This document shows positions 1 to 64,000 of a stretch of DNA of 64,000 bases, one piece after another; the stretch's first letter is position 1; each line of letters opens with the position of its first letter. Below the pieces are notes generated by a model that had not been told where the DNA came from, searched no databases, and saw nothing but the letters and a program-made list of their open reading frames with translations. A program made the translations under genes and the position numbers. Source of the DNA: a virus (taxonomy: Duplodnaviria; Caudoviricetes); the IMG/VR virus record IMGVR_UViG_3300021387_000189, positions 1 to 64,000 of that record; one strand, given 5' to 3'.

Positions 1-5971: not shown

Positions 5972-6106
5972 TCAATATCTACTTTCATCAATCGCTGGAT
6001 AATCATATCCTGATATCCTTGATGTTCCTGTAGACACTCTATCAGCAGGTCGATTATTACCGACTGTAGAAACTGTATTCACGTATGTATTTACAATTCT
6101 CTGCAT
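5972..6106 (-). CDS. 44-aa small ORF upstream of the tRNA operon (not in the ORF track)
   Basis: MQRIVNTYVNTVSTVGNNRPADRVSTGTSRISGYDYPAIDESRY*, A-rich upstream region. Confidence 0.4.
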   Translation of the reverse strand: MQRIVNTYVNTVSTVGNNRPADRVSTGTSRISGYDYPAIDESRY

Positions 6107-6215
6107 TTTAGAGTTGATTTAAGAATTAATTTCAATACTATATATCTTCTACTTAGTGAAAAAGCCACAAAAATCTTATAAATTTTTAAAGATTTTGTCA
6201 ATTTTTCTATTTTCT

Positions 6216-6560
6216 TTACAAATATATCAAAGAAATATCAGATACTTTAATTTCTTTAATTTCTTTTCCTTTTTCAGAAGAATCGAAGTGGTCAAATTCT
6301 TCCTTTGATGACTTGTGCCAGCTTAGTATACAAAACCAAGTGGACCCCCTATTTTGATATGCCTCTTTAATTTTCTTAGTTGCTTCCTCTCGATCAAAGA
6401 AACTTGTATCAAGAGAAATTATACTAGTTCCTATACACTTTGCCATATCAGCAGTAAAAACATACACCACATTGTAATAGTACTTCTCTTGTAAATTTCT
6501 CTCTTCTATTTCCATTACAATATTTTCTTTCTCTTCAGCTCTTTCTCTATCTCTATCCAA
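6216..6560 (-). CDS. hypothetical protein
   Basis: 114-aa ORF co-oriented with its neighbours; true start probably the internal MEIEE overlapping the upstream stop. Confidence 0.6.
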   Translation of the reverse strand: MDRDRERAEEKENIVMEIEERNLQEKYYYNVVYVFTADMAKCIGTSIISLDTSFFDREEATKKIKEAYQNRGSTWFCILSWHKSSKEEFDHFDSSEKGKEIKEIKVSDISLIYL

Positions 6561-7117
6561 TCAACTACTTGGTATTCTTTACCATTATAAGTGACCTCTG
6601 TCATAGGTGTACACAAGTTCCTGTCATCTATATACCATGTAGGAATCACTTTCCTAGGAACTGGATAACCTTCTAAAGGCGATGGGTCTTCATTGACAGA
6701 TGCAAGCTCTATGTCATTCTCTTTGAACCAATCTATAGCATCTTCTAAGAGCTTGTCTGCTCTAGCAGTCCAAAGAATAAGCTGATGTCCTCTCTTGACT
6801 AAGGCTTTAAGTACTTTTGTTGCTGCTGGAGCTGAAGGACCTACTTTAGGGAACATCTCAAGGACACAAGTCCCGTCAAAGTCAATACAAAACTTCAATT
6901 TCTTTGTTTCCTCATTTGTAATATTTGTATCTTCTTTGATACTGACATGTTTCTTGATTTGTTCATCAGGAACATTAGAGACATCTATGTCAATAGTCTT
7001 CCCAGTGAACATCTCTTTGAGCATGTTGAATGCTTGCTCGTTCTTCTTCAAAGATGGTGATGCATAGAATCCATCTTCAGGAAACACCATCTGTATGTTC
7101 TTTATCTCCTTTCCCAT
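6515..7117 (-). CDS. HAD-superfamily phosphatase (BT0820-like)
   Basis: DFDGT motif I, LILWTAR motif II, YIDDRN motif IV. Confidence 0.85.
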   Translation of the reverse strand: MGKEIKNIQMVFPEDGFYASPSLKKNEQAFNMLKEMFTGKTIDIDVSNVPDEQIKKHVSIKEDTNITNEETKKLKFCIDFDGTCVLEMFPKVGPSAPAATKVLKALVKRGHQLILWTARADKLLEDAIDWFKENDIELASVNEDPSPLEGYPVPRKVIPTWYIDDRNLCTPMTEVTYNGKEYQVVDWIEIEKELKRKKIL

Positions 7118-7120
7118 ACA

Positions 7121-8338
7121 CTAAAACTCATTATCAATATTGACTATATAGTAAATCTCTTGAGACTCAAATACAAGATAAGGCATGATGTTGCTTTCTT
7201 CTAGATGTCTTTGGAATTCAGATTTCTGCTTGTAATAGCCTTTATCTTCTAGAGCTTTATATATGATCTTGTAGCATTTTGTCTCAAATTTCTTGATAAT
7301 CTTGTCAAAATACTTAGCCATATTAGTCAGATAGTCAATGTTCATGAAATACTCTGGATCATTCAAGAATCCTTTGTATTCATACTTCCTTAGCTTATAG
7401 TTGTAGAAAGCAAAACATCTTAGATAATCTGGAATCTCACTTCCATTGATACACTCATCTATTGTCTCAACAAAGGCTTTCATAGAGCTAAACAAAGTAA
7501 TGTCACTATTCTCTTTGAACAACTTGAGAATTCCTTTGATTTTTATTGAGTAGTCAGATCTTGTAATTCCCTCAATCCTTTCATTAGACATGCTAAGTAT
7601 CCTTTCATATAGCTCATTGACTCTAGCATCTATCTCAGTTTCAGAGAACAGTGATATGAAGTTTCTTCCAGTGATGACATCATTTAAATCATATTTGTTT
7701 CTCAAATGGTCAAATACTTCTTTGTTGACAGTCTCATTGAATTCTTTCAGGTCCTTCTTTGGAGTGAATCTCTCTACTATATGGACTATCTCATGTCTGA
7801 CTAGCTCTTTGATGTTGAAATTTACTATAGAAAGAAGATGTATGTTGAACTTCACAAAAATTGTGTCTCTGTCAACTTTCCTTTCTATACTCATTGGATT
7901 GTTGTCTCTAGCCTCATAGAAATAGAGCACTATAGGAAATTCATGAGTGTTGTCAAAAGAGTCTTCAGCTTTTCTATGGAAACACTCTTTCTTCTCAGCA
8001 TCATACACAAACTCTAACAGCTCAATAGGCTTGTCAATATTATGAAGGTATTCAATTGGCTTTTTCAGTAAATATTCATCACTATAGTTCTTTCTCTTGA
8101 ACTCTGTCAGCTTGTCATTGATGATACTGACAATATTGTCAATGACACTATCAAATCCTCTTGGGATGTGATATTCTTCAAATATCGGATACAATCTGTC
8201 AAATTCTTCTGACAAGTAGCTTTCTAAGATTTTGTTTTTGTCTTCATCTGAGAACATGCTTGTACCTCTAGATATGCTAGGTTGAGACAAAAGAGTATGA
8301 ACAAGATGAATATCAGTTGGCTTATAATAGTTCTTCAT
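7121..8338 (-). CDS. hypothetical protein with HExxH zincin-like motif
   Basis: VRHEIVH followed by a downstream EIDAR. Confidence 0.6.
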   Translation of the reverse strand: MKNYYKPTDIHLVHTLLSQPSISRGTSMFSDEDKNKILESYLSEEFDRLYPIFEEYHIPRGFDSVIDNIVSIINDKLTEFKRKNYSDEYLLKKPIEYLHNIDKPIELLEFVYDAEKKECFHRKAEDSFDNTHEFPIVLYFYEARDNNPMSIERKVDRDTIFVKFNIHLLSIVNFNIKELVRHEIVHIVERFTPKKDLKEFNETVNKEVFDHLRNKYDLNDVITGRNFISLFSETEIDARVNELYERILSMSNERIEGITRSDYSIKIKGILKLFKENSDITLFSSMKAFVETIDECINGSEIPDYLRCFAFYNYKLRKYEYKGFLNDPEYFMNIDYLTNMAKYFDKIIKKFETKCYKIIYKALEDKGYYKQKSEFQRHLEESNIMPYLVFESQEIYYIVNIDNEF

Positions 8339-8342
8339 TGTA

Positions 8343-9521
8343 TTAGAATAATGGTGTAAGGTTTAAGTTGTCAACGTACTTGTCAAGAGACTTGAACACT
8401 TCAGCATCTCTCTTCTTGTCTTTCACTAGCACATCTTTGAACTCTGAGCCATTGAGCAAAGTATCCATCTTGACACCATACAAGTTGAGGGATGGCTGCT
8501 TGAGCATCAAGCTAGCCAAGTCTCTCTTGTAGCTTGCTATGCTCTCTGGAAACACTGAGCTATTCAAGTACACAAGCTTCTTCTGTCTCTCAAGACGCTC
8601 AAGCACATCAATGTCATTGATTTTCCTCTTGAGGACTGTCTCTAATGCTTCTTTGAGAGATCCTTTTGTCTGCTCTAATTCCTCAATTGAGTGTGCTCCT
8701 AGAATCCCTAACATCTTGACATAAGGTGCATTAGTGAATCTCTTCTTGTTGCCTTTGTCATTGAACCACTCATAAAATGCAGGGACACAGTCTCCATCAT
8801 CTCCACAGAATATCTTGTTGAGGAGAATGTTGTCTGGATCTGTGACTTCCATCTTCACTTTTGGATTAGCAACAATCAAGTTCTTTATGAACTCTCTCTC
8901 ATTGTCTATCTCAAAGTTGAAGATGTCATTTATCTGGACATCTATTGGAGCATCATACCATTGCATTGTATCTTTGTCACAATACAGATGCCTGAATCCT
9001 CCTTTGCCTGTACCAATCTCATTGAACACCATACAATACTGGTTAGTCTCAGGCTTGAAGTCAATGAGCTGCCTGATGTCTGCATCTGCAGAGACAAGTA
9101 TCAAGTTGTAGTTCTGGAATGCTGGCTCTTGGAACACAATCTCTTTAGTCAAAGCCAGCATGTCGTCTGCTTCCGCGTGCTCAACTTCTGCAAAGACATA
9201 TCCAAGTTTCTTCATATGCTCTTTGAAACTGTCTAGAGCGGCGAATATGTTGTCCCAGTTGTAGTCTGAAGACTTTACTCTGTTAATCTTGTAAGTCCCT
9301 ATGATGTCTTTTCTCCAAGAATGCTTAGAGTCAATACAAAACACTACTTTGTTAGGAGCAAACATTCTCAAGATGAATGATATGTCCATAGCCATCTTGC
9401 CAATGTAGTTGTTAATCTCTTCTTGTGTGTCATATGATGCTGTCCCATCAAACCCGTTTGCTAAATACAAGCTCCTGAATGCTAAGTTTGTCCAGTCAAG
9501 AGCTAACACGTTCTGCTTCAT
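8343..9521 (-). CDS. 5'-3' exonuclease / T4 RNase H-like flap nuclease
   Basis: N-terminal LALD, WRK...YKINR, EADD, SADADIRQL and GDDGDCVP motifs. Confidence 0.88.
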   Translation of the reverse strand: MKQNVLALDWTNLAFRSLYLANGFDGTASYDTQEEINNYIGKMAMDISFILRMFAPNKVVFCIDSKHSWRKDIIGTYKINRVKSSDYNWDNIFAALDSFKEHMKKLGYVFAEVEHAEADDMLALTKEIVFQEPAFQNYNLILVSADADIRQLIDFKPETNQYCMVFNEIGTGKGGFRHLYCDKDTMQWYDAPIDVQINDIFNFEIDNEREFIKNLIVANPKVKMEVTDPDNILLNKIFCGDDGDCVPAFYEWFNDKGNKKRFTNAPYVKMLGILGAHSIEELEQTKGSLKEALETVLKRKINDIDVLERLERQKKLVYLNSSVFPESIASYKRDLASLMLKQPSLNLYGVKMDTLLNGSEFKDVLVKDKKRDAEVFKSLDKYVDNLNLTPLF

Positions 9522-9722
9522 GAATATCTAGTGCTTAAGCCTAATAATTTAATGTTATATATGTAAGAGGCTTTTTCTATTTGGCTATTCATATACATTC
9601 ATTTGCAAATAAAGTCCTTATTTATATTTTGTATAAATAAGCGGAAATTTTTAACAATTTTTAAACTTTCCAGTAATTTGCCCATATAACAGATATCTGA
9701 ATCTGTGAATCAATAGAATGCT

Positions 9723-9820
9723 AATATAGTATATAGTAGTATAATAATAGTATATAGTAGTATAATTTAGTATAGGAAACTTAGTGAGGGGTTTGGGGAG
9801 AGGCATGGTGGGGCCTGGGG
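9723..9820. repeat. AT-rich tandem repeat followed by four GGGG tracts (potential G-quadruplex); possible replication origin
   Basis: ATAGTATATAGTAGTATAAT twice plus a partial third copy; GGGG-TTT-GGGG-AGAGGCATGGT-GGGG-CCT-GGGG at 9788-9820. Confidence 0.55.
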
Positions 9821-9826
9821 AAAACT

Positions 9827-9862
9827 AAAGAGTAGTCCTAAATTAGAATAGAACTACTCTTT
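9827..9862. terminator. hairpin terminator after the fibre genes
   Basis: AAAGAGTAGT...ACTACTCTTT inverted repeat. Confidence 0.55.
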
Positions 9863-9901
9863 AATATTTGTATTTGAATAACCTGATTCAATTATTCACC
9901 T

Positions 9902-10678
9902 TCAGTTGACAGGTTCTTCAATCTCTTGCTTCAGAGGAGACACATTGATTGTTGGGAATGCGTGAAGACCACCAAACTCAGTTACTGTGTGAGGATTGCC
10001 ATCTGCATGGTCTACACAAGCATTGATGACCATCTTTGTCCTGTCTTCTATGAGACCAAGTGATCCTTCAACATCTTCTTGAGTATACAGAATTCCATCA
10101 GGAAGAATGAGATTCTTGATGTTGATGACAAGTCCAGTCTCTTTTCCAAAGCACTTTTCAAGATCTAGAACACTATTGTGATCTCCTCTGTAGTCTTCAA
10201 GGAGCATGAATCCTTGCCATCCATCATATTCTGGCCTTGACTCCCACTGATTGATGATACAGTCTTCAATGTTGATTGTGACATTCTTGCTCATTGAGTA
10301 GTTAGAGAATCTGATAGCATTAGACACTTTGTTGAAGTAGCAATTCTTGATGTTGATGACAGCATTGTCTGCACAGTCAAAAATCAAGATAGCATTGTTA
10401 GAGATCTGTCCTTCAAACCTTACATTCTCAATGTCTATCTTCTTAGGACGATATACACGAGTGCCATTGTTGAGACCAATCTCGATTCCATTGTATCTCT
10501 GAGCAGCTGCACTTACGCCTTCATTGTCTCCAGGACAAGAAGCCTGTGTGAAAGTGACATTCTTGATGATGACTTGATCATCAGCTTTCAAGATCACTCC
10601 ACAGTTCTTGTTAGACTGGACTGCATTTCTTGCATAAGTTCCATTGTATGTAACATTCTCAAGCTTAACTAGTTTCAT
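9902..10678 (-). CDS. parallel beta-helix (pectin-lyase-like) protein, possible fibre tip or accessory
   Basis: Repeating IKNVTF / IENVRF / IKNCYF / IEDCII beta-helix rungs. Confidence 0.6.
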   Translation of the reverse strand: MKLVKLENVTYNGTYARNAVQSNKNCGVILKADDQVIIKNVTFTQASCPGDNEGVSAAAQRYNGIEIGLNNGTRVYRPKKIDIENVRFEGQISNNAILIFDCADNAVINIKNCYFNKVSNAIRFSNYSMSKNVTINIEDCIINQWESRPEYDGWQGFMLLEDYRGDHNSVLDLEKCFGKETGLVINIKNLILPDGILYTQEDVEGSLGLIEDRTKMVINACVDHADGNPHTVTEFGGLHAFPTINVSPLKQEIEEPVN

Positions 10679-10731
10679 GTCTATATTGTACTTGTTGTCT
10701 TTTTATAGTTGAGTGTCAATGACACTGGAGC

Positions 10732-13700
10732 TTACTGAGCTACCAGTGTCATGTTCTTTTCATTAGCACTTGATGTCACATTAGAGAGGGCTACAGAGTT
10801 TCCTGTCACAGACACTGCTTCAGCAACATCTACGGGATTCTCTTCAGTTCCTGCTATTGCAAAGTTCTTTGTAGTGTCACTTGCTGACACCGAAGTGCCT
10901 TGCTCTACAACGATTTGCTCTTGGCTAGCCTCAATCTCTGCAATCTGCTCATTCTCTTTCTCTTCAACTAGAGCATTGAATCTTGCAAGCAAGTTGCTGT
11001 AGTTAGCGTTCAGAGACTCCACTTGTGCTTTGAGGATTGAGATTTCGCTAGCATTGGCTGCAATGCTCTCTTCATCTGCTGTGATTGCCTGTGTATGTCC
11101 TTCAAGAGTACTCAAGGCTTCACCAACAGAAGAGTCAGTGACAGCCAAGCTAGCCTCAAGATCATCTGCTTTGCTAAGTGCAATTCCAATTGAAGTGTCC
11201 TGAGCCTCATCATTCTCTTCAAGAGCACTAATTCTATCAGCAGCACTAGTGATAGCAGCAGAGTTAGAAGACACCGAGCTCTGGAGTGAAGCAATATCTG
11301 CAGTGTTCTGAGAGGAAGTCTGCAGCAAGTCAGCTATGCTTGACTCAGTGCTGTCTATCCTTTCATTAGTTGTCTGCAGGCTTGTAGTGAGACTCTCAAC
11401 ATTAGTCTTTGCATCATTAGCAGTATTAGTAGCTGTTGTCACATTAGCTTCAGCCTGGTTAATTCTCTCATTGTGAGCATTGACTGTGTTGTCAATTGAA
11501 GTGATTTGTTCTCTGACAGCTGCAATTGCTTCTGTATTCTGTGTTGTTGCTGTGTTGTTAGCAGCAATGTCAGATGCATGAGCAGCAAGAGTTTCATTGA
11601 ATGATGAGATGCTTGAATGAACACCTGCTATATCGCTCTGGAGAGAAGCAACATTAGTAGAATTAGTGTCAACAAGAGACCTCATGTCATCAACAGCATT
11701 CTTGTTGTTGCTAGCTTTAGTGTCAACATCTGTGATAGCAGCATTCAAGCCTGAGATCTGCTCTGCAAGGCCTTCATCTGCAGCAGCAAGCTCAGTTGCT
11801 TTGCCATCAACATACTCTATTGTAGCATATGATGAAATGTCAAACTTCTGTGTGCCAAGCTTCTCCCAGTTGCCTTCAACATAGATGTACTCAGTGAACA
11901 AGTCTTCTGCTTTGTCGCTCTCTTTCTTGAGGTAGATGACTTCTGGATCAGCATCATTCTCTGCTGGAAGCTCTTCAACTACAACAAACCTGGTCTTAGG
12001 CATTCCAGACACTTGTGAGCGAATAGCTTCTATAGAAGCAAGATTCTCAGCTACAGCTGCACTGTTCTTTTCAACACTTGTCTCAAGAGCTGCAATGCTT
12101 GCATCTGTTGCAGTGAAGTGGGTGTCTATCTCAGAGTTCTTAGCAGTAATACTCTCACTAAGAGATGTCAATGCTGTATTGATGTCATCAACTGAAGCCT
12201 GAGCAGCTTTTGTCCCTACAACTTCAGTAAGTGCTGTAAGGTCAGAGCTTGCAGCTTTAGTGTCAACAACAGCTGCAAGTGCATCAACTGTGGTCTGGTT
12301 TGCTTTGGTCTCTACACTACCAATAACTTCATCAAGACTTGCTTGTGAAGCCTTAGTGTCAACAACACTGCTCAAGCTTGCAAGATCTGTCTGAGAAGCC
12401 TTAGTGTCAACAATAGCTGCAAGAGACTCTAAGTCTGCTTGAGAGGCTTTAGTGTTGACAGAAGCTATAATCTCTTCTGCTTTAGTATTGACTGATGCAT
12501 CAAGAGCAGAGATTGCATCCTTTCTTGAATCTTCTTCAGCAGCGATAGCTTCACTATTCTCTTGAATCCTCTGGTTTGCAGAGATAATACTGCTATTAGC
12601 TGAGCCTATGAGTGAAGACAAAGTTGAGTAGTCAGAGAACTCTTTGTTGTAGAGGTTAGAGAGTGAAGAGTCAAGAGCTGTGATGTTCTCAGTGTTTGCA
12701 TCTGTTATGACTTTGTGGTCTGACACTGTGCCTTGCAATGTCTGGATAGCAGAAGCATTAGTGCTTGTCTTCTCCTCAATAGAAGCAGCAAGCTTCAAGT
12801 CTTCAGTCTGGAGGGCAGAGATAGCTCCATTGATCTCTACATGAGCAAGGTTGTTCTCATTGTAGTTGTTAGCATCTGCTGCTTCAAGAGCCTGACGAGC
12901 AGTGAGGACAATGTTGTCAACTTCATCCTTTGTGTAGTACCCAGACAAGTCTGTAGTAGCTTTGAACTCACCAAGCTTCTCCCATCCGTCATTAGTGTGG
13001 ATGTGCTCAGTATAGATATTGCCAGTAGTTGAGTTGTGAGTAGACACAAGATAGATCTTGTTGTCTTCTATGTCTGTAGCAGGAAGCTCATCAACAATCC
13101 TGAAGAGTGTAGTGTCTATTGTTGTAGAGAGCACTCCGTTCTCAAGAGCAAGTCCACCTCCAACAACGAATGCATCTTGCTTAGCTGCATCAAAAGCAAT
13201 GAAAGAAGCATCAAAGTCTCCTCTAGCTCTTGTGATCGCATACTCAAGATCACTAGCAGCTGAAGTCCTGTTAGAGTTGATGATAGCTGTGAGATCATTG
13301 TTGAGTGCAAGAACTTTGTCATCAGCATACTGCTCAACATTGATCATGCCGTTGTCAAGCTCTTGCCTTACAGCAGCAAGGTCTGTAGACACATCAGCTT
13401 TAGTTGCCTCAATTGTAGCTTGTACAGAAGCGTCGAGGTTACTGAGAACAATATTGATGTCTGCGCTCTTAGCATAGCCATCAAGTGACTGGTGCTCTGT
13501 CAAGTAGTTCTTAGCTTCAAGCTCTTCTTTAGTTACAAATGATGAGACATCATCAGCAACAAGATAGCCAGTGTCATTTGCAAGCTCGCCAACATACTCT
13601 GGAATGTGGATCTCGTGTGCAAATATACTAACATCACCTAGCTCTTTCCTGATATTAGTGTCGTCATAAGCAATGACAGACACATCCTTGATTGCATCTA

Positions 13701-13773
13701 TGAAAGCAAGCGCCTTGTCAAGAGCCTTCTTCTTAGCTGCATCAACGTAACTGAATACTAGTGAATTTGCCAT
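10732..13773 (-). CDS. long coiled-coil tail fibre-like protein
   Basis: 1013 aa, Ala/Ser/Thr-rich heptads, VDTKA repeats, two IV(D/E)ELP...IYL...EH/EYI...WEKLG collar-like modules, YLTEHQSLDGYA motif. Confidence 0.75.
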   Translation of the reverse strand: MANSLVFSYVDAAKKKALDKALAFIDAIKDVSVIAYDDTNIRKELGDVSIFAHEIHIPEYVGELANDTGYLVADDVSSFVTKEELEAKNYLTEHQSLDGYAKSADINIVLSNLDASVQATIEATKADVSTDLAAVRQELDNGMINVEQYADDKVLALNNDLTAIINSNRTSAASDLEYAITRARGDFDASFIAFDAAKQDAFVVGGGLALENGVLSTTIDTTLFRIVDELPATDIEDNKIYLVSTHNSTTGNIYTEHIHTNDGWEKLGEFKATTDLSGYYTKDEVDNIVLTARQALEAADANNYNENNLAHVEINGAISALQTEDLKLAASIEEKTSTNASAIQTLQGTVSDHKVITDANTENITALDSSLSNLYNKEFSDYSTLSSLIGSANSSIISANQRIQENSEAIAAEEDSRKDAISALDASVNTKAEEIIASVNTKASQADLESLAAIVDTKASQTDLASLSSVVDTKASQASLDEVIGSVETKANQTTVDALAAVVDTKAASSDLTALTEVVGTKAAQASVDDINTALTSLSESITAKNSEIDTHFTATDASIAALETSVEKNSAAVAENLASIEAIRSQVSGMPKTRFVVVEELPAENDADPEVIYLKKESDKAEDLFTEYIYVEGNWEKLGTQKFDISSYATIEYVDGKATELAAADEGLAEQISGLNAAITDVDTKASNNKNAVDDMRSLVDTNSTNVASLQSDIAGVHSSISSFNETLAAHASDIAANNTATTQNTEAIAAVREQITSIDNTVNAHNERINQAEANVTTATNTANDAKTNVESLTTSLQTTNERIDSTESSIADLLQTSSQNTADIASLQSSVSSNSAAITSAADRISALEENDEAQDTSIGIALSKADDLEASLAVTDSSVGEALSTLEGHTQAITADEESIAANASEISILKAQVESLNANYSNLLARFNALVEEKENEQIAEIEASQEQIVVEQGTSVSASDTTKNFAIAGTEENPVDVAEAVSVTGNSVALSNVTSSANEKNMTLVAQ

Positions 13774-13858
13774 GTTTAATCTTTGTAGAATTTGTAGATT
13801 TTTGTTTGCTTGAGATATTTATTACAATCACAAACCATACAAATCCTACAAAGTAGAG

Positions 13859-14620
13859 CTAGACATAGATGATCTTAGAGTTGATGATAGAGTTCTTCAC
13901 TCGCTCTAGCTCAGCTTCACAAAGACCTGGGGTGATCACATATTTCTTGTCTACTGTCTTTGCCAAGAATTTGAGATACTCAATAAGTGCTGTACCATTC
14001 ACAGCAAACTCTGCGTCGTTAGCAATAGCATCACCTTTTATAGTGGTCTTCTCTGTGCCTTTTATGTTGACAACTTTAGACTCAATGTTGACATTAGTAG
14101 TAGAAGAGACATTCACTTCACCAGTAGATGTTATTGATATGTCTTTTCCTTCTAGCTGGATTAGAGATGTGTTTCCTGCATGCACTATAGAGATCATCCC
14201 ATCTGGGTTTATCTGCATCACACTGCCGCCTAAGTATATAATGATGCCATGGTTTGGCTGGTATCTCACACACATGTCATTCTCATGGTCAAAGCACAAG
14301 ACTTGTGAGCCTGGATAGTCAGACTCTATCTCGTGTGACAGGTTCTTGTCAACTTTCTGCACACCAAAGTACTCAGGTGCTTTCAAGTCGCCATTCTTGA
14401 ACTTCACTCTGACTGTAGTCCCCTTCTTTGGTATGGACAGAGATCCTAGCCCATCGCCAGCAAAAGTGCCTCCCATTCCAGGAGTAGCCCATGGAATGAA
14501 GTTCTCATCAAGTCCTTCCATGAACTCAGCTACTTTAACTTTGCAACGTCCAGCTCTGTCAGGATCCATGTTCTCTATGACAGTGCCAATATACTCTCTA
14601 TGCTCATCAATCTTTGCCAT
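13859..14620 (-). CDS. baseplate spike, gp5/VgrG-like (OB-fold N-terminus, beta-helix C-terminus)
   Basis: GTVIENMDPDRAGRCKVKV...IPWA...SIPKKGTTVRVKFKNGD motif. Confidence 0.85.
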   Translation of the reverse strand: MAKIDEHREYIGTVIENMDPDRAGRCKVKVAEFMEGLDENFIPWATPGMGGTFAGDGLGSLSIPKKGTTVRVKFKNGDLKAPEYFGVQKVDKNLSHEIESDYPGSQVLCFDHENDMCVRYQPNHGIIIYLGGSVMQINPDGMISIVHAGNTSLIQLEGKDISITSTGEVNVSSTTNVNIESKVVNIKGTEKTTIKGDAIANDAEFAVNGTALIEYLKFLAKTVDKKYVITPGLCEAELERVKNSIINSKIIYV

Positions 14621-14650
14621 TTCTTCTTTCCTTCCTCTGTATGTATCTGA

Positions 14651-17600
14651 CTAAAGTATAGTCACCTTCCTCTTGTTCTCCTCTTGGAGCTTTGGACCTT
14701 CTATAGTCTCTTTCTTCTTAGCTTGGCCTATCAGGTAAACTTCTATCAAGTCTCTTATTGGCATGTTCTCATCTATCACATACTTGCCTTCTATAGTCTT
14801 TTCTCTTGAATTATCAGACTCACTAAATCCATTAGAGACATTTGTGATAGATGGTGAATTGTCTAGGTCAGTAGCTAGAGACCTGTCTATAGTCTCAATA
14901 GGAGAAATAGAAATCTCTGAAGGCTCAGTTGCTGCAGACAGGCTCATTGCAATCTGATTGAACAAGTCTTGACCTTGGATTTCTCTTGGCTTAGACTCTA
15001 TGCCTTCAATCCTTGGACCTTCTATATCTGAAGGCTTGCTTGACTCTGGTTTCAAAGTCTGCATTGCAATCTGATCAAACAAAGAGGTCTCTTGAGACAG
15101 ATGAGTCATTGATTTTCTTTTCTCATCCTCAGACTTCAAGTCAACATTAGTTTCTTGTGCTGATTGCAAGTCAGATATGTTAGTCTTTATGCCTCCATCA
15201 GATGGGTCATCATCTAAGTCTGTTGCTAGGCTCCTGTCTATGTCTTTAGCAGTGCTTACAAGAGAAAGCTCTGACTCTAAGTCATTTGCTTTAGACAACG
15301 GCAATGGATTATTAGGATCAATGTTGTTTCCAAACTGTAATACAGTAGACATGTGAGAGCTCCAATTTACACTATTGTCTAGGTCTGTTGCTTCACTTCT
15401 GTCAAGTATTGGCTCTAGATACAGCATTCTCTTCTTCATCTCATAGTCCCAATACACACTATTGTCTAAGTCTGTAGCGAGCGACCGATCTATCTTTTTT
15501 TGGAGGTTCTCGTATTTGTTCCTATCATAGTCATCTAAGACATGCTCATCATCTAAGTCTGTTGCTGCTGACTTGTCATATGGTTGTCTGATCCAAGTCA
15601 TCTTAGATATTTCGCTCCTAAGCCAAATGCTTGTTGGCTCATTGTCTAAGTCAGTAGCAAGTGATCTGTCTTCAACAGTAATAAGATTGCCTTCTGCTAT
15701 ACCTCCAAACAGCCCATCGAGATCTGTAGCAAGAGATCTGTCTTCAATCTCACTGCCTATAGTATTTTCGCTTAAGCCGCCAATGAAAGCTGATGGGTCT
15801 GTAGCAAGGCTCAATATAGGATATGTGGCTCCTACTTGCATGATAGAAGCTTGTATAGAAGACCATACAAGGTCATTGCTCAAGTCTGTAGCAAGACTCA
15901 AGTCATCAAGAATCTCTATCTTCACTAGATTGACAGTGTCTGGAGCACTATCCAAGTCTGTAGCAAGAGACCTGTCAATATGAGACACTGTGTCAGTCAT
16001 CGTCCTGACAGGATCATCATCTAAGTCTGTAGCAAGAGACCTGTCAATGTCATTTGACATTCCTTGAAGTGATGACATTGGTATTGAAGTGTCCGTAGCA
16101 AAGCTATCAGTCTCAGGATGAGGCAAGTCTTGCATCTGAGCTGGAGCGATGCCGTCTAAGTCGGTCGCAAGACTCCTGTCACCACCATAGTTCAAAGATT
16201 GCATAGCACTATAGTTAGTATAGTCCCATCCTGTGCCGTTGTCTAGATTTGTAGCAATACTCCTGTCTGGACCTTGGTTTACATCTATCAGATATCCAAG
16301 TTCATCAGGCTTGTCTGAGATTTCAGGCATGACTGGAAGTATAGAGTCATTGTCAGTAGCTTTAGAGTCAGTACCAGCTCGTTGAATCTCAGGCCTGAAT
16401 TGCATCAAGTCTCTATATGTGAGAGTTCCATCTACAATCTGATCAAGAATAGTGTCTTGAGAAATCCTTATCATTTCTGGGACTTCAAACCTGCTAGCAT
16501 CTTGTGGATTCCAGTCGTCACCATCATCAGCACCTCTATACACCAAGTGAGACATTGCCGAATGACGCACTGAAGAGTCTCCATCTAAGTCAGTGGCAAG
16601 ACTTCTGTCTTTGTCTCTTGGCTGGATCTTTATAATACCATAAGATGAGTCAAGCTCAAACTTGTGAGCAACAGCAACAACATAAGAGTATGTACTTGGG
16701 TCATAAGATGCCAGGGCGTTGAACATGTTAGCGGCTCCATGCGAGCCATAAGGCTTTGGTCTTGTATTGTCTCTTCCGGAGACATATCTGCTGCTGTCTT
16801 CTACAGCCTTAGACTTCTTAGTTCTCTGGTTGACAGTGTCAGCATCATCAAGAAGATTTGGCTCTCCTATGTCTCCTTCAGTAGCAGCAAATGTCTTGTA
16901 GTTGCCTTCAACTGCTTTCTTGTGTGCTAGAGCATCTCTTACAGTCTGATATCCATTGTATACTTTGTCTAGCACACCATCTCCACTAGTCACTGACTCT
17001 ACAATCTTGTTGATGCCATCCATAATCCATCCACCTGCTATTGTGTCAGTGTAGACATGGAACTTGTCAACATTTACCATGTTGATAGTCTCATTGAAGA
17101 ACTGATCAGAGAGATCACTTATCTTTGCTAAGTTCTTAAGTGCTTCCTGACCTAGCTTTCTCTCTGAGTCATTCATCAGATTCCTATATGGAGGGAAAAT
17201 CCTCCAATTATGAATCTCTTCTGCTTGTCTCACTCTGACCTTGATAGATGTAGTCTCCATCTGGTCATTGTTGATGCTATACCCATTTTGATATGTATTG
17301 TAGTTGATGTCAAAGTCACACAAGCTGCATCTCAAGCAAGTCACAGGGACAAATCCTTTGACAACTCCAAGAATGAAGTTGTCTTCTTTAGCATTGCTGT
17401 TGATGCCGCCGTTAGTCCAGTCATTGAGAGTAGTGAGGACTTTTCCTGTAATCTTGTCAACAACTTTGCCGGCAAACCTGTCAATAGCCTTTGCTAAAGC
17501 TCCATTGTTGTCATACAAGCTAGAAATCAGTGACTTTGAGTAGAGACCATCAGGATCAATAGGATTAGCATACACAGACTGATGGAATGTCCTAATCTCG

Positions 17601-18256
17601 GAAATGTAGATGTCTAGCTTGAAGTACCTGTATATGTCTGGAAGAATCCATCTCTGATAGTGATCATCCCATGCAGCAGCTTTGTACAAGCTAAGGAGCA
17701 TCTTGACCTTTTGATCTATTCCTTCTAAGCACTTGATAGTGATAGTGTGACTCTTCTCTATCTTCTGTCCTTTGCTTGGATCTGACTTGAATAGCTCATC
17801 AAGGCCTTCTATTTCTTGGAAGTAGTATTGGTATCTAGTCTGCAAGTCATTCCATCCTTTCAAGAACTTTGCAAGCATGTAGCACCTGAAGTCTTCGTTC
17901 CTTGAGTAGAGATACTCAAGAGCTGAGTAAGCTCTGTCTTTTATGAAAAAAGATGGAGTGAACATTTTTTTCTCTTCGAACTTTGAGATGAAGTTCTGGA
18001 CTGATGACAAGTCTGGATTCCAATTCTCAGCATCATTTCTAGATCCTAATCCACTTCCTTGCTTTCCTAAGCAGAATAGACCTTGAGGAATGCTGTCATA
18101 GAGGAAAGACTGTTCTGTGAGCATCTCATCAGAGAAGAAGTCAAGCTTGAAAGTCAAGTATGTAGGCTCATCAAGAGCTGGGTTGAACATACCCTGATTC
18201 CTGAAAGCTGAACTTTCACCTAAGAACTCTTTTCTGATATTGTAGTTTGATGCCAT
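14651..18256 (-). CDS. large virion/baseplate-associated protein with DRSLATDLD repeats
   Basis: 1201 aa; globular N-terminal ~400 aa; about 17 copies of a D-R-S-L-A-T-D-L-D motif in the C-terminal half. Confidence 0.65.
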   Translation of the reverse strand: MASNYNIRKEFLGESSAFRNQGMFNPALDEPTYLTFKLDFFSDEMLTEQSFLYDSIPQGLFCLGKQGSGLGSRNDAENWNPDLSSVQNFISKFEEKKMFTPSFFIKDRAYSALEYLYSRNEDFRCYMLAKFLKGWNDLQTRYQYYFQEIEGLDELFKSDPSKGQKIEKSHTITIKCLEGIDQKVKMLLSLYKAAAWDDHYQRWILPDIYRYFKLDIYISEIRTFHQSVYANPIDPDGLYSKSLISSLYDNNGALAKAIDRFAGKVVDKITGKVLTTLNDWTNGGINSNAKEDNFILGVVKGFVPVTCLRCSLCDFDINYNTYQNGYSINNDQMETTSIKVRVRQAEEIHNWRIFPPYRNLMNDSERKLGQEALKNLAKISDLSDQFFNETINMVNVDKFHVYTDTIAGGWIMDGINKIVESVTSGDGVLDKVYNGYQTVRDALAHKKAVEGNYKTFAATEGDIGEPNLLDDADTVNQRTKKSKAVEDSSRYVSGRDNTRPKPYGSHGAANMFNALASYDPSTYSYVVAVAHKFELDSSYGIIKIQPRDKDRSLATDLDGDSSVRHSAMSHLVYRGADDGDDWNPQDASRFEVPEMIRISQDTILDQIVDGTLTYRDLMQFRPEIQRAGTDSKATDNDSILPVMPEISDKPDELGYLIDVNQGPDRSIATNLDNGTGWDYTNYSAMQSLNYGGDRSLATDLDGIAPAQMQDLPHPETDSFATDTSIPMSSLQGMSNDIDRSLATDLDDDPVRTMTDTVSHIDRSLATDLDSAPDTVNLVKIEILDDLSLATDLSNDLVWSSIQASIMQVGATYPILSLATDPSAFIGGLSENTIGSEIEDRSLATDLDGLFGGIAEGNLITVEDRSLATDLDNEPTSIWLRSEISKMTWIRQPYDKSAATDLDDEHVLDDYDRNKYENLQKKIDRSLATDLDNSVYWDYEMKKRMLYLEPILDRSEATDLDNSVNWSSHMSTVLQFGNNIDPNNPLPLSKANDLESELSLVSTAKDIDRSLATDLDDDPSDGGIKTNISDLQSAQETNVDLKSEDEKRKSMTHLSQETSLFDQIAMQTLKPESSKPSDIEGPRIEGIESKPREIQGQDLFNQIAMSLSAATEPSEISISPIETIDRSLATDLDNSPSITNVSNGFSESDNSREKTIEGKYVIDENMPIRDLIEVYLIGQAKKKETIEGPKLQEENKRKVTIL

Positions 18257-18324
18257 CTAAGTCTTTTATTCAATAAGAGATTTATATGGCATATTTATCC
18301 TCCAGGAGCTAAATTGACTAATTC

Positions 18325-21198
18325 TTAGATGACTACAATGTCATTCTTTGTCTCTTCTTCAAAGTAGTCTCTTCCTAGAATCACAACATACAGAGACAAG
18401 TTGTCTGCTTTTCTCCTCTTGTTCACTATGCCCCACCACTTAGGCTGTGAGTTGTTGTGATCTGTAGAGATATGGAAGTGTGTCCCTTTAGAGTGCCCTG
18501 ACTTGCTCACTTCAAGCTGTACACAAATGCCATACTTGTGCATGAAGTCAAGAAGCTTCTCAGACAAGCACATCTTGTCTAGCAATGCATCAAATGACCC
18601 TGCAGGCTCTATGTCTATGGCTTCCCCATAGTAGTGTCTTGAGTTATAGTCACTTAGCCAGTACATGAGCCCATCAGAGTCTAGTGTCTTGTATATCTCA
18701 CTAGTCTCTCTCATAGTGAATGCATTTCCATATACTTTGTTGTCATACTTGTCAAGAGCCCATCTCCTAGTGCCTTTCATGATGTATGGTATTCCCTCAG
18801 AATTCATAATTCCAATGAACTCATTCATGAAATGCTTCAATCCATTGCCATCATATGCCATTGCTTCACTGAAGTCCATATTCCCTCCAGTGTCATTGTC
18901 ATCTTTGATTTCAGCTAAGTCTTTCTTCTGAGAAGTCTCACCAGTATTTTGTCCAGATAAAGAAGATGATATGTTGCCTATAGCTGAGAGTGTTCCTTCT
19001 ATAGAAGCTTTAGTCTCTCCAATTTTTGATTCAACTGAGTCCTTCAATTTAGTAGCAATGCTCAAGCCATTATCAACTGCATTCTCTATAGTATCTGCTA
19101 CTTGCTCAACCGTATTCTCAACCGATGAAGCAAGAGCACTAGTTCTTGATGCTAAGTCTGTCAAGCTTGTCTTAGCTTTGCTTATTGTATCTTCATTAAG
19201 TGGAATGCCATTCTCAATGCTTTGTCTTGCTTTTGCAGTGATGTCATTGCCAAGCGCATCAACCTTGTTGACAAGGTCTTTTTGTGTATTAGCAACAGTT
19301 GTGACAGCATTTGTAGCATTGCTTAGCATATCAGGCACATCTTCTGTTTCAGAAGACATAGCATCTGCTACGTTGTTAACTCCATCTTTCAATGCTTCTA
19401 TGGCTTCTCCTCCACTTGCTACCGCATCTTTGATGCCATTTATGCCGGACAATATAGAGCTAGCTCCTATAGTGTTAGTCATGTCACTCAAGTTGCTTTG
19501 GACTTCATCATACATTCCACCTAGCTCATTGACCACATTTCCTATTTCATCTAATGGTGTCTGGAATTCTTGCTGCAGATGAGATGTAGGAATGTCTGTC
19601 ACTGCAGGCATCTTGCTAGACTGTGTGTCTGGTGGTTGTGACACCGGAGAGACCTTAGACTCTACAGATGTACCTTGTGCAACATCTACACTGAGAATGC
19701 CAAACTCTTCGGCTTCATGCTTAGTAGATGTAGACTCAGGTGGGAACCACTCTCTTCTAGTGAGTGTGACTCTAGTCTTCCAATCTGTGACAAAGTTGTC
19801 TTGCTTGAAGTCAGGCTGGTATATGAGCTCTACAGCTTTGACATAGAACCACCCAGAGCACACCATGTCAAACTCAAATCCAGTGTCTTGAGTGTTCCTT
19901 GTCTCAGATACCCACTTCTCATTAGTTCTGTTGTATAGGAAGCATGGTACTTTCTCTCCTTTCATGATGCCTAAGTTGGCACCATTAGTAGTGAGTATGA
20001 CATTCTGCTTCTCAAGCTCTGCAAGGTTGATCATGTTGTGCTCAGGAGCAATGACATACTCTTTAGAGAAGTTTCCACTGACCATCAAGTTAGATTGGTC
20101 GCTCTTCTTAGTGTCTGCATCAGGGTCAGACTCTATAGGCATCAAGATTGGTGGGAATGTCTTTGTGTTCTCATCTCTCCAGTTGCCATTGTCTGCCATC
20201 TTGAAGTCTTTAGCATAGTTAGTAGGGCCATTAGCTATGACATATCCAAGATCTAGCTTCTCTTTCATGTACCACACTCCAATCTCAATAGTGTGCCTGG
20301 CTTCTTTGATAGACTGTCCTACACCATTGTTCTGCACATAGACTTCAAAGTTTCTCTGTGGGCCTATAGCCTTAGAGACATTTGTAGAGTTGTTGACATA
20401 TTGGTAGTCAATTGGGTACCAGAGAGAGTCTTCAAACTGTGGATCATTGCTGAAGAGCTTAGGGAACTTAGTGTCTTTGATAGACATCAAGTCATTAGTG
20501 ACATACTTGCCATCTTCTCCTACGCTTCCACTGACATTCTTGTACTTAGTGAAATCTAGCTCTCCATCATCTGAGAGCTTCCTGCCAAGCAAGTCATTGA
20601 CATTCACAACGGTCAAGTTCCTCCTTGGATCAATCCATGAGTCAAAGAAGCTGTCCTTTGCAAGCCACATGTGACTTGTGACATTCTGGATGAACTCTAG
20701 TGGATCATCATAGCAATGCCATGACTCTCTCTTAGCAGTCTTGACATTCTTAGTGTGAACATACCCAAGGCCTAGCCTCTTGCAAGCTTCTTTCAAAGCT
20801 TCCTCTGCATATCCAGTGTATGTGAAGTTGTCAAGACCATTGTCTAAGTTAGGGATGAAGAGCTTGCCTGTTATGTAGTACTCATAGTAGTTCTTCTTGA
20901 CACCATTGTCTCTGTGTGGAGACGATGAGATGCTAGTTATTATGAAGTCTGAAGATATAGGCTTGTAGACTTTCTTGTCTTCTCTGATGCCTATAGATAT
21001 CCTGTCGCCATCTACTGGCATGTTCTCTCTAGACAAAGACTTAGTCATAGAGCTTACATGCAAAGTGATTGTAGGCAAGAAGTCTTTAGACTCAAGAGTG
21101 AACTTGAGAATCTCGTCTCTCTTCAAGACGTAGTCTTTGATTCGAATGTATGGGACTAGATGCCCAAATATGTCTTCATATCTTCTTTGTCCTAGCAT
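18325..21198 (-). CDS. baseplate hub-like protein with C-terminal peptidase M15-like domain
   Basis: Late-gene context; Ser/Ala coiled linker; C-terminal SRHYYGEAIDI...HFHIS zinc-peptidase signature. Confidence 0.6.
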   Translation of the reverse strand: MLGQRRYEDIFGHLVPYIRIKDYVLKRDEILKFTLESKDFLPTITLHVSSMTKSLSRENMPVDGDRISIGIREDKKVYKPISSDFIITSISSSPHRDNGVKKNYYEYYITGKLFIPNLDNGLDNFTYTGYAEEALKEACKRLGLGYVHTKNVKTAKRESWHCYDDPLEFIQNVTSHMWLAKDSFFDSWIDPRRNLTVVNVNDLLGRKLSDDGELDFTKYKNVSGSVGEDGKYVTNDLMSIKDTKFPKLFSNDPQFEDSLWYPIDYQYVNNSTNVSKAIGPQRNFEVYVQNNGVGQSIKEARHTIEIGVWYMKEKLDLGYVIANGPTNYAKDFKMADNGNWRDENTKTFPPILMPIESDPDADTKKSDQSNLMVSGNFSKEYVIAPEHNMINLAELEKQNVILTTNGANLGIMKGEKVPCFLYNRTNEKWVSETRNTQDTGFEFDMVCSGWFYVKAVELIYQPDFKQDNFVTDWKTRVTLTRREWFPPESTSTKHEAEEFGILSVDVAQGTSVESKVSPVSQPPDTQSSKMPAVTDIPTSHLQQEFQTPLDEIGNVVNELGGMYDEVQSNLSDMTNTIGASSILSGINGIKDAVASGGEAIEALKDGVNNVADAMSSETEDVPDMLSNATNAVTTVANTQKDLVNKVDALGNDITAKARQSIENGIPLNEDTISKAKTSLTDLASRTSALASSVENTVEQVADTIENAVDNGLSIATKLKDSVESKIGETKASIEGTLSAIGNISSSLSGQNTGETSQKKDLAEIKDDNDTGGNMDFSEAMAYDGNGLKHFMNEFIGIMNSEGIPYIMKGTRRWALDKYDNKVYGNAFTMRETSEIYKTLDSDGLMYWLSDYNSRHYYGEAIDIEPAGSFDALLDKMCLSEKLLDFMHKYGICVQLEVSKSGHSKGTHFHISTDHNNSQPKWWGIVNKRRKADNLSLYVVILGRDYFEEETKNDIVVI

Positions 21199-21213
21199 AG
21201 TTGTGTGACTATA

Positions 21214-22131
21214 TTATATAGCAAATCCTTCAGTGACTATCATCTTTGGCATAGCAGGCTTAGTCTTGTCATCAGTAGTGTTATAGTAAGCTTCATCCAT
21301 TTTGTCTGTGTCTTCTTTAACCTTGTTAGAGTGTTCATCTTGTGCTATAGCAGATGGCACTGAGTCATCAGTTATCAGCCTGTGATCTTCTGCACTCCCT
21401 TCATGCTTGAATGTGCTTATCTCTAGAACTTTAGCACCTAATACAGCATTAGAAGCATCTTGTATTATGTTGAAAGCATTATAGGAAGCATCCATCTGGT
21501 TGACAGCAAAAGCTTGAGCTTGGTTCAGAGAGCCATAGTCGACATCACTCAAAGCATTAGACACATCATAGTAAGACACATCTTCAAACTCAAATTCTTC
21601 AGTGTGAGGCGAGAATCCTTCAGGAGTCTCACCACTTTCACCAGACTCGGGCAACAAAGCTGAGTTGTATGCTGGACCACAGTATGTGCTAGCTTCTCTC
21701 TTTCGTCTTGGGACTAGGTTGAATCCTCCAGGATGTGCATAAGATGCAAGCCAGACTTTTTGAATAGTCTCATAGTCTTTCGGATTATTTGCTATTGTGG
21801 CTCCAAGCTTTGTCCTTGATATGTTGCCATGGTTGTATGCAAAGCTGAACATGGCATCAAACTGGCTCTGAGTCATTCCTTTGTCAGTGTCAAATATCTT
21901 GTTGACATCATTAGTGAATCTAGCAGAGTCTTTAGCAAACAAAGCCTGACACTCAGCATCAGTGTAAGTCTTTCCACACACTACATCTGGACCGTAGTGC
22001 CCTATGCAACAAGTGCAATATTTCTCTGTATATCCTGACTTTGAGTTCTTGAGAGCATACGCTTTCTTGATATACCCTTCAGAGCTCTTGAGAGCATTGT
22101 ATCCTGCTTGACTGAGTCTTCCTTTTGCCAT
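21214..22131 (-). CDS. virion-associated GH24 phage lysozyme with acidic C-terminal tail
   Basis: LKSSEG...TCCIGHYG, TQSQFDAMFSFAYNHG, LVPRRKREA. Confidence 0.85.
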   Translation of the reverse strand: MAKGRLSQAGYNALKSSEGYIKKAYALKNSKSGYTEKYCTCCIGHYGPDVVCGKTYTDAECQALFAKDSARFTNDVNKIFDTDKGMTQSQFDAMFSFAYNHGNISRTKLGATIANNPKDYETIQKVWLASYAHPGGFNLVPRRKREASTYCGPAYNSALLPESGESGETPEGFSPHTEEFEFEDVSYYDVSNALSDVDYGSLNQAQAFAVNQMDASYNAFNIIQDASNAVLGAKVLEISTFKHEGSAEDHRLITDDSVPSAIAQDEHSNKVKEDTDKMDEAYYNTTDDKTKPAMPKMIVTEGFAI

Positions 22132-22152
22132 GGTCTGCTTATCTATTCAATT

Positions 22153-23532
22153 TTAGTTGTCAGTGTGAATGTCAAACATGTTGCTATAGTAGTCTACTAA
22201 GTCTTGATCAAGCTCTTCATCATCTTCTGGAATCACTCTCTCATTGTCATAGTACACAGTCATGTCTCCATCACTGACATATATCTTAGAGTCATCGCCA
22301 GGCTCCATCCTAGGCCCATCTTGTCCATTGCCTGAATAATCTTTGACGTCATCAACATCAACGTAGCTGTAAGTCTTCCAGAGTGTCAAGGCGGCACTTG
22401 AGTATGCTCTTCTATCTGATGCTTCTTTCCTTATCTTGTCTTCTTGTGTCTTAGAAGCTCCATAGAACATGTCTGGCCATTTCTTCTTGTTGACATATTG
22501 TGAGAAGAACAAGTTAGAAGAGTCATTCACATCATAGCATTTCTGGAACTTGCTTACAAGCCTGTCAGACAAAGTGTATATCAAGAACTCTATTTGTTTC
22601 TCAAGTGAAGCTTCTTCTAAGTAGCAGTCTTTATAGTGCATCTTGTTGAACACCTCTCTTGTGTTGTCATCCCACATGCAGATGCCATATTTCTCTCCAG
22701 AGTTCCTATAAGTACTGAAAGATCCTTTAGACATATAAGCAATGTTGCCTGCTATGCCTGCTGCTTGAGATGGGGTTAGCATAATCTTGTCTACAAGGCT
22801 CTTCATGATGTACAAGCATCTCTTCTCAGCTTCTAAGATGCCTGATCTAGAAGCTAGTAGCATGTTTCTAGAGAAGAGCTCAGGTCCTTCAGAGAAATTG
22901 TCTATCTCCTCTGGAGACATATTGTAGAAATACTCATCTGTCCAATCTAGCTTAGAGCTTTCCGGAACAAAGACCTTAGATGATAGTCTTTTGCTAGTCT
23001 CTTGTTGGACATTAGATCCATAAGCTATGTCTTGAGATGCAAGCATCACAGGAATCAGCTTGTCATCTTGATACTTCATAGTCTTCTTTCTTTGTTCACT
23101 ATAGAGAGACTTCACTGCTACATGCATCCACTGAGACCCAGGAACTCCTTCAACTATCATCTCATCATAGACTACTTCATTTGATGAAGCTAATTCAAGG
23201 ACACACTTGAAGAACTCATCATTTCTCTTGTTTAGAGGAAGAATGTCAGCTGCATAGCCAGCTAAGTGAGGAGAGTCTGGAGATCCGCCAACTGCTTGAT
23301 TCAGAGATTGAGACCTATATCCAGATACTATAAGGATTTCATAGTTTGCAAGCTTGTTAGCAACACAATATTCTTTCCAAGAGCCTTTGACTGACTTCAG
23401 CAAGTTGTCAAGCTCAACAATGTTAGGCTTGAGTGTCTCAGGCAAGCTGTTGTCTATGTTGAGCTTCTTAGCTGTATTTGAGTGAGTGTATTGAGAAAAG
23501 TCAAAAACCATACTACTATCTTTGTTGTACAT
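22153..23532 (-). CDS. peptidase M15 + phage tail lysozyme-like two-domain protein
   Basis: SGYRS..LNQAVGG...SPHLAGYAADI...WMHV; QAAGIAGNI...YGICMW...SLEKQIEF. Confidence 0.8.
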   Translation of the reverse strand: MYNKDSSMVFDFSQYTHSNTAKKLNIDNSLPETLKPNIVELDNLLKSVKGSWKEYCVANKLANYEILIVSGYRSQSLNQAVGGSPDSPHLAGYAADILPLNKRNDEFFKCVLELASSNEVVYDEMIVEGVPGSQWMHVAVKSLYSEQRKKTMKYQDDKLIPVMLASQDIAYGSNVQQETSKRLSSKVFVPESSKLDWTDEYFYNMSPEEIDNFSEGPELFSRNMLLASRSGILEAEKRCLYIMKSLVDKIMLTPSQAAGIAGNIAYMSKGSFSTYRNSGEKYGICMWDDNTREVFNKMHYKDCYLEEASLEKQIEFLIYTLSDRLVSKFQKCYDVNDSSNLFFSQYVNKKKWPDMFYGASKTQEDKIRKEASDRRAYSSAALTLWKTYSYVDVDDVKDYSGNGQDGPRMEPGDDSKIYVSDGDMTVYYDNERVIPEDDEELDQDLVDYYSNMFDIHTDN

Positions 23533-24355
23533 TGAAAGCTTTCATGAAGTCTGCTAAGTTTGTGCCATTGTAGACACAATTAGCTTCAGACAAGTCAGTC
23601 TGGACACCATTTATCACACTAGTTATCTGTGCATCTACATTGTTAGAGTCTATCTCTTGAATAGTGATAGGCCAAGGATGTCCTCCTCCTGGAGTCCCTG
23701 GTGAGGCTGTAGGACCCATTCCATTCCATCCACCAGAACCAATTCCTCCTTGTGGAGCATTCTCATTTCCAGTGACATCTTGAAGCCCTACATCATTAGG
23801 ATCATTGAAGTATATCCTTCCATTCCTGATGACTACTGCCTCTTCATTGTCTCTGAGCATGTAAGGCTCTACACTCTCTGTCTGTGGAGTGTAAGGTGTA
23901 GTGCTTCTTGAAGGTCTGCCTGATGGTATTGGAGTGTTGAGGAACTCATCATATGAAGACATGTCAACAGTGTTGTTCCTATTAGAGTGCTTGTAGTAGT
24001 TCTTGACAAGTACTTCTTGGATGTCAATGTCTTCATCCATTGTAGGAGAGTCAACACCATCATATATCATAGAGTCTGCTTCAATGAGCTCTGGAATGAG
24101 GAGAACATCATCTTTGTCAATGCTGAATGGGTTGCCAATCTGGTTGAACATCATGATGTACTCAGTCTTGTCTGTAGTGCCTAGCTCAGTGAGCGCAACT
24201 AAGTCAGGCCTCATCCTGAACTCACTAGGCACTTTCCTCAAGAAGTACTGAGAGATCTGCTCATTGTTCCTGAAAGTTGCAGAAGTCAAGTCTACAATCT
24301 CATTGCCATTTGGATCTGTGACCTTTGCTTTGTTGTCTAAGCTTGCTTTGAACAT
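23516..24355 (-). CDS. baseplate wedge subunit (T4 gp53/LysM-like)
   Basis: MRPDLVA...IMMFNQIGNPFSIDKDDVLLIP. Confidence 0.7.
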   Translation of the reverse strand: MFKASLDNKAKVTDPNGNEIVDLTSATFRNNEQISQYFLRKVPSEFRMRPDLVALTELGTTDKTEYIMMFNQIGNPFSIDKDDVLLIPELIEADSMIYDGVDSPTMDEDIDIQEVLVKNYYKHSNRNNTVDMSSYDEFLNTPIPSGRPSRSTTPYTPQTESVEPYMLRDNEEAVVIRNGRIYFNDPNDVGLQDVTGNENAPQGGIGSGGWNGMGPTASPGTPGGGHPWPITIQEIDSNNVDAQITSVINGVQTDLSEANCVYNGTNLADFMKAFNVQQR

Positions 24356-24364
24356 GTGTCTTCT

Positions 24365-27300
24365 TTATCCTTCAGTCATTTTTCGTGTAGCCCAGTTGCC
24401 AGCATAAGCAGCTCGGATCTTAGTTCCTTGCAATGATGTTCTCACATTGTCACTATAGTCAATGTCTATTGCATCTATCCTAGCTTTCTGAGTGACTATG
24501 TTAGTGCTAGAGCTTCCTCGATTTGATGGAGATGTTCCTTTCATGTCTCCTACAACTATGCCATTCTTGCCAGCATACTTCAGAGCTGATGCATCATCAA
24601 CACGAACGAATGCTACTGGAGTCCTAGCTGATGTGCCACCTGTGACTGCATCAACTTTAGTCTCTTGATCTGAAGAGATCTGTCCAGCAAACATCTTTGC
24701 ATAGTCAGGAGCTTGATAGATCCTTCCAGCACCTCTGTTGAACATAGACTCAATAGCATCCAAGTCTCTTGCCATTCCATGCTGGAGAGTGATTGTTGCT
24801 TCAAGCTCATCTGGGAAGTCATCAGGACCAAGCTCTTGTCCAAAGTTGAATGTCACATCTTCACATATCAAGTTTCCTATCACAGCTATAGGGTTGAGTG
24901 GATTGCCTACAGTCAAGTGCCAGTTGCCTACAGGGGCTCCAATCAAGATGCTCCTCATTCCTTGCACAGATGGGAGTACAGATTGCTTGAGAGCATTAGA
25001 TCTCCACACTGCTTGTGAGTTAGCCATGATGTTGCTGAATATCTTCTTCCCTTTGTCCCATGCAGACTGGCTTCCTGTAGAGAACACAGCACCACCTACA
25101 TTCTGCAAGAGGCTGTCAGCAGAAGACGCAAGATCACTTGCAAGCTGTCCTGACAAGCTGCCAAGCAAAGTGTTGACTGCTCCGCTGAGGACTCCTAGCA
25201 CGCCCATTCCAAGATTTCCAAGAGCTTTGAGAGCATTGTCCCAGTTCCACCCTCCAGATCCAGTTCCACCACCTGCATTTATGAATCCAGTAAGAGTCTT
25301 CCTGATAGCACCATCCTGCCCAAAGAACTTGCCATTGTACATGTCTTTCAACAATCCAGGACTTATAGTAGAAGTCCATGGATACTCTCTTGGTGCTATC
25401 ATGAATCTATGTCCACCACCCCAGAACACTGCGGTAGCAGAGCACATAGTGAGCAAGTTGCCAATGATGTCAAGCATCACAGCTTTCGTGTTGATGCCAC
25501 CTATTGGATGAGCTTTGTAAGCAAACTTTAGAGTAATGCTGTTCTCAAACTTTATGCCTACTTCTCTCTTGTACACTTCGTCTATCCTGTTGAGCGGCCC
25601 TTGTATCCTGTTAGAGTAAGGACCATTAGTGTTAGGATCATGAAGTCCTGCAAACAACTGGCTTGCATTAGCAGCTCCTTCATTGAATGCATAAGGAGAC
25701 TTAGTCATTCCAAAGAACTTTGCTAGGGACAATGTCTTAGATGATATCTTTCCAAGAGTTGGGAACACATCTCTGAAAATTCCCATCTTGTCTTGGCCAA
25801 AGTTGCCAATAGCTGCATCAAGAGTCTTCTCTACTGATTGACCTGTTCCTACATCTCCTGCATCACCATTGACACCCCAAATCTCGGCTTTCACTTTACC
25901 CCAATTAAGGCCAGACTTGATCTTGAATATGTCTGATAAGTTGTTTCCTGTATCACCTCCAAAGTATGTGACACAAGTAGCTACAGGAGCAAACTTAGTC
26001 TCTAGCTTGCTGTTCACATCAGCTCCCATCAGCTCCCAGCACAAGTTGTCATATGTTGGTGCTGCATACTTCCTGAGGGTGATCATCCTGTTGTTAGGAA
26101 TCCTTCCAAAGTACTTGCAGAACACAAAGTCTTGATATGAGTATGGTGTCCTTCCCCACAGGTCATTGTTCATGAGCCTGATGATGTTTGTAGTTGTAGG
26201 GTTAGTCACATTGAGCACATCATCAGGATTCTGGTCATGAATGTCATAGAACCTCTTCTGATCTCTGATGTCGAGCATCCTGTTAGTCCCAGCTCTCACA
26301 GACCCACCTCTTAGGTCTAAGTTGTCAAGTCCATGATATATCCTAGTGACTGTGTAAGGATTCATCACAGACAGAGTACCATACAAGTCGGCATTCTTAG
26401 CTAAGTTGTTGTACTGGTCTTTTGACGCTGGCACTACATGCCCTGGATGTGCCCCTTTAGTGTTGACCGCATAGTCTACTAAGTCGGCTAGTATAGGAGA
26501 AGCTTCATCAGAAGAGAACGGTATTCTCTCAGTTCCATGCAAGAACAGATCTGTACGCCTTAGTCTGACATCAAATGGAGCATTGCCTGATTGCTGTGAT
26601 GAAGCTTTAGTTAGAGATATTGATTGTTCTCTGTCTAGGACACTGTTCATAGTAGCAACATCAATTAGAGGTGGAGTAGCTAATGATGGAGTTCCTAATG
26701 ATGATATATCTACAGGCCTAAGTCTATAAGACACTCTCTGTGCTTGCTCTGCAAGTGCAGGCTGATCAGATGTATTAGCCTCTTCAGTAGCTTGAGTCCT
26801 TTTCTTCTCTGACAATACACTAGTTATGATAGACAAAAGATCTTGCTCATTTGCAAGAGCATCTTCATCAAGAAAAGTGTCTTCTCCTCTTTGTTTCTTA
26901 GCAGCTATTAACTCTTCTAATGTCTTTATGTTACTCTGTATTTTCTTAAGACCAGTTTCTATTTCAGATATTGTCTTGTTCTTCCAAAACTTCTTCCAAT
27001 CTTCTCTTTTATTTGCTGGAGTCCCATATGCAATTTCTTTCTTTCTTAGCTTAAGAGGACTAGGAGTATCTTGGTGAACAGGCGAGCTTGAAACTTGTCT
27101 TGAATTGTATATCTTCTTGTTGTAAGCTTCATATATGATATCTTTCTCATTGAGAAGCAATTCTCTCCTCTCTACAAGTTGGTCTAGTGCTTCTTGAGCG
27201 CTTTTCAAGCCAGAAATGATAGTCTCTTTCTGCTGCTTAGAAATTCCTGGCTCTTCTTTTGCTTGCAAGCTAATCTCTATAGCTTTCTCTGCTTCTCTGA

Positions 27301-27418
27301 TGGTGAGAGACAACATCTCAATCTCTTTGCCAAATTCTCCTGTTGGGAGATACTTGACAAAGAACTTGCTCAAGATCTCACTTGCTGTCAGTTTCTCTAG
27401 TCTTTCTTGTAGTGTCAT
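24365..27418 (-). CDS. large structural protein (tail/baseplate region)
   Basis: 1017-aa ORF in the late operon; coiled-coil N-terminus, Gly-rich amphipathic segment, WHLTVGNPLNPI...FGQELGPDDFP. Confidence 0.6.
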   Translation of the reverse strand: MTLQERLEKLTASEILSKFFVKYLPTGEFGKEIEMLSLTIREAEKAIEISLQAKEEPGISKQQKETIISGLKSAQEALDQLVERRELLLNEKDIIYEAYNKKIYNSRQVSSSPVHQDTPSPLKLRKKEIAYGTPANKREDWKKFWKNKTISEIETGLKKIQSNIKTLEELIAAKKQRGEDTFLDEDALANEQDLLSIITSVLSEKKRTQATEEANTSDQPALAEQAQRVSYRLRPVDISSLGTPSLATPPLIDVATMNSVLDREQSISLTKASSQQSGNAPFDVRLRRTDLFLHGTERIPFSSDEASPILADLVDYAVNTKGAHPGHVVPASKDQYNNLAKNADLYGTLSVMNPYTVTRIYHGLDNLDLRGGSVRAGTNRMLDIRDQKRFYDIHDQNPDDVLNVTNPTTTNIIRLMNNDLWGRTPYSYQDFVFCKYFGRIPNNRMITLRKYAAPTYDNLCWELMGADVNSKLETKFAPVATCVTYFGGDTGNNLSDIFKIKSGLNWGKVKAEIWGVNGDAGDVGTGQSVEKTLDAAIGNFGQDKMGIFRDVFPTLGKISSKTLSLAKFFGMTKSPYAFNEGAANASQLFAGLHDPNTNGPYSNRIQGPLNRIDEVYKREVGIKFENSITLKFAYKAHPIGGINTKAVMLDIIGNLLTMCSATAVFWGGGHRFMIAPREYPWTSTISPGLLKDMYNGKFFGQDGAIRKTLTGFINAGGGTGSGGWNWDNALKALGNLGMGVLGVLSGAVNTLLGSLSGQLASDLASSADSLLQNVGGAVFSTGSQSAWDKGKKIFSNIMANSQAVWRSNALKQSVLPSVQGMRSILIGAPVGNWHLTVGNPLNPIAVIGNLICEDVTFNFGQELGPDDFPDELEATITLQHGMARDLDAIESMFNRGAGRIYQAPDYAKMFAGQISSDQETKVDAVTGGTSARTPVAFVRVDDASALKYAGKNGIVVGDMKGTSPSNRGSSSTNIVTQKARIDAIDIDYSDNVRTSLQGTKIRAAYAGNWATRKMTEG

Positions 27419-27426
27419 CTCTATAG

Positions 27427-28992
27427 TTATCTCTGTTGAGCTATGTAAGGGCTTTGGTTTGGTGTGACTGCACTGTCATTTATGATAGTCTTGCTGTCAT
27501 TCTTCACAAGCATTGTGCTAAGGTCTTTCTCTATTGTACTAGATGGGACCTGGCATGCTGTCTTGTAGTATCGTATGTTAGTGAGGAATATGTTGCTCTC
27601 TGTGATGTAGAACTTTCCTACTTCAAAGTCATTAGACAAGTCTCCTACTATCACATGATCTAAGACTCCAATGTTCTTGTCAGTTCCTTCAGCAAACACA
27701 AACACATCAGAAGACGGACCTAAGTTGCAAGCAAATCCTATCCATTGGTTGAATGGAATGTCTCTGTTGAGCTTGACTTCTTTCTCTTTGCTTCCAAACT
27801 TGATGTAGACAGAGTTGCTTCCAATCAAGCTTATGTTGAAGTTACACTCACCATGCTCTCTACCCATGAGAAGTGGCTTCACATTGCATTTCTTGATCTT
27901 CACATTGCCATTCCAGAATCCAGTGAGCTTCTTAGCAGCAGCTCTGTACTCTGCATTGTTAAGTGTGATCAAGTATTTCTTCTGTCCATTGACTTCTACT
28001 ACCTTGCTCACATAGCCATTCAAGTGCAAGAACGACCCTCTAGACACTACAATCTTGTCCCCTTTCTTTATAGACTCTGTATAGTTGAAGTCTTCCATCA
28101 AGAAAGAGTTCTTCTCTGCTTGCTGGACTAGCTTCCCAGCATCAGCAGACGTGTCAATGTCTTGTATCTTCACCCAGCAAGTGAATAGCCTGTTATAGTC
28201 TTTGTCTTCTGATGACACTGAGTCTCCATTCTTGTATATGATAGACTGATCCATTGAAGACAAGTCATAGTAAGACTTAGCAACTACATTGTTGTATGTG
28301 CTTACATCTCCAATCACTATGCTTCCTAAGTCTTCACTCTTGTATTGATCTCTGCTCATAGGATCTGCATTCACAAGCTGGCTTGTCTGAGGCTCATCGA
28401 TGATGTCAGCTACTTCTTCTGAAATCTCTTTGCCAAACAGCTTGTCTACGCTCACAGTCAAGTCATCTATAGTGTCTTTGACTGCATCAGGCTCTCTCCT
28501 GCTAGCTCTTGGATTGTACTTGACAAGCTGTACTTTGAAACCTGTCTCACGCTCTATGAATCCATATATGATAGTTGATGTAGACACTTCATACAAGCAG
28601 TTGAGCATCTCGACATACACAATGTCTCCTTTCTGAGGCATCACATCTTGTCCATAAGCACTTTCCCACTCAGTCTTGTCTATCTCTACCTCAAATGGAG
28701 CTTCATAGCTAAGTCCAAACAAGTCAACACTGAAGTTCCCAGGATTGTACCCAGAGTTAGTAGTCACAACTTTGAGAGACTTAGGACACTCAACATCTAA
28801 TAGAGTGTACTCATGGAAAATCACATCTTCTGACTTCTCATGTGGCACACTCCTCATCCAAGAGACTTCTATCCCTACTGCATTAGACACCATAGAGTTG
28901 ATGCTCTTTGCAGACTCATAGAAGCTTTGCAATACTTTGTTGTAGTCTATTCCTCCTATTGGCATTCCTGAAAGCCTTCTTGTGGTTTCCAA
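27427..28992 (-). CDS. neck/head-tail connector protein (T4 gp14-like) with C-terminal beta-sandwich
   Basis: DVIFHEY...DLFGL...PQKGDIVYV..LNCLYEV pattern; start may be the ATG at 28965. Confidence 0.6.
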   Translation of the reverse strand: METTRRLSGMPIGGIDYNKVLQSFYESAKSINSMVSNAVGIEVSWMRSVPHEKSEDVIFHEYTLLDVECPKSLKVVTTNSGYNPGNFSVDLFGLSYEAPFEVEIDKTEWESAYGQDVMPQKGDIVYVEMLNCLYEVSTSTIIYGFIERETGFKVQLVKYNPRASRREPDAVKDTIDDLTVSVDKLFGKEISEEVADIIDEPQTSQLVNADPMSRDQYKSEDLGSIVIGDVSTYNNVVAKSYYDLSSMDQSIIYKNGDSVSSEDKDYNRLFTCWVKIQDIDTSADAGKLVQQAEKNSFLMEDFNYTESIKKGDKIVVSRGSFLHLNGYVSKVVEVNGQKKYLITLNNAEYRAAAKKLTGFWNGNVKIKKCNVKPLLMGREHGECNFNISLIGSNSVYIKFGSKEKEVKLNRDIPFNQWIGFACNLGPSSDVFVFAEGTDKNIGVLDHVIVGDLSNDFEVGKFYITESNIFLTNIRYYKTACQVPSSTIEKDLSTMLVKNDSKTIINDSAVTPNQSPYIAQQR

Positions 28993-29020
28993 TATTTATC
29001 CATTTTTGATAAATATGTCA
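28990..29020. promoter_or_regulatory. divergent pair of T4-like late promoter motifs (GATAAATAT)
   Basis: ATATTTATC at 28992-29000 and GATAAATAT at 29008-29016; ATAAATA(T) also precedes genes at ~13816, 18291, 32032, 32646, 39011, 44123, 49563, 49588, 57093 and 57983. Confidence 0.65.
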
Positions 29021-29042
29021 AATTCACAACATCTAGTAAAGA

Positions 29043-29342
29043 ATGAAGATCAAGAGAAGTGAGATTGAGAGGATTATAAATGAAGAAGTAAGCAGGAGAA
29101 TCAAGTTCTTGAATGAGGATGGAGAAGCTGGACTTGGTGGCTTTGTGCCTGGAGGAGCATACTTCACTGGAGGCGGTGGCGCTTATGGTCCATTCCAGAC
29201 ACTCACTAACACTGTAGGGATAGGAAACCCAGTACCTGCAGGCTCAGACGGACAACCCGGCTCCGGAGACAGATTTGACAACACAGTTGCTAAGCCTGCA
29301 AAGAAGAGAAGTGCAGAAGAAACAGGAAAGAAGACCAAATAA
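29043..29342 (+). CDS. small Gly-rich protein, probable internal head protein
   Basis: MKIKRSEIERIINEEV...FLNEDG; I/L-N-E motifs as in T4-like processed head proteins. Confidence 0.6.
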   Translation: MKIKRSEIERIINEEVSRRIKFLNEDGEAGLGGFVPGGAYFTGGGGAYGPFQTLTNTVGIGNPVPAGSDGQPGSGDRFDNTVAKPAKKRSAEETGKKTK

Positions 29343-29357
29343 GTCTTCTTTCTTTGA

Positions 29358-32066
29358 TTAGTGCTTGAAGTCTTTCTTCCAACAATTGTTGCTCACAGCT
29401 AAGCAAAAAGCTTTGTTAGACTTCTTAGTCCTTAGCCTAGACAAGTAATCCCAAAGCGGAACTTCTTGTGTCTCATAGTGAGGCTTCTCATCTTTTATCC
29501 AATGTCCAGCATTGTCTACATGCCATCCTAATGTCTTTACTTTTATGTTGACTTGATCTTTCTTGTGTCTCATGAAAGACTTCATCAGGTCCAGAATCAA
29601 TATTGCATTTGTCTTAGTCAGAGCAATGCAGTCATTCTCATCTCTATCAACTTTAGTAGAGAATATCTTGTCTAAGTCTGCAACAGCTAGAGGGCCAAAG
29701 TCTTTAGGATTGTATCCACTCTTCTGAGAAGCTTTGCCATACTCTATATGGTCTATCCATCTGTATGGAGCGCCTCCAACTCTTCCAAACACTATTCTTA
29801 TCACAAAGAAATTGTCATCTCCACAATGCCAGCCTTCACCAGCCATAGTGTAGATCTCAGCAGAACTGTATAGCTTGATAGGCCAATATTCTTTAATATA
29901 TCCAGTCACATTGCAAACTGGATCAACAGTCCAGTTGCCATCTTCTTTTTGAGAGTACAGCTTGTAACTATTGAAAACAAATTGGCCTTCACTTGAATCT
30001 CTAGGCATTGGCTCTAGTGCTTCATATCTTCCTTTAGGCAACATGCCAATTTTCTTTGCTTCTCTCAACAACACACTCAAGAAGTCTTTAGAGCCATCTA
30101 TTTCCTCGTCAATTGTCTCATCTAAGTCTCTCACTGAGTTAGGAGTCGCTTCAGACTTGAACTTGCTTGACACTTTCTTGTTGAGACCTAAGTTTGCTGA
30201 TTCTTGCAAGTTGAACTTGTAAGGCATCAGGTCCTGTTGTTCTTCTAGAGGCTTAGAGTCATCATATGAAGCACAGAAAGTGACAACATTCAAGATCCTG
30301 TCTGGTGTTGCCAACCACCCAAAATACCAAAGGCTTTCATCTTTAGGGCCTATCACCATCTCAGGAGTAGCTTTTGTTGCAGAGTTCAATGTCATCACTA
30401 CAGATGTTCCTCTGTCATACAAGTTCAGTTGCCAGATTGCAGGCATATGGTCTTTCACTTTGAAGTCTGTCTCTCCAAGTCCAATTGCAAACACTACAGA
30501 TCGCTCTTCATTTGATGATGTGTCAGAGGTCTCCATCATGTCAAGTATGTCATAAGACTTCTTCTCATATGCCATGAACACATCTTTTACTTCTTTGTAT
30601 CCATTAGCATTCAAGAAGGTCTTGAGACACTCCATGACAGAGTCTATAGAAGACATGTCATAAAGAGCATCAGCTTTGTTCTTGTTTCTCTCTTTGTCTT
30701 TGCTAATGACTCTCTTTCCTAGTCCTAAAGAAGTGACTGACTCATTCAATTCACTGAAAATGTCTTTTATAGTAAGATAATCATATTCTTCAACTTTTCT
30801 AGATACAAATTCTAAGAAATCAACAATCTCTTCATGCCCAGCTCTTATTACAGACACTACAAAATCTGAATAGTCATCTATGATATTATTGATGAAGTTG
30901 TCTTTAGCTTTTAGTGTCCCATGCAGGAAATTGGCCATCAATATAGAGCCTCTAAGAACTTCTAAATGTTTTGATGTGATGTTTAGAATAGTTCCATACT
31001 CTCCAAGACAAAGCCATAGCTCATTCTTTCCTCTCACAAACACTCCACTTCCTTGGTCTTTGCCAGTGGATTGCATATGCTTGAAGATGAGGTCATTCGT
31101 AGACTTCATAGAGTCAATCAAGTCTGCATAGTGAGCTCTTGAATAGCAGCAAATCAGATTCTTGACAACTTTCTTGTAATTTGCATAAGAAATCTCTTCT
31201 ATTGCGTCTCTCTTTTCATATTTCTTCTGTACTCTGCCTGCTAGTCCAATGCTTGACAATGTCTCATTGACCTTTGGATAGTTGTCAAGATGTCTGATTT
31301 CTTCCACTTTCCTGATAGCTGCACTAGCCACCATCCTAAGAGACAAGAACAGATTAGACACACTAAGCCTGTAGCAGTATCCTATTGGGTTTCCAGAAAT
31401 TCTAAAGTAGTCTATAGAGTCTTTGCTATTCACTATCAAGTGCTCTTGAGATGACAGTGCTTTGATCTCATCTTCACTATACATCTCTTCCATAAGAGCA
31501 AGCTGACCAGCATAGTCTCCACCAAATATTCTTGAAGACATAGATCTCACTAATGTGTAGAAGAACCACTCACACTCGTTCTTCTCTAAGAAGTAAGGAA
31601 TATTGACATCTGCTTGTTCTTTGTGTTCAGTGTTAGGATACTTAAACCTTTCTGAATGTTTGTTGATTGCTTTCTGTAAAGCATCTTTGCTGAGAACTAA
31701 CACTGTGGCATACAGTTTGTCATTGTTCTTAGATGCTGTTGTCAGATTCCACTCAGGACATGTGAAAGCTATTCTTCTAGCAATAAAAGGTCCTTTCCAG
31801 TCATTGCTAGTCACTTTCCATCTTTTTGACTTGTCTATTGTCTTGAGAAGTCTCTTGATTTCTGTCTCACATTGTGAATCATCTATGAGGTCTAAGTCTT
31901 CAGTTCTGTTTCCTGCAGCTTTTTCTTCATATCGTTTAGATATTTTCTTAGAAAGACCAATCTTATATAGCTTGTATTCCTTGTCAAAGTCCATCAGAAT
32001 CAATAAATAAGCCAAATATTTGGGATTTTCCATATTTATCGAAGGACATGAATCTGAGATCCTCAT
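29358..32066 (-). CDS. modular protein with four (L/I)GL-x-K/R motif-delimited domains, putative internal head polyprotein
   Basis: KIGLSKKISKRY, VNETLSSIGLAGRVQKKY, LNESVTSLGLGKRV, LQESANLGLNKKVSSKF; true start probably at 32033 or slightly downstream. Confidence 0.65.
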   Translation of the reverse strand: MRISDSCPSINMENPKYLAYLLILMDFDKEYKLYKIGLSKKISKRYEEKAAGNRTEDLDLIDDSQCETEIKRLLKTIDKSKRWKVTSNDWKGPFIARRIAFTCPEWNLTTASKNNDKLYATVLVLSKDALQKAINKHSERFKYPNTEHKEQADVNIPYFLEKNECEWFFYTLVRSMSSRIFGGDYAGQLALMEEMYSEDEIKALSSQEHLIVNSKDSIDYFRISGNPIGYCYRLSVSNLFLSLRMVASAAIRKVEEIRHLDNYPKVNETLSSIGLAGRVQKKYEKRDAIEEISYANYKKVVKNLICCYSRAHYADLIDSMKSTNDLIFKHMQSTGKDQGSGVFVRGKNELWLCLGEYGTILNITSKHLEVLRGSILMANFLHGTLKAKDNFINNIIDDYSDFVVSVIRAGHEEIVDFLEFVSRKVEEYDYLTIKDIFSELNESVTSLGLGKRVISKDKERNKNKADALYDMSSIDSVMECLKTFLNANGYKEVKDVFMAYEKKSYDILDMMETSDTSSNEERSVVFAIGLGETDFKVKDHMPAIWQLNLYDRGTSVVMTLNSATKATPEMVIGPKDESLWYFGWLATPDRILNVVTFCASYDDSKPLEEQQDLMPYKFNLQESANLGLNKKVSSKFKSEATPNSVRDLDETIDEEIDGSKDFLSVLLREAKKIGMLPKGRYEALEPMPRDSSEGQFVFNSYKLYSQKEDGNWTVDPVCNVTGYIKEYWPIKLYSSAEIYTMAGEGWHCGDDNFFVIRIVFGRVGGAPYRWIDHIEYGKASQKSGYNPKDFGPLAVADLDKIFSTKVDRDENDCIALTKTNAILILDLMKSFMRHKKDQVNIKVKTLGWHVDNAGHWIKDEKPHYETQEVPLWDYLSRLRTKKSNKAFCLAVSNNCWKKDFKH

Positions 32067-32611
32067 ACAAGAACAGGAACAAGCCAGACTTGAGAGAGAA
32101 TGCTAAGTGGCAGCAAGGATACTTCTATCCAACTAACAAGGAGAAGTGCTTGTCACAAGTGAACATTTTCAGGTCAAGCTGGGAAGAGCACTTCATGAAG
32201 TGGTGTGACAGGAATCCAAACATAGTCCAGTGGGCTAGTGAGCCTATAGCTGTCAAGTACAGGAACCCGGTCTCTAACTTAGAGTATTGCAAGAAGAACA
32301 ACCTTGATCCTAGAGATCCAAGAAATTGGAAAGTATCTAACTACTACACTGACTTCTGGATTTCTATCAAAGGCAGGGATGGAAGTGTGAAGAAAGTGTT
32401 CATAGAGATCAAGCCTTACTCTCAGACACTTGCTCCTGAACCTATTGCTCCAAGTGCCCCTCTTAAAGAGCAGAAGGCGTACTGCAGAGCTGCTCAGACA
32501 TTCTTGATGAACAAAGCCAAGTGGGAAGCCGCAAAGAAATACTTCAATGAGCGAGGAGCGGAGTTCAGTGTGTTCACTGAGCGTACTCTAGAGAAGCTAG
32601 GATGTCTCTGA
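32048..32611 (+). CDS. head completion protein, T4 gp4-like (TnsA-type endonuclease fold)
   Basis: RSSWE..FMKWCD.NPNI..WASE, YYTDF, IEIKP..QT, NKAKWEAA. Confidence 0.9.
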   Translation: MNLRSSYKNRNKPDLRENAKWQQGYFYPTNKEKCLSQVNIFRSSWEEHFMKWCDRNPNIVQWASEPIAVKYRNPVSNLEYCKKNNLDPRDPRNWKVSNYYTDFWISIKGRDGSVKKVFIEIKPYSQTLAPEPIAPSAPLKEQKAYCRAAQTFLMNKAKWEAAKKYFNERGAEFSVFTERTLEKLGCL

Positions 32612-32690
32612 AATCTACCCAAAATTTGACTCTTGAGATCTCATAATAAATATATCACAAAAGCAATTATATCTAGATACAAATAATCGC

Positions 32691-33167
32691 ATGAAGTCAT
32701 TCAAAGAAGTCTATAATGCTAGCAAGATGCAAATGCTTGAAGCAAAGAAAACACAGATAGACAATGAGAAGGTCGCACTCTTAGAGGGTATAAAGACCGA
32801 GTTGTGCATCACTTGCAAACTCAAGGAATTGCCAAAGCAGCGACAGGATCAGGTGCTCAACATGCTGTATGAGTTCTGGTCTCCAAAGAAAGGCATCAAC
32901 AAAGCAGGAAAGGCATTCTTAGAAGAAGGCAGGATTGCTATTGACACTAAGTCTTCTGTAGCTAACATAAAGCTGTTTGCACAGAAGGAGGTCAAAGACA
33001 ACATCAATGAGTTTGCTAGGGCTTTTGTAAACAACAGAGGCAAGGAAATAGTACAACGCCTGCAAGAGAACATCCAGCACAGGTGCCAGAAGAAGATCAT
33101 GTTCAAGCCTTTGTTTGAGATGGTGTTCAAGATTGTGTCTGACAAGATTCAGAACGACAACCTGTAG
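32691..33167 (+). CDS. hypothetical basic protein
   Basis: 158-aa ORF after an ATAAATAT motif; MKSFKEV...MLEA start resembles T4-like head proteins. Confidence 0.65.
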   Translation: MKSFKEVYNASKMQMLEAKKTQIDNEKVALLEGIKTELCITCKLKELPKQRQDQVLNMLYEFWSPKKGINKAGKAFLEEGRIAIDTKSSVANIKLFAQKEVKDNINEFARAFVNNRGKEIVQRLQENIQHRCQKKIMFKPLFEMVFKIVSDKIQNDNL

Positions 33168-33222
33168 TCAAAGAGACCGAAACTTCTTTTCCTTCATTCG
33201 AGTCCTTCGATAAATTCTTGGC

Positions 33223-33248
33223 AAGCTGTCAGATGACTCTGACAGCTT
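33223..33248. terminator. bidirectional terminator between convergent genes
   Basis: AAGCTGTCAGA-TGAC-TCTGACAGCTT. Confidence 0.75.
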
Positions 33249-33307
33249 CTTTGTTGTAATATCTGAAATCTTTCCTAGGGACGTTTGTTTCTTAGCTCTG
33301 ATAAGAA

Positions 33308-36300
33308 TTAGACCATTCGCTGCAGCATGCCTCTCAGCTCACCTCTAGTAGCATCTGTGACAACAAACCTGATCTCTTCACCAAAGTATGTTGGTGGAGG
33401 TGTTTGCTGAGCAGACACATTCACATTGTTGGTTGATGGCTGAGCAGGCTGAGCAGGCTGTGGGTTTGGATTTTCTTCTGTCTTGATGATGTTAGCATCT
33501 ATCAGCATTTGCATCTGCTGTTGCTGCATCTCCATGAATATTTTGCCAAGCTGCTCTACTTTGTCCATAGAAGACTCATTGACTGCTTTCAATCCACTTG
33601 ATATGACTTGCAGCTTCTTGCCAATAGTGTCAAGGTGAGTAGTGAGGTCTTTGAGCATCCTGTTCCTCTCACCTTCATTCTTCTTGAGCTTCTTCTCTAT
33701 CTTGTCAACTGTGTCTTCAAAGTCCTTCCCAAACTTCTTGACGGTCTTTATGCTTGCTTTGATACCAGTGTCAAGCTTAGTCAAGTCAGCAAGAAGCTTA
33801 GCAAGAGTGTTCTCAAAGTTAGAAGTGCCATTGTACAGAGCTTGGTTGATCTCACCTGTAGCTTGTCTGAATATCTCATCTAAGTTCTTTATCTCTCCAG
33901 AAGAAGTCACTACTTGCTTTGTCATTCCTTCAATTGAAGAGATCTTGTTAGCAAACTCTTCTATTGGAAGAGACTTAGTCATCCTGACTTCTAAGAGCTC
34001 AAGCTTAGTCTGCAGCAGATCTATCCCAATATATGAAGATGTAGGTCCAAGACTGTTCAAAGCAGTGACAAGTGCTGCAAGAGCCATGTAGCCTTGAGCA
34101 GAAGCTTTTGTTATTATCCTTGTCACTTTGTGCACTCTGTCTGCTAAGTCTCCATAGTCTTTAGTGTACTGGTCAATAGTACTCTTGTACTTAGCTGCTG
34201 CATCTGGCAATGTAGCAGACATCAGTGTAGCAAGGTTGCTCAAGAACTCTTTCTCTTGCTGGCCAGCTTTAGTCATGTCAAGACTTCCAAAGTTGTTGAT
34301 GACTTTAGCAGCAGCAAGTATGATAGCAGCATTTGTCTTCAACCTAGAGAGTTCTTTCTTCTTCTCATCAGTTGCAAAGGATGTAATTTCTGATGATGAG
34401 AAGCTACTAGCAAAGTACACTATAGCACTAGACACTTTGAGCGTGATTGAGTCATAGTCTGTCTTGACATCAAACTCTTTCATCATCTTGCCCCATTCCC
34501 CAACAGGCTTAGCAACACCAAGTATGCTCTTCAAAGCTTTGACTACTCCTGGGACATCTTTCTCTATAGACACTAAGCCATCTCTGAGAGTAGTCACGAA
34601 CTTTGTGATTGATGTTGCAAGTGTTCCTGCAATGACAGGATATAGATCTTCGGTCTTGACAAGCTCACCATTCTTCCTCATGAAGATTGGCTTTCCATTC
34701 TTGTCATATCCTTCAATGACAAACAAGTTGTCAGATATGACTTTAGAGAAATTGCTAAGTCCAACCATCAAGTCTTTCAACCCACCTTTGCTCAAGTGCA
34801 TCAGTACTTCTTCAGCTTCAGGAGCTATTCCATTCAAGCCATCTCTCAAGCCAACTATAAATGTAGTCAATGATGACACTAGAGTGCTAGCAGCATCACC
34901 ATACATCTCTTTAGAGACTGTCTTGTAGATTGGCTTCCCATTCTTGTCATAGCTGTCAACATATCTTCCAGTAGCAAGCTTCAGTATAGAGTCAACAAAT
35001 GATGACACTCCTTTCATGAGAGGCTTCATCACTTTAGAGATGCTCTCCATTGTCTCAACTTGTTCTGGCTGGAGCTGAGCCATGCTCTCCCCAAGCACTC
35101 TCAAGAACACATTGAACCAAATCACTACACTCTTTGCAGCAGCACTGAAGTCATCAGGACTCACTTGTTTTGTCACTTTGAATGAGTCTTCAATTCCAAC
35201 AGAAACTGTGCCTGTAGTGAGCACCATCACAGCATCAACAAACTTAGAGACTGAGTCCATGATTGGAACTATTGCTTCAGACAAGCTCTTTATAGCTTTC
35301 CTCTGTGTGTACTTCATTCCTTCTGTACCAGAAATCAGAGCTTCTAAGAATCTCAAGAAATTTCCAGTTATTGCATCTGCAGCCGCTATGAATCTAGGTT
35401 CTGAAACCACTTCAGTCCTTTGATTTCCTTCTTCATCTGTTGTGGTGTATGTACCAGTTGCCATAGCCATAATAGCATCAACGAACTTGCCAACTGAGTC
35501 CATGACAGGAGACAGAGACTTTGCAATAGAGTTGATAGATGCTTGTGCAGAGTAGCTCAAGCCATCAGCACCTTTGCCAAGTTCTGTTATAAACTTTCCG
35601 AACGCTTCACTTACAGCATTTGCAGCTTTAGTGAAATCTCCAGGCTCCACTCTCTTCTTAATTTCCTCTCCATCATCTCCAGTCATTGTGTATGTTCCAG
35701 TAATGAGCTTCATGATAGCATCTACAAATGTGCCTACAGATTGCATGATAGGACCTATTGAAGTAGACAAGTAAGAGATTGTCATAGCCACAAGACCACC
35801 AGTGATGAATTTCCCTCCCCAGCTTCCGCTTCCTCCAAGCTTCCTGAATCCTGCAGCAAGTCCTTCAATGAACATCTGGAATCCGCCAGCTACAGTTGCA
35901 GCAGCTAACCCAAATACCCCTGGGTCAACTCTCTCATATATAGGCTTGCCTTTCTCATCATAGCCCGATATGAACTTCATAGTTGCTACCTGCTCTACTA
36001 TGTCTACAAACTCTCCAATTGTCCATATGAGTCCTAGCAATGGACCTGTGAATATGCCCATCACTATAGCCAGCAATGCTCCAGCAGGAGCCCAGCCTTT
36101 GACTAAGCTTGCCAGGAATCCACTGAATGCCCCACCAATCTCTCCACCTGCACTCTCAAGGTTGCCATACTCATCTTTGAGCTTCTTCCACCTTGAGACA
36201 GTTGTGATGAATAAGTTAATGACTCCCATGAGTCCTGCTAAGATAATTTCTAGTGCGGCCATCCCACCTAGTATTGCAGCCCCAAAACCAGATGTCACTA

Positions 36301-39004
36301 CAAGAGTAGAGATCACACCAAAGACTCCTCCTGCACCTAGCATTGCAAACAAGACATTTGCAAAAGAATCCAAGTCTTTTTCGTTGACACTTTTTGCTTT
36401 CTTAGCAACATGTATAGTGTAGTCTACTATTCCTATCAGCCCTGCAAGGCATATAGTCAATATTGCTATGCCAGCTGTACTCCTAGTATCTAGAATATAC
36501 TTTTGTATAGCTGCAAGAGCTGTCAATATAGCAAGTTCTCCAACAAGGACTGTGATCAAGTTGCCAAACAATGGCTTCAGACCTCCATTCTCTTGGATAG
36601 CTTGATTCAGATACTGAGACAGTTTCACTAGTGCTATGATGTTGAGCTCTAGGCCTATCATCACTGCAAGCAGCCACACTAAGTTCTTGATGGAGCTCTC
36701 TACTCCAGGAATCTTAGATATAGCAGCAAGTATTCCTACAACTAAAATCTCTCCTACAAGTATAGCAAGAAGCATGCCTACATGACTCCATCCTATAGCA
36801 GACATCTCTATGAGCTTAGCAATGCCAATGAACAATATCATGTTGATAGCAAGTCCAGCAATAGCTAAGTTGAGCATCATGATATTGTTGAGGTTCTCTC
36901 TAGAAATCAATCCTACTTTGTTAGCAACCCATATCAATCCAAGAACTGCTAGCCCAGCAGCAACAACAAGTCCTATAGCCAGATAGTGGTCTGCAGTTAT
37001 ATTCACTGCTAAGGTCCCAGCAATGGACACCATCAAGATGCTCAATCCAATAGCTGCTATAGCTACAGTGAATGCTTCTATAGCTTGAATAGTCTCTTTC
37101 TGTCCTCCAACCCTCAAAGCTAGTGACACACCAAGGATGACACCTGTCATTGCTAGAATCACAAGTCCAGTCTTAGTGAGCCACTCATTTGGTATAGTAG
37201 CAGCTATGAATGATGTCACATACACTAATGCCATAGAGAACATCAGATTCTTGAAGAGCAGACCTAAGTTCTCTGAGACCTTTATGCCATCTTCTACAAG
37301 TCCTTTAGCCTTTCCAAGAAGAGCAGCAACACCTATTGCTGCAGCAATCACTATGCCATATATTGCAAGAGTAGTCCCAATGTCTCCCCATCCTACTTCT
37401 CTTATCACTAGAGCCGACAAGCTGAGTATGAACACCGCTCCACTTAGTGCAAGAAGCATGTTTGAGATCTCTTTAGCAGCATTGACTCCTTCAGGGTCAA
37501 ACTTAGAAGCAAGCATAGACAAGCCAACTACACCTCCTACAAGAGAAGCTAAGAATACAAATGTAGCAAACACATCACCAGCACCTACACTCCTTATGAC
37601 TAGTGCAGCACCTGCAAGTATGACTATTCCAAGACACAGGTTCATTATTGTCTTGTTGACAAACTCTGTGAACTTAGTCAGATTCTTAGGATCTACATTG
37701 TTAGTAGCTTCTACAATGCCTTTCAACAAGTACTTGATTCCAACAACAATAGCAGCCATCACTGCTAGTGTCTTCAGTGGCTCAAACTGAATCAAGACTA
37801 GAGACATCAAGCCAATGCCCATTGCACAAAGAGTCAAGTCTTTCACAAGATGAGATATGCTTCCAATAGTCTTAGACAGCTGCTTGTTAGACATTGTCTC
37901 TTCAACTTCTGCAATGACATCTATGAATCCTTTGATGAATGAGGCAATCTTCCTTCCTCTCTTCTCTGAGTATACCAAGCTTGCTGCAAGCACTCCAGCC
38001 ATGAACTTAGCACTTGCAAGTGTGTCTATCATCTTGATGACCGCTTGCACTCCTTGCACTGCATTGCTAGCATTAGGATTGTAGAAAGCTCTCTGCACAT
38101 CAGGATCTGTCATTCCAACAGCAATGTTCTTCAAGAAAGTCACCATTGCTTTGTCAATTCCCATCCTAAGAGCAACATGAGCAATGCCTATTCTCCTGAG
38201 GACTTTGTCTTGAGTGAAGAAGTTCAATAGCTGCAATACAGCATCTATGCCCCTTGTGTCTTGTATCTTCTTCTCTGGGTCAGACAAGAATGCATTCTTG
38301 ATTTCAGGATCATTGAATATGCTAGATATAGTAATCAAGAACTTCTTCAAGTCATCAGCAAGTGTAGTTCCTCCAAACCCTAAGAAACCACCTTCTTTAG
38401 AGCTGAGTGCTTTCTGAGCAGCTTTCAGCCTCTTGTGCAAGTCAGGAGATGATACAAAGCTCAAGAACTTGTCAAATGGTGTGATGTCAAACTTGCTGAA
38501 GTCTCCTGCACCATTCATTGCATTACTAATCTCAGTAATGAAGTCTGTAATAGATTTTGCAGCAGTCTTGCCGAACTTGCTAAAGTCTCCTGCACCATTC
38601 ATTGCATTGCTGATTTCTGTGATGAAGTCTGCTACTGATCTAGCTGTAGTCTTGTCAAGCTTCTTCAGATTCTCAATGTTTGGTATTGAGGCAAGAAGAG
38701 AGATGAAGTTCACAAAGTTTGTGAATGAGCCTTGAGGTCCCATGACATCTAGATTCTCAAAGTCTCTAAGCTGGCCATTGAGCATCTCAAAAGAGTTAGC
38801 TACTTTAGCTATCTTGTTGTCAAGACTTGAGTCTTCAGATATAGCCTTGATGAGAGACAGCGAGTCACCAGAGACAACTATCTCAATCTTTGTCTCTTGT
38901 GAAGTCTCTCTTTCTCTTGCTTCTGTTGGCTTGTTGTTCTGGTAGATTGCTGCTAGAGCGCCATACAAAGCTTCCTGAAGCTCTCTCTTGAGTTGCTCAT
39001 CCAT
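33308..39004 (-). CDS. tape measure protein
   Basis: 1898 aa, alpha-helical, long hydrophobic Ala/Gly/Leu-rich central region, repeated V..FVDAI..L.TG.Y modules. Confidence 0.8.
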   Translation of the reverse strand: MDEQLKRELQEALYGALAAIYQNNKPTEARERETSQETKIEIVVSGDSLSLIKAISEDSSLDNKIAKVANSFEMLNGQLRDFENLDVMGPQGSFTNFVNFISLLASIPNIENLKKLDKTTARSVADFITEISNAMNGAGDFSKFGKTAAKSITDFITEISNAMNGAGDFSKFDITPFDKFLSFVSSPDLHKRLKAAQKALSSKEGGFLGFGGTTLADDLKKFLITISSIFNDPEIKNAFLSDPEKKIQDTRGIDAVLQLLNFFTQDKVLRRIGIAHVALRMGIDKAMVTFLKNIAVGMTDPDVQRAFYNPNASNAVQGVQAVIKMIDTLASAKFMAGVLAASLVYSEKRGRKIASFIKGFIDVIAEVEETMSNKQLSKTIGSISHLVKDLTLCAMGIGLMSLVLIQFEPLKTLAVMAAIVVGIKYLLKGIVEATNNVDPKNLTKFTEFVNKTIMNLCLGIVILAGAALVIRSVGAGDVFATFVFLASLVGGVVGLSMLASKFDPEGVNAAKEISNMLLALSGAVFILSLSALVIREVGWGDIGTTLAIYGIVIAAAIGVAALLGKAKGLVEDGIKVSENLGLLFKNLMFSMALVYVTSFIAATIPNEWLTKTGLVILAMTGVILGVSLALRVGGQKETIQAIEAFTVAIAAIGLSILMVSIAGTLAVNITADHYLAIGLVVAAGLAVLGLIWVANKVGLISRENLNNIMMLNLAIAGLAINMILFIGIAKLIEMSAIGWSHVGMLLAILVGEILVVGILAAISKIPGVESSIKNLVWLLAVMIGLELNIIALVKLSQYLNQAIQENGGLKPLFGNLITVLVGELAILTALAAIQKYILDTRSTAGIAILTICLAGLIGIVDYTIHVAKKAKSVNEKDLDSFANVLFAMLGAGGVFGVISTLVVTSGFGAAILGGMAALEIILAGLMGVINLFITTVSRWKKLKDEYGNLESAGGEIGGAFSGFLASLVKGWAPAGALLAIVMGIFTGPLLGLIWTIGEFVDIVEQVATMKFISGYDEKGKPIYERVDPGVFGLAAATVAGGFQMFIEGLAAGFRKLGGSGSWGGKFITGGLVAMTISYLSTSIGPIMQSVGTFVDAIMKLITGTYTMTGDDGEEIKKRVEPGDFTKAANAVSEAFGKFITELGKGADGLSYSAQASINSIAKSLSPVMDSVGKFVDAIMAMATGTYTTTDEEGNQRTEVVSEPRFIAAADAITGNFLRFLEALISGTEGMKYTQRKAIKSLSEAIVPIMDSVSKFVDAVMVLTTGTVSVGIEDSFKVTKQVSPDDFSAAAKSVVIWFNVFLRVLGESMAQLQPEQVETMESISKVMKPLMKGVSSFVDSILKLATGRYVDSYDKNGKPIYKTVSKEMYGDAASTLVSSLTTFIVGLRDGLNGIAPEAEEVLMHLSKGGLKDLMVGLSNFSKVISDNLFVIEGYDKNGKPIFMRKNGELVKTEDLYPVIAGTLATSITKFVTTLRDGLVSIEKDVPGVVKALKSILGVAKPVGEWGKMMKEFDVKTDYDSITLKVSSAIVYFASSFSSSEITSFATDEKKKELSRLKTNAAIILAAAKVINNFGSLDMTKAGQQEKEFLSNLATLMSATLPDAAAKYKSTIDQYTKDYGDLADRVHKVTRIITKASAQGYMALAALVTALNSLGPTSSYIGIDLLQTKLELLEVRMTKSLPIEEFANKISSIEGMTKQVVTSSGEIKNLDEIFRQATGEINQALYNGTSNFENTLAKLLADLTKLDTGIKASIKTVKKFGKDFEDTVDKIEKKLKKNEGERNRMLKDLTTHLDTIGKKLQVISSGLKAVNESSMDKVEQLGKIFMEMQQQQMQMLIDANIIKTEENPNPQPAQPAQPSTNNVNVSAQQTPPPTYFGEEIRFVVTDATRGELRGMLQRMV

Positions 39005-39051
39005 TGTAGCATATTTATCAACAGATGAGAATAATCCGCTCCTAGAGACAA

Positions 39052-39120
39052 TTGTTAAACTATGTTAAACTTTAAGACACAGTTGTCATGTCTTTGCAGA
39101 TATTTTTGTATATTTGCAGC
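39052..39120 (+). promoter_or_regulatory. Bacteroidota-type early promoter
   Basis: TGTTAAAC twice, then TATATTTGCAG at 39109. Confidence 0.7.
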
Positions 39121-39145
39121 AAATTCATAAATTAAAATATTGTAT

Positions 39146-39394
39146 ATGTATACAGAATTAAATTTTTTGTTTGTGTTAGCTATTCAAGTGATATGGGTTA
39201 CTACAATGTTGTATGCTGTAGGTCACTACTTTGAAAGTCAAGAAAAGACATACTTCATAGTCAAAGGATACTTCAAGAAAGGCAGGATTCAAAAAATCCT
39301 AATATGCATGTTAGCATCAGTGCTCATTGTGGCAGCTATCTATATAATTGTAGATCTCTGCATGTTGGTGCTGGTAATGAATGGCATCCAATAA
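39146..39394 (+). CDS. small two-TM membrane protein
   Basis: Two hydrophobic stretches separated by a Lys-rich loop. Confidence 0.6.
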   Translation: MYTELNFLFVLAIQVIWVTTMLYAVGHYFESQEKTYFIVKGYFKKGRIQKILICMLASVLIVAAIYIIVDLCMLVLVMNGIQ

Positions 39395-39461
39395 TGTTGT
39401 TGAGATGTTAAATGTTGTTAATATGCAAATTATACAATATCACTTCAAATATAACTAGCAT

Positions 39462-40124
39462 ATGCTTACAGAAACTCAAATACAGCAAAACAAGCAAGAG
39501 TTCTTAGCAGAGATCTCTAAAGTTAGCCGTCCAGGATTAGACAAGCTTGTAGAGTGGCTCAGCAGTCCAGACCCTAAAGACTGTGACTTCTTCATAGCTC
39601 CAAGCTCAACTTTGTATCATGGCAACTACAAAGGAGGCCTTTGTGAGCATAGCTTGAATGTCTTGAAGTGCTTGCGAAAGCTTGTGCCAATGTACAACGA
39701 GCTTGTAGAAGCTAAAGGCAAGAAGCCAGCAAAGATAACCGAAGAAGAGATGATTGTAACTGCTCTCTTGCATGACTTGTGCAAGACCCAGTTCTACATT
39801 GATGTAGTGAAGTCTTTCAAGAAAGAAGATGGGACCTGGATAAAGTACAACGGGTATGACATCAATGACAGATTCCCATTTGGACATGGAGAGAAGTCTT
39901 GTTTCTTGATTCAGCGATTCATGTTGCTGACTGGAATTGAAGCTCTTGCTATAAGATGGCATATGGGATTTGCAGAAGTAGGCAATATCCTTGACTATAC
40001 GCACAAGAGTGCATTCAACAAAGCCTGGGATATCTGTCCTCTTGCATACTTGCTTCATCTAGCGGACTCAATGTCCTCTTTCTTGATAGAAGACAAAGTA
40101 TCTCCAGAGACAATGAAGATATGA
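39462..40124 (+). CDS. HD-domain phosphohydrolase
   Basis: APSS..YH....GGLCEHSLNV, LLHDLCK, GHGEKS, AIRWHMG, LHLAD. Confidence 0.9.
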   Translation: MLTETQIQQNKQEFLAEISKVSRPGLDKLVEWLSSPDPKDCDFFIAPSSTLYHGNYKGGLCEHSLNVLKCLRKLVPMYNELVEAKGKKPAKITEEEMIVTALLHDLCKTQFYIDVVKSFKKEDGTWIKYNGYDINDRFPFGHGEKSCFLIQRFMLLTGIEALAIRWHMGFAEVGNILDYTHKSAFNKAWDICPLAYLLHLADSMSSFLIEDKVSPETMKI

Positions 40125-40477
40125 ACATAGATAGCAATTTTGCAAGTCCTGAAAGAAAAACTATCTCACAACTTAGAGAAGAGTTTTCTTCTAAGGTTGT
40201 CAAAGATGCTTTTCTTGACAAGGCTATACAAAGCTTGTCTGAGTCTGATTATGAGACTTTGACTATAGTCTTGTCTAACATAAAGAAATTTGGAGCTACA
40301 GGGTGTACAAGCATTGACCTAGAGATGTTGTTTGAAGATCATCCTTCAATTAAAACTGCTGATGATATAGAGTCAAGAGGAGGGAGATTCGTAAGAAAGC
40401 ATGTAACGCTATTAGAAGCATTAGGATATCAAGTAGAAGGACTATTTTCAAACCAAATAAGAGTTAAAATATACTAA
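40121..40477 (+). CDS. hypothetical protein
   Basis: 118-aa ORF with ATGA overlap to the upstream gene. Confidence 0.7.
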   Translation: MNIDSNFASPERKTISQLREEFSSKVVKDAFLDKAIQSLSESDYETLTIVLSNIKKFGATGCTSIDLEMLFEDHPSIKTADDIESRGGRFVRKHVTLLEALGYQVEGLFSNQIRVKIY

Positions 40478-40507
40478 ATATACTAAATACACTCTCAATA
40501 ATACAAG

Positions 40508-41671
40508 ATGTTCAAGAAGACTCGAATAATAGACTTGACTTCAAGAAACATTGCAAATGATGTGAAAGTAGAGTTTGCAGAGAGATACAGTCACTATGCA
40601 AGATTTGCTAAGCATCGATTAGCAATACCAAATCCTGGAATGAATCTCTTGCCAGAGGTAGAGAAGATAGAGATTAGAGATCCATTAGAGATTGGATATG
40701 TAGGATTCTCAAACGAGAGGATATGCATACTTTGTGACACTGATGACAAGTCAATTGACAAGCTTATAGCTGTAGAGAACTACTTCAATTACTGGATTGA
40801 CTGGATGTTCAGAATTCCAGAAGATGAGAAGATAGAGATATCAGTAGTGTTCACAGGTATTCCTTATGTGATTGACAAAGACTCTGTTCCATCAGCTAAG
40901 ACAAAGAAGATTGCTGCAGCACTCAAGTGGCAATTATTGATGAGGAATCAGATGAACATCAAGTACACAGCTATAGGAGACTGGACTGCGCCAATCAGCA
41001 TAGAGAAAGACTACAACTCTAAGAAAGTATATGTAGACACTTGTCTTAATGACAATTGGTATGATGGATCAGAGAGGCCTATAGTTCATGTAGTGAATCC
41101 AATGAGTGACATATTGTATAGCATGAAGGTTCATAATCTTATTGAGGACTGTGATGCTATCTGGATTTCTCCATCTATTCTCTCAATGAAGAGCTATGTA
41201 GAGATTGAAGACTCATTCATCGGACGTTTCATCATAAAAGAATACAAAGACATTGACTTCTTGATTAACCACCAGCTTGTAGGAATCAAGAAAGGTGATG
41301 AGACAACAGAGTTCACAAACATGAATCCAAAGCACATAGCTTGCTTTGCTACTTCAGTGCATGACTTCATGACATTCAATCAAGACATTGTCATGTATGC
41401 TTCTAACACCATGTCTACTTCAGAACCATTGAAGCTCAGTCTGTTCATCAACTACACTCCTGATGCGGCTGATGACCAAAAGCTCTATGGAGTGATGAAC
41501 AGTTTCATGAACTACATAGAGAACAATGCTCCTATAATGGATGTGACAATCTTCATGTTGCCATTTGATGTAGATAATGGACCTGGCTGGGTTGAGAGAG
41601 ACAAGCTCAAGTTTATACCAAACACTATTGAATTGTATCACTCTAAAATAATAGATGCACTATGCTGTTAG
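40508..41671 (+). CDS. hypothetical protein
   Basis: 387-aa ORF; no motif recognised. Confidence 0.75.
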   Translation: MFKKTRIIDLTSRNIANDVKVEFAERYSHYARFAKHRLAIPNPGMNLLPEVEKIEIRDPLEIGYVGFSNERICILCDTDDKSIDKLIAVENYFNYWIDWMFRIPEDEKIEISVVFTGIPYVIDKDSVPSAKTKKIAAALKWQLLMRNQMNIKYTAIGDWTAPISIEKDYNSKKVYVDTCLNDNWYDGSERPIVHVVNPMSDILYSMKVHNLIEDCDAIWISPSILSMKSYVEIEDSFIGRFIIKEYKDIDFLINHQLVGIKKGDETTEFTNMNPKHIACFATSVHDFMTFNQDIVMYASNTMSTSEPLKLSLFINYTPDAADDQKLYGVMNSFMNYIENNAPIMDVTIFMLPFDVDNGPGWVERDKLKFIPNTIELYHSKIIDALCC

Positions 41672-41781
41672 GACTTATTCTCTTTGGGCTAGGAATAGCT
41701 GCATTTGTGTTGATGTTCAAGATTCTAGTGGGTATCATTGAGTTATTCGTAGGATTGCTATCTCTCTTGACTGGAAACTGA
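41662..41781 (+). CDS. 39-aa hydrophobic membrane peptide (not in the ORF track)
   Basis: MLLGLILFGLGIAAFVLMFKILVGIIELFVGLLSLLTGN*, overlaps the upstream stop and precedes a terminator. Confidence 0.55.
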   Translation: MLLGLILFGLGIAAFVLMFKILVGIIELFVGLLSLLTGN

Positions 41782-41803
41782 ATCTATCCATGTCATATGT
41801 ATG

Positions 41804-41834
41804 AAGCACAAAGCTAATCTTAGCTTTGTGCTTT
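41804..41834 (+). terminator. intrinsic terminator
   Basis: AAGCACAAAGCTAA-TC-TTAGCTTTGTGCTT. Confidence 0.8.
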
Positions 41835-41900
41835 GTTGCTTAAACTTGGCAGTCAGCTTACATATATAAAATATGTTAAAAGCAACATCTTATATGATGC

Positions 41901-42368
41901 ATGACAGAGAGAAGACGAATATATTTGAAAGACAAGCTGTATGAGCTATATACACTCTTGTATAGAGCAGCAACCCCTTCAGTAGACTTTAGAGAGCTTG
42001 TTGCTAAGTCTCCATGGGTGAAGAGGAACAAGCATTCAACTGCTTACTGGAAGATGAGTCCAGAGGAAAGGAAAGAGGCTGACAAGACTTTTGAGTATGA
42101 GACTATCTATCCTCCAGAGGCATTCACAGAAGAAGAAGTGATGAAGAGTGGAGAAGACATCAAGAGGAAGATAGACTGGGATAGCTACTACTTAGACAAA
42201 GACTCTTATGACAAGATAGTCAATGACTTCATCAATGACAAGAAGAACAAGTTCTCATCTATAGAGAAAAGCAAATTCAAGACGGAAGCCTATCTAGGAT
42301 GTGGTCCAACTACATATGACAGAAGCAAAGAGCAAATACCTGACAATGGAGAGCAAGACAAGGACTAA
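41901..42368 (+). CDS. hypothetical protein
   Basis: 155-aa ORF; LY..ATPSVDF..L and YLGCGP motifs. Confidence 0.7.
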   Translation: MTERRRIYLKDKLYELYTLLYRAATPSVDFRELVAKSPWVKRNKHSTAYWKMSPEERKEADKTFEYETIYPPEAFTEEEVMKSGEDIKRKIDWDSYYLDKDSYDKIVNDFINDKKNKFSSIEKSKFKTEAYLGCGPTTYDRSKEQIPDNGEQDKD

Positions 42369-43275
42369 AGTGATAGTCATTCCAGATGTGCATGGCAGAG
42401 AGTTCTGGAGAGGAGCAATAGAGAAATACAAAGACTTCATCAACCACCAGATGGTTGATGTTGTGTTCTTAGGAGACTACTTAGATCCATATCCATTTGA
42501 AGGAGTCTCTGTAGAGAAAGCTATAGAAATCTTCAAAGAGATCATAGAGTTTGCTAGAGACAAGACTAATGTACACTTGCTTCTTGGGAACCATGACATG
42601 CACTACTTCGACAAGTTCTACTCTGAGAGCATCCATAAAGTCAGGTACAGTCATGCACATGCAAAAGAGATTGCCAAGCTATTCACAGAGAACAAGAGTC
42701 TTTTCAGAGTAGCTTGGGAGACTAGAGTCAATGACAAGAAGATATTGTTCACTCATGCTGGTATCCTGAAGACTTGGGCTGAAGTCCACATGGGAAAGCT
42801 CAAGGTCCGTCATGGATGTATAGATGACAAGTACAAGATTAAGAGCATACTTCCAAATGAGGCTTCGCTTAACAGCCTGCTAAGAACAAAGAAAGGAATA
42901 TTGTCTCTAGGAGACATCTCAGAAGAGAGAGGAGGATGGTATGCTTATGGGTCACCAATATGGGCTGACTTCAGAGAGCACTTAGACTCACTTCAGTGGT
43001 GTCCTCCAGGAAGAGACGAGCTATGCAACTATGCTGGAGAAGTATATCAAGTGTTTGGACACTCTCTTGGGTATCCATTTGGAGGATATGAGTCTCTTGA
43101 CATGTGCTATATTGACGACCATTTTGCAATGCTAGACTCTAGAATGGCATTTGTGATATTAGACGATGGGAGCATTCATGAAGTAGATGACAATATAGAG
43201 AACTATGAGAAGTCTGAAGTATTGTATATGAAGAAACCTGAAGAAAAACAACCTGAAAAGTCATCAAATGCTTAA
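42346..43275 (+). CDS. calcineurin-like metallophosphoesterase
   Basis: PDVHG, GDYLD, GNHD, THAG and GHS motifs. Confidence 0.92.
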   Translation: MESKTRTKVIVIPDVHGREFWRGAIEKYKDFINHQMVDVVFLGDYLDPYPFEGVSVEKAIEIFKEIIEFARDKTNVHLLLGNHDMHYFDKFYSESIHKVRYSHAHAKEIAKLFTENKSLFRVAWETRVNDKKILFTHAGILKTWAEVHMGKLKVRHGCIDDKYKIKSILPNEASLNSLLRTKKGILSLGDISEERGGWYAYGSPIWADFREHLDSLQWCPPGRDELCNYAGEVYQVFGHSLGYPFGGYESLDMCYIDDHFAMLDSRMAFVILDDGSIHEVDDNIENYEKSEVLYMKKPEEKQPEKSSNA

Positions 43276-43789
43276 GTATGTCAACACACAAGTAGGATTC
43301 AGAGAAGTCCCAGACAAGATAGCATTGCTCATAAACATCTCTGGATGCAAGTGCCATTGTCAAGGATGCCATAGCAAATATCTATGGGATGACATTGGAG
43401 ATCCACTTGACACACAAGCTATTGACACTTTAGTAGAGAAGAACAAAGGCATCAACTGTGTGTGTCTCATGGGTGGAGAAGACTTCAAAGAAGTCAGCAA
43501 CATTGCATCATACATACACTCTAAGCATAGGCTCTTAGTAGCTTGGTACACTGGACATGAGATGTCAGAGATTCCAGCAGAAGCAGTGTCAAGTGTAGAC
43601 TTCCTGAAAGTAGGCCCTTATAAAGAAGAATGTGGTCCTCTTGACAAAGAGACCACAAATCAGAGAATGTATGAAGTACAAGTTGTCAAAGGTCTTCAAA
43701 AGAACAAGCTAACTGGACAACTTGAGATGTACTCACCGAAGCTTGAAGACATCACTCACAAGTTTTGGAACAAGACTACACAGCAGTAG
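43268..43789 (+). CDS. nrdG: anaerobic ribonucleotide reductase activating protein (radical SAM)
   Basis: EVPD...NISGCKCHCQGCHS (CxxxCxxC), MGGE, WYTG, KVGPY, TTNQR. Confidence 0.9.
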   Translation: MLKYVNTQVGFREVPDKIALLINISGCKCHCQGCHSKYLWDDIGDPLDTQAIDTLVEKNKGINCVCLMGGEDFKEVSNIASYIHSKHRLLVAWYTGHEMSEIPAEAVSSVDFLKVGPYKEECGPLDKETTNQRMYEVQVVKGLQKNKLTGQLEMYSPKLEDITHKFWNKTTQQ

Positions 43790-44090
43790 CTCCAGGAGAA
43801 GCCTGTACTCCACCTTGTGGTTGGATTGTGCCAGGCTTTTGTTGTGCCACTGTTCCAGGTTGTGCGGCTTGTGTCTGTGAAGCTTGCTGTCCCTGAAGAT
43901 TGCTTTGCTGAGCTTGCAGCTCTATGAGCTTCTTTTTCAAAGGCTCAATCCTCTTCATATAGTCTTGCTCAGCTTGATTGATTTGCATCTGGATTTGTTG
44001 GATGTCTGCATTCACACTTGCAAGTGTCTGTGCTTCATTCAACCTCTTTTGTATCTCTTTCTTGCTGAACAGCCTTACTCTAGCTCCCAT
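43776..44090 (-). CDS. Gln-rich coiled-coil protein, probable head protein
   Basis: Preceded by AATAAATAT; RLNEA motif. Confidence 0.6.
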   Translation of the reverse strand: MGARVRLFSKKEIQKRLNEAQTLASVNADIQQIQMQINQAEQDYMKRIEPLKKKLIELQAQQSNLQGQQASQTQAAQPGTVAQQKPGTIQPQGGVQASPGATAV

Positions 44091-44141
44091 TGTATGTAAT
44101 TGATATATAGTACGAATTTAGAATATTTATTGTCTTGAGTC

Positions 44142-44678
44142 ATGACAACACAAACTAAGAAGAAGACGTTCACAAACACAAAGCCTACTTACAAGAAAGG
44201 AGTCTCAAAGATACAGTCAGAGAAAGACACTGAGAACAACCCACTCTTGAAGATTGAGAACAACCAGTTTGTGATGGAAGTAGGAAACCTCATTGAGAAT
44301 CCTTGGATTATCATAAATGAAGGCTATGAGAACTTTGACCCTAAAGACAAAGGTTCTCTTGATGCATCTAGGCTAGACATGCTCAGCGAGTTCTTAGTCA
44401 TTCTCAGGAGCTTTGAGTATGTCATCACTGCTAGATTCAAAGTCACATACATATGGCCGTTGTGGAGCCATGGAGAGAAGACTGGAGACTTGAGCTTTGA
44501 GGACCTGTTCTCAGCTATCAGCCACAGGCTTAGGATGGAGCTCTTCATGAGATCTCCTAACTTTGACGAGATAGACTTGATGGGAATACAGTACATATAC
44601 AAGATCAAGTATGTCACAGAAGAGATGATAAAAGAGAGAAAAGCTGCAAAAAGCAAAGAAAAAGAGGAGAATAGTTAA
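44142..44678 (+). CDS. hypothetical protein
   Basis: 178-aa ORF. Confidence 0.7.
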   Translation: MTTQTKKKTFTNTKPTYKKGVSKIQSEKDTENNPLLKIENNQFVMEVGNLIENPWIIINEGYENFDPKDKGSLDASRLDMLSEFLVILRSFEYVITARFKVTYIWPLWSHGEKTGDLSFEDLFSAISHRLRMELFMRSPNFDEIDLMGIQYIYKIKYVTEEMIKERKAAKSKEKEENS

Positions 44679-44747
44679 TTTTTGTTAAACTTTCTATATT
44701 CTATACTTATATAAATTGAAATAATAAACATTTATTGTACAATAATA

Positions 44748-45203
44748 ATGGCAACTAAGAAAGACAGTAAGAAAGTCGTGTCTAGCGATGATGCAATGGA
44801 AGAGCCAAAGACTAAGAACTACAATGATCCAGTTCAGTCTGGTGATGGCAAAGCTCCAGCGAAAGAGCAGATGTTCATCCAGATGAAGGACTCATTCAAA
44901 GAAGAGCTTGACAAGACTATTGGAGAGCTTGGCTACAACAGAGAGCTCGGATCCCCAGAGATGCACATCCAAGTCTTCCAGATTTTTGATGTAGTTGAGA
45001 AGACTAAAGGCAAGTACTTGACAGAGGATCAGGCTAATCAGATTATATCAATGATTGCAAGAGCTCCTTACAATGTGATTGCTGGATTGATGAAGGAAAT
45101 CACAGAGCACCAAGAGAAGTTCTTCATTGTGAAGTCTAGGTCGGAGATAGAAGAGGAAGCAAAGAAAGCTTCAGAGACATCGACTGAAGAGAAGGAGAAG
45201 TAA
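44748..45203 (+). CDS. hypothetical protein
   Basis: 151-aa ORF followed by a terminator. Confidence 0.7.
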   Translation: MATKKDSKKVVSSDDAMEEPKTKNYNDPVQSGDGKAPAKEQMFIQMKDSFKEELDKTIGELGYNRELGSPEMHIQVFQIFDVVEKTKGKYLTEDQANQIISMIARAPYNVIAGLMKEITEHQEKFFIVKSRSEIEEEAKKASETSTEEKEK

Positions 45204-45231
45204 GTAGCTAGACTCTAGACTACAAGAAAGA

Positions 45232-45264
45232 GAGCTGAGAGAACAAACTTCTCTCAGCTTTTTC
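45232..45264 (+). terminator. intrinsic terminator
   Basis: AGCTGAGAGAA-CAAAC-TTCTCTCAGCT-TTTT. Confidence 0.75.
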
Positions 45265-45276
45265 TATATTATAGTC

Positions 45277-46326
45277 ATGGACCATTATTATGAATATGCA
45301 TGGAAGCATAGCACTCATGAATTTGATGACTGCAAGAGTGTGACTGTGTCTCTCAAAGTTGATGGAACTCCATTGCAGATGGAGTCAGTTGGTGACGGTG
45401 TGAAGTTCCATTCAAGAGGATCTAGCATGACAAAGCCTGGTCCTGAGATTACATCTGTAGATCTCTTCATGAACCCAGCTTTCTATCCTCAGGTAGAGTT
45501 CTTGAAGAAAGCTGTAGAAGACCAAGCAGAGATGTACTTGGAATATGTGCATCTGCTCAACTTTGAAGTCATAGTAGAGAACAAGCATCATATCATACAA
45601 TATGATCAGAAGCCATCTGGCAATATGTTCCTCCTAAGTGCAACTACAAAGAATGACAGTCAAGTGGATCAAAAGATGTTGCCACAGATAGCAAAGTCTC
45701 TTGGTGTAGAGCCAATTCCATTTGTAGAGCTAGAGAATAGAGATGACTTGATGGAGAAGATTTGGCAATTCTCTAAGAATACTAGATTCTATGACAATAG
45801 TGGCTATCTAGAAGACCTTGACAAGAAGCTTGGATGCAAGACTCTGTGTCGAGAGCACATGGAAGGCATAGTCCTCAAAATCAATGGAGGCAAGCATGAT
45901 GGAATGATGCTGAAGATTGACTCTCCAGAATTCAAGAATGAGCTTTCTCAAAGAAAGGACAAGAAGATGTCTGATAGAGAGTCAAGCAACATATCTAGTG
46001 TCCTTGAGTGTGCTAAGAAGCACATAGACATGTCTAAGCTGAGCAAGTGGAGCAATGACCCGTTAGAGAACTTGATAGCTAACTATGAGAAGACTATAGC
46101 ATCTGACTCTTCAGCTTTGCAAGACTTTGTCAATGTATGCAAGAAAGCAAAGCCAAACTTGCTAGCTCCTACACCTGCAGCAATTCCACAACAATATCAG
46201 ATCAAATCTTCTGACCAAGCATGGCTGACTGGACTTCATCACTTTGTCTGGCTATTCAGGAAAGAACGTAAGGGATTACTAGCAGGAGCAACACCTATAG
46301 TCAGGAAGATTAGAGGAATCAGTTAA
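45277..46326 (+). CDS. ATP-dependent RNA/DNA ligase-like nucleotidyltransferase
   Basis: Motif I KVDG, motif III-like NFEV, motif IV EGIVLK, motif V LKID. Confidence 0.6.
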   Translation: MDHYYEYAWKHSTHEFDDCKSVTVSLKVDGTPLQMESVGDGVKFHSRGSSMTKPGPEITSVDLFMNPAFYPQVEFLKKAVEDQAEMYLEYVHLLNFEVIVENKHHIIQYDQKPSGNMFLLSATTKNDSQVDQKMLPQIAKSLGVEPIPFVELENRDDLMEKIWQFSKNTRFYDNSGYLEDLDKKLGCKTLCREHMEGIVLKINGGKHDGMMLKIDSPEFKNELSQRKDKKMSDRESSNISSVLECAKKHIDMSKLSKWSNDPLENLIANYEKTIASDSSALQDFVNVCKKAKPNLLAPTPAAIPQQYQIKSSDQAWLTGLHHFVWLFRKERKGLLAGATPIVRKIRGIS

Positions 46327-46396
46327 ACTTTGTTAAAATCTGAATAATATCTAGCGAATCATTGCAATGGTTCGCTTTTTTTGTGTAATTTTGCAG
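46321..46396 (+). promoter_or_regulatory. terminator hairpin overlapping a Bacteroidota-type early promoter
   Basis: GTTAAAC/TGTTAAA; AGCGAATCATTG/CAATGGTTCGCT-TTTTTT; TAATTTTGCAG at 46386. Confidence 0.65.
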
Positions 46397-46419
46397 TATA
46401 AACAAAAAATGATTGAGAT

Positions 46420-47637
46420 ATGGAGTTCTACATTACACCAGACAAGAGACAGAAATGTGAGCAAGTCATAGACAAGACTTTCTCTAAGTTCACTGCTAAG
46501 CCTAAGGTCTCTTATGAGACAGTGAAGAAGCTTGTCACTAAGGACAAAGACCAGTATGAGATTGAGTTGCTCAAAGTCACAATAGAAGACATCCAGCAGA
46601 ATGAGTGGACACTTGTTGCAACAGTCAACTATAGAGAGGATGCCATGCTAGTGGTTGATGACTCACTGTTCAAGTCAGTCCCAGAAAGCTTAGGACTCAG
46701 CTACACTAAGTGTGATTTCTGTGGGTCAACACACTCTAACAGGAAAGAGTCTCATATCTTGTACAACTCTAGCAAAGATGAGTGGATGCAGGTAGGCACT
46801 GCTTGTGTAGACAAGATGGTTGATGGAGGCAAGTACATCAACAGAGTGATGGCTAGCCTTGACAAAGTGGTCAACAAGCTTGGTGGATGTCACAGTGAGA
46901 GCTTTAGCTCTTGGATGCCAGACTTCAAGTACTGGTCGCTTGCTATCAAGATCAAGAAAGCTGTAGAGCTCATCAAGAAGTTCAGAGCAGAGAAGTCATT
47001 TGTATGGCGCAAAGCCGAGTATGATGAGAATGGAGACAAGGTGTTTGAAGGAACCTCATCGCAGCTCAAAGACTTTGCAAAGTGGCATCACAACACTATC
47101 AAGGAAGCTGATGATGAATACTTCAGCAAGGTCCAGGCTCATGTAGACTCTCTTGAAGGAAGCTATGATGACTGGACTGGTGAAGCTGACATGAATCAGA
47201 GAATCAAGGATTGCTTTGCTAATGGATATGTCAAAGTTGCAGAGCTCTACTTAGTGTTCTTTGCACAGAAAGGATATGAGGACACTCTTGGGAAGAGTCA
47301 GTTTGAGCAAGATCTTGAGAAGTTTGGAATTGCTAAAGGTGAGAAGTTTGAGTTCTGTGGAACTATAGAGAACATAGAGTTCTTGGAAGGAGAAGGACCT
47401 TACTGGGACTGGACTTCTAGAGACTCTTGGCTGTATACCCTCGTTGATGACAGAACTGGGATGAGATTTGAGAAGGAAGTTGCATCAAAGAGCACTATCA
47501 ATGCTTTTGAGCAGAGTGATGGGAAGATCAAGTTTGTTGGAACTGTGAAGTACATCGCTTACAGGACACACACTATAGTCCTTGGAGGACGCTTGAGCAA
47601 AGCTAAAGAGAAGAAAGAGAAGAAGAACAAGAAATAA
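46420..47637 (+). CDS. hypothetical early protein with Zn-finger-like motif
   Basis: CDFCG..H.NR...QVGTAC; possible C-terminal OB-like region. Confidence 0.7.
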   Translation: MEFYITPDKRQKCEQVIDKTFSKFTAKPKVSYETVKKLVTKDKDQYEIELLKVTIEDIQQNEWTLVATVNYREDAMLVVDDSLFKSVPESLGLSYTKCDFCGSTHSNRKESHILYNSSKDEWMQVGTACVDKMVDGGKYINRVMASLDKVVNKLGGCHSESFSSWMPDFKYWSLAIKIKKAVELIKKFRAEKSFVWRKAEYDENGDKVFEGTSSQLKDFAKWHHNTIKEADDEYFSKVQAHVDSLEGSYDDWTGEADMNQRIKDCFANGYVKVAELYLVFFAQKGYEDTLGKSQFEQDLEKFGIAKGEKFEFCGTIENIEFLEGEGPYWDWTSRDSWLYTLVDDRTGMRFEKEVASKSTINAFEQSDGKIKFVGTVKYIAYRTHTIVLGGRLSKAKEKKEKKNKK

Positions 47638-47653
47638 CTAATTAAATCAAGAT

Positions 47654-48376
47654 ATGAATATGAAAATCAAAGACTTAGTGAATATCACAGGCATAGAGCA
47701 AAGGAGTATTGAGAGAGTTGCATTCTTCTTGCTTGGCATGCTGTTTGCTGTTGCTTCTTCTACTTACACTATGTGGCTAGGAGAGAAGTATAACTTAGTA
47801 GAGCACAAGATTGAGTACACTAACGTCATCAGCTATGTTCCTGCTAATTCTATCAGCAAGAGTGTCAAGACGCTCTCAGGAGCAAAAAGAAGTGTCTCAG
47901 ACAAAGGGATAATGTTCATCAAGCAGAATGAAGGGATGCTCCGGCAAGCTGTATGGGACGTGAATGGTATCTCTGTAGGATGGGGTCACAAGATCAACTC
48001 TAGTGATCCTAAGTGGCTCAGAGACTTCAAGATTGGTCAATGGATAAGTGCCTCATCAGCTAATGAGCTGCTTGCTAATGACATAGAGAATTTCTTGAAT
48101 CCTAGCCTGAGATATGCTCTTAGAGACTTAGAGTCTAGTGGTGTTGACACTAAGAAGCTTTCTCAAGGCTTTGTAGATGGCATGGCCGACATGATATACA
48201 ACTGTGGTCTCAATGGCATGATGACTACAGACTTCTACTATACACTGAAGAAAGGACATATAGACAAAGCGATAAGCTTAGTCCCTTCTACTAGAGTGTA
48301 CTGTGATGGTCACAAGTCCAGAAGAGAGAAGACCTACCGGATGATGGTTGAGGCTCAAGCTTCTGCAGAGTCATAG
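47654..48376 (+). CDS. GH24 lysozyme with N-terminal membrane anchor (SAR-like endolysin candidate)
   Basis: TM segment, then FIKQNEG...WDVNGISVGWGH, DMIYNCG, GHKSRREK. Confidence 0.75.
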   Translation: MNMKIKDLVNITGIEQRSIERVAFFLLGMLFAVASSTYTMWLGEKYNLVEHKIEYTNVISYVPANSISKSVKTLSGAKRSVSDKGIMFIKQNEGMLRQAVWDVNGISVGWGHKINSSDPKWLRDFKIGQWISASSANELLANDIENFLNPSLRYALRDLESSGVDTKKLSQGFVDGMADMIYNCGLNGMMTTDFYYTLKKGHIDKAISLVPSTRVYCDGHKSRREKTYRMMVEAQASAES

Positions 48377-49557
48377 TCAAACTGGTCTTCACACAGCTCC
48401 TCAACAGGCCTGACTCTCAAGTCAGGCATATGCTTCTTGATGACAGCTATCAATCTGTCAACAGCATTGTCATATTCTTGCAAGATTTGATTGACTGTAG
48501 AAGTCTTTGATGTCTTTTCTATTTTATATGGATCAAAGGCTTCCATGAACTCATCTGGATAGTTTTTCATATAGAGAGCTAGGTTGCAAAGAGCAAACAT
48601 AGTACTATATGTCACATGTACTGAGTCAAATATTTCAACAGCGATTTTTTTGCTATCACCAAGATGCGCTCTATATGCTGGCTCATATGTCATAATAACA
48701 AAATCCAACAGCATTCTTGATGTTGAGCCATCTTCATCTGAAGGAATGATTTCTATTTCTAAGAACACACTGTATGAGTTGTTTTCATCTAGAATATCAG
48801 TATTAGCCCAATTGGTATACTTAGTGTAGCAGAATATTGGAAAATACCAAACCCAATGATTGTTAGGTCTAGTAGGAGAGACTTTCACCTTTCTTGCAAA
48901 GTACCTTTCATCAAAGACTCCGGGATCTTCATCAACATCAAACTCTTCTAAGTAATTCTCAGAAGCAAATGCTTTTAGAGCATTGTTAGCAGCTTCTACA
49001 GTCATGAGTGAGATGTCTCCAATCTTTGACTTCTCTCTCTTTGCAAACTCTCGACTTACTTTCTTAGAAAGGCCAAGAGAAGTCTTAGTCTCTACAAGCT
49101 GCAGCTTTGGCTTCTTGTGTTCATTCTTCTTCTGCTTGTATAGCCAGTCAATCAGCTTGTCTTTGACTGAAGAGAACTTGAAGTCATAAGGGACTAGCAA
49201 GACTGGCATCTTGCTTGACCCATTTGTCTTGTAGAATCCAAACAAGTAGTTCTCATCTCCAATTATGCTCCAGTCAAGCCCAATGGCTTTAGCAGCATTG
49301 CCTATGATAGTAGAAATCAAGTCTTTCAGCACATCATTCATCTGATCTCTGTCAAGACCTACTTGCTTAGTTATTTTCTTGAATGATGTGTCAAATGTAG
49401 AGTTGTACTTGAAGTTCTTCTCAAAGTCCCAATACTCTTTGAACTGCTTCAAGAAGTCGACTTTGTCATCCATAGTCTCTTTTGGGACTAAGTCTAGTTG
49501 GCTGTTCTGTGAAGTAGCCTCTGACAGAGGCTTGTCAAAGTCGAATCTGTCTCTCAT
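48355..49557 (-). CDS. hypothetical protein carrying the LxE..LGLSKKV motif
   Basis: LSEA near the N-terminus; LVETKTSLGLSKKVSREF; AATAAATAA upstream. Confidence 0.7.
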   Translation of the reverse strand: MRDRFDFDKPLSEATSQNSQLDLVPKETMDDKVDFLKQFKEYWDFEKNFKYNSTFDTSFKKITKQVGLDRDQMNDVLKDLISTIIGNAAKAIGLDWSIIGDENYLFGFYKTNGSSKMPVLLVPYDFKFSSVKDKLIDWLYKQKKNEHKKPKLQLVETKTSLGLSKKVSREFAKREKSKIGDISLMTVEAANNALKAFASENYLEEFDVDEDPGVFDERYFARKVKVSPTRPNNHWVWYFPIFCYTKYTNWANTDILDENNSYSVFLEIEIIPSDEDGSTSRMLLDFVIMTYEPAYRAHLGDSKKIAVEIFDSVHVTYSTMFALCNLALYMKNYPDEFMEAFDPYKIEKTSKTSTVNQILQEYDNAVDRLIAVIKKHMPDLRVRPVEELCEDQFDYDSAEA

Positions 49558-49621
49558 GATTGTTATTTATTGTATGCCAGACTTCTCATAAATATATCTA
49601 GAAACAACACAACAGCAAAAA

Positions 49622-50293
49622 ATGATACAAGATACACTTAAGAGAGTCCCATGTATTGGGTCTCACAACACTATGTCATATCTGAAGCCTTCTGGTTTCT
49701 GGGCAAGAGCATTCAGATTCATGGCACAATGCCAGAGGAAGACCTACAAAGAGCAATACTTTGAGTATGGAGCTAGAGTGTTTGACTTGAGGCTATTCTT
49801 CAACAATAGTGGAAGATGCTACTTCAAGCACGGCCTAGCAGTGTTTGAGACCTTCTCTGTGTTTGAAGTGCTAGACTTTTTCAACAAGCAAGGAGACTGC
49901 TTAGTGAGGATATTGCTTGAGGAGACTAAGGCTGACTCTAAGAAGAGAAACATAAAGTTCATAGAAGAAAGATTCAAGACCATCTGCCATATCATAGAAG
50001 AGGTATACCCAAACATCAAGTTCTTTGGTGGTGAGAGAAAGTTCGACTGGCAGAAGCTGTATGAGTTCAAGTATGAGAAAGAGCATGGAGCTCCAAGAAT
50101 GATAGACTTGTACAGCAGCACTACATGCTTGTTTGATAAAGACCGACACGGGAAGACCTGCTTGATAGACTTCATAGATGACTGGTGTCCATGGCTATAT
50201 GCAAAGATCAACAACAAGAAGAACTACAAAGAGTATCATAGAGAAAGAGATGACATTGACTGCTTCTTGATAGACTTTGTAGACATAAGGTAG
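49622..50293 (+). CDS. PI-PLC X-domain-like phosphodiesterase
   Basis: IGSHN, AQCQ...EQY..GARVFDLR, FKHG, RILLE. Confidence 0.8.
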   Translation: MIQDTLKRVPCIGSHNTMSYLKPSGFWARAFRFMAQCQRKTYKEQYFEYGARVFDLRLFFNNSGRCYFKHGLAVFETFSVFEVLDFFNKQGDCLVRILLEETKADSKKRNIKFIEERFKTICHIIEEVYPNIKFFGGERKFDWQKLYEFKYEKEHGAPRMIDLYSSTTCLFDKDRHGKTCLIDFIDDWCPWLYAKINNKKNYKEYHRERDDIDCFLIDFVDIR

Positions 50294-50349
50294 ACAAACT
50301 TCTTTGAAGCTGATACATACAATATAAAATCAATAGCATACGTACTCAA

Positions 50350-51072
50350 ATGGCTTCAAAGAAAAGACAATCAAAGAAGATAGAAGACTCATCAGTTGAA
50401 GAGACAAAGCCTGACATAGCAGATGCAGGTAGAGAGCCTTCAACTGATGTGACTGTAGGAAATACAGCAGAAGAAGAGAAACCAGAAGATCATAAGAAAG
50501 AGAAGAGACAAATAGTGTTCTTCAGCTCATTGCCATCAATCAAGAAATTCTTGCTAGATGAAGAGTCAGATGAGAGAGCAGCAATAGAGAAAATAATCAA
50601 TATCTGCATCAATGACTTTGCTCTGAAGTGTGCTGTCCTCATTGAAGAGTCTGTATTGATTCCGTCATCTGCTTACACATATGTGACATTCATGGAGAGA
50701 TTTGGTTTCTTACAGCAAGAAGACTCTACAACAGAAGAGGCTGCAAGATTCATATCGGCAAGAATAGAAGACTCTGCAACATATGAAAAGATACTTGAAG
50801 CCTGTATGTCAAGACGTCCTTGGCTTTTTGATGAAGTCCCAGATGAAGAGAAATTAGACATAGAATGGGCTAACTATGTTGACAAAGACCTGCTCAAAGC
50901 AGAGAAAATTGCAAAGAGCAAGATAAGCAAGATGTTTGGTGTTGGGACATTTCCAGAGTTGATGATTTGGTACAACTACAGTGATGTTGCAAACTCTTGG
51001 CAATTTGTGTATTCTATTGCTGCTCCTAAGGACAAGCTTGTAGATAAAGAAGAAAAAGAAAAGAAGAGCTAA
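50350..51072 (+). CDS. hypothetical protein (paralog of 51077..51589)
   Basis: Shares DF..KC..I..S..IP.S.YTY..F and MF..G.FP.L...Y......W.F.Y.I with the next gene. Confidence 0.7.
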   Translation: MASKKRQSKKIEDSSVEETKPDIADAGREPSTDVTVGNTAEEEKPEDHKKEKRQIVFFSSLPSIKKFLLDEESDERAAIEKIINICINDFALKCAVLIEESVLIPSSAYTYVTFMERFGFLQQEDSTTEEAARFISARIEDSATYEKILEACMSRRPWLFDEVPDEEKLDIEWANYVDKDLLKAEKIAKSKISKMFGVGTFPELMIWYNYSDVANSWQFVYSIAAPKDKLVDKEEKEKKS

Positions 51073-51076
51073 GAAT

Positions 51077-51589
51077 ATGGGGATGAGGAATGATGACAAT
51101 CCTAATGAGATTACCGTTGAGTTAGGATCTTCTGAAAATCAAGCGATAGTGATGTTCAACAACATCAGAGGATTTGATCATACAAACTATGACAATCCAA
51201 AGCTCTTAGACAAGATAGTAGAATTTGTCAAGAAAGACTTTGTTGCAAAGTGCTTGATGATCTTGAAGTCTAGTGGCAAAGTGCCAGAGTCTCTATACAC
51301 ATATGACATGTTCAACAAGATGTTTGCTATCAATCAATGTGGAGATGTCACTACATCAAAAGAGAAGAAAGTGTACTCATTCTTGATTTCTAACCAACAA
51401 GACATTGAAGAGATAGTCTTGATGATAAGAGACAACTTCAATGCTTCACACTACAAATTCCAAGATGATGTGTCAGAGACCGATGTCAGGCGAATGTTCC
51501 AAGGAGGTGAGTTCCCATTCCTGAAAGTGAAGTATGCTTGGCATGGAGGCACAGAAGAGTGGCACTTTGCATACTATATCACTAGATGA
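51077..51589 (+). CDS. hypothetical protein (paralog of 50350..51072)
   Basis: Same shared motifs as the preceding gene. Confidence 0.7.
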   Translation: MGMRNDDNPNEITVELGSSENQAIVMFNNIRGFDHTNYDNPKLLDKIVEFVKKDFVAKCLMILKSSGKVPESLYTYDMFNKMFAINQCGDVTTSKEKKVYSFLISNQQDIEEIVLMIRDNFNASHYKFQDDVSETDVRRMFQGGEFPFLKVKYAWHGGTEEWHFAYYITR

Positions 51590-51602
51590 CAATACAAGCT
51601 AT

Positions 51603-52427
51603 ATGAATACAAAAGACAAATATGAGAGGATAGAGATTCTAGGATTGTCAAGCAAATGCTATCCTGGATTTTGCGCCAAAGAAATAGAAGAAGTAATTGA
51701 CAGCTGGATTATCCCATCTTACAAGCATGGCAGGACAAGGTATGACAGTGTAGGATATAGTGAGTATACTTTTTGCTTGTCATCAAAAGACATCAAGAAC
51801 ATAAGTGTAGGTCTTGACATTCCTATATTGATCCATACACTAAAGCCTAGGGTTGGCACTATAGCTATAGTAGGAGAAGCACCATCAAGACCAAGGCTGT
51901 TCAAGGATGATCTGTATGAAGAGATTGTCTCATCTTTGAGTGTTGGGCTTCCATTCGGTCAACATGATGCTGGGTGGTCTGTTGCTCCTAGAGTGTATGA
52001 TATGCTCATAAGCTGGTACTTAGATGCTGGGTTTGATGTCTACCTGACAAACCTGTCTAAGTGGATATATGGATACAAGCTTAATCGTGATGGAGCCCCA
52101 ATATATGAGAAAGACAATCAGACTATCATAGACACCCTGGAAGAAGAGTTCATGACAGTTAAAAAGACTACTGGAAATCTCAATCACATCATATGGCTTG
52201 GTGATGCACAGTGGAAGAGATTCATATATGGAGAGTCAGTTAGGAATCTTCATACAGACTATACTATCTTTCCACATCCAAGTGGTGCAAATGGAGCCGC
52301 TTGGAAGAAGTTGCTCAAAGAGAAAGAATGCACTAAAGAGAACAAAGTTGAATATATGGTCAAGAATGCTAATGTACTATATAGAGATGGAGATAGCTTT
52401 TGCAGCACAATTCCTCTATCTGAATAG
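51603..52427 (+). CDS. uracil-DNA glycosylase superfamily-like protein
   Basis: Motif A IVGEAP, YLTNLSK, IIWLG, motif B HPSGAN. Confidence 0.65.
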   Translation: MNTKDKYERIEILGLSSKCYPGFCAKEIEEVIDSWIIPSYKHGRTRYDSVGYSEYTFCLSSKDIKNISVGLDIPILIHTLKPRVGTIAIVGEAPSRPRLFKDDLYEEIVSSLSVGLPFGQHDAGWSVAPRVYDMLISWYLDAGFDVYLTNLSKWIYGYKLNRDGAPIYEKDNQTIIDTLEEEFMTVKKTTGNLNHIIWLGDAQWKRFIYGESVRNLHTDYTIFPHPSGANGAAWKKLLKEKECTKENKVEYMVKNANVLYRDGDSFCSTIPLSE

Positions 52428-52433
52428 CATATT

Positions 52434-52510
52434 TGTTAAATAATGTTAAATCCTGTCACTTTCTTGTGACAGGATTTCTTTATTTCAAATATTTGTGGTA
52501 TTTTTGCAGA
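52434..52510 (+). promoter_or_regulatory. hairpin plus Bacteroidota-type early promoter
   Basis: TGTTAAAT twice; AAATCCTGTCAC/GTGACAGGATTT; TATTTTTGCAG at 52499. Confidence 0.7.
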
Positions 52511-52522
52511 AAATTCAAAGTT

Positions 52523-52873
52523 ATGAGTAAAACTTATCACAGAAATCGAAAGAAAGAAGCAGAAGCTTATGTCGCAGAGAACGGCTCTCAGTTTCCAGGC
52601 TTAGGCTTCTCAGTTTGGAGTCCAACCTATCAAATGGTAGTGAGCAAGTTCGCCAGGCATCCAAACAGATGTGCTAAAAGCTCTCTTCAGAGAGAGTTCA
52701 ATAAGTATGGCATAAAGCCAATGACTGACTCTTGGAAGAGAATCTTGGGATCAGCTTTCATGCAGTCATCAAGACTGAAGACAATTCGTCAGGAGATGAG
52801 TCACAGCAGACGTTGCAAGATGAAAGCTGAGGTGTCAAGAATTATCAAACAGGCTCTAGAGAGCGAAGATTAA
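52523..52873 (+). CDS. small basic protein (paralog A)
   Basis: MSKTYHRNRKKE...LQREFNKYGI.P...SWK.ILG...RL...MSH.RR.KMK.E. Confidence 0.75.
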   Translation: MSKTYHRNRKKEAEAYVAENGSQFPGLGFSVWSPTYQMVVSKFARHPNRCAKSSLQREFNKYGIKPMTDSWKRILGSAFMQSSRLKTIRQEMSHSRRCKMKAEVSRIIKQALESED

Positions 52874-52887
52874 CAATTGCTAAAGCT

Positions 52888-53223
52888 ATGAGCAAGACCT
52901 GGCATAGAAACAAGAAAAGAGAAGTAGAATTGTATGTAGAAAGATCCACTTCTGATGGTTCTGATCTTTCAAGCATTGGAAGCATACCAAGTTTGGGAGA
53001 ACGGATGAGACACTGTTGTCGACATGCAAGCAAGCCTAACAAGACTCTGCAAAGAGAGTTCACTAAGTTTGGCATCAGTCCAATATCAAAGTCTTGGAAG
53101 AACATCTTAGGAGAAAGAGATGAGCAGACATCTCGTCTCCACAGGCTCAAGAGAGACATGGCTCACAAGAGACGACACAAGATGAAGGTTGAAGCAGAGA
53201 GAATAATACAGGCATCTATCTAA
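52888..53223 (+). CDS. small basic protein (paralog B)
   Basis: MSKTWHRNKKRE...LQREFTKFGI.P...SWK.ILG...RL...MAH.RR.KMK.E. Confidence 0.75.
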   Translation: MSKTWHRNKKREVELYVERSTSDGSDLSSIGSIPSLGERMRHCCRHASKPNKTLQREFTKFGISPISKSWKNILGERDEQTSRLHRLKRDMAHKRRHKMKVEAERIIQASI

Positions 53224-53237
53224 TTTAAATAAGCTAT

Positions 53238-53843
53238 ATGAATAGTTCTACAGAATCATACTATGTCTCATTTGAGACTGCAAAGATCCTCAAGAAGAGA
53301 GGATATGTCCCTGACTATGCAGGCAGAGACTGTGCATATGATCAGGAAGGAAACTTCACCAATCTTAGGTTCAACAACTATTTCTCCACAGCACCAAAGC
53401 CAAACCCAGAAGACTTGTTCCCATGTCCTTCTTGGCAAGATGCTTTCAGATTCCTGAGAGAGCGATGGGCAGTGTATGCTTATGTGAAGAGAGACACATA
53501 TCACCACAAGTTCAGGTTTGTTGATGAGAGAGACACTCCAAGAGGAGAGCACATCAGCATGTGCTATGATACTATAGACATGGCAAGAGATGCGCTCTTC
53601 AAGTATCTAGATGAAGAGCTAGTGCCCCGCATCTATAGAGATCCAACTTTCTACAACTACACTCCATTCTCTAAAGAAGAGGAAGAAGAGATCAAGAGTG
53701 TACAAGAAGAGATACATCGTAGATGGATTCTGAAGTCCTTGAGAAGAGACTCTCTAGAGAATATTGAAGACTATATCAGCAAGCATCCAGAAGATGAAGA
53801 GTGGATTCGAGAAGGCCTAAGAGAAAATGAAGACAAAGACTAA
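53238..53843 (+). CDS. hypothetical protein
   Basis: YVSFETAKILKKRG N-terminus, a pattern common in Bacteroidota phages. Confidence 0.75.
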   Translation: MNSSTESYYVSFETAKILKKRGYVPDYAGRDCAYDQEGNFTNLRFNNYFSTAPKPNPEDLFPCPSWQDAFRFLRERWAVYAYVKRDTYHHKFRFVDERDTPRGEHISMCYDTIDMARDALFKYLDEELVPRIYRDPTFYNYTPFSKEEEEEIKSVQEEIHRRWILKSLRRDSLENIEDYISKHPEDEEWIREGLRENEDKD

Positions 53844-54342
53844 GATAAGAGAGCTTGTAGCTAAAGACCCAGTGTGGGTAGTGATTCCCCTCTTAACTGA
53901 TAAGATGTTCTCTTCGAATGTAATTGTCATGTATCCTAGAATAGTCAGGCTTGAAGTAGTGTCTTCTGGTCAAGAGACAGTGAAGACTACTTTTCCTAAA
54001 TCAAATGGCCTTAGCTTTGAGTTTCCAACTAAGTACACACTGAATGCAAGAAGAGACCCTGAAGGAAGAGTTGCCACTGCTTCTACAACATATGAGTTCT
54101 ATGATGATGTGTGGCCTGGTGAGCCAAGAGACCTGCAGTTGCTGTGCTATGCTAGCAGGAAAGAAGCAAAGATGGAGTTCAGGAAAGAATGTGACTTGGC
54201 CGTCAAGATATTGAAAAATGACATGTTCTCAATGAAGAAGAGAATATCTGCTATCAAGAAAGAAATAAAGACAATCAAAGTGTTGAGGGAGAATGCATCA
54301 GCAGCAATAAACAAAGAAACAAGAGAAGAGCTAAGAAAGTAG
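53827..54342 (+). CDS. hypothetical protein
   Basis: 171-aa ORF with C-terminal coiled coil. Confidence 0.7.
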   Translation: MKTKTKIRELVAKDPVWVVIPLLTDKMFSSNVIVMYPRIVRLEVVSSGQETVKTTFPKSNGLSFEFPTKYTLNARRDPEGRVATASTTYEFYDDVWPGEPRDLQLLCYASRKEAKMEFRKECDLAVKILKNDMFSMKKRISAIKKEIKTIKVLRENASAAINKETREELRK

Positions 54343-54400
54343 TACAAACAAATAGGAAATATCAGTATATAAGCATTATTAACTTCTAAACATTAAAGAA

Positions 54401-54985
54401 ATGAACAAGACACTAGCAATCACAATTGGTGTGATCTTAGTCATAGCACTATGGCTCACATCTAGCTACAATGGATTTGTCAACAAGCAAGAGCTTGCAA
54501 ATGAAGCCTTTGCAAATGTACAAGCAACTTACCAGCGTCGTGCAGATCTTATTCCTAACTTAGTAGAGGTAGTGAGAGGATATGCAAAGCATGAGTCACA
54601 GACTCTTGAGAATGTCATTGCAGCTCGTGCAAAAGCTACTCAAATCACTATTGACCCATCAAACATCTCTCCTGATCAGCTTGCATCCTTCCAGAAAGCA
54701 CAAGGAGAGCTCAGCCAGGCGCTTGGCAAGCTGCTAGCAGTAGCAGAGTCATACCCAGACTTGAAGGCATCAAAGAACTTCAGTGACTTGCAAGTACAGC
54801 TAGAAGGCACAGAGAATCGCATCAATGAAGCACGACAGAAGTACAACAAAGCAGTGAAAGAGTATAACTCTAGTATTCGAAAGTTCCCTGGAGCATTCAT
54901 ATCAAGCATGTATGGATTTGAGAAGATGGACATGTTTGAGGCTTCAGAATCCGCCAAGGATGCTCCAAAAGTGAGCTTTGACTAA
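54401..54985 (+). CDS. lemA: LemA family protein
   Basis: N-terminal TM, YN..V, QRRADLIPNLV, AESYPDLKAS.NF, LEGTENRI. Confidence 0.95.
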   Translation: MNKTLAITIGVILVIALWLTSSYNGFVNKQELANEAFANVQATYQRRADLIPNLVEVVRGYAKHESQTLENVIAARAKATQITIDPSNISPDQLASFQKAQGELSQALGKLLAVAESYPDLKASKNFSDLQVQLEGTENRINEARQKYNKAVKEYNSSIRKFPGAFISSMYGFEKMDMFEASESAKDAPKVSFD

Positions 54986-55006
54986 TCTATCAGCTTTTTG
55001 TGAGAA

Positions 55007-55606
55007 ATGCTCCCAGACGTCAATAATAATATCCCAGAGATGAAGCTGTATTGCTACTCTATTGATGGCTTTGCACATGTCATGAAGCAACTTGGCTATA
55101 GTCGTGATGATGAGAAGCTCTTGGAGAGAGACAATATAGCTGTCATCTCGATCTGTTGTACTGACACTAACCCAGAAGAGTACAAAGGACTGTTTGCTGA
55201 AGAGCATTACTTCCATAACAAGTCAGGCTCATCAAACGTATTGAACATTGAGTTTGACGATCTTGATCCAGCTACTTGGATTGGTCCAGAGTTTGATCCA
55301 GAAGAAGCTTCAGACAGAGACTTCTACTATGCTCCTGACACTCCTAATCCTCCAAGAGCTCTAGACTGGGAGCTCTCTGCAAAGATAGTGAAGTTCATAG
55401 TTAACAACTTAGGGAAAGACTTCTATGTCCATTGCTCTGCAGGAGTCTCTAGGAGTCAAGCGATAGTAAGATTCATCCTAGATGCTTTCTCTTGGCCTGG
55501 AAACGGTAGATATAACTACAAGACTAGGCCTGAGAATCCACCAGAGTTGCCAAACCAGCATGTCTTGAGGATGTTGAAGAGAACTTACTTGAAATGCATT
55601 CAATAA
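55007..55606 (+). CDS. dual-specificity / protein-tyrosine phosphatase-like protein
   Basis: VHCSAGVSRS (CX5R), FDD, PN..V. Confidence 0.85.
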   Translation: MLPDVNNNIPEMKLYCYSIDGFAHVMKQLGYSRDDEKLLERDNIAVISICCTDTNPEEYKGLFAEEHYFHNKSGSSNVLNIEFDDLDPATWIGPEFDPEEASDRDFYYAPDTPNPPRALDWELSAKIVKFIVNNLGKDFYVHCSAGVSRSQAIVRFILDAFSWPGNGRYNYKTRPENPPELPNQHVLRMLKRTYLKCIQ

Positions 55607-55619
55607 TATAACAAAGCCA

Positions 55620-55961
55620 ATGAGAGATATCATCATAACATTGCCATCAAGCATAGAGTGGAGTGACTATGAGAAAGAGCTTGATGCTGTTGCAGACTGG
55701 AAGCAAGTGATGAACTTCAAAGTTCCATTCTTGCCGAAGCAAGACATAGGCCGATGCTATGTTGTGTATAGAGGACAGCTGATAGGATGGATGCAATGTG
55801 TAGGAGCTGTGAGTAAAGGATCTTTCACCTGCTCTACTACTGGACAGCCATGGGAAGGTAACTTCATACAGCGTAGTGGTCCATTCCACTATCTTGACAA
55901 CCCAATGCCATTCAAAGGATTCCAAGGATGGAGATACTATGACGCAGATTACAGAGACTAA
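55620..55961 (+). CDS. hypothetical protein, possibly ASCH/PUA-like
   Basis: RCYVVYRG.LIG...PFKGFQGWRY resembles the ASCH C-terminus. Confidence 0.55.
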   Translation: MRDIIITLPSSIEWSDYEKELDAVADWKQVMNFKVPFLPKQDIGRCYVVYRGQLIGWMQCVGAVSKGSFTCSTTGQPWEGNFIQRSGPFHYLDNPMPFKGFQGWRYYDADYRD

Positions 55962-56009
55962 TCAACGTGTCAGACTATTGAAGTAGTCTAAGCTAACTAA
56001 GAACACCAA

Positions 56010-56753
56010 ATGAAGAAACTTGTATTAGTATTTTTACTTTGCATTCTCTCAATACCTTCTGCAGCAGGTATCAAAGACTGGTTCAAGGGTCCTGAAGAGT
56101 GGAATGCAGACAACATAGTGATGGTTCACTTGCAAGACTCTACTAAGTGGACTTGCAATCCTGACAAAGTCATCAAAGATGAGACATGTGACTCTATAGA
56201 CTTCTGGTGCTCTAAGTTGAAGAGAGACAAAGGAGTAGAGAGTGTCATCGTCATTGTCAAGAAAGTTGAGAATGAAGACTGTTTCAGAGTGGCTCAAGAC
56301 ATAGGCAACAAGTATGGTGTAGGAGACAAAGAGACAAGAAGAGGTCTTGTCATTGTGGTAGCATACAACCAGCACAAGTACTTCATTGCTACAGGTCAAG
56401 GCTTAGAGCAAGACTTGACTGATGCATCTTGCAATGAGATAGCAGAAAACTTCTTGAAGCCTGCTATGAAGAATGAGAATCCGGACAAAGCAATGCTCAA
56501 CACAGTCAAAGCTATATACAACTATCTAGACTATGGGGTTGCAGAGCTTTACAAAGGCCAGCAAGAGCATGACCGAATGGTGCTTGTTATAGTAATAGTG
56601 GTCATAGTGGTCATAATCATAATCTTAGCTATAATGACTAGGGGAGAGATTTTCTTCATATTCTTTGATGGGTCTAGCAGTGGAGGTGGATTCAGTGGAG
56701 GAAGCTTTGGAGGTGGCTCATTTGGAGGTGGCGGAGCAGGAGGCAGTTGGTAG
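56010..56753 (+). CDS. TPM domain protein (YgcG-like)
   Basis: Signal peptide, YGVGDK...RGLVI, IATGQGLE..LTD, TM helix, GGGSFGGGGAGGSW tail. Confidence 0.92.
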   Translation: MKKLVLVFLLCILSIPSAAGIKDWFKGPEEWNADNIVMVHLQDSTKWTCNPDKVIKDETCDSIDFWCSKLKRDKGVESVIVIVKKVENEDCFRVAQDIGNKYGVGDKETRRGLVIVVAYNQHKYFIATGQGLEQDLTDASCNEIAENFLKPAMKNENPDKAMLNTVKAIYNYLDYGVAELYKGQQEHDRMVLVIVIVVIVVIIIILAIMTRGEIFFIFFDGSSSGGGFSGGSFGGGSFGGGGAGGSW

Positions 56754-56775
56754 CATATTAAATGAAAATACAAAT

Positions 56776-57054
56776 ATGGAAATAATAGAAAATCAAGAAA
56801 GCTTAGCCTCTCATGCAGAGAAAGAGTTCAAAGAACTTAAAAAAGAGATAGATCTGACGAGAATCTACAAAGATGTTAACGGCAACTACTTGTTCATGAT
56901 TGAAGTCTTTCATACAGACGAATCATCTTTCGCTAAGTTTATCATGGTTGATCAATATGGCACTGTGGAGATTTATAATGACTATCAGGTCAAGCCTGCA
57001 GACATAAACCCAATACCTCAATTCTTGAGTCTTCTTAGAAAAAAAGGTATATAA
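56776..57054 (+). CDS. hypothetical protein
   Basis: 92-aa ORF from the internal ATG. Confidence 0.6.
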   Translation: MEIIENQESLASHAEKEFKELKKEIDLTRIYKDVNGNYLFMIEVFHTDESSFAKFIMVDQYGTVEIYNDYQVKPADINPIPQFLSLLRKKGI

Positions 57055-57137
57055 AATAGGCCTTTGTTGCTTTCTTATATCACACATTAACAATAAATAT
57101 AGTGGAGTCAGACACTCCACTTTTTGTGTTTACTACA

Positions 57138-57704
57138 ATGGATGATAGAGAGGACACTACGATGAGTCAGACACAAGATCTAGACATTGTCAACAAGGTC
57201 CCAGACGATGTGAAGTCTATGATGGCCTCTACATTTGTCAAGAGCTTCAACTCTATGCCTGCATGGCTGAGATGGGGCACTATCATTGCGGTCATAGTAG
57301 GAGTCTTCTATTTCACGGTGGCTCAAAAGTATATCACACAATATAGAGAAGACAATCAGATAGAAGTCATGCAACAGACTGTCTCTAAGTTGTCTGACAA
57401 AGTGCTTATTCTTGAAGAAGACCACCAAGATGCAATAACTTTGTATGAGAACATAGAAGAAGTCAGAGGAATACTTGCAGCATTTGAGACTGTAGAGAGG
57501 AGGAGATCTTCTAACTTGATCAAGTTCATAAAGAGGACCCACAGCAATGAATATGCATCAGCAATAGCAGACTTTGAAGACACTGACATAGACATACACA
57601 AAGAATATCAGGCTAAGATAGAAGAATTGTTCAATGCCAAGCTAAAGAAAAGAATGGAAGAACGAAGAAGAGCATTCAAAGAGAATAAAGATGACTCAAG
57701 CTAA
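57138..57704 (+). CDS. single-TM coiled-coil membrane protein
   Basis: One TM segment then heptads; AATAAATAT upstream. Confidence 0.65.
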   Translation: MDDREDTTMSQTQDLDIVNKVPDDVKSMMASTFVKSFNSMPAWLRWGTIIAVIVGVFYFTVAQKYITQYREDNQIEVMQQTVSKLSDKVLILEEDHQDAITLYENIEEVRGILAAFETVERRRSSNLIKFIKRTHSNEYASAIADFEDTDIDIHKEYQAKIEELFNAKLKKRMEERRRAFKENKDDSS

Positions 57705-57763
57705 ATAAGCGTTAATTTATATAAAAAACTCCAAACATTACAAAAGAGTGTCATAGAATCTGC

Positions 57764-57955
57764 ATGACACTCTTTTTTAGCATATTATTGATAATATATC
57801 TGATAGTTGGTGGCATAGTAGTCAGCCATGTGTTCAAGAAGCACATAGAAGAAGCAGAGAAAGAAGGAAATGCTGCAGGCAATATCTGTAATGCTATGCT
57901 TTTGCTTATCTTCATATGGCCTTTCTCATGGAAGATAGCTAAGCATGTCAAATAG
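57764..57955 (+). CDS. small two-TM membrane protein
   Basis: Hydrophobic ends, IFIWPF motif. Confidence 0.6.
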   Translation: MTLFFSILLIIYLIVGGIVVSHVFKKHIEEAEKEGNAAGNICNAMLLLIFIWPFSWKIAKHVK

Positions 57956-58015
57956 TAAGTATCAGAGCAATACAGAGCTATTGATAAATATGACAAACAC
58001 AACATTGTGTCTGTC

Positions 58016-58768
58016 ATGTATGTCATAGATAAGATTAAAGAGGTTCCAAAGATAGTATGGATAGTGATACTTGTTGCTTCTATAGTTCTTGGAATTGCAA
58101 TATGGAGAGACCTTTCATCTTCTAGATATGAGCCAGTTGTAATCAATCAGAAGACAGAGTACTATGAGAACAAGAAAGGAGAACTCTACAAAGCAAGTCT
58201 TGCTGCTATTCTTGAAGTCAAAGACTTGAAGAAGCAGTATGACGATTTGTATGATGAGTATCAGAAGCTCAAGAAAGACAAGCCTCTTGTCATCACTCAT
58301 ACAGTCACAGAGACAAAACTAGACAGTGTGCTGCTGCCAACAACGTTGTCAGCAGACAAGAGAACTATGTCATGGGAGTGGCATAAAGACATTTCAGAGA
58401 ACAACTTCATACACTTAGAAGGGCAGACAAAGATAGACTCTTTGATGGAGAGTGCTACTACTCTGATGAAGACTTTGAGAGTTGGCTCTGACCTTTATGT
58501 TGACTTCATCTCAAACCCTGACTACCCTAGCACTTTGCAAGTTGTAGCAAGATCAAACAACCCATATGTCAGCATACTAGACACTAGAGGCACAGTAGTA
58601 GATCCGCTTTCACATCCTGCATTCAAGAGCATATTGAAGAAGAATGAGAAGAAGTGGGTCATTGGTGTGCAAGCTGGCTATGGCGTAAGCTATGATGTCT
58701 CTAGGAAGACTGTTGGGACAGGACCTTACATAGGAATAGGAATAACAAAGAGAATCATTGCTTTTTAA
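58016..58768 (+). CDS. membrane-anchored protein, possible spanin-like lysis factor
   Basis: N-terminal TM, coiled coil, C-terminal KKWVIGVQAGYG...GPYIGIGI...F amphipathic beta strands. Confidence 0.55.
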   Translation: MYVIDKIKEVPKIVWIVILVASIVLGIAIWRDLSSSRYEPVVINQKTEYYENKKGELYKASLAAILEVKDLKKQYDDLYDEYQKLKKDKPLVITHTVTETKLDSVLLPTTLSADKRTMSWEWHKDISENNFIHLEGQTKIDSLMESATTLMKTLRVGSDLYVDFISNPDYPSTLQVVARSNNPYVSILDTRGTVVDPLSHPAFKSILKKNEKKWVIGVQAGYGVSYDVSRKTVGTGPYIGIGITKRIIAF

Positions 58769-61069
58769 ATGAGAGTAGTAAAAGACAGAGACATCCAAAA
58801 GCTTGGATTGAGCAATAAGGTAAAGAGACAATACAAAGATCGAGAGATTATAAAAAACAATGTCCTCTTTAGTTTCTTTAACATATATGATTGCTACAAG
58901 TATATCAAAGACAATATACCTGGATTTGCAGACTTGTTCTATTCTGAGAAATACGACTTTAACATATCAAGATCTATTAAGATTATACAGATAGTGTGTA
59001 GAGCAAACGCAAACATAAGCGTAGGAATAGTTCAAGACCCATGTGAAGAAAATGATAGACTCTACATATGCTCCGGCAACAATGAGAGACAGATGTTCAA
59101 TTACATGTCTAAGCATTGTCCAGAGTCAGTCATAGAAATAGAAAATACAGGTATGATGTCTGCTGCTAAATACTACTATGGAAATACTGACGATGATTGT
59201 CATAGCATGTCAAGTACTCTGCTAGATGTGACCATAAGCTATCTCAAGAAAGTTTCTTCTAGAAAATATCCAGAGTATCTACGGGTACCAGAGTCTAGGT
59301 TTAGTGGAGTACTAGAGTCGGCTAAGAAAGAGACAAAGCTGATTAAAGAGACTTGCAACCAGAAAGTGAATGCGCTAGAGTGGTTGAACGCCTTGAAGGA
59401 AAGCTCTGCTCTTGGCCTGTCAAAGAATATTAAGAAGAAGTTTGACAAAGTTGATGCAGTAGATAATGTGTTTGAGATCCAATTTGAAGATCCAGAAGTA
59501 GAACGCATATGTCATGATCATGATGTGTATACAATAGGAGATGCTATAAAAGTGTCTAGTATAAAAGAATGGTTCTCTAATAATGATAAGATAAAGTCAT
59601 TCAATGAGCTGAAATACTTTAAAAGTCTCAGTGTCATAGAAGATTATGCTTTTTCTTTTTGTAGCTCTCTTCAGACAGTCACTATCCCTAATAGTGTTGT
59701 CAGCATAGGATACAGAGCTTTTGAACAATGCAAGTCTCTTCAATCAGTTATTATCCCTAATAGTGTCACTAGCATAGGACCTGCATCTTTTTTTGTGTGT
59801 GGGTCTCTTCAATCTGTCATTATACCAAATAGTGTCACTAGCATAAAAGAAGGTACTTTTTGGGGTTGTGGTACTCTTCAGTCAGTCACTATCCCAAATA
59901 GTGTCACTAGCATAGAAAGAAGTGTTTTTAGCCTATGTAAGGCTCTTCAGACGGTTGTTATCCCGAATAGGGTCACTGGCATAGAAAAATATACTTTTTA
60001 TAAGTGTGAGTCTCTTCAATCAGTCACTATCCCAAATATGGTCACTATCATTGGAGATAATGCATTTCTTGAATGCAAGTCACTTAAGACTATAGTCATA
60101 CCGGACAGTGTCATTAGCATAGGAGATAATGCATTTTCAAATTGTGATGATCTTAAAAAAGTGTACATGTCGTCAAGTTGCAAAGCATTTGACAGAATTA
60201 TGTCTGAAATTAGAAAAAACTCTAAAGATACCATCATCATTGATCCTAACACCCAAAAACTCTTGAAAAAAGCCGAATTAGTTGAGAGTGTTGTTAGAGA
60301 GAACAAAGAGCCAAATATCACTAACTCTCAAGGGCAGGATGTCCCTGAGCTTGGCAAGCACGCAGAGAATGTCTACTTGCCTGATTGCCCATTCATGATA
60401 GGCAAAGATCAAGTAGATTGGTTTGAGTATTTCCAAAGAGAGAAAGAGAAGCACACAATCAAAGATGTTGATGACTTTGTGCAGTCAGCTAAGAAAGAGA
60501 CAAAGCTGATTGAAGAGTCTTGCAACCAGAAAGTGAATGCACTAGAGTGGTTTGTTGCTTTGAAGGAAAGCTCTGCTCTTGGACTATCAAAGAAAGTCAA
60601 TAAGACTTATAATCTAACACATGACAAGAATATAACTCTCAAGCAGCTCTGTGACTTGGTCAGAGCAAAAATCTATACAGCAGTTGGGTATCCTCCAGAC
60701 AAAAACGTGAAAGAAGTCCCTGCCATGCTCAGGCTGTACGATTATGGCTCCAGCTTGATTGTAGCTGACATGAGAGTAGACAAAGAATACGAATTCAATT
60801 GTGCTAAAGAGAGATTCAATGAGAGGATAGAGATTGAACAGAGAAGGCTTGATGGATATATGGCTGACCTAGCCAAGAAAACAAAAAGGAAGGAAGCCAC
60901 AGACTTACTGTTGGAGTGTATATCAAACACTAAGGCTTACATAGCTGGGCTGATTGCAGGAAGAGATATAATAGAGTCGCTTGGTTGGTATGTTTTCATG
61001 AATGCTATGCAGAATACAGAAGCTGAGATAGCTAGAGCTAAAGAATCTAAGAAAGGACAAAGCTTATGA
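58769..61069 (+). CDS. modular protein with BspA-type leucine-rich repeats and three LGL-motif linkers
   Basis: About 8 x 23-aa C.SLQSV.IPNSVTSI...AF repeats; IQKLGLSNKV and LKESSALGLSK twice. Confidence 0.85.
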   Translation: MRVVKDRDIQKLGLSNKVKRQYKDREIIKNNVLFSFFNIYDCYKYIKDNIPGFADLFYSEKYDFNISRSIKIIQIVCRANANISVGIVQDPCEENDRLYICSGNNERQMFNYMSKHCPESVIEIENTGMMSAAKYYYGNTDDDCHSMSSTLLDVTISYLKKVSSRKYPEYLRVPESRFSGVLESAKKETKLIKETCNQKVNALEWLNALKESSALGLSKNIKKKFDKVDAVDNVFEIQFEDPEVERICHDHDVYTIGDAIKVSSIKEWFSNNDKIKSFNELKYFKSLSVIEDYAFSFCSSLQTVTIPNSVVSIGYRAFEQCKSLQSVIIPNSVTSIGPASFFVCGSLQSVIIPNSVTSIKEGTFWGCGTLQSVTIPNSVTSIERSVFSLCKALQTVVIPNRVTGIEKYTFYKCESLQSVTIPNMVTIIGDNAFLECKSLKTIVIPDSVISIGDNAFSNCDDLKKVYMSSSCKAFDRIMSEIRKNSKDTIIIDPNTQKLLKKAELVESVVRENKEPNITNSQGQDVPELGKHAENVYLPDCPFMIGKDQVDWFEYFQREKEKHTIKDVDDFVQSAKKETKLIEESCNQKVNALEWFVALKESSALGLSKKVNKTYNLTHDKNITLKQLCDLVRAKIYTAVGYPPDKNVKEVPAMLRLYDYGSSLIVADMRVDKEYEFNCAKERFNERIEIEQRRLDGYMADLAKKTKRKEATDLLLECISNTKAYIAGLIAGRDIIESLGWYVFMNAMQNTEAEIARAKESKKGQSL
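59316..60594 (+). repeat. ~110-bp direct repeat (59316-59427 and 60483-60594) encoding the linker
   Basis: AGTC.GCTAAGAAAGAGACAAAGCTGATT.AAGAG.CTTGCAACCAGAAAGTGAATGC.CTAGAGTGG...TTGAAGGAAAGCTCTGCTCTTGG. Confidence 0.85.
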
Positions 61070-61881
61070 AAGAGTCATGTGTAATCAAGAGAGTGAATGC
61101 TTTAGAGTGGTACATGGCCTTGCAAGAGAACTCAAGTCTTGGTCTTGGTGATAAAGTCAAGAGGAAGTTTGACAAAGTTGATGCAATAGACAATCTGACG
61201 CAGATCCAATTTGAAGATCCAGAAGTAGAGCGTATATGCCATAAACATGGTGTATATACAATAGGAGATGCTATAAAAGTGTCTAGTATAAAAGAATGGT
61301 TCAATAAAAATAGGAAGATTCAGGCGTTCAACGAATTCAAATACTTTACAGGATTGAAAGACATAAAAAAATCTACTTTTGAAGGATGCACTAATCTTCA
61401 ATCAGTCATTATCCCAAATGGTGTCACTAGCTTAAGAAATTTTGCTTTTATGTATTGTGCTTCTCTCAAATCAATCTCTATTCCAAATAGTGTCACTAGC
61501 ATAGAAAACTGGACTTTTAGTCATTGTGAGTCTCTTCAATCAATCCGTATCCCAGATAGTGTTAATAAGATAGGAGGTCGTGCTTTTAGTAGTTGTTTTA
61601 ATCTTCAATCAATCACTATTCCAAGTGGTGTCAGCACCATGGTCTCATCTATTTTTATGAATTGCACTTCTCTTCAATCAGTAGTTATCCCAGATAGTGT
61701 CGCCATCATAGGAGATAATATATTTTCAAATTGTAAATTACTCAAGGACATATACATCTCTAAGAACTGTCCTGTATATAATCAAATAAGAAAACAATAT
61801 CCAGATATTCAGCTTATAGAACCTAAAGTGAATGAGTCATCTAGCTTAGGTCTCAGCAGCAAAGTCAAGAAAAAACTATGA
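61066..61881 (+). CDS. BspA-type LRR protein, paralog of the upstream gene; N-terminal part of a frameshifted gene
   Basis: Shares FDKVDA.DN...IQFEDPEVERICH.H.VYTIGDAIKVSSIKEWF with the upstream gene; about 6 LRRs; ends VNESSSLGLSSKVKKK. Confidence 0.85.
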   Translation: MKESCVIKRVNALEWYMALQENSSLGLGDKVKRKFDKVDAIDNLTQIQFEDPEVERICHKHGVYTIGDAIKVSSIKEWFNKNRKIQAFNEFKYFTGLKDIKKSTFEGCTNLQSVIIPNGVTSLRNFAFMYCASLKSISIPNSVTSIENWTFSHCESLQSIRIPDSVNKIGGRAFSSCFNLQSITIPSGVSTMVSSIFMNCTSLQSVVIPDSVAIIGDNIFSNCKLLKDIYISKNCPVYNQIRKQYPDIQLIEPKVNESSSLGLSSKVKKKL

Positions 61882-62323
61882 GGACACTCATGGACAAGGC
61901 ATAGATATAAAGCAGCTAGCAGATTTCATCAGGCAAAAAGTGTATGTTGCTGCAGGATATTCACCGGATGAAGACCCAGAAAAAGTAGACTATGACCTCC
62001 GAGTGTATGCAACAGGCAACAGCTTGGTGACAGATGGCATAAGAATCTGTGATGAAGAGAGCTTCTATTATGCTATTGACTTTATCAACTCTGACATAGA
62101 AAGAGAAAAAAGCAACATAAGCATCTTCAAGAACATCTACCTCCCTTTATATAAAGAGCGTGGAGAGAAGACAGTCGAAGCTTCAGCACTAGAAGCTATA
62201 GAAAAATCTAGTCGCCAAGTATCAGGGTTAACTGCTGCAAAGAATGAGCTAGAGACCATAGGATGGTTTGGGCTCTTGAAAGCAATGACAAACTCAAGAG
62301 AGCCTTTAATCCTTTGTACCTGA
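61870..62323 (+). pseudogene. frameshifted C-terminal module of the 61066 gene
   Basis: Removing one A from the A6 run at 61870-61875 gives KKNYEDTHGQGIDIKQLADFIRQKVYVAAGY, aligning with KTYNLTHDKNITLKQLCDLVRAKIYTAVGY of 58769..61069. Confidence 0.75.
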
Positions 62324-63685
62324 CAAAGTCTTCATCTTGTCTCTATATTCTATTCCAATATTGTCAAAGTAGCGTCTCAGGGACAATCCTACAATCTCTA
62401 GCGGCGTGCAGACACCACTTAGCTCTAGCAATGATGCGTCAACACTGAGCATCCTCATGAATGTAGTCTTGCTTACAAGGACACACTTGTGAGGAGTCAT
62501 TGTCTTGAGTTCTCCAATTGTCTGCTCTCCCCATGAGTCTGCAAATGACTTTGAGTCATCATCTTCAAGCTGTACAATACCTTTAGTAGAGTCTATGTAC
62601 AAGACTGCGTCTGTAATGTCTTGGAAGCCAGACAAGAAGAACCAGTCTTTGTCAGTGTTCGCTGCTACTAAGTGCACTATGTCTATCCATGACCTCTCTG
62701 AAGCATTGACTAGCATCACTTGCTTGCCAGTGTCAGGAACTTTCTTAGCTCTCTCATGTATGTCTACTTTAGGGAACACATACTGCTTCTCCATGTTGCA
62801 AAGATCCACTTTGTTGTCTGGAGTGTTGAACAACAGTATTGCTTCACCTTCTTTCTCTCCATTGCAGAATCTCTCAAATCTGTCAGCAGCTCGGTCTACA
62901 AGCTCAAACCACTCATGGAAGTACACTCTTGAGCTCCAGTCTCTCATCTTCTTCCTGATGTTGTTCCTTATCCAAGAGAAGTGATGCATCTTGAGCACAT
63001 TCCATTGAAACTCATAGTAGTCAGCTAAGTAGTGATCTACTACAGGCTTAGTCTTGGTGCTTGGGTCTTTGTACACTACATTGCCTTCTGCATCTCTCTT
63101 GAACACTTTAGGCCTCTCATATCTCCTAGTAGGATCTGATGCTTTAGGGAAGTCTCTTGACTGCCACTTGAATCTGTACTGTATCTTTGCTATGAATGGG
63201 ACATAGTTGCCATCATGGAATGGATAGACCAAGTAAGTCTTGTAGTCATCTGTCCTGCCAGAGCCAAAGTAGTTGAGGTACCTGCAGTATGACACTTCTA
63301 CATTGTTGTCATATATGTAGTCTCTTGCTCTCTGGAATGCATTGTGAGTGTAGAACTCATCAGAGTCTATGACTAGCTGGTGTGTGCATCCATTCTCTTG
63401 CAAGAAGTCAACAAGCTTGTTCCTCTTCTCACACTCTTGTACTCTAGTGAACTTAGTCTTGTCAGTCTCTATCCATATCATAGAGTCTACTAAGCCCTCT
63501 GACATAAGAGCCTTCACTTCTTCAACATCACTCTTGTCTATAGGATCTCCTAAGTAAGACTTCTCTTGAAGTCCTACTACAACAAAGTCAACTAAGTCTC
63601 TCACTTCTGATATGATGTTGTACAAGTGCTCAGTTCCTTCAAATGCATTTATTGCTAGTCCAAGCTTTTGCTTCTTCTCTTCCAT
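62306..63685 (-). CDS. glycosyltransferase family 2-like protein
   Basis: GT-A pattern: N-terminal beta strand, KRN, VIDSDEFY (DxD), HHFSW.R...RKK. Confidence 0.75.
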   Translation of the reverse strand: MEEKKQKLGLAINAFEGTEHLYNIISEVRDLVDFVVVGLQEKSYLGDPIDKSDVEEVKALMSEGLVDSMIWIETDKTKFTRVQECEKRNKLVDFLQENGCTHQLVIDSDEFYTHNAFQRARDYIYDNNVEVSYCRYLNYFGSGRTDDYKTYLVYPFHDGNYVPFIAKIQYRFKWQSRDFPKASDPTRRYERPKVFKRDAEGNVVYKDPSTKTKPVVDHYLADYYEFQWNVLKMHHFSWIRNNIRKKMRDWSSRVYFHEWFELVDRAADRFERFCNGEKEGEAILLFNTPDNKVDLCNMEKQYVFPKVDIHERAKKVPDTGKQVMLVNASERSWIDIVHLVAANTDKDWFFLSGFQDITDAVLYIDSTKGIVQLEDDDSKSFADSWGEQTIGELKTMTPHKCVLVSKTTFMRMLSVDASLLELSGVCTPLEIVGLSLRRYFDNIGIEYRDKMKTLSGTKD

Positions 63686-63741
63686 TCTGCTCTATATATC
63701 ATATGAAAGCAGAGCCTTTGGAATTTTAAATCCTGATAAGG

Positions 63742-63810
63742 AATGTTAAAGAAATATAATTATCATTGAAGTATTTCACTAGTTATGATATTATGTGTAT
63801 ATTTGCAGCA
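63742..63810 (+). promoter_or_regulatory. Bacteroidota-type early promoter
   Basis: TGTTAAAG, then TATATTTGCAG at 63798. Confidence 0.65.
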
Positions 63811-63818
63811 TCAAACAA

Positions 63819-64000: not shown

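What the first reader, a model, noticed from the sequence alone, without database searches (positions are those of the whole stretch)
29358..61881. Shared (L/V)xE-S..LGL.KKV.KK(F/Y) motif partitions four unlinked genes into modules: putative packaged polyprotein effector system
Seen: ten copies in otherwise largely unrelated proteins. 29358..32066 has KIGLSKKISKRY, VNETLSSIGLAGRVQKKY, LNESVTSLGLGKRV and LQESANLGLNKKVSSKF. 48355..49557 has LVETKTSLGLSKKVSREF. 58769..61069 has QKLGLSNKVKRQY, LKESSALGLSKNIKKKF and LKESSALGLSKKVNKTY. 61066..61881 has LQENSSLGLGDKVKRKF and VNESSSLGLSSKVKKK. The two copies at natural N-termini lack the preceding xxE site, while internal copies have it. The genes follow late-promoter motifs or lie in operons that do. 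Established: the T4 gp21 prohead protease cuts after Glu in (L/I)-x-E, and internal head proteins are ejected with the DNA. Inference: cleavage would release separate domains, each starting with the same basic LGL peptide, which could act as a DNA-binding, packaging or ejection tag for a variable set of injected effectors.
Basis: partly seen in the sequence, partly recalled or inferred. Interest (0 to 1): 0.85.

Follow-up and report, generated by a model that had tools for sequence, protein, structure and literature searches.

The report
Cut-and-tag code on megaphage polyproteins
A giant gut/rumen phage related to the Lak megaphages strings unrelated protein modules into long chains, and every joint combines a probable cutting site for the phage's head-maturation protease with a conserved basic 'LGL' peptide, so these are most likely capsid-loaded cargo polyproteins, although no cutting or loading has been shown by experiment.

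Summary
**Observation confirmed and extended.**
- All ten motif copies are present. An eleventh lies at genome position 74649, and fragments of the same phage carry more.
- Codons differ between copies, so selection acts on the peptide.
- Only 66 of 1.84 billion protein cluster representatives carry the tag. Together with other retrieved relatives they hold about 300 copies, up to 11 per protein, with modules of median 176 aa.
- All 83 non-redundant internal copies have a Glu upstream: 82 at 2-7 residues, one at 9. Among the 82, P3 is V/I/L in 91% and P1' is S/T/N in 88%, which matches the T4 gp21 rule.

**Links to the head protease.**
- The phage encodes a Peptidase_S77 prohead protease (P0332). 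The same site occurs in it 8 times against 0.21 expected.
- In fragments 100% identical to P0332, tagged polyprotein genes flank the protease gene.
- A relative (G001) has the same architecture with a variant tag, E|AFRAGNRARKK, in 41 copies.

**Reading.** These are head-internal polyproteins cut by the prohead protease into single modules, each keeping the tag. Recognisable modules are binding domains (BspA LRR, lectin-like, ankyrin), not enzymes. Cleavage, packaging and ejection are inferred. The "injected effector" part is the least supported.

**Context.** The scan noted analogous tag-and-cut codes, with other peptides, in other giant phages. Those are unchecked notes.

**Novelty.** New variant of the T4 capsid-targeting and gp21 system.

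The parts
29358..32066 (-). P0001, a four-module tagged polyprotein (902 aa as the longest ORF; the true start is probably Met25 at 31994, giving MDFDK... and 878 aa)
   Evidence: Translation. The 878-aa form appears as a called protein, P0007. A GATAAATAT box at 32032 lies inside the Met1-Met25 extension. Four tags. [VILM]xE[ST] occurs 6 times against 1.96 expected.
31908..31997 (-). Tag 1 of P0001 (KIGLSKKISKRY). It is near the N-terminus and has no xxE site.
31197..31286 (-). Joint plus tag 2 of P0001 (VNE|TLSS-IGLAGRVQKKY)
30675..30764 (-). Joint plus tag 3 of P0001 (LNE|SVTS-LGLGKRV)
30138..30227 (-). Joint plus tag 4 of P0001 (LQE|SAN-LGLNKKVSSKF)
48355..49557 (-). P0002, a two-module protein whose N-terminus carries MRDRFDFDK
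   Evidence: Translation. Orthologs P0034 and P0036-38 keep the joint unchanged or nearly so.
49024..49113 (-). Joint plus tag of P0002 (LVE|TKTS-LGLSKKVSREF)
58769..61069 (+). P0003, a three-module protein: unknown module, BspA LRR module, unknown module
   Evidence: Translation. LRR_5 at E 6e-62. Three tags. [VILM]xE[ST] occurs 8 times against 1.93 expected.
58772..58858 (+). Tag 1 of P0003 (QKLGLSNKVKRQY). It is N-terminal and has no site.
59375..59467 (+). Joint plus tag 2 of P0003 (LKE|SSA-LGLSKNIKKKF)
60542..60634 (+). Joint plus tag 3 of P0003 (LKE|SSA-LGLSKKVNKTY)
61066..61881 (+). P0004: a leader (…VNALEWYMALQE|), a tag, a BspA LRR module, a joint and a second tag, then a stop
   Evidence: Translation. 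LRR_5 at E 7e-62.
61102..61194 (+). Leader site plus tag 1 of P0004 (LQE|NSS-LGLGDKVKRKF)
61810..61878 (+). Joint plus tag 2 of P0004 (VNE|SSS-LGLSSKVKKK)
61874..62320 (+). An intact 149-codon module in the +1 frame. It continues P0004 as in its 412-aa homolog P0019. The frame is broken by one extra A in the A6 run at 61870-61875, inside the tag's KKK codons.
32032..32040 (-). GATAAATAT promoter-like box upstream of P0001 Met25
57983..57991 (+). GATAAATAT box upstream of ORF 58016-58768, the first gene of the operon that holds P0003 and P0004

Best explanation
These genes encode head-internal cargo polyproteins of a Lak-related megaphage. Each joint has two parts. The first is a [V/I/L]-x-E|[S/T/N] site, which the phage's T4-type prohead protease (Peptidase_S77; P0332 in this phage) cuts after the Glu inside the prohead. 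The second, 2-5 residues further on, is a conserved peptide that is basic and then acidic: LGL-[NS]-K-[KHR]-[VIA]-[QK]-K-K-[FYH]-x-D-x-D-A-V-D-N. It stays on the new N-terminus of the released module of about 176 aa. Genes whose tag lies within about 14 residues of the start Met mostly lack the site. Genes with longer leaders (ALEW-type, LYE-type) have it, which fits a need for the tag to sit near a free N-terminus. The retained tag most likely acts as a shared handle. It could dock on the acidic protease extension or scaffold during core assembly, bind packaged DNA afterwards, or do both. Shown here: the motif and its statistics, the protease gene, gene adjacency, site enrichment and conservation of the architecture. 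Inferred: cleavage, encapsidation, the role of the tag and any ejection into the host.
For: 1. Site rule. All 83 non-redundant internal tags have a Glu upstream: 82 at 2-7 residues and one (V-N-E) at 9. Among the 82, P3 is V/I/L in 75, P1' is S/T/N in 72 and P2 is N in 41. T4 gp21 cuts after L/I-x-E, and SPN3US gp245 prefers Ser at P1' (PMC9026906; PMC10052503).
2. Protease in the same genomes. S77 proteases share contig-length fingerprints with tagged proteins: 410,259 bp (this phage; P0332, with tagged P0334), 438,546 bp (P0227 with P0016 and P0024), 36,105 bp (P0328 with P0018 and P0020) and 8,993 bp (P0215 with P0021). P0332 matches PF03420 at 49.9 bits against a cut-off of 27, and PHROG 'head maturation protease' at E 4e-40.
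3. Adjacency. In fragments 100% identical to P0332, a 5-tag polyprotein ends 73 bp upstream of the protease gene on the same strand, and a 7-tag polyprotein lies about 1 kb downstream, convergent. The same holds in 78%-identical relatives.
4. Site use. [VILM]NE[STA] occurs 8 times in P0332 against 0.21 expected (0 of 2,000 shuffles reach it), while the Asp control occurs 0 times against 1.4 expected. L16-N17-E18, V168-x-E170 and N181-E182-S183 are invariant or nearly so in 18 proteases of the clade. The acidic ORF just downstream of the protease is also enriched. Within the 95-kb fragment only P0001 and P0003 are enriched.
5. Conserved logic. Relative G001 has 41 copies of [MLVI]xE|AF(R/K)AGNRARKKE (0 for the reversed control). 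They include a 10-tag 2,103-aa polyprotein with LRR modules and an array directly upstream of its protease.
6. Leaders. 29 of 33 leaders of 16 aa or more carry the site. Most leaders of 14 aa or fewer do not.
7. Shared GATAAATAT box with large structural-block ORFs.
Against: There is no experimental evidence for cleavage, virion residence or ejection. The window's own 95-kb record lacks the protease, so linkage rests on contig-length fingerprints and on 100%-identical fragments from another assembly, not on one continuous sequence that I could read. [VIL]xE is not depleted inside the modules, so there is no sign of selection against stray sites. In T4 the conserved targeting peptide lies upstream of the cut and is removed, whereas here the conserved peptide lies downstream, so the analogy is imperfect. 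About 5-7 FDFD-type leaders of 11-14 aa have no site. The recognisable modules (LRR, lectin-like) are typical of surface adhesins, which would fit an external location better. AlphaFold models were too poor (mean pLDDT 37-38) to show that the joints are exposed.
Confidence: 0.6

Rival explanations
1. The polyproteins are processed and packaged, but they are structural. They would form an internal mass or organise DNA, like the phiKZ inner body or a scaffold, and would not act on the host. The basic tags would mainly bind DNA or the core.
For: phiKZ-type giant phages pack large amounts of protease-processed, fast-evolving internal proteins (PMC9026906; PMC10052503). No enzymatic or toxin domain was found in any tagged protein. 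The tag is strongly basic. A capsid for 400 kb or more of DNA may need internal organisers.
Against: Module diversity is extreme: 49 BLAST clusters among 145 pieces. The modules are dominated by ligand-binding folds (LRR, lectin-like, ankyrin) and are shuffled freely between genes. That looks like an arms-race repertoire more than a structural lattice. No homology to known inner-body proteins was found.
Confidence: 0.2
2. The chains are not cut. They are beads-on-a-string virion surface or fibre proteins (adhesins), and the conserved peptide is a structural linker or oligomerisation helix between binding domains.
For: BspA LRR and Fib_succ_major/Lcl_C domains are typical surface-binding modules. 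P0001 heads a minus-strand block with tail-, sheath- and lysin-like hits. The hydrophobic residues of the tag are spaced in a way that could fit an amphipathic helix (reading of the consensus; no confident structure was obtained).
Against: Linkers are not normally the best-conserved part of a protein. A structural linker does not explain the invariant Glu with V/I/L at P3, the variable 2-5-residue gap between the Glu and LGL, the absence of the site at short natural N-termini, the over-use of the same site in the protease and its acidic neighbour, or single-module genes that keep a leader plus a site. No signal peptides are visible at the N-termini.
Confidence: 0.12
3. The repeat exists mainly as a DNA-level recombination junction that lets modules be shuffled like cassettes, and the peptide itself has no function.
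For: Modules of the same family occur in different orders and in different genes.
Against: Apart from that one recent duplication, the copies use different synonymous codons, while the peptide is conserved across about 300 copies and across phages that are only about 64% identical in UvsX. So selection acts on the peptide. Shuffling at the joints is real but is better seen as a consequence.
Confidence: 0.04
4. The joints are cut, but by another protease or in another compartment, for example in the host cytoplasm. The tag would be a degradation, localisation or host-mimicking motif unrelated to the capsid.
For: Cleavage after Glu is not unique to prohead proteases. Nothing here shows where processing would happen.
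Against: No other peptidase family was detected in the tagged proteins or beside them. The site is specifically over-used in the S77 protease and its neighbour, and tagged genes flank that protease gene.
Confidence: 0.04

Closest known systems
Phage T4 internal proteins (IPI, IPII, IPIII, Alt) with the capsid targeting sequence, processed by prohead protease gp21 (PMC9026906)
   Same: An S77-family protease is present. The cut is after Glu, following a hydrophobic-x-E motif. A short shared peptide is attached to otherwise unrelated, fast-evolving cargo. Short N-terminal leaders end in the site. The protease carries its own site near its N-terminus (T4 LIE-9; here the invariant L16-N17-E18).
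   Different: In T4 each cargo is a separate small gene, and the conserved targeting peptide lies upstream of the cut and is removed. Here up to 11 modules are fused in one chain, the conserved peptide lies downstream of the cut and would be retained, and the modules are binding domains. There is no experimental evidence here.
Giant-phage head proteolysis: phiKZ gp175, 201phi2-1 gp268, SPN3US gp245 and their inner-body or ejection proteins (PMC10052503, PMC9026906)
   Same: These are large capsids with many internal proteins cut after x-x-E by a diverged gp21 homolog. Long propeptides carry multiple cuts, Ser is preferred at P1', and the protease processes itself.
   Different: Their P3 is small (S/A/G or A), whereas here it is V/I/L as in T4. 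No repeated post-cleavage tag or module array is described for them. No sequence homology of the cargo was found.
Polyvalent proteins of phages and conjugative elements (Iyer et al. 2017, PMC5512222)
   Same: Very large multi-module phage proteins (2-15 domains) predicted to be packaged and injected, with proteolytic release of domains proposed.
   Different: Polyvalent proteins combine disparate enzymatic domains and often carry their own metallopeptidase. Here no enzymatic or peptidase domain was detected, the joints carry a uniform site plus tag, and the protease is the separate head-maturation enzyme.
G001 tag variant E|AF(R/K)AGNRARKKE in a related 208-kb IMG/VR megaphage contig
   Same: It has the same architecture: an [MLVI]xE site, then a tag with a hydrophobic or aromatic residue, Gly, Asn, a basic cluster and an acidic tail. 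Modules are 157-248 aa and include LRR modules. The N-terminus has an IDFDK leader. One array lies directly upstream of the S77 protease.
   Different: The tag sequence has diverged enough that the LGL profile does not detect it, which suggests lineage-specific co-evolution with whatever reads the tag.

Membership tests
Substrates of a T4-type (Peptidase_S77, gp21-like) prohead protease | The same phage encodes an S77 prohead protease | tested here: met
   P0332 (796 aa) matches PF03420 at 49.9 bits (cut-off 27) and PHROG head maturation protease at E 4e-40. It is seen on a 410,259-bp contig, the same length as the longest contig that carries this window's proteins. Fragments 100% identical to it are flanked by tagged genes. 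The window's own 95-kb record lacks it.
Substrates of a T4-type (Peptidase_S77, gp21-like) prohead protease | Hydrophobic-x-Glu motif at the proposed cut (T4: L/I-x-E) | tested here: met
   All 83 non-redundant internal joints have an upstream Glu (82 at 2-7 residues, one at 9). Among the 82, P3 is V/I/L in 75 and P1' is S/T/N in 72.
Substrates of a T4-type (Peptidase_S77, gp21-like) prohead protease | Cleavage after that Glu observed in proheads or virions | not testable with these tools
   This needs proteomics or an in vitro assay.
Substrates of a T4-type (Peptidase_S77, gp21-like) prohead protease | The protein is a component of the prohead core or mature head | not testable with these tools
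   Only indirect evidence exists: gene adjacency to the protease and an upstream box shared with structural-block ORFs.
T4 capsid targeting sequence (CTS) | A 10-19-residue N-terminal propeptide that ends in the cleavage site, is removed, and is sufficient for head loading | tested here: inconclusive
   Conserved leader classes that end in the site exist: ALEW-type (14), LYE-type (7) and some FDFD-type. Their sufficiency for loading cannot be tested here. The LGL tag itself lies downstream of the site, so it does not meet this definition.
Polyvalent proteins (PMC5512222) | Several domains with disparate enzymatic activities in one polypeptide, often with an embedded peptidase | tested here: not met
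   Pfam on 60 tagged proteins finds only LRR families, Fib_succ_major/Lcl_C, ankyrin and FNIP, and no enzyme or peptidase domains.
phiKZ/SPN3US-type inner-body or ejection proteins | Homology to those protein families, and cleavage at S/A/G-x-E or A-x-E | tested here: not met
   There are no significant PHROG hits to such families. P3 here is V/I/L, with Ala in only 2 of 82.
BspA-type leucine-rich repeat proteins (Pfam LRR_5) | Significant match to PF13306 above the gathering score | tested here: met
   P0003 scores E 6.4e-62 and P0004 scores E 7.2e-62. This applies to one module type only, not to the system as a whole.
MARTX-like effector polyproteins | An internal cysteine protease domain that auto-releases effector domains, plus translocation repeats | tested here: not met
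   No peptidase or repeat-in-toxin families appear in any Pfam scan. The resemblance is conceptual only.

The most novel reading that the evidence does not exclude
A sub-clade of Lak-related megaphages uses a general, portable 'cut here, keep this handle' code. Any domain preceded by [V/I/L]-x-E and the lineage's basic tag would be loaded into the capsid as part of a polyprotein, released by the head protease, and delivered with the DNA. This would give these phages a rapidly shuffled arsenal of dozens of host-binding modules (LRR, lectin-like, ankyrin and many unknown folds). The tag sequence would co-evolve with its receptor: LGLNKxVQKKF in this phage, AFRAGNRARKK in G001, and other forms elsewhere.
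Probability: 0.3. Interest if true: 0.85.

Novelty: new variant of a known kind. Interest (0 to 1): 0.7.

Why it matters
Almost nothing is known about how uncultured megaphages with genomes of 400-550 kb build and load their capsids, or about the function of their many giant ORFs. If this reading holds, one short rule accounts for a whole class of their largest genes. It would predict the specificity of their head protease, [V/I/L]-(N)-E|S. It would also give a simple sequence test for capsid cargo, listing at least 30 candidate modules for this phage alone: 11 tags in the 95-kb record, plus 7 in P0334 and 12 in the two polyproteins flanking the protease. It extends the T4 targeting principle from single small proteins to polyprotein arrays in which the tag is retained. 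The predictions can be checked directly in existing rumen and gut metaproteomes, and the tag could be used to load foreign proteins into large capsids.

Tried and rejected
- **Site avoidance inside modules.** [VIL]xE occurs 236 times against 218 expected, and [VIL]xE[STN] 43 times against 41. There is no depletion, so the test says nothing either way.
- **AlphaFold2 of P0002 and P0001.** With 5-sequence alignments the mean pLDDT was 37.1 and 38.0. That is too poor to judge joint exposure or module folds, so I ran no fold search.
- **ESM Atlas look-ups.** The P0002 C-terminal module and P0005 gave no usable hits: scores of 0.75 or less and TM below 0.5.
- **Tag profile against PDB sequences.** Only a chance 14-residue match to ribosomal protein eS8 at E about 9.
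- **Pfam Ubiquitin_3 (PF14836).** It repeatedly hits the tag itself, at model positions 5-33. I treat this as chance similarity of a short basic-then-acidic stretch.
- **Searches for close relatives.** Megablast of the region against GenBank phages found nothing, as did tblastn of P0015. Single-protein scans of IMG/VR for P0001 and P0002 found nothing. A back-translated LGLNKxVQKKF pattern in IMG/VR gave 0 hits.
- **LGL profile in other genomes.** It finds nothing in Lak-A1, Lak-C1 or five IMG/VR relatives, while the control on the phage's own genome finds 11 of 11. At least G001 has a diverged variant, so that absence concerns the LGL form only.
- **Lak-A1, 10 kb either side of its protease.** No tagged arrays.
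- **First protease search with the Lak-A1 query.** The listing was saturated by close Lak orthologs and did not reach this lineage.
- **Crassvirus idea.** I first guessed this from the roughly 95-kb length and the 2,973-aa ORF, and dropped it after the UvsX and S77 results.

Full report
**What the window is.** The window is the first 64 kb of a 94,697-bp IMG/VR virus record that CheckV rates 38% complete. Its UvsX-like recombinase is 52.5% identical to that of Prevotella phages Lak-A1 and Lak-A2, and 64% identical to that of a 207,794-bp IMG/VR contig, G001. Unlike Lak-A1, which needs TAG read as Gln, its ORFs are open under the standard code. Proteins identical to those of the window are on record from a 410,259-bp contig. 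So this is a fragment of a megaphage related to, but distinct from, the Lak phages. The minus-strand block downstream of P0001 (about 7.1-29.0 kb) has weak tail, sheath, lysin and head-closure hits. The far end of the record holds replication genes.

A core pattern applied to all six frames of the whole record finds exactly these ten plus an eleventh at genome position 74649, in a 237-aa ORF (P0005), and nothing else. Copies use different synonymous codons, so the peptide is what is conserved. Only the pair at 59411 and 60578 sits in a recent DNA duplication.

**The motif is far more regular in relatives.** A profile of the eleven copies retrieved 36 proteins from the 5.8-billion-cluster collection. 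An exhaustive HMMER search of 1.84 billion representatives found 66 at E of 1e-3 or better, most with 2-11 matched stretches. An iterated profile maps about 300 copies in 87 proteins. One 1,843-aa protein has eleven. Cutting the first 38 proteins at the tags gives 130 tagged modules with a median length of 176 aa. These pieces fall into 49 BLAST clusters: 23 are Fib_succ_major-like, 19 are BspA LRR, and the rest are unknown. Pfam adds Lcl_C, ankyrin and FNIP repeats, and finds no enzyme, toxin or peptidase domain.

**Anatomy of a joint.** All 83 non-redundant internal copies have a Glu upstream of LGL: 82 at 2-7 residues and one, V-N-E, at 9. Among the 82, P3 is V, I or L in 75, P2 is Asn in 41 and P1' is Ser, Thr or Asn in 72. 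The gap between the Glu and LGL varies (2 residues in 30 cases, 3 in 35, 4 in 15). That variation suggests two separate elements rather than one block. After LGL comes [NSGA]-x-[KRH]-[VIA]-[QK]-K-K-[FYH], then an acidic x-D-x-D-A-[VI]-[DE]-N stretch.

**N-terminal leaders.**
- Leaders of six residues or fewer carry no real site.
- FDFD-type leaders of 11-14 residues mostly lack it.
- Of 33 leaders of 16 residues or more, 29 end in a hydrophobic-x-E site just before the tag.
- Three of the four exceptions have an internal Met that would give the short MDFDK leader.
- The recurrent leader classes are …ALEW(Y/F)xN(V/I)xE, which includes P0004 and P0005, and …(D/N)LYE.

This length dependence is what one expects if the tag must end up near a free N-terminus.

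**Link to the head protease.** T4 gp21 cuts after L/I-x-E (PMC9026906). SPN3US gp245 cuts after A-x-E with a preference for Ser at P1', and it processes itself (PMC10052503). The 95-kb record has no S77 match, but Lak-A1, Lak-C1, G001 and G002 do. Using G001's protease as the query, I found S77 proteins whose contig records match those of tagged proteins:

|---|---|---|
| 438,546 | P0227 | P0016, P0024 |
| 36,105 | P0328 | P0018, P0020 |
| 8,993 | P0215 | P0021 |
| 410,259 (this phage) | P0332 | the window's own proteins, and P0334 (1,447 aa, 7 tags) |

P0332 matches PF03420 above its cut-off and PHROG 'head maturation protease' at E 4e-40.

**Direct adjacency.** A scan of the JGI collection returned two fragments 100% identical to parts of P0332. 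In L032, a polyprotein of at least 1,018 aa with 5 tags ends 73 bp upstream of the protease start, on the same strand. In L025, the protease is followed by a 305-aa very acidic ORF and then by a convergent polyprotein of at least 1,290 aa with 7 tags. Relatives with proteases 76-78% identical show the same arrangement.

**The site is over-used where a protease's own sites should be.**
- [VILM]NE[STA] occurs 8 times in P0332 against 0.21 expected. None of 2,000 shuffles reached that number.
- [VILM]xE[ST] occurs 15 times against 2.4 expected.
- The control with Asp in place of Glu occurs 0 times against 1.4 expected.
- The other proteases of the clade behave alike.
- In an alignment of 18 proteases, L16-N17-E18, V168-x-E170 and N181-E182-S183 are invariant or nearly so, together with the candidate catalytic residues His75, Ser131/132 and His143. 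My assignment of catalytic roles rests on memory of the family, not on a test.
- The two sites at about 170 and 182 lie right after the catalytic domain, where self-processing would free it.
- The small acidic ORF just downstream of the protease is also enriched in every lineage examined, for example 3 sites against 0.02 expected in L028. By position and composition it is a candidate scaffold, but it has no family match.
- Within the 95-kb record, only P0001 (6 against 1.96) and P0003 (8 against 1.93) are enriched. Tail, replication and giant ORFs are not.

**The architecture is older than the LGL sequence.** The LGL profile finds nothing in Lak-A1, Lak-C1 or five IMG/VR relatives, although it finds 11 of 11 copies in the phage's own genome. 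However, the ORF directly upstream of G001's protease carries four copies of [VIL]xE|AFRAGN(R/Q)ARKKES. A back-translated pattern finds 41 copies in G001 against 0 for the reversed control, arranged in arrays with spacings of about 470-740 bp. One 2,103-aa ORF starts MGKIDFDKMNE|AFKAGN…, has ten tags 157-248 aa apart, has P3 of M, L, V or I throughout, and contains LRR_5 modules. The tag has the same layout as the LGL tag: NRARKK…DTVESV against NKRAKK…DAVENI. Two further lineages show other forms, E|SFTKKTSK and E(S/G)F(G/S)QK(I/A)K. Lak-A1 shows no arrays within 10 kb of its protease.

**Mechanism proposed.**
1. The polyproteins are made late. A GATAAATAT box precedes P0001 at Met25, the operon of P0003 and P0004, and P0005, as well as large structural-block ORFs: 7 exact boxes against 2.2 expected, all just upstream of gene starts. 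Timing itself was not tested.
2. They enter the prohead core.
3. The S77 protease cuts them after each joint Glu.
4. The released modules keep the basic-then-acidic tag at their N-terminus.

The tag is not needed for site recognition, because the protease's own sites lack it. It therefore probably serves another step. Its charge pattern and the very acidic protease extension and scaffold candidate make docking to the core plausible, followed by DNA binding. That part is inference. Whether the modules are ejected and act in the host is unknown. Their nature as binding domains and their fast turnover fit host interaction, but a structural internal role cannot be excluded.

**Rivals.** An uncut adhesin with a conserved linker does not explain the invariant Glu, the variable gap, the dependence on leader length, the site enrichment in the protease or the gene adjacency. 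A purely DNA-level recombination junction is contradicted by the codon divergence between copies. A different protease or compartment cannot be excluded, but nothing points to one.

**Limits.** Everything here is computational. Both structure predictions failed for lack of alignment depth. The site-avoidance test was neutral.

**Comparison with what is known, and novelty.** The closest system is the T4 capsid targeting sequence with gp21. The differences are the polyprotein arrays, the tag lying on the retained side of the cut, lineage-specific tag variants and binding-domain cargo. The system does not meet the definition of polyvalent proteins, since it has no enzymatic or peptidase domains. 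It also does not match phiKZ-type inner-body proteins, which have a different P3 and show no homology. I found no paper describing this motif. Earlier unchecked notes of this scan report analogous tag-and-cut codes, with other peptides, in other giant phages. That suggests the principle is general but adds no evidence here. I rate this a new variant of a known kind, of considerable interest because it can be tested directly in existing metaproteomes.

Noticed in passing
window 61870-62320 (+): P0004 ends at a stop created by one extra A in an A6 run inside the tag's KKK codons. An intact 149-codon module continues in the +1 frame and matches the C-terminal module of the 412-aa homolog P0019. 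The truncated 271-aa form is on record from 4 contigs, so an assembly error is unlikely. It could be a recent frameshift or slippage on the A-run.
   Followed up: partly
window 18291, 28992, 29008, 32032, 39011, 57983; genome 74729: There are seven exact GATAAATAT boxes (2.2 expected), and all lie 6-35 nt upstream of gene starts. These include the 1,898-aa ORF, two structural-block ORFs, P0001 at Met25, the 58016 operon and P0005. The box is a candidate promoter element for one temporal class.
   Followed up: partly
window 31994-32066 (-): The longest-ORF start of P0001 (Met1) is probably wrong. The promoter-like box lies inside the Met1-Met25 stretch, homologs start at MDFDK, and the 878-aa form is a called protein (P0007).
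   Followed up: partly
P0332 residues about 442-588 (protease of this phage, outside the window): The protease's C-terminal extension holds an extra module of about 145 aa bracketed by I-N-E|S and V-N-E|S sites. The 639- and 659-aa orthologs P0227 and P0215 lack it. P0215 has a short Cys-rich insert there instead. This module looks like cargo carried by the protease itself, without an LGL tag.
   Followed up: no
L025:1328-2245 (+) (P0335, directly downstream of this phage's protease): This 305-aa protein has a very acidic, low-complexity middle. It has an N-terminal L-T-E|S site and a C-terminal basic peptide of about 20 residues bracketed by two [LM]-N-E|S sites. It has no family match. By position and composition it is a candidate scaffold or core protein.
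   Followed up: partly
G001 (IMG/VR contig of 207,794 bp): 22, 32-35, 46-49, 70-72, 81-87, 100-104 and 180-192 kb; L044:1409-7720: There are 41 copies of a variant tag, E|AF(R/K)AGNRARKKE, arranged in polyprotein arrays. One is a 2,103-aa, 10-tag ORF with LRR modules, and one array lies directly upstream of the S77 protease.
   Followed up: partly
L030:12555-15041 (-), L033:12626-15796 (-) and L033:7616-9937 (+): Other relatives carry further tag forms after the site, E|SFTKKTSK and E(S/G)F(G/S)QK(I/A)K, in large ORFs beside their proteases. The two odd copies in the LGL lineage (…LQEGLSNKVKNKF and …LQEGFGNKVKKKF) resemble the second form.
   Followed up: no
L043 (Lak-A1 179,500-199,400): ORFs at 4085-4810 (-) and 13562-14971 (-): Two Lak-A1 proteins near the protease share an N-terminal leader of about 20 residues that ends …(I/L)(M/L)E|SLFD followed by an acidic run. 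This may be a different shared propeptide in Lak proper.
   Followed up: no
window 47654-48376 (+): A lysozyme-like ORF (PHROG endolysin at E 2e-13, and 'internal virion lysozyme motif' at E 2e-5) overlaps the 3' end of P0002 on the opposite strand. It carries no tag.
   Followed up: no
N-termini of P0001, P0002, P0006, P0015, P0023, P0169, P0178, P0181, P0183 and the G001 polyprotein: A second conserved N-terminal element, (F/I)DFD(K/S/N/H), precedes the first tag of many polyproteins in both tag lineages. A similar FDFDS also occurs just after some tags. Its role is unknown. It could be a once-per-chain targeting signal.
   Followed up: partly
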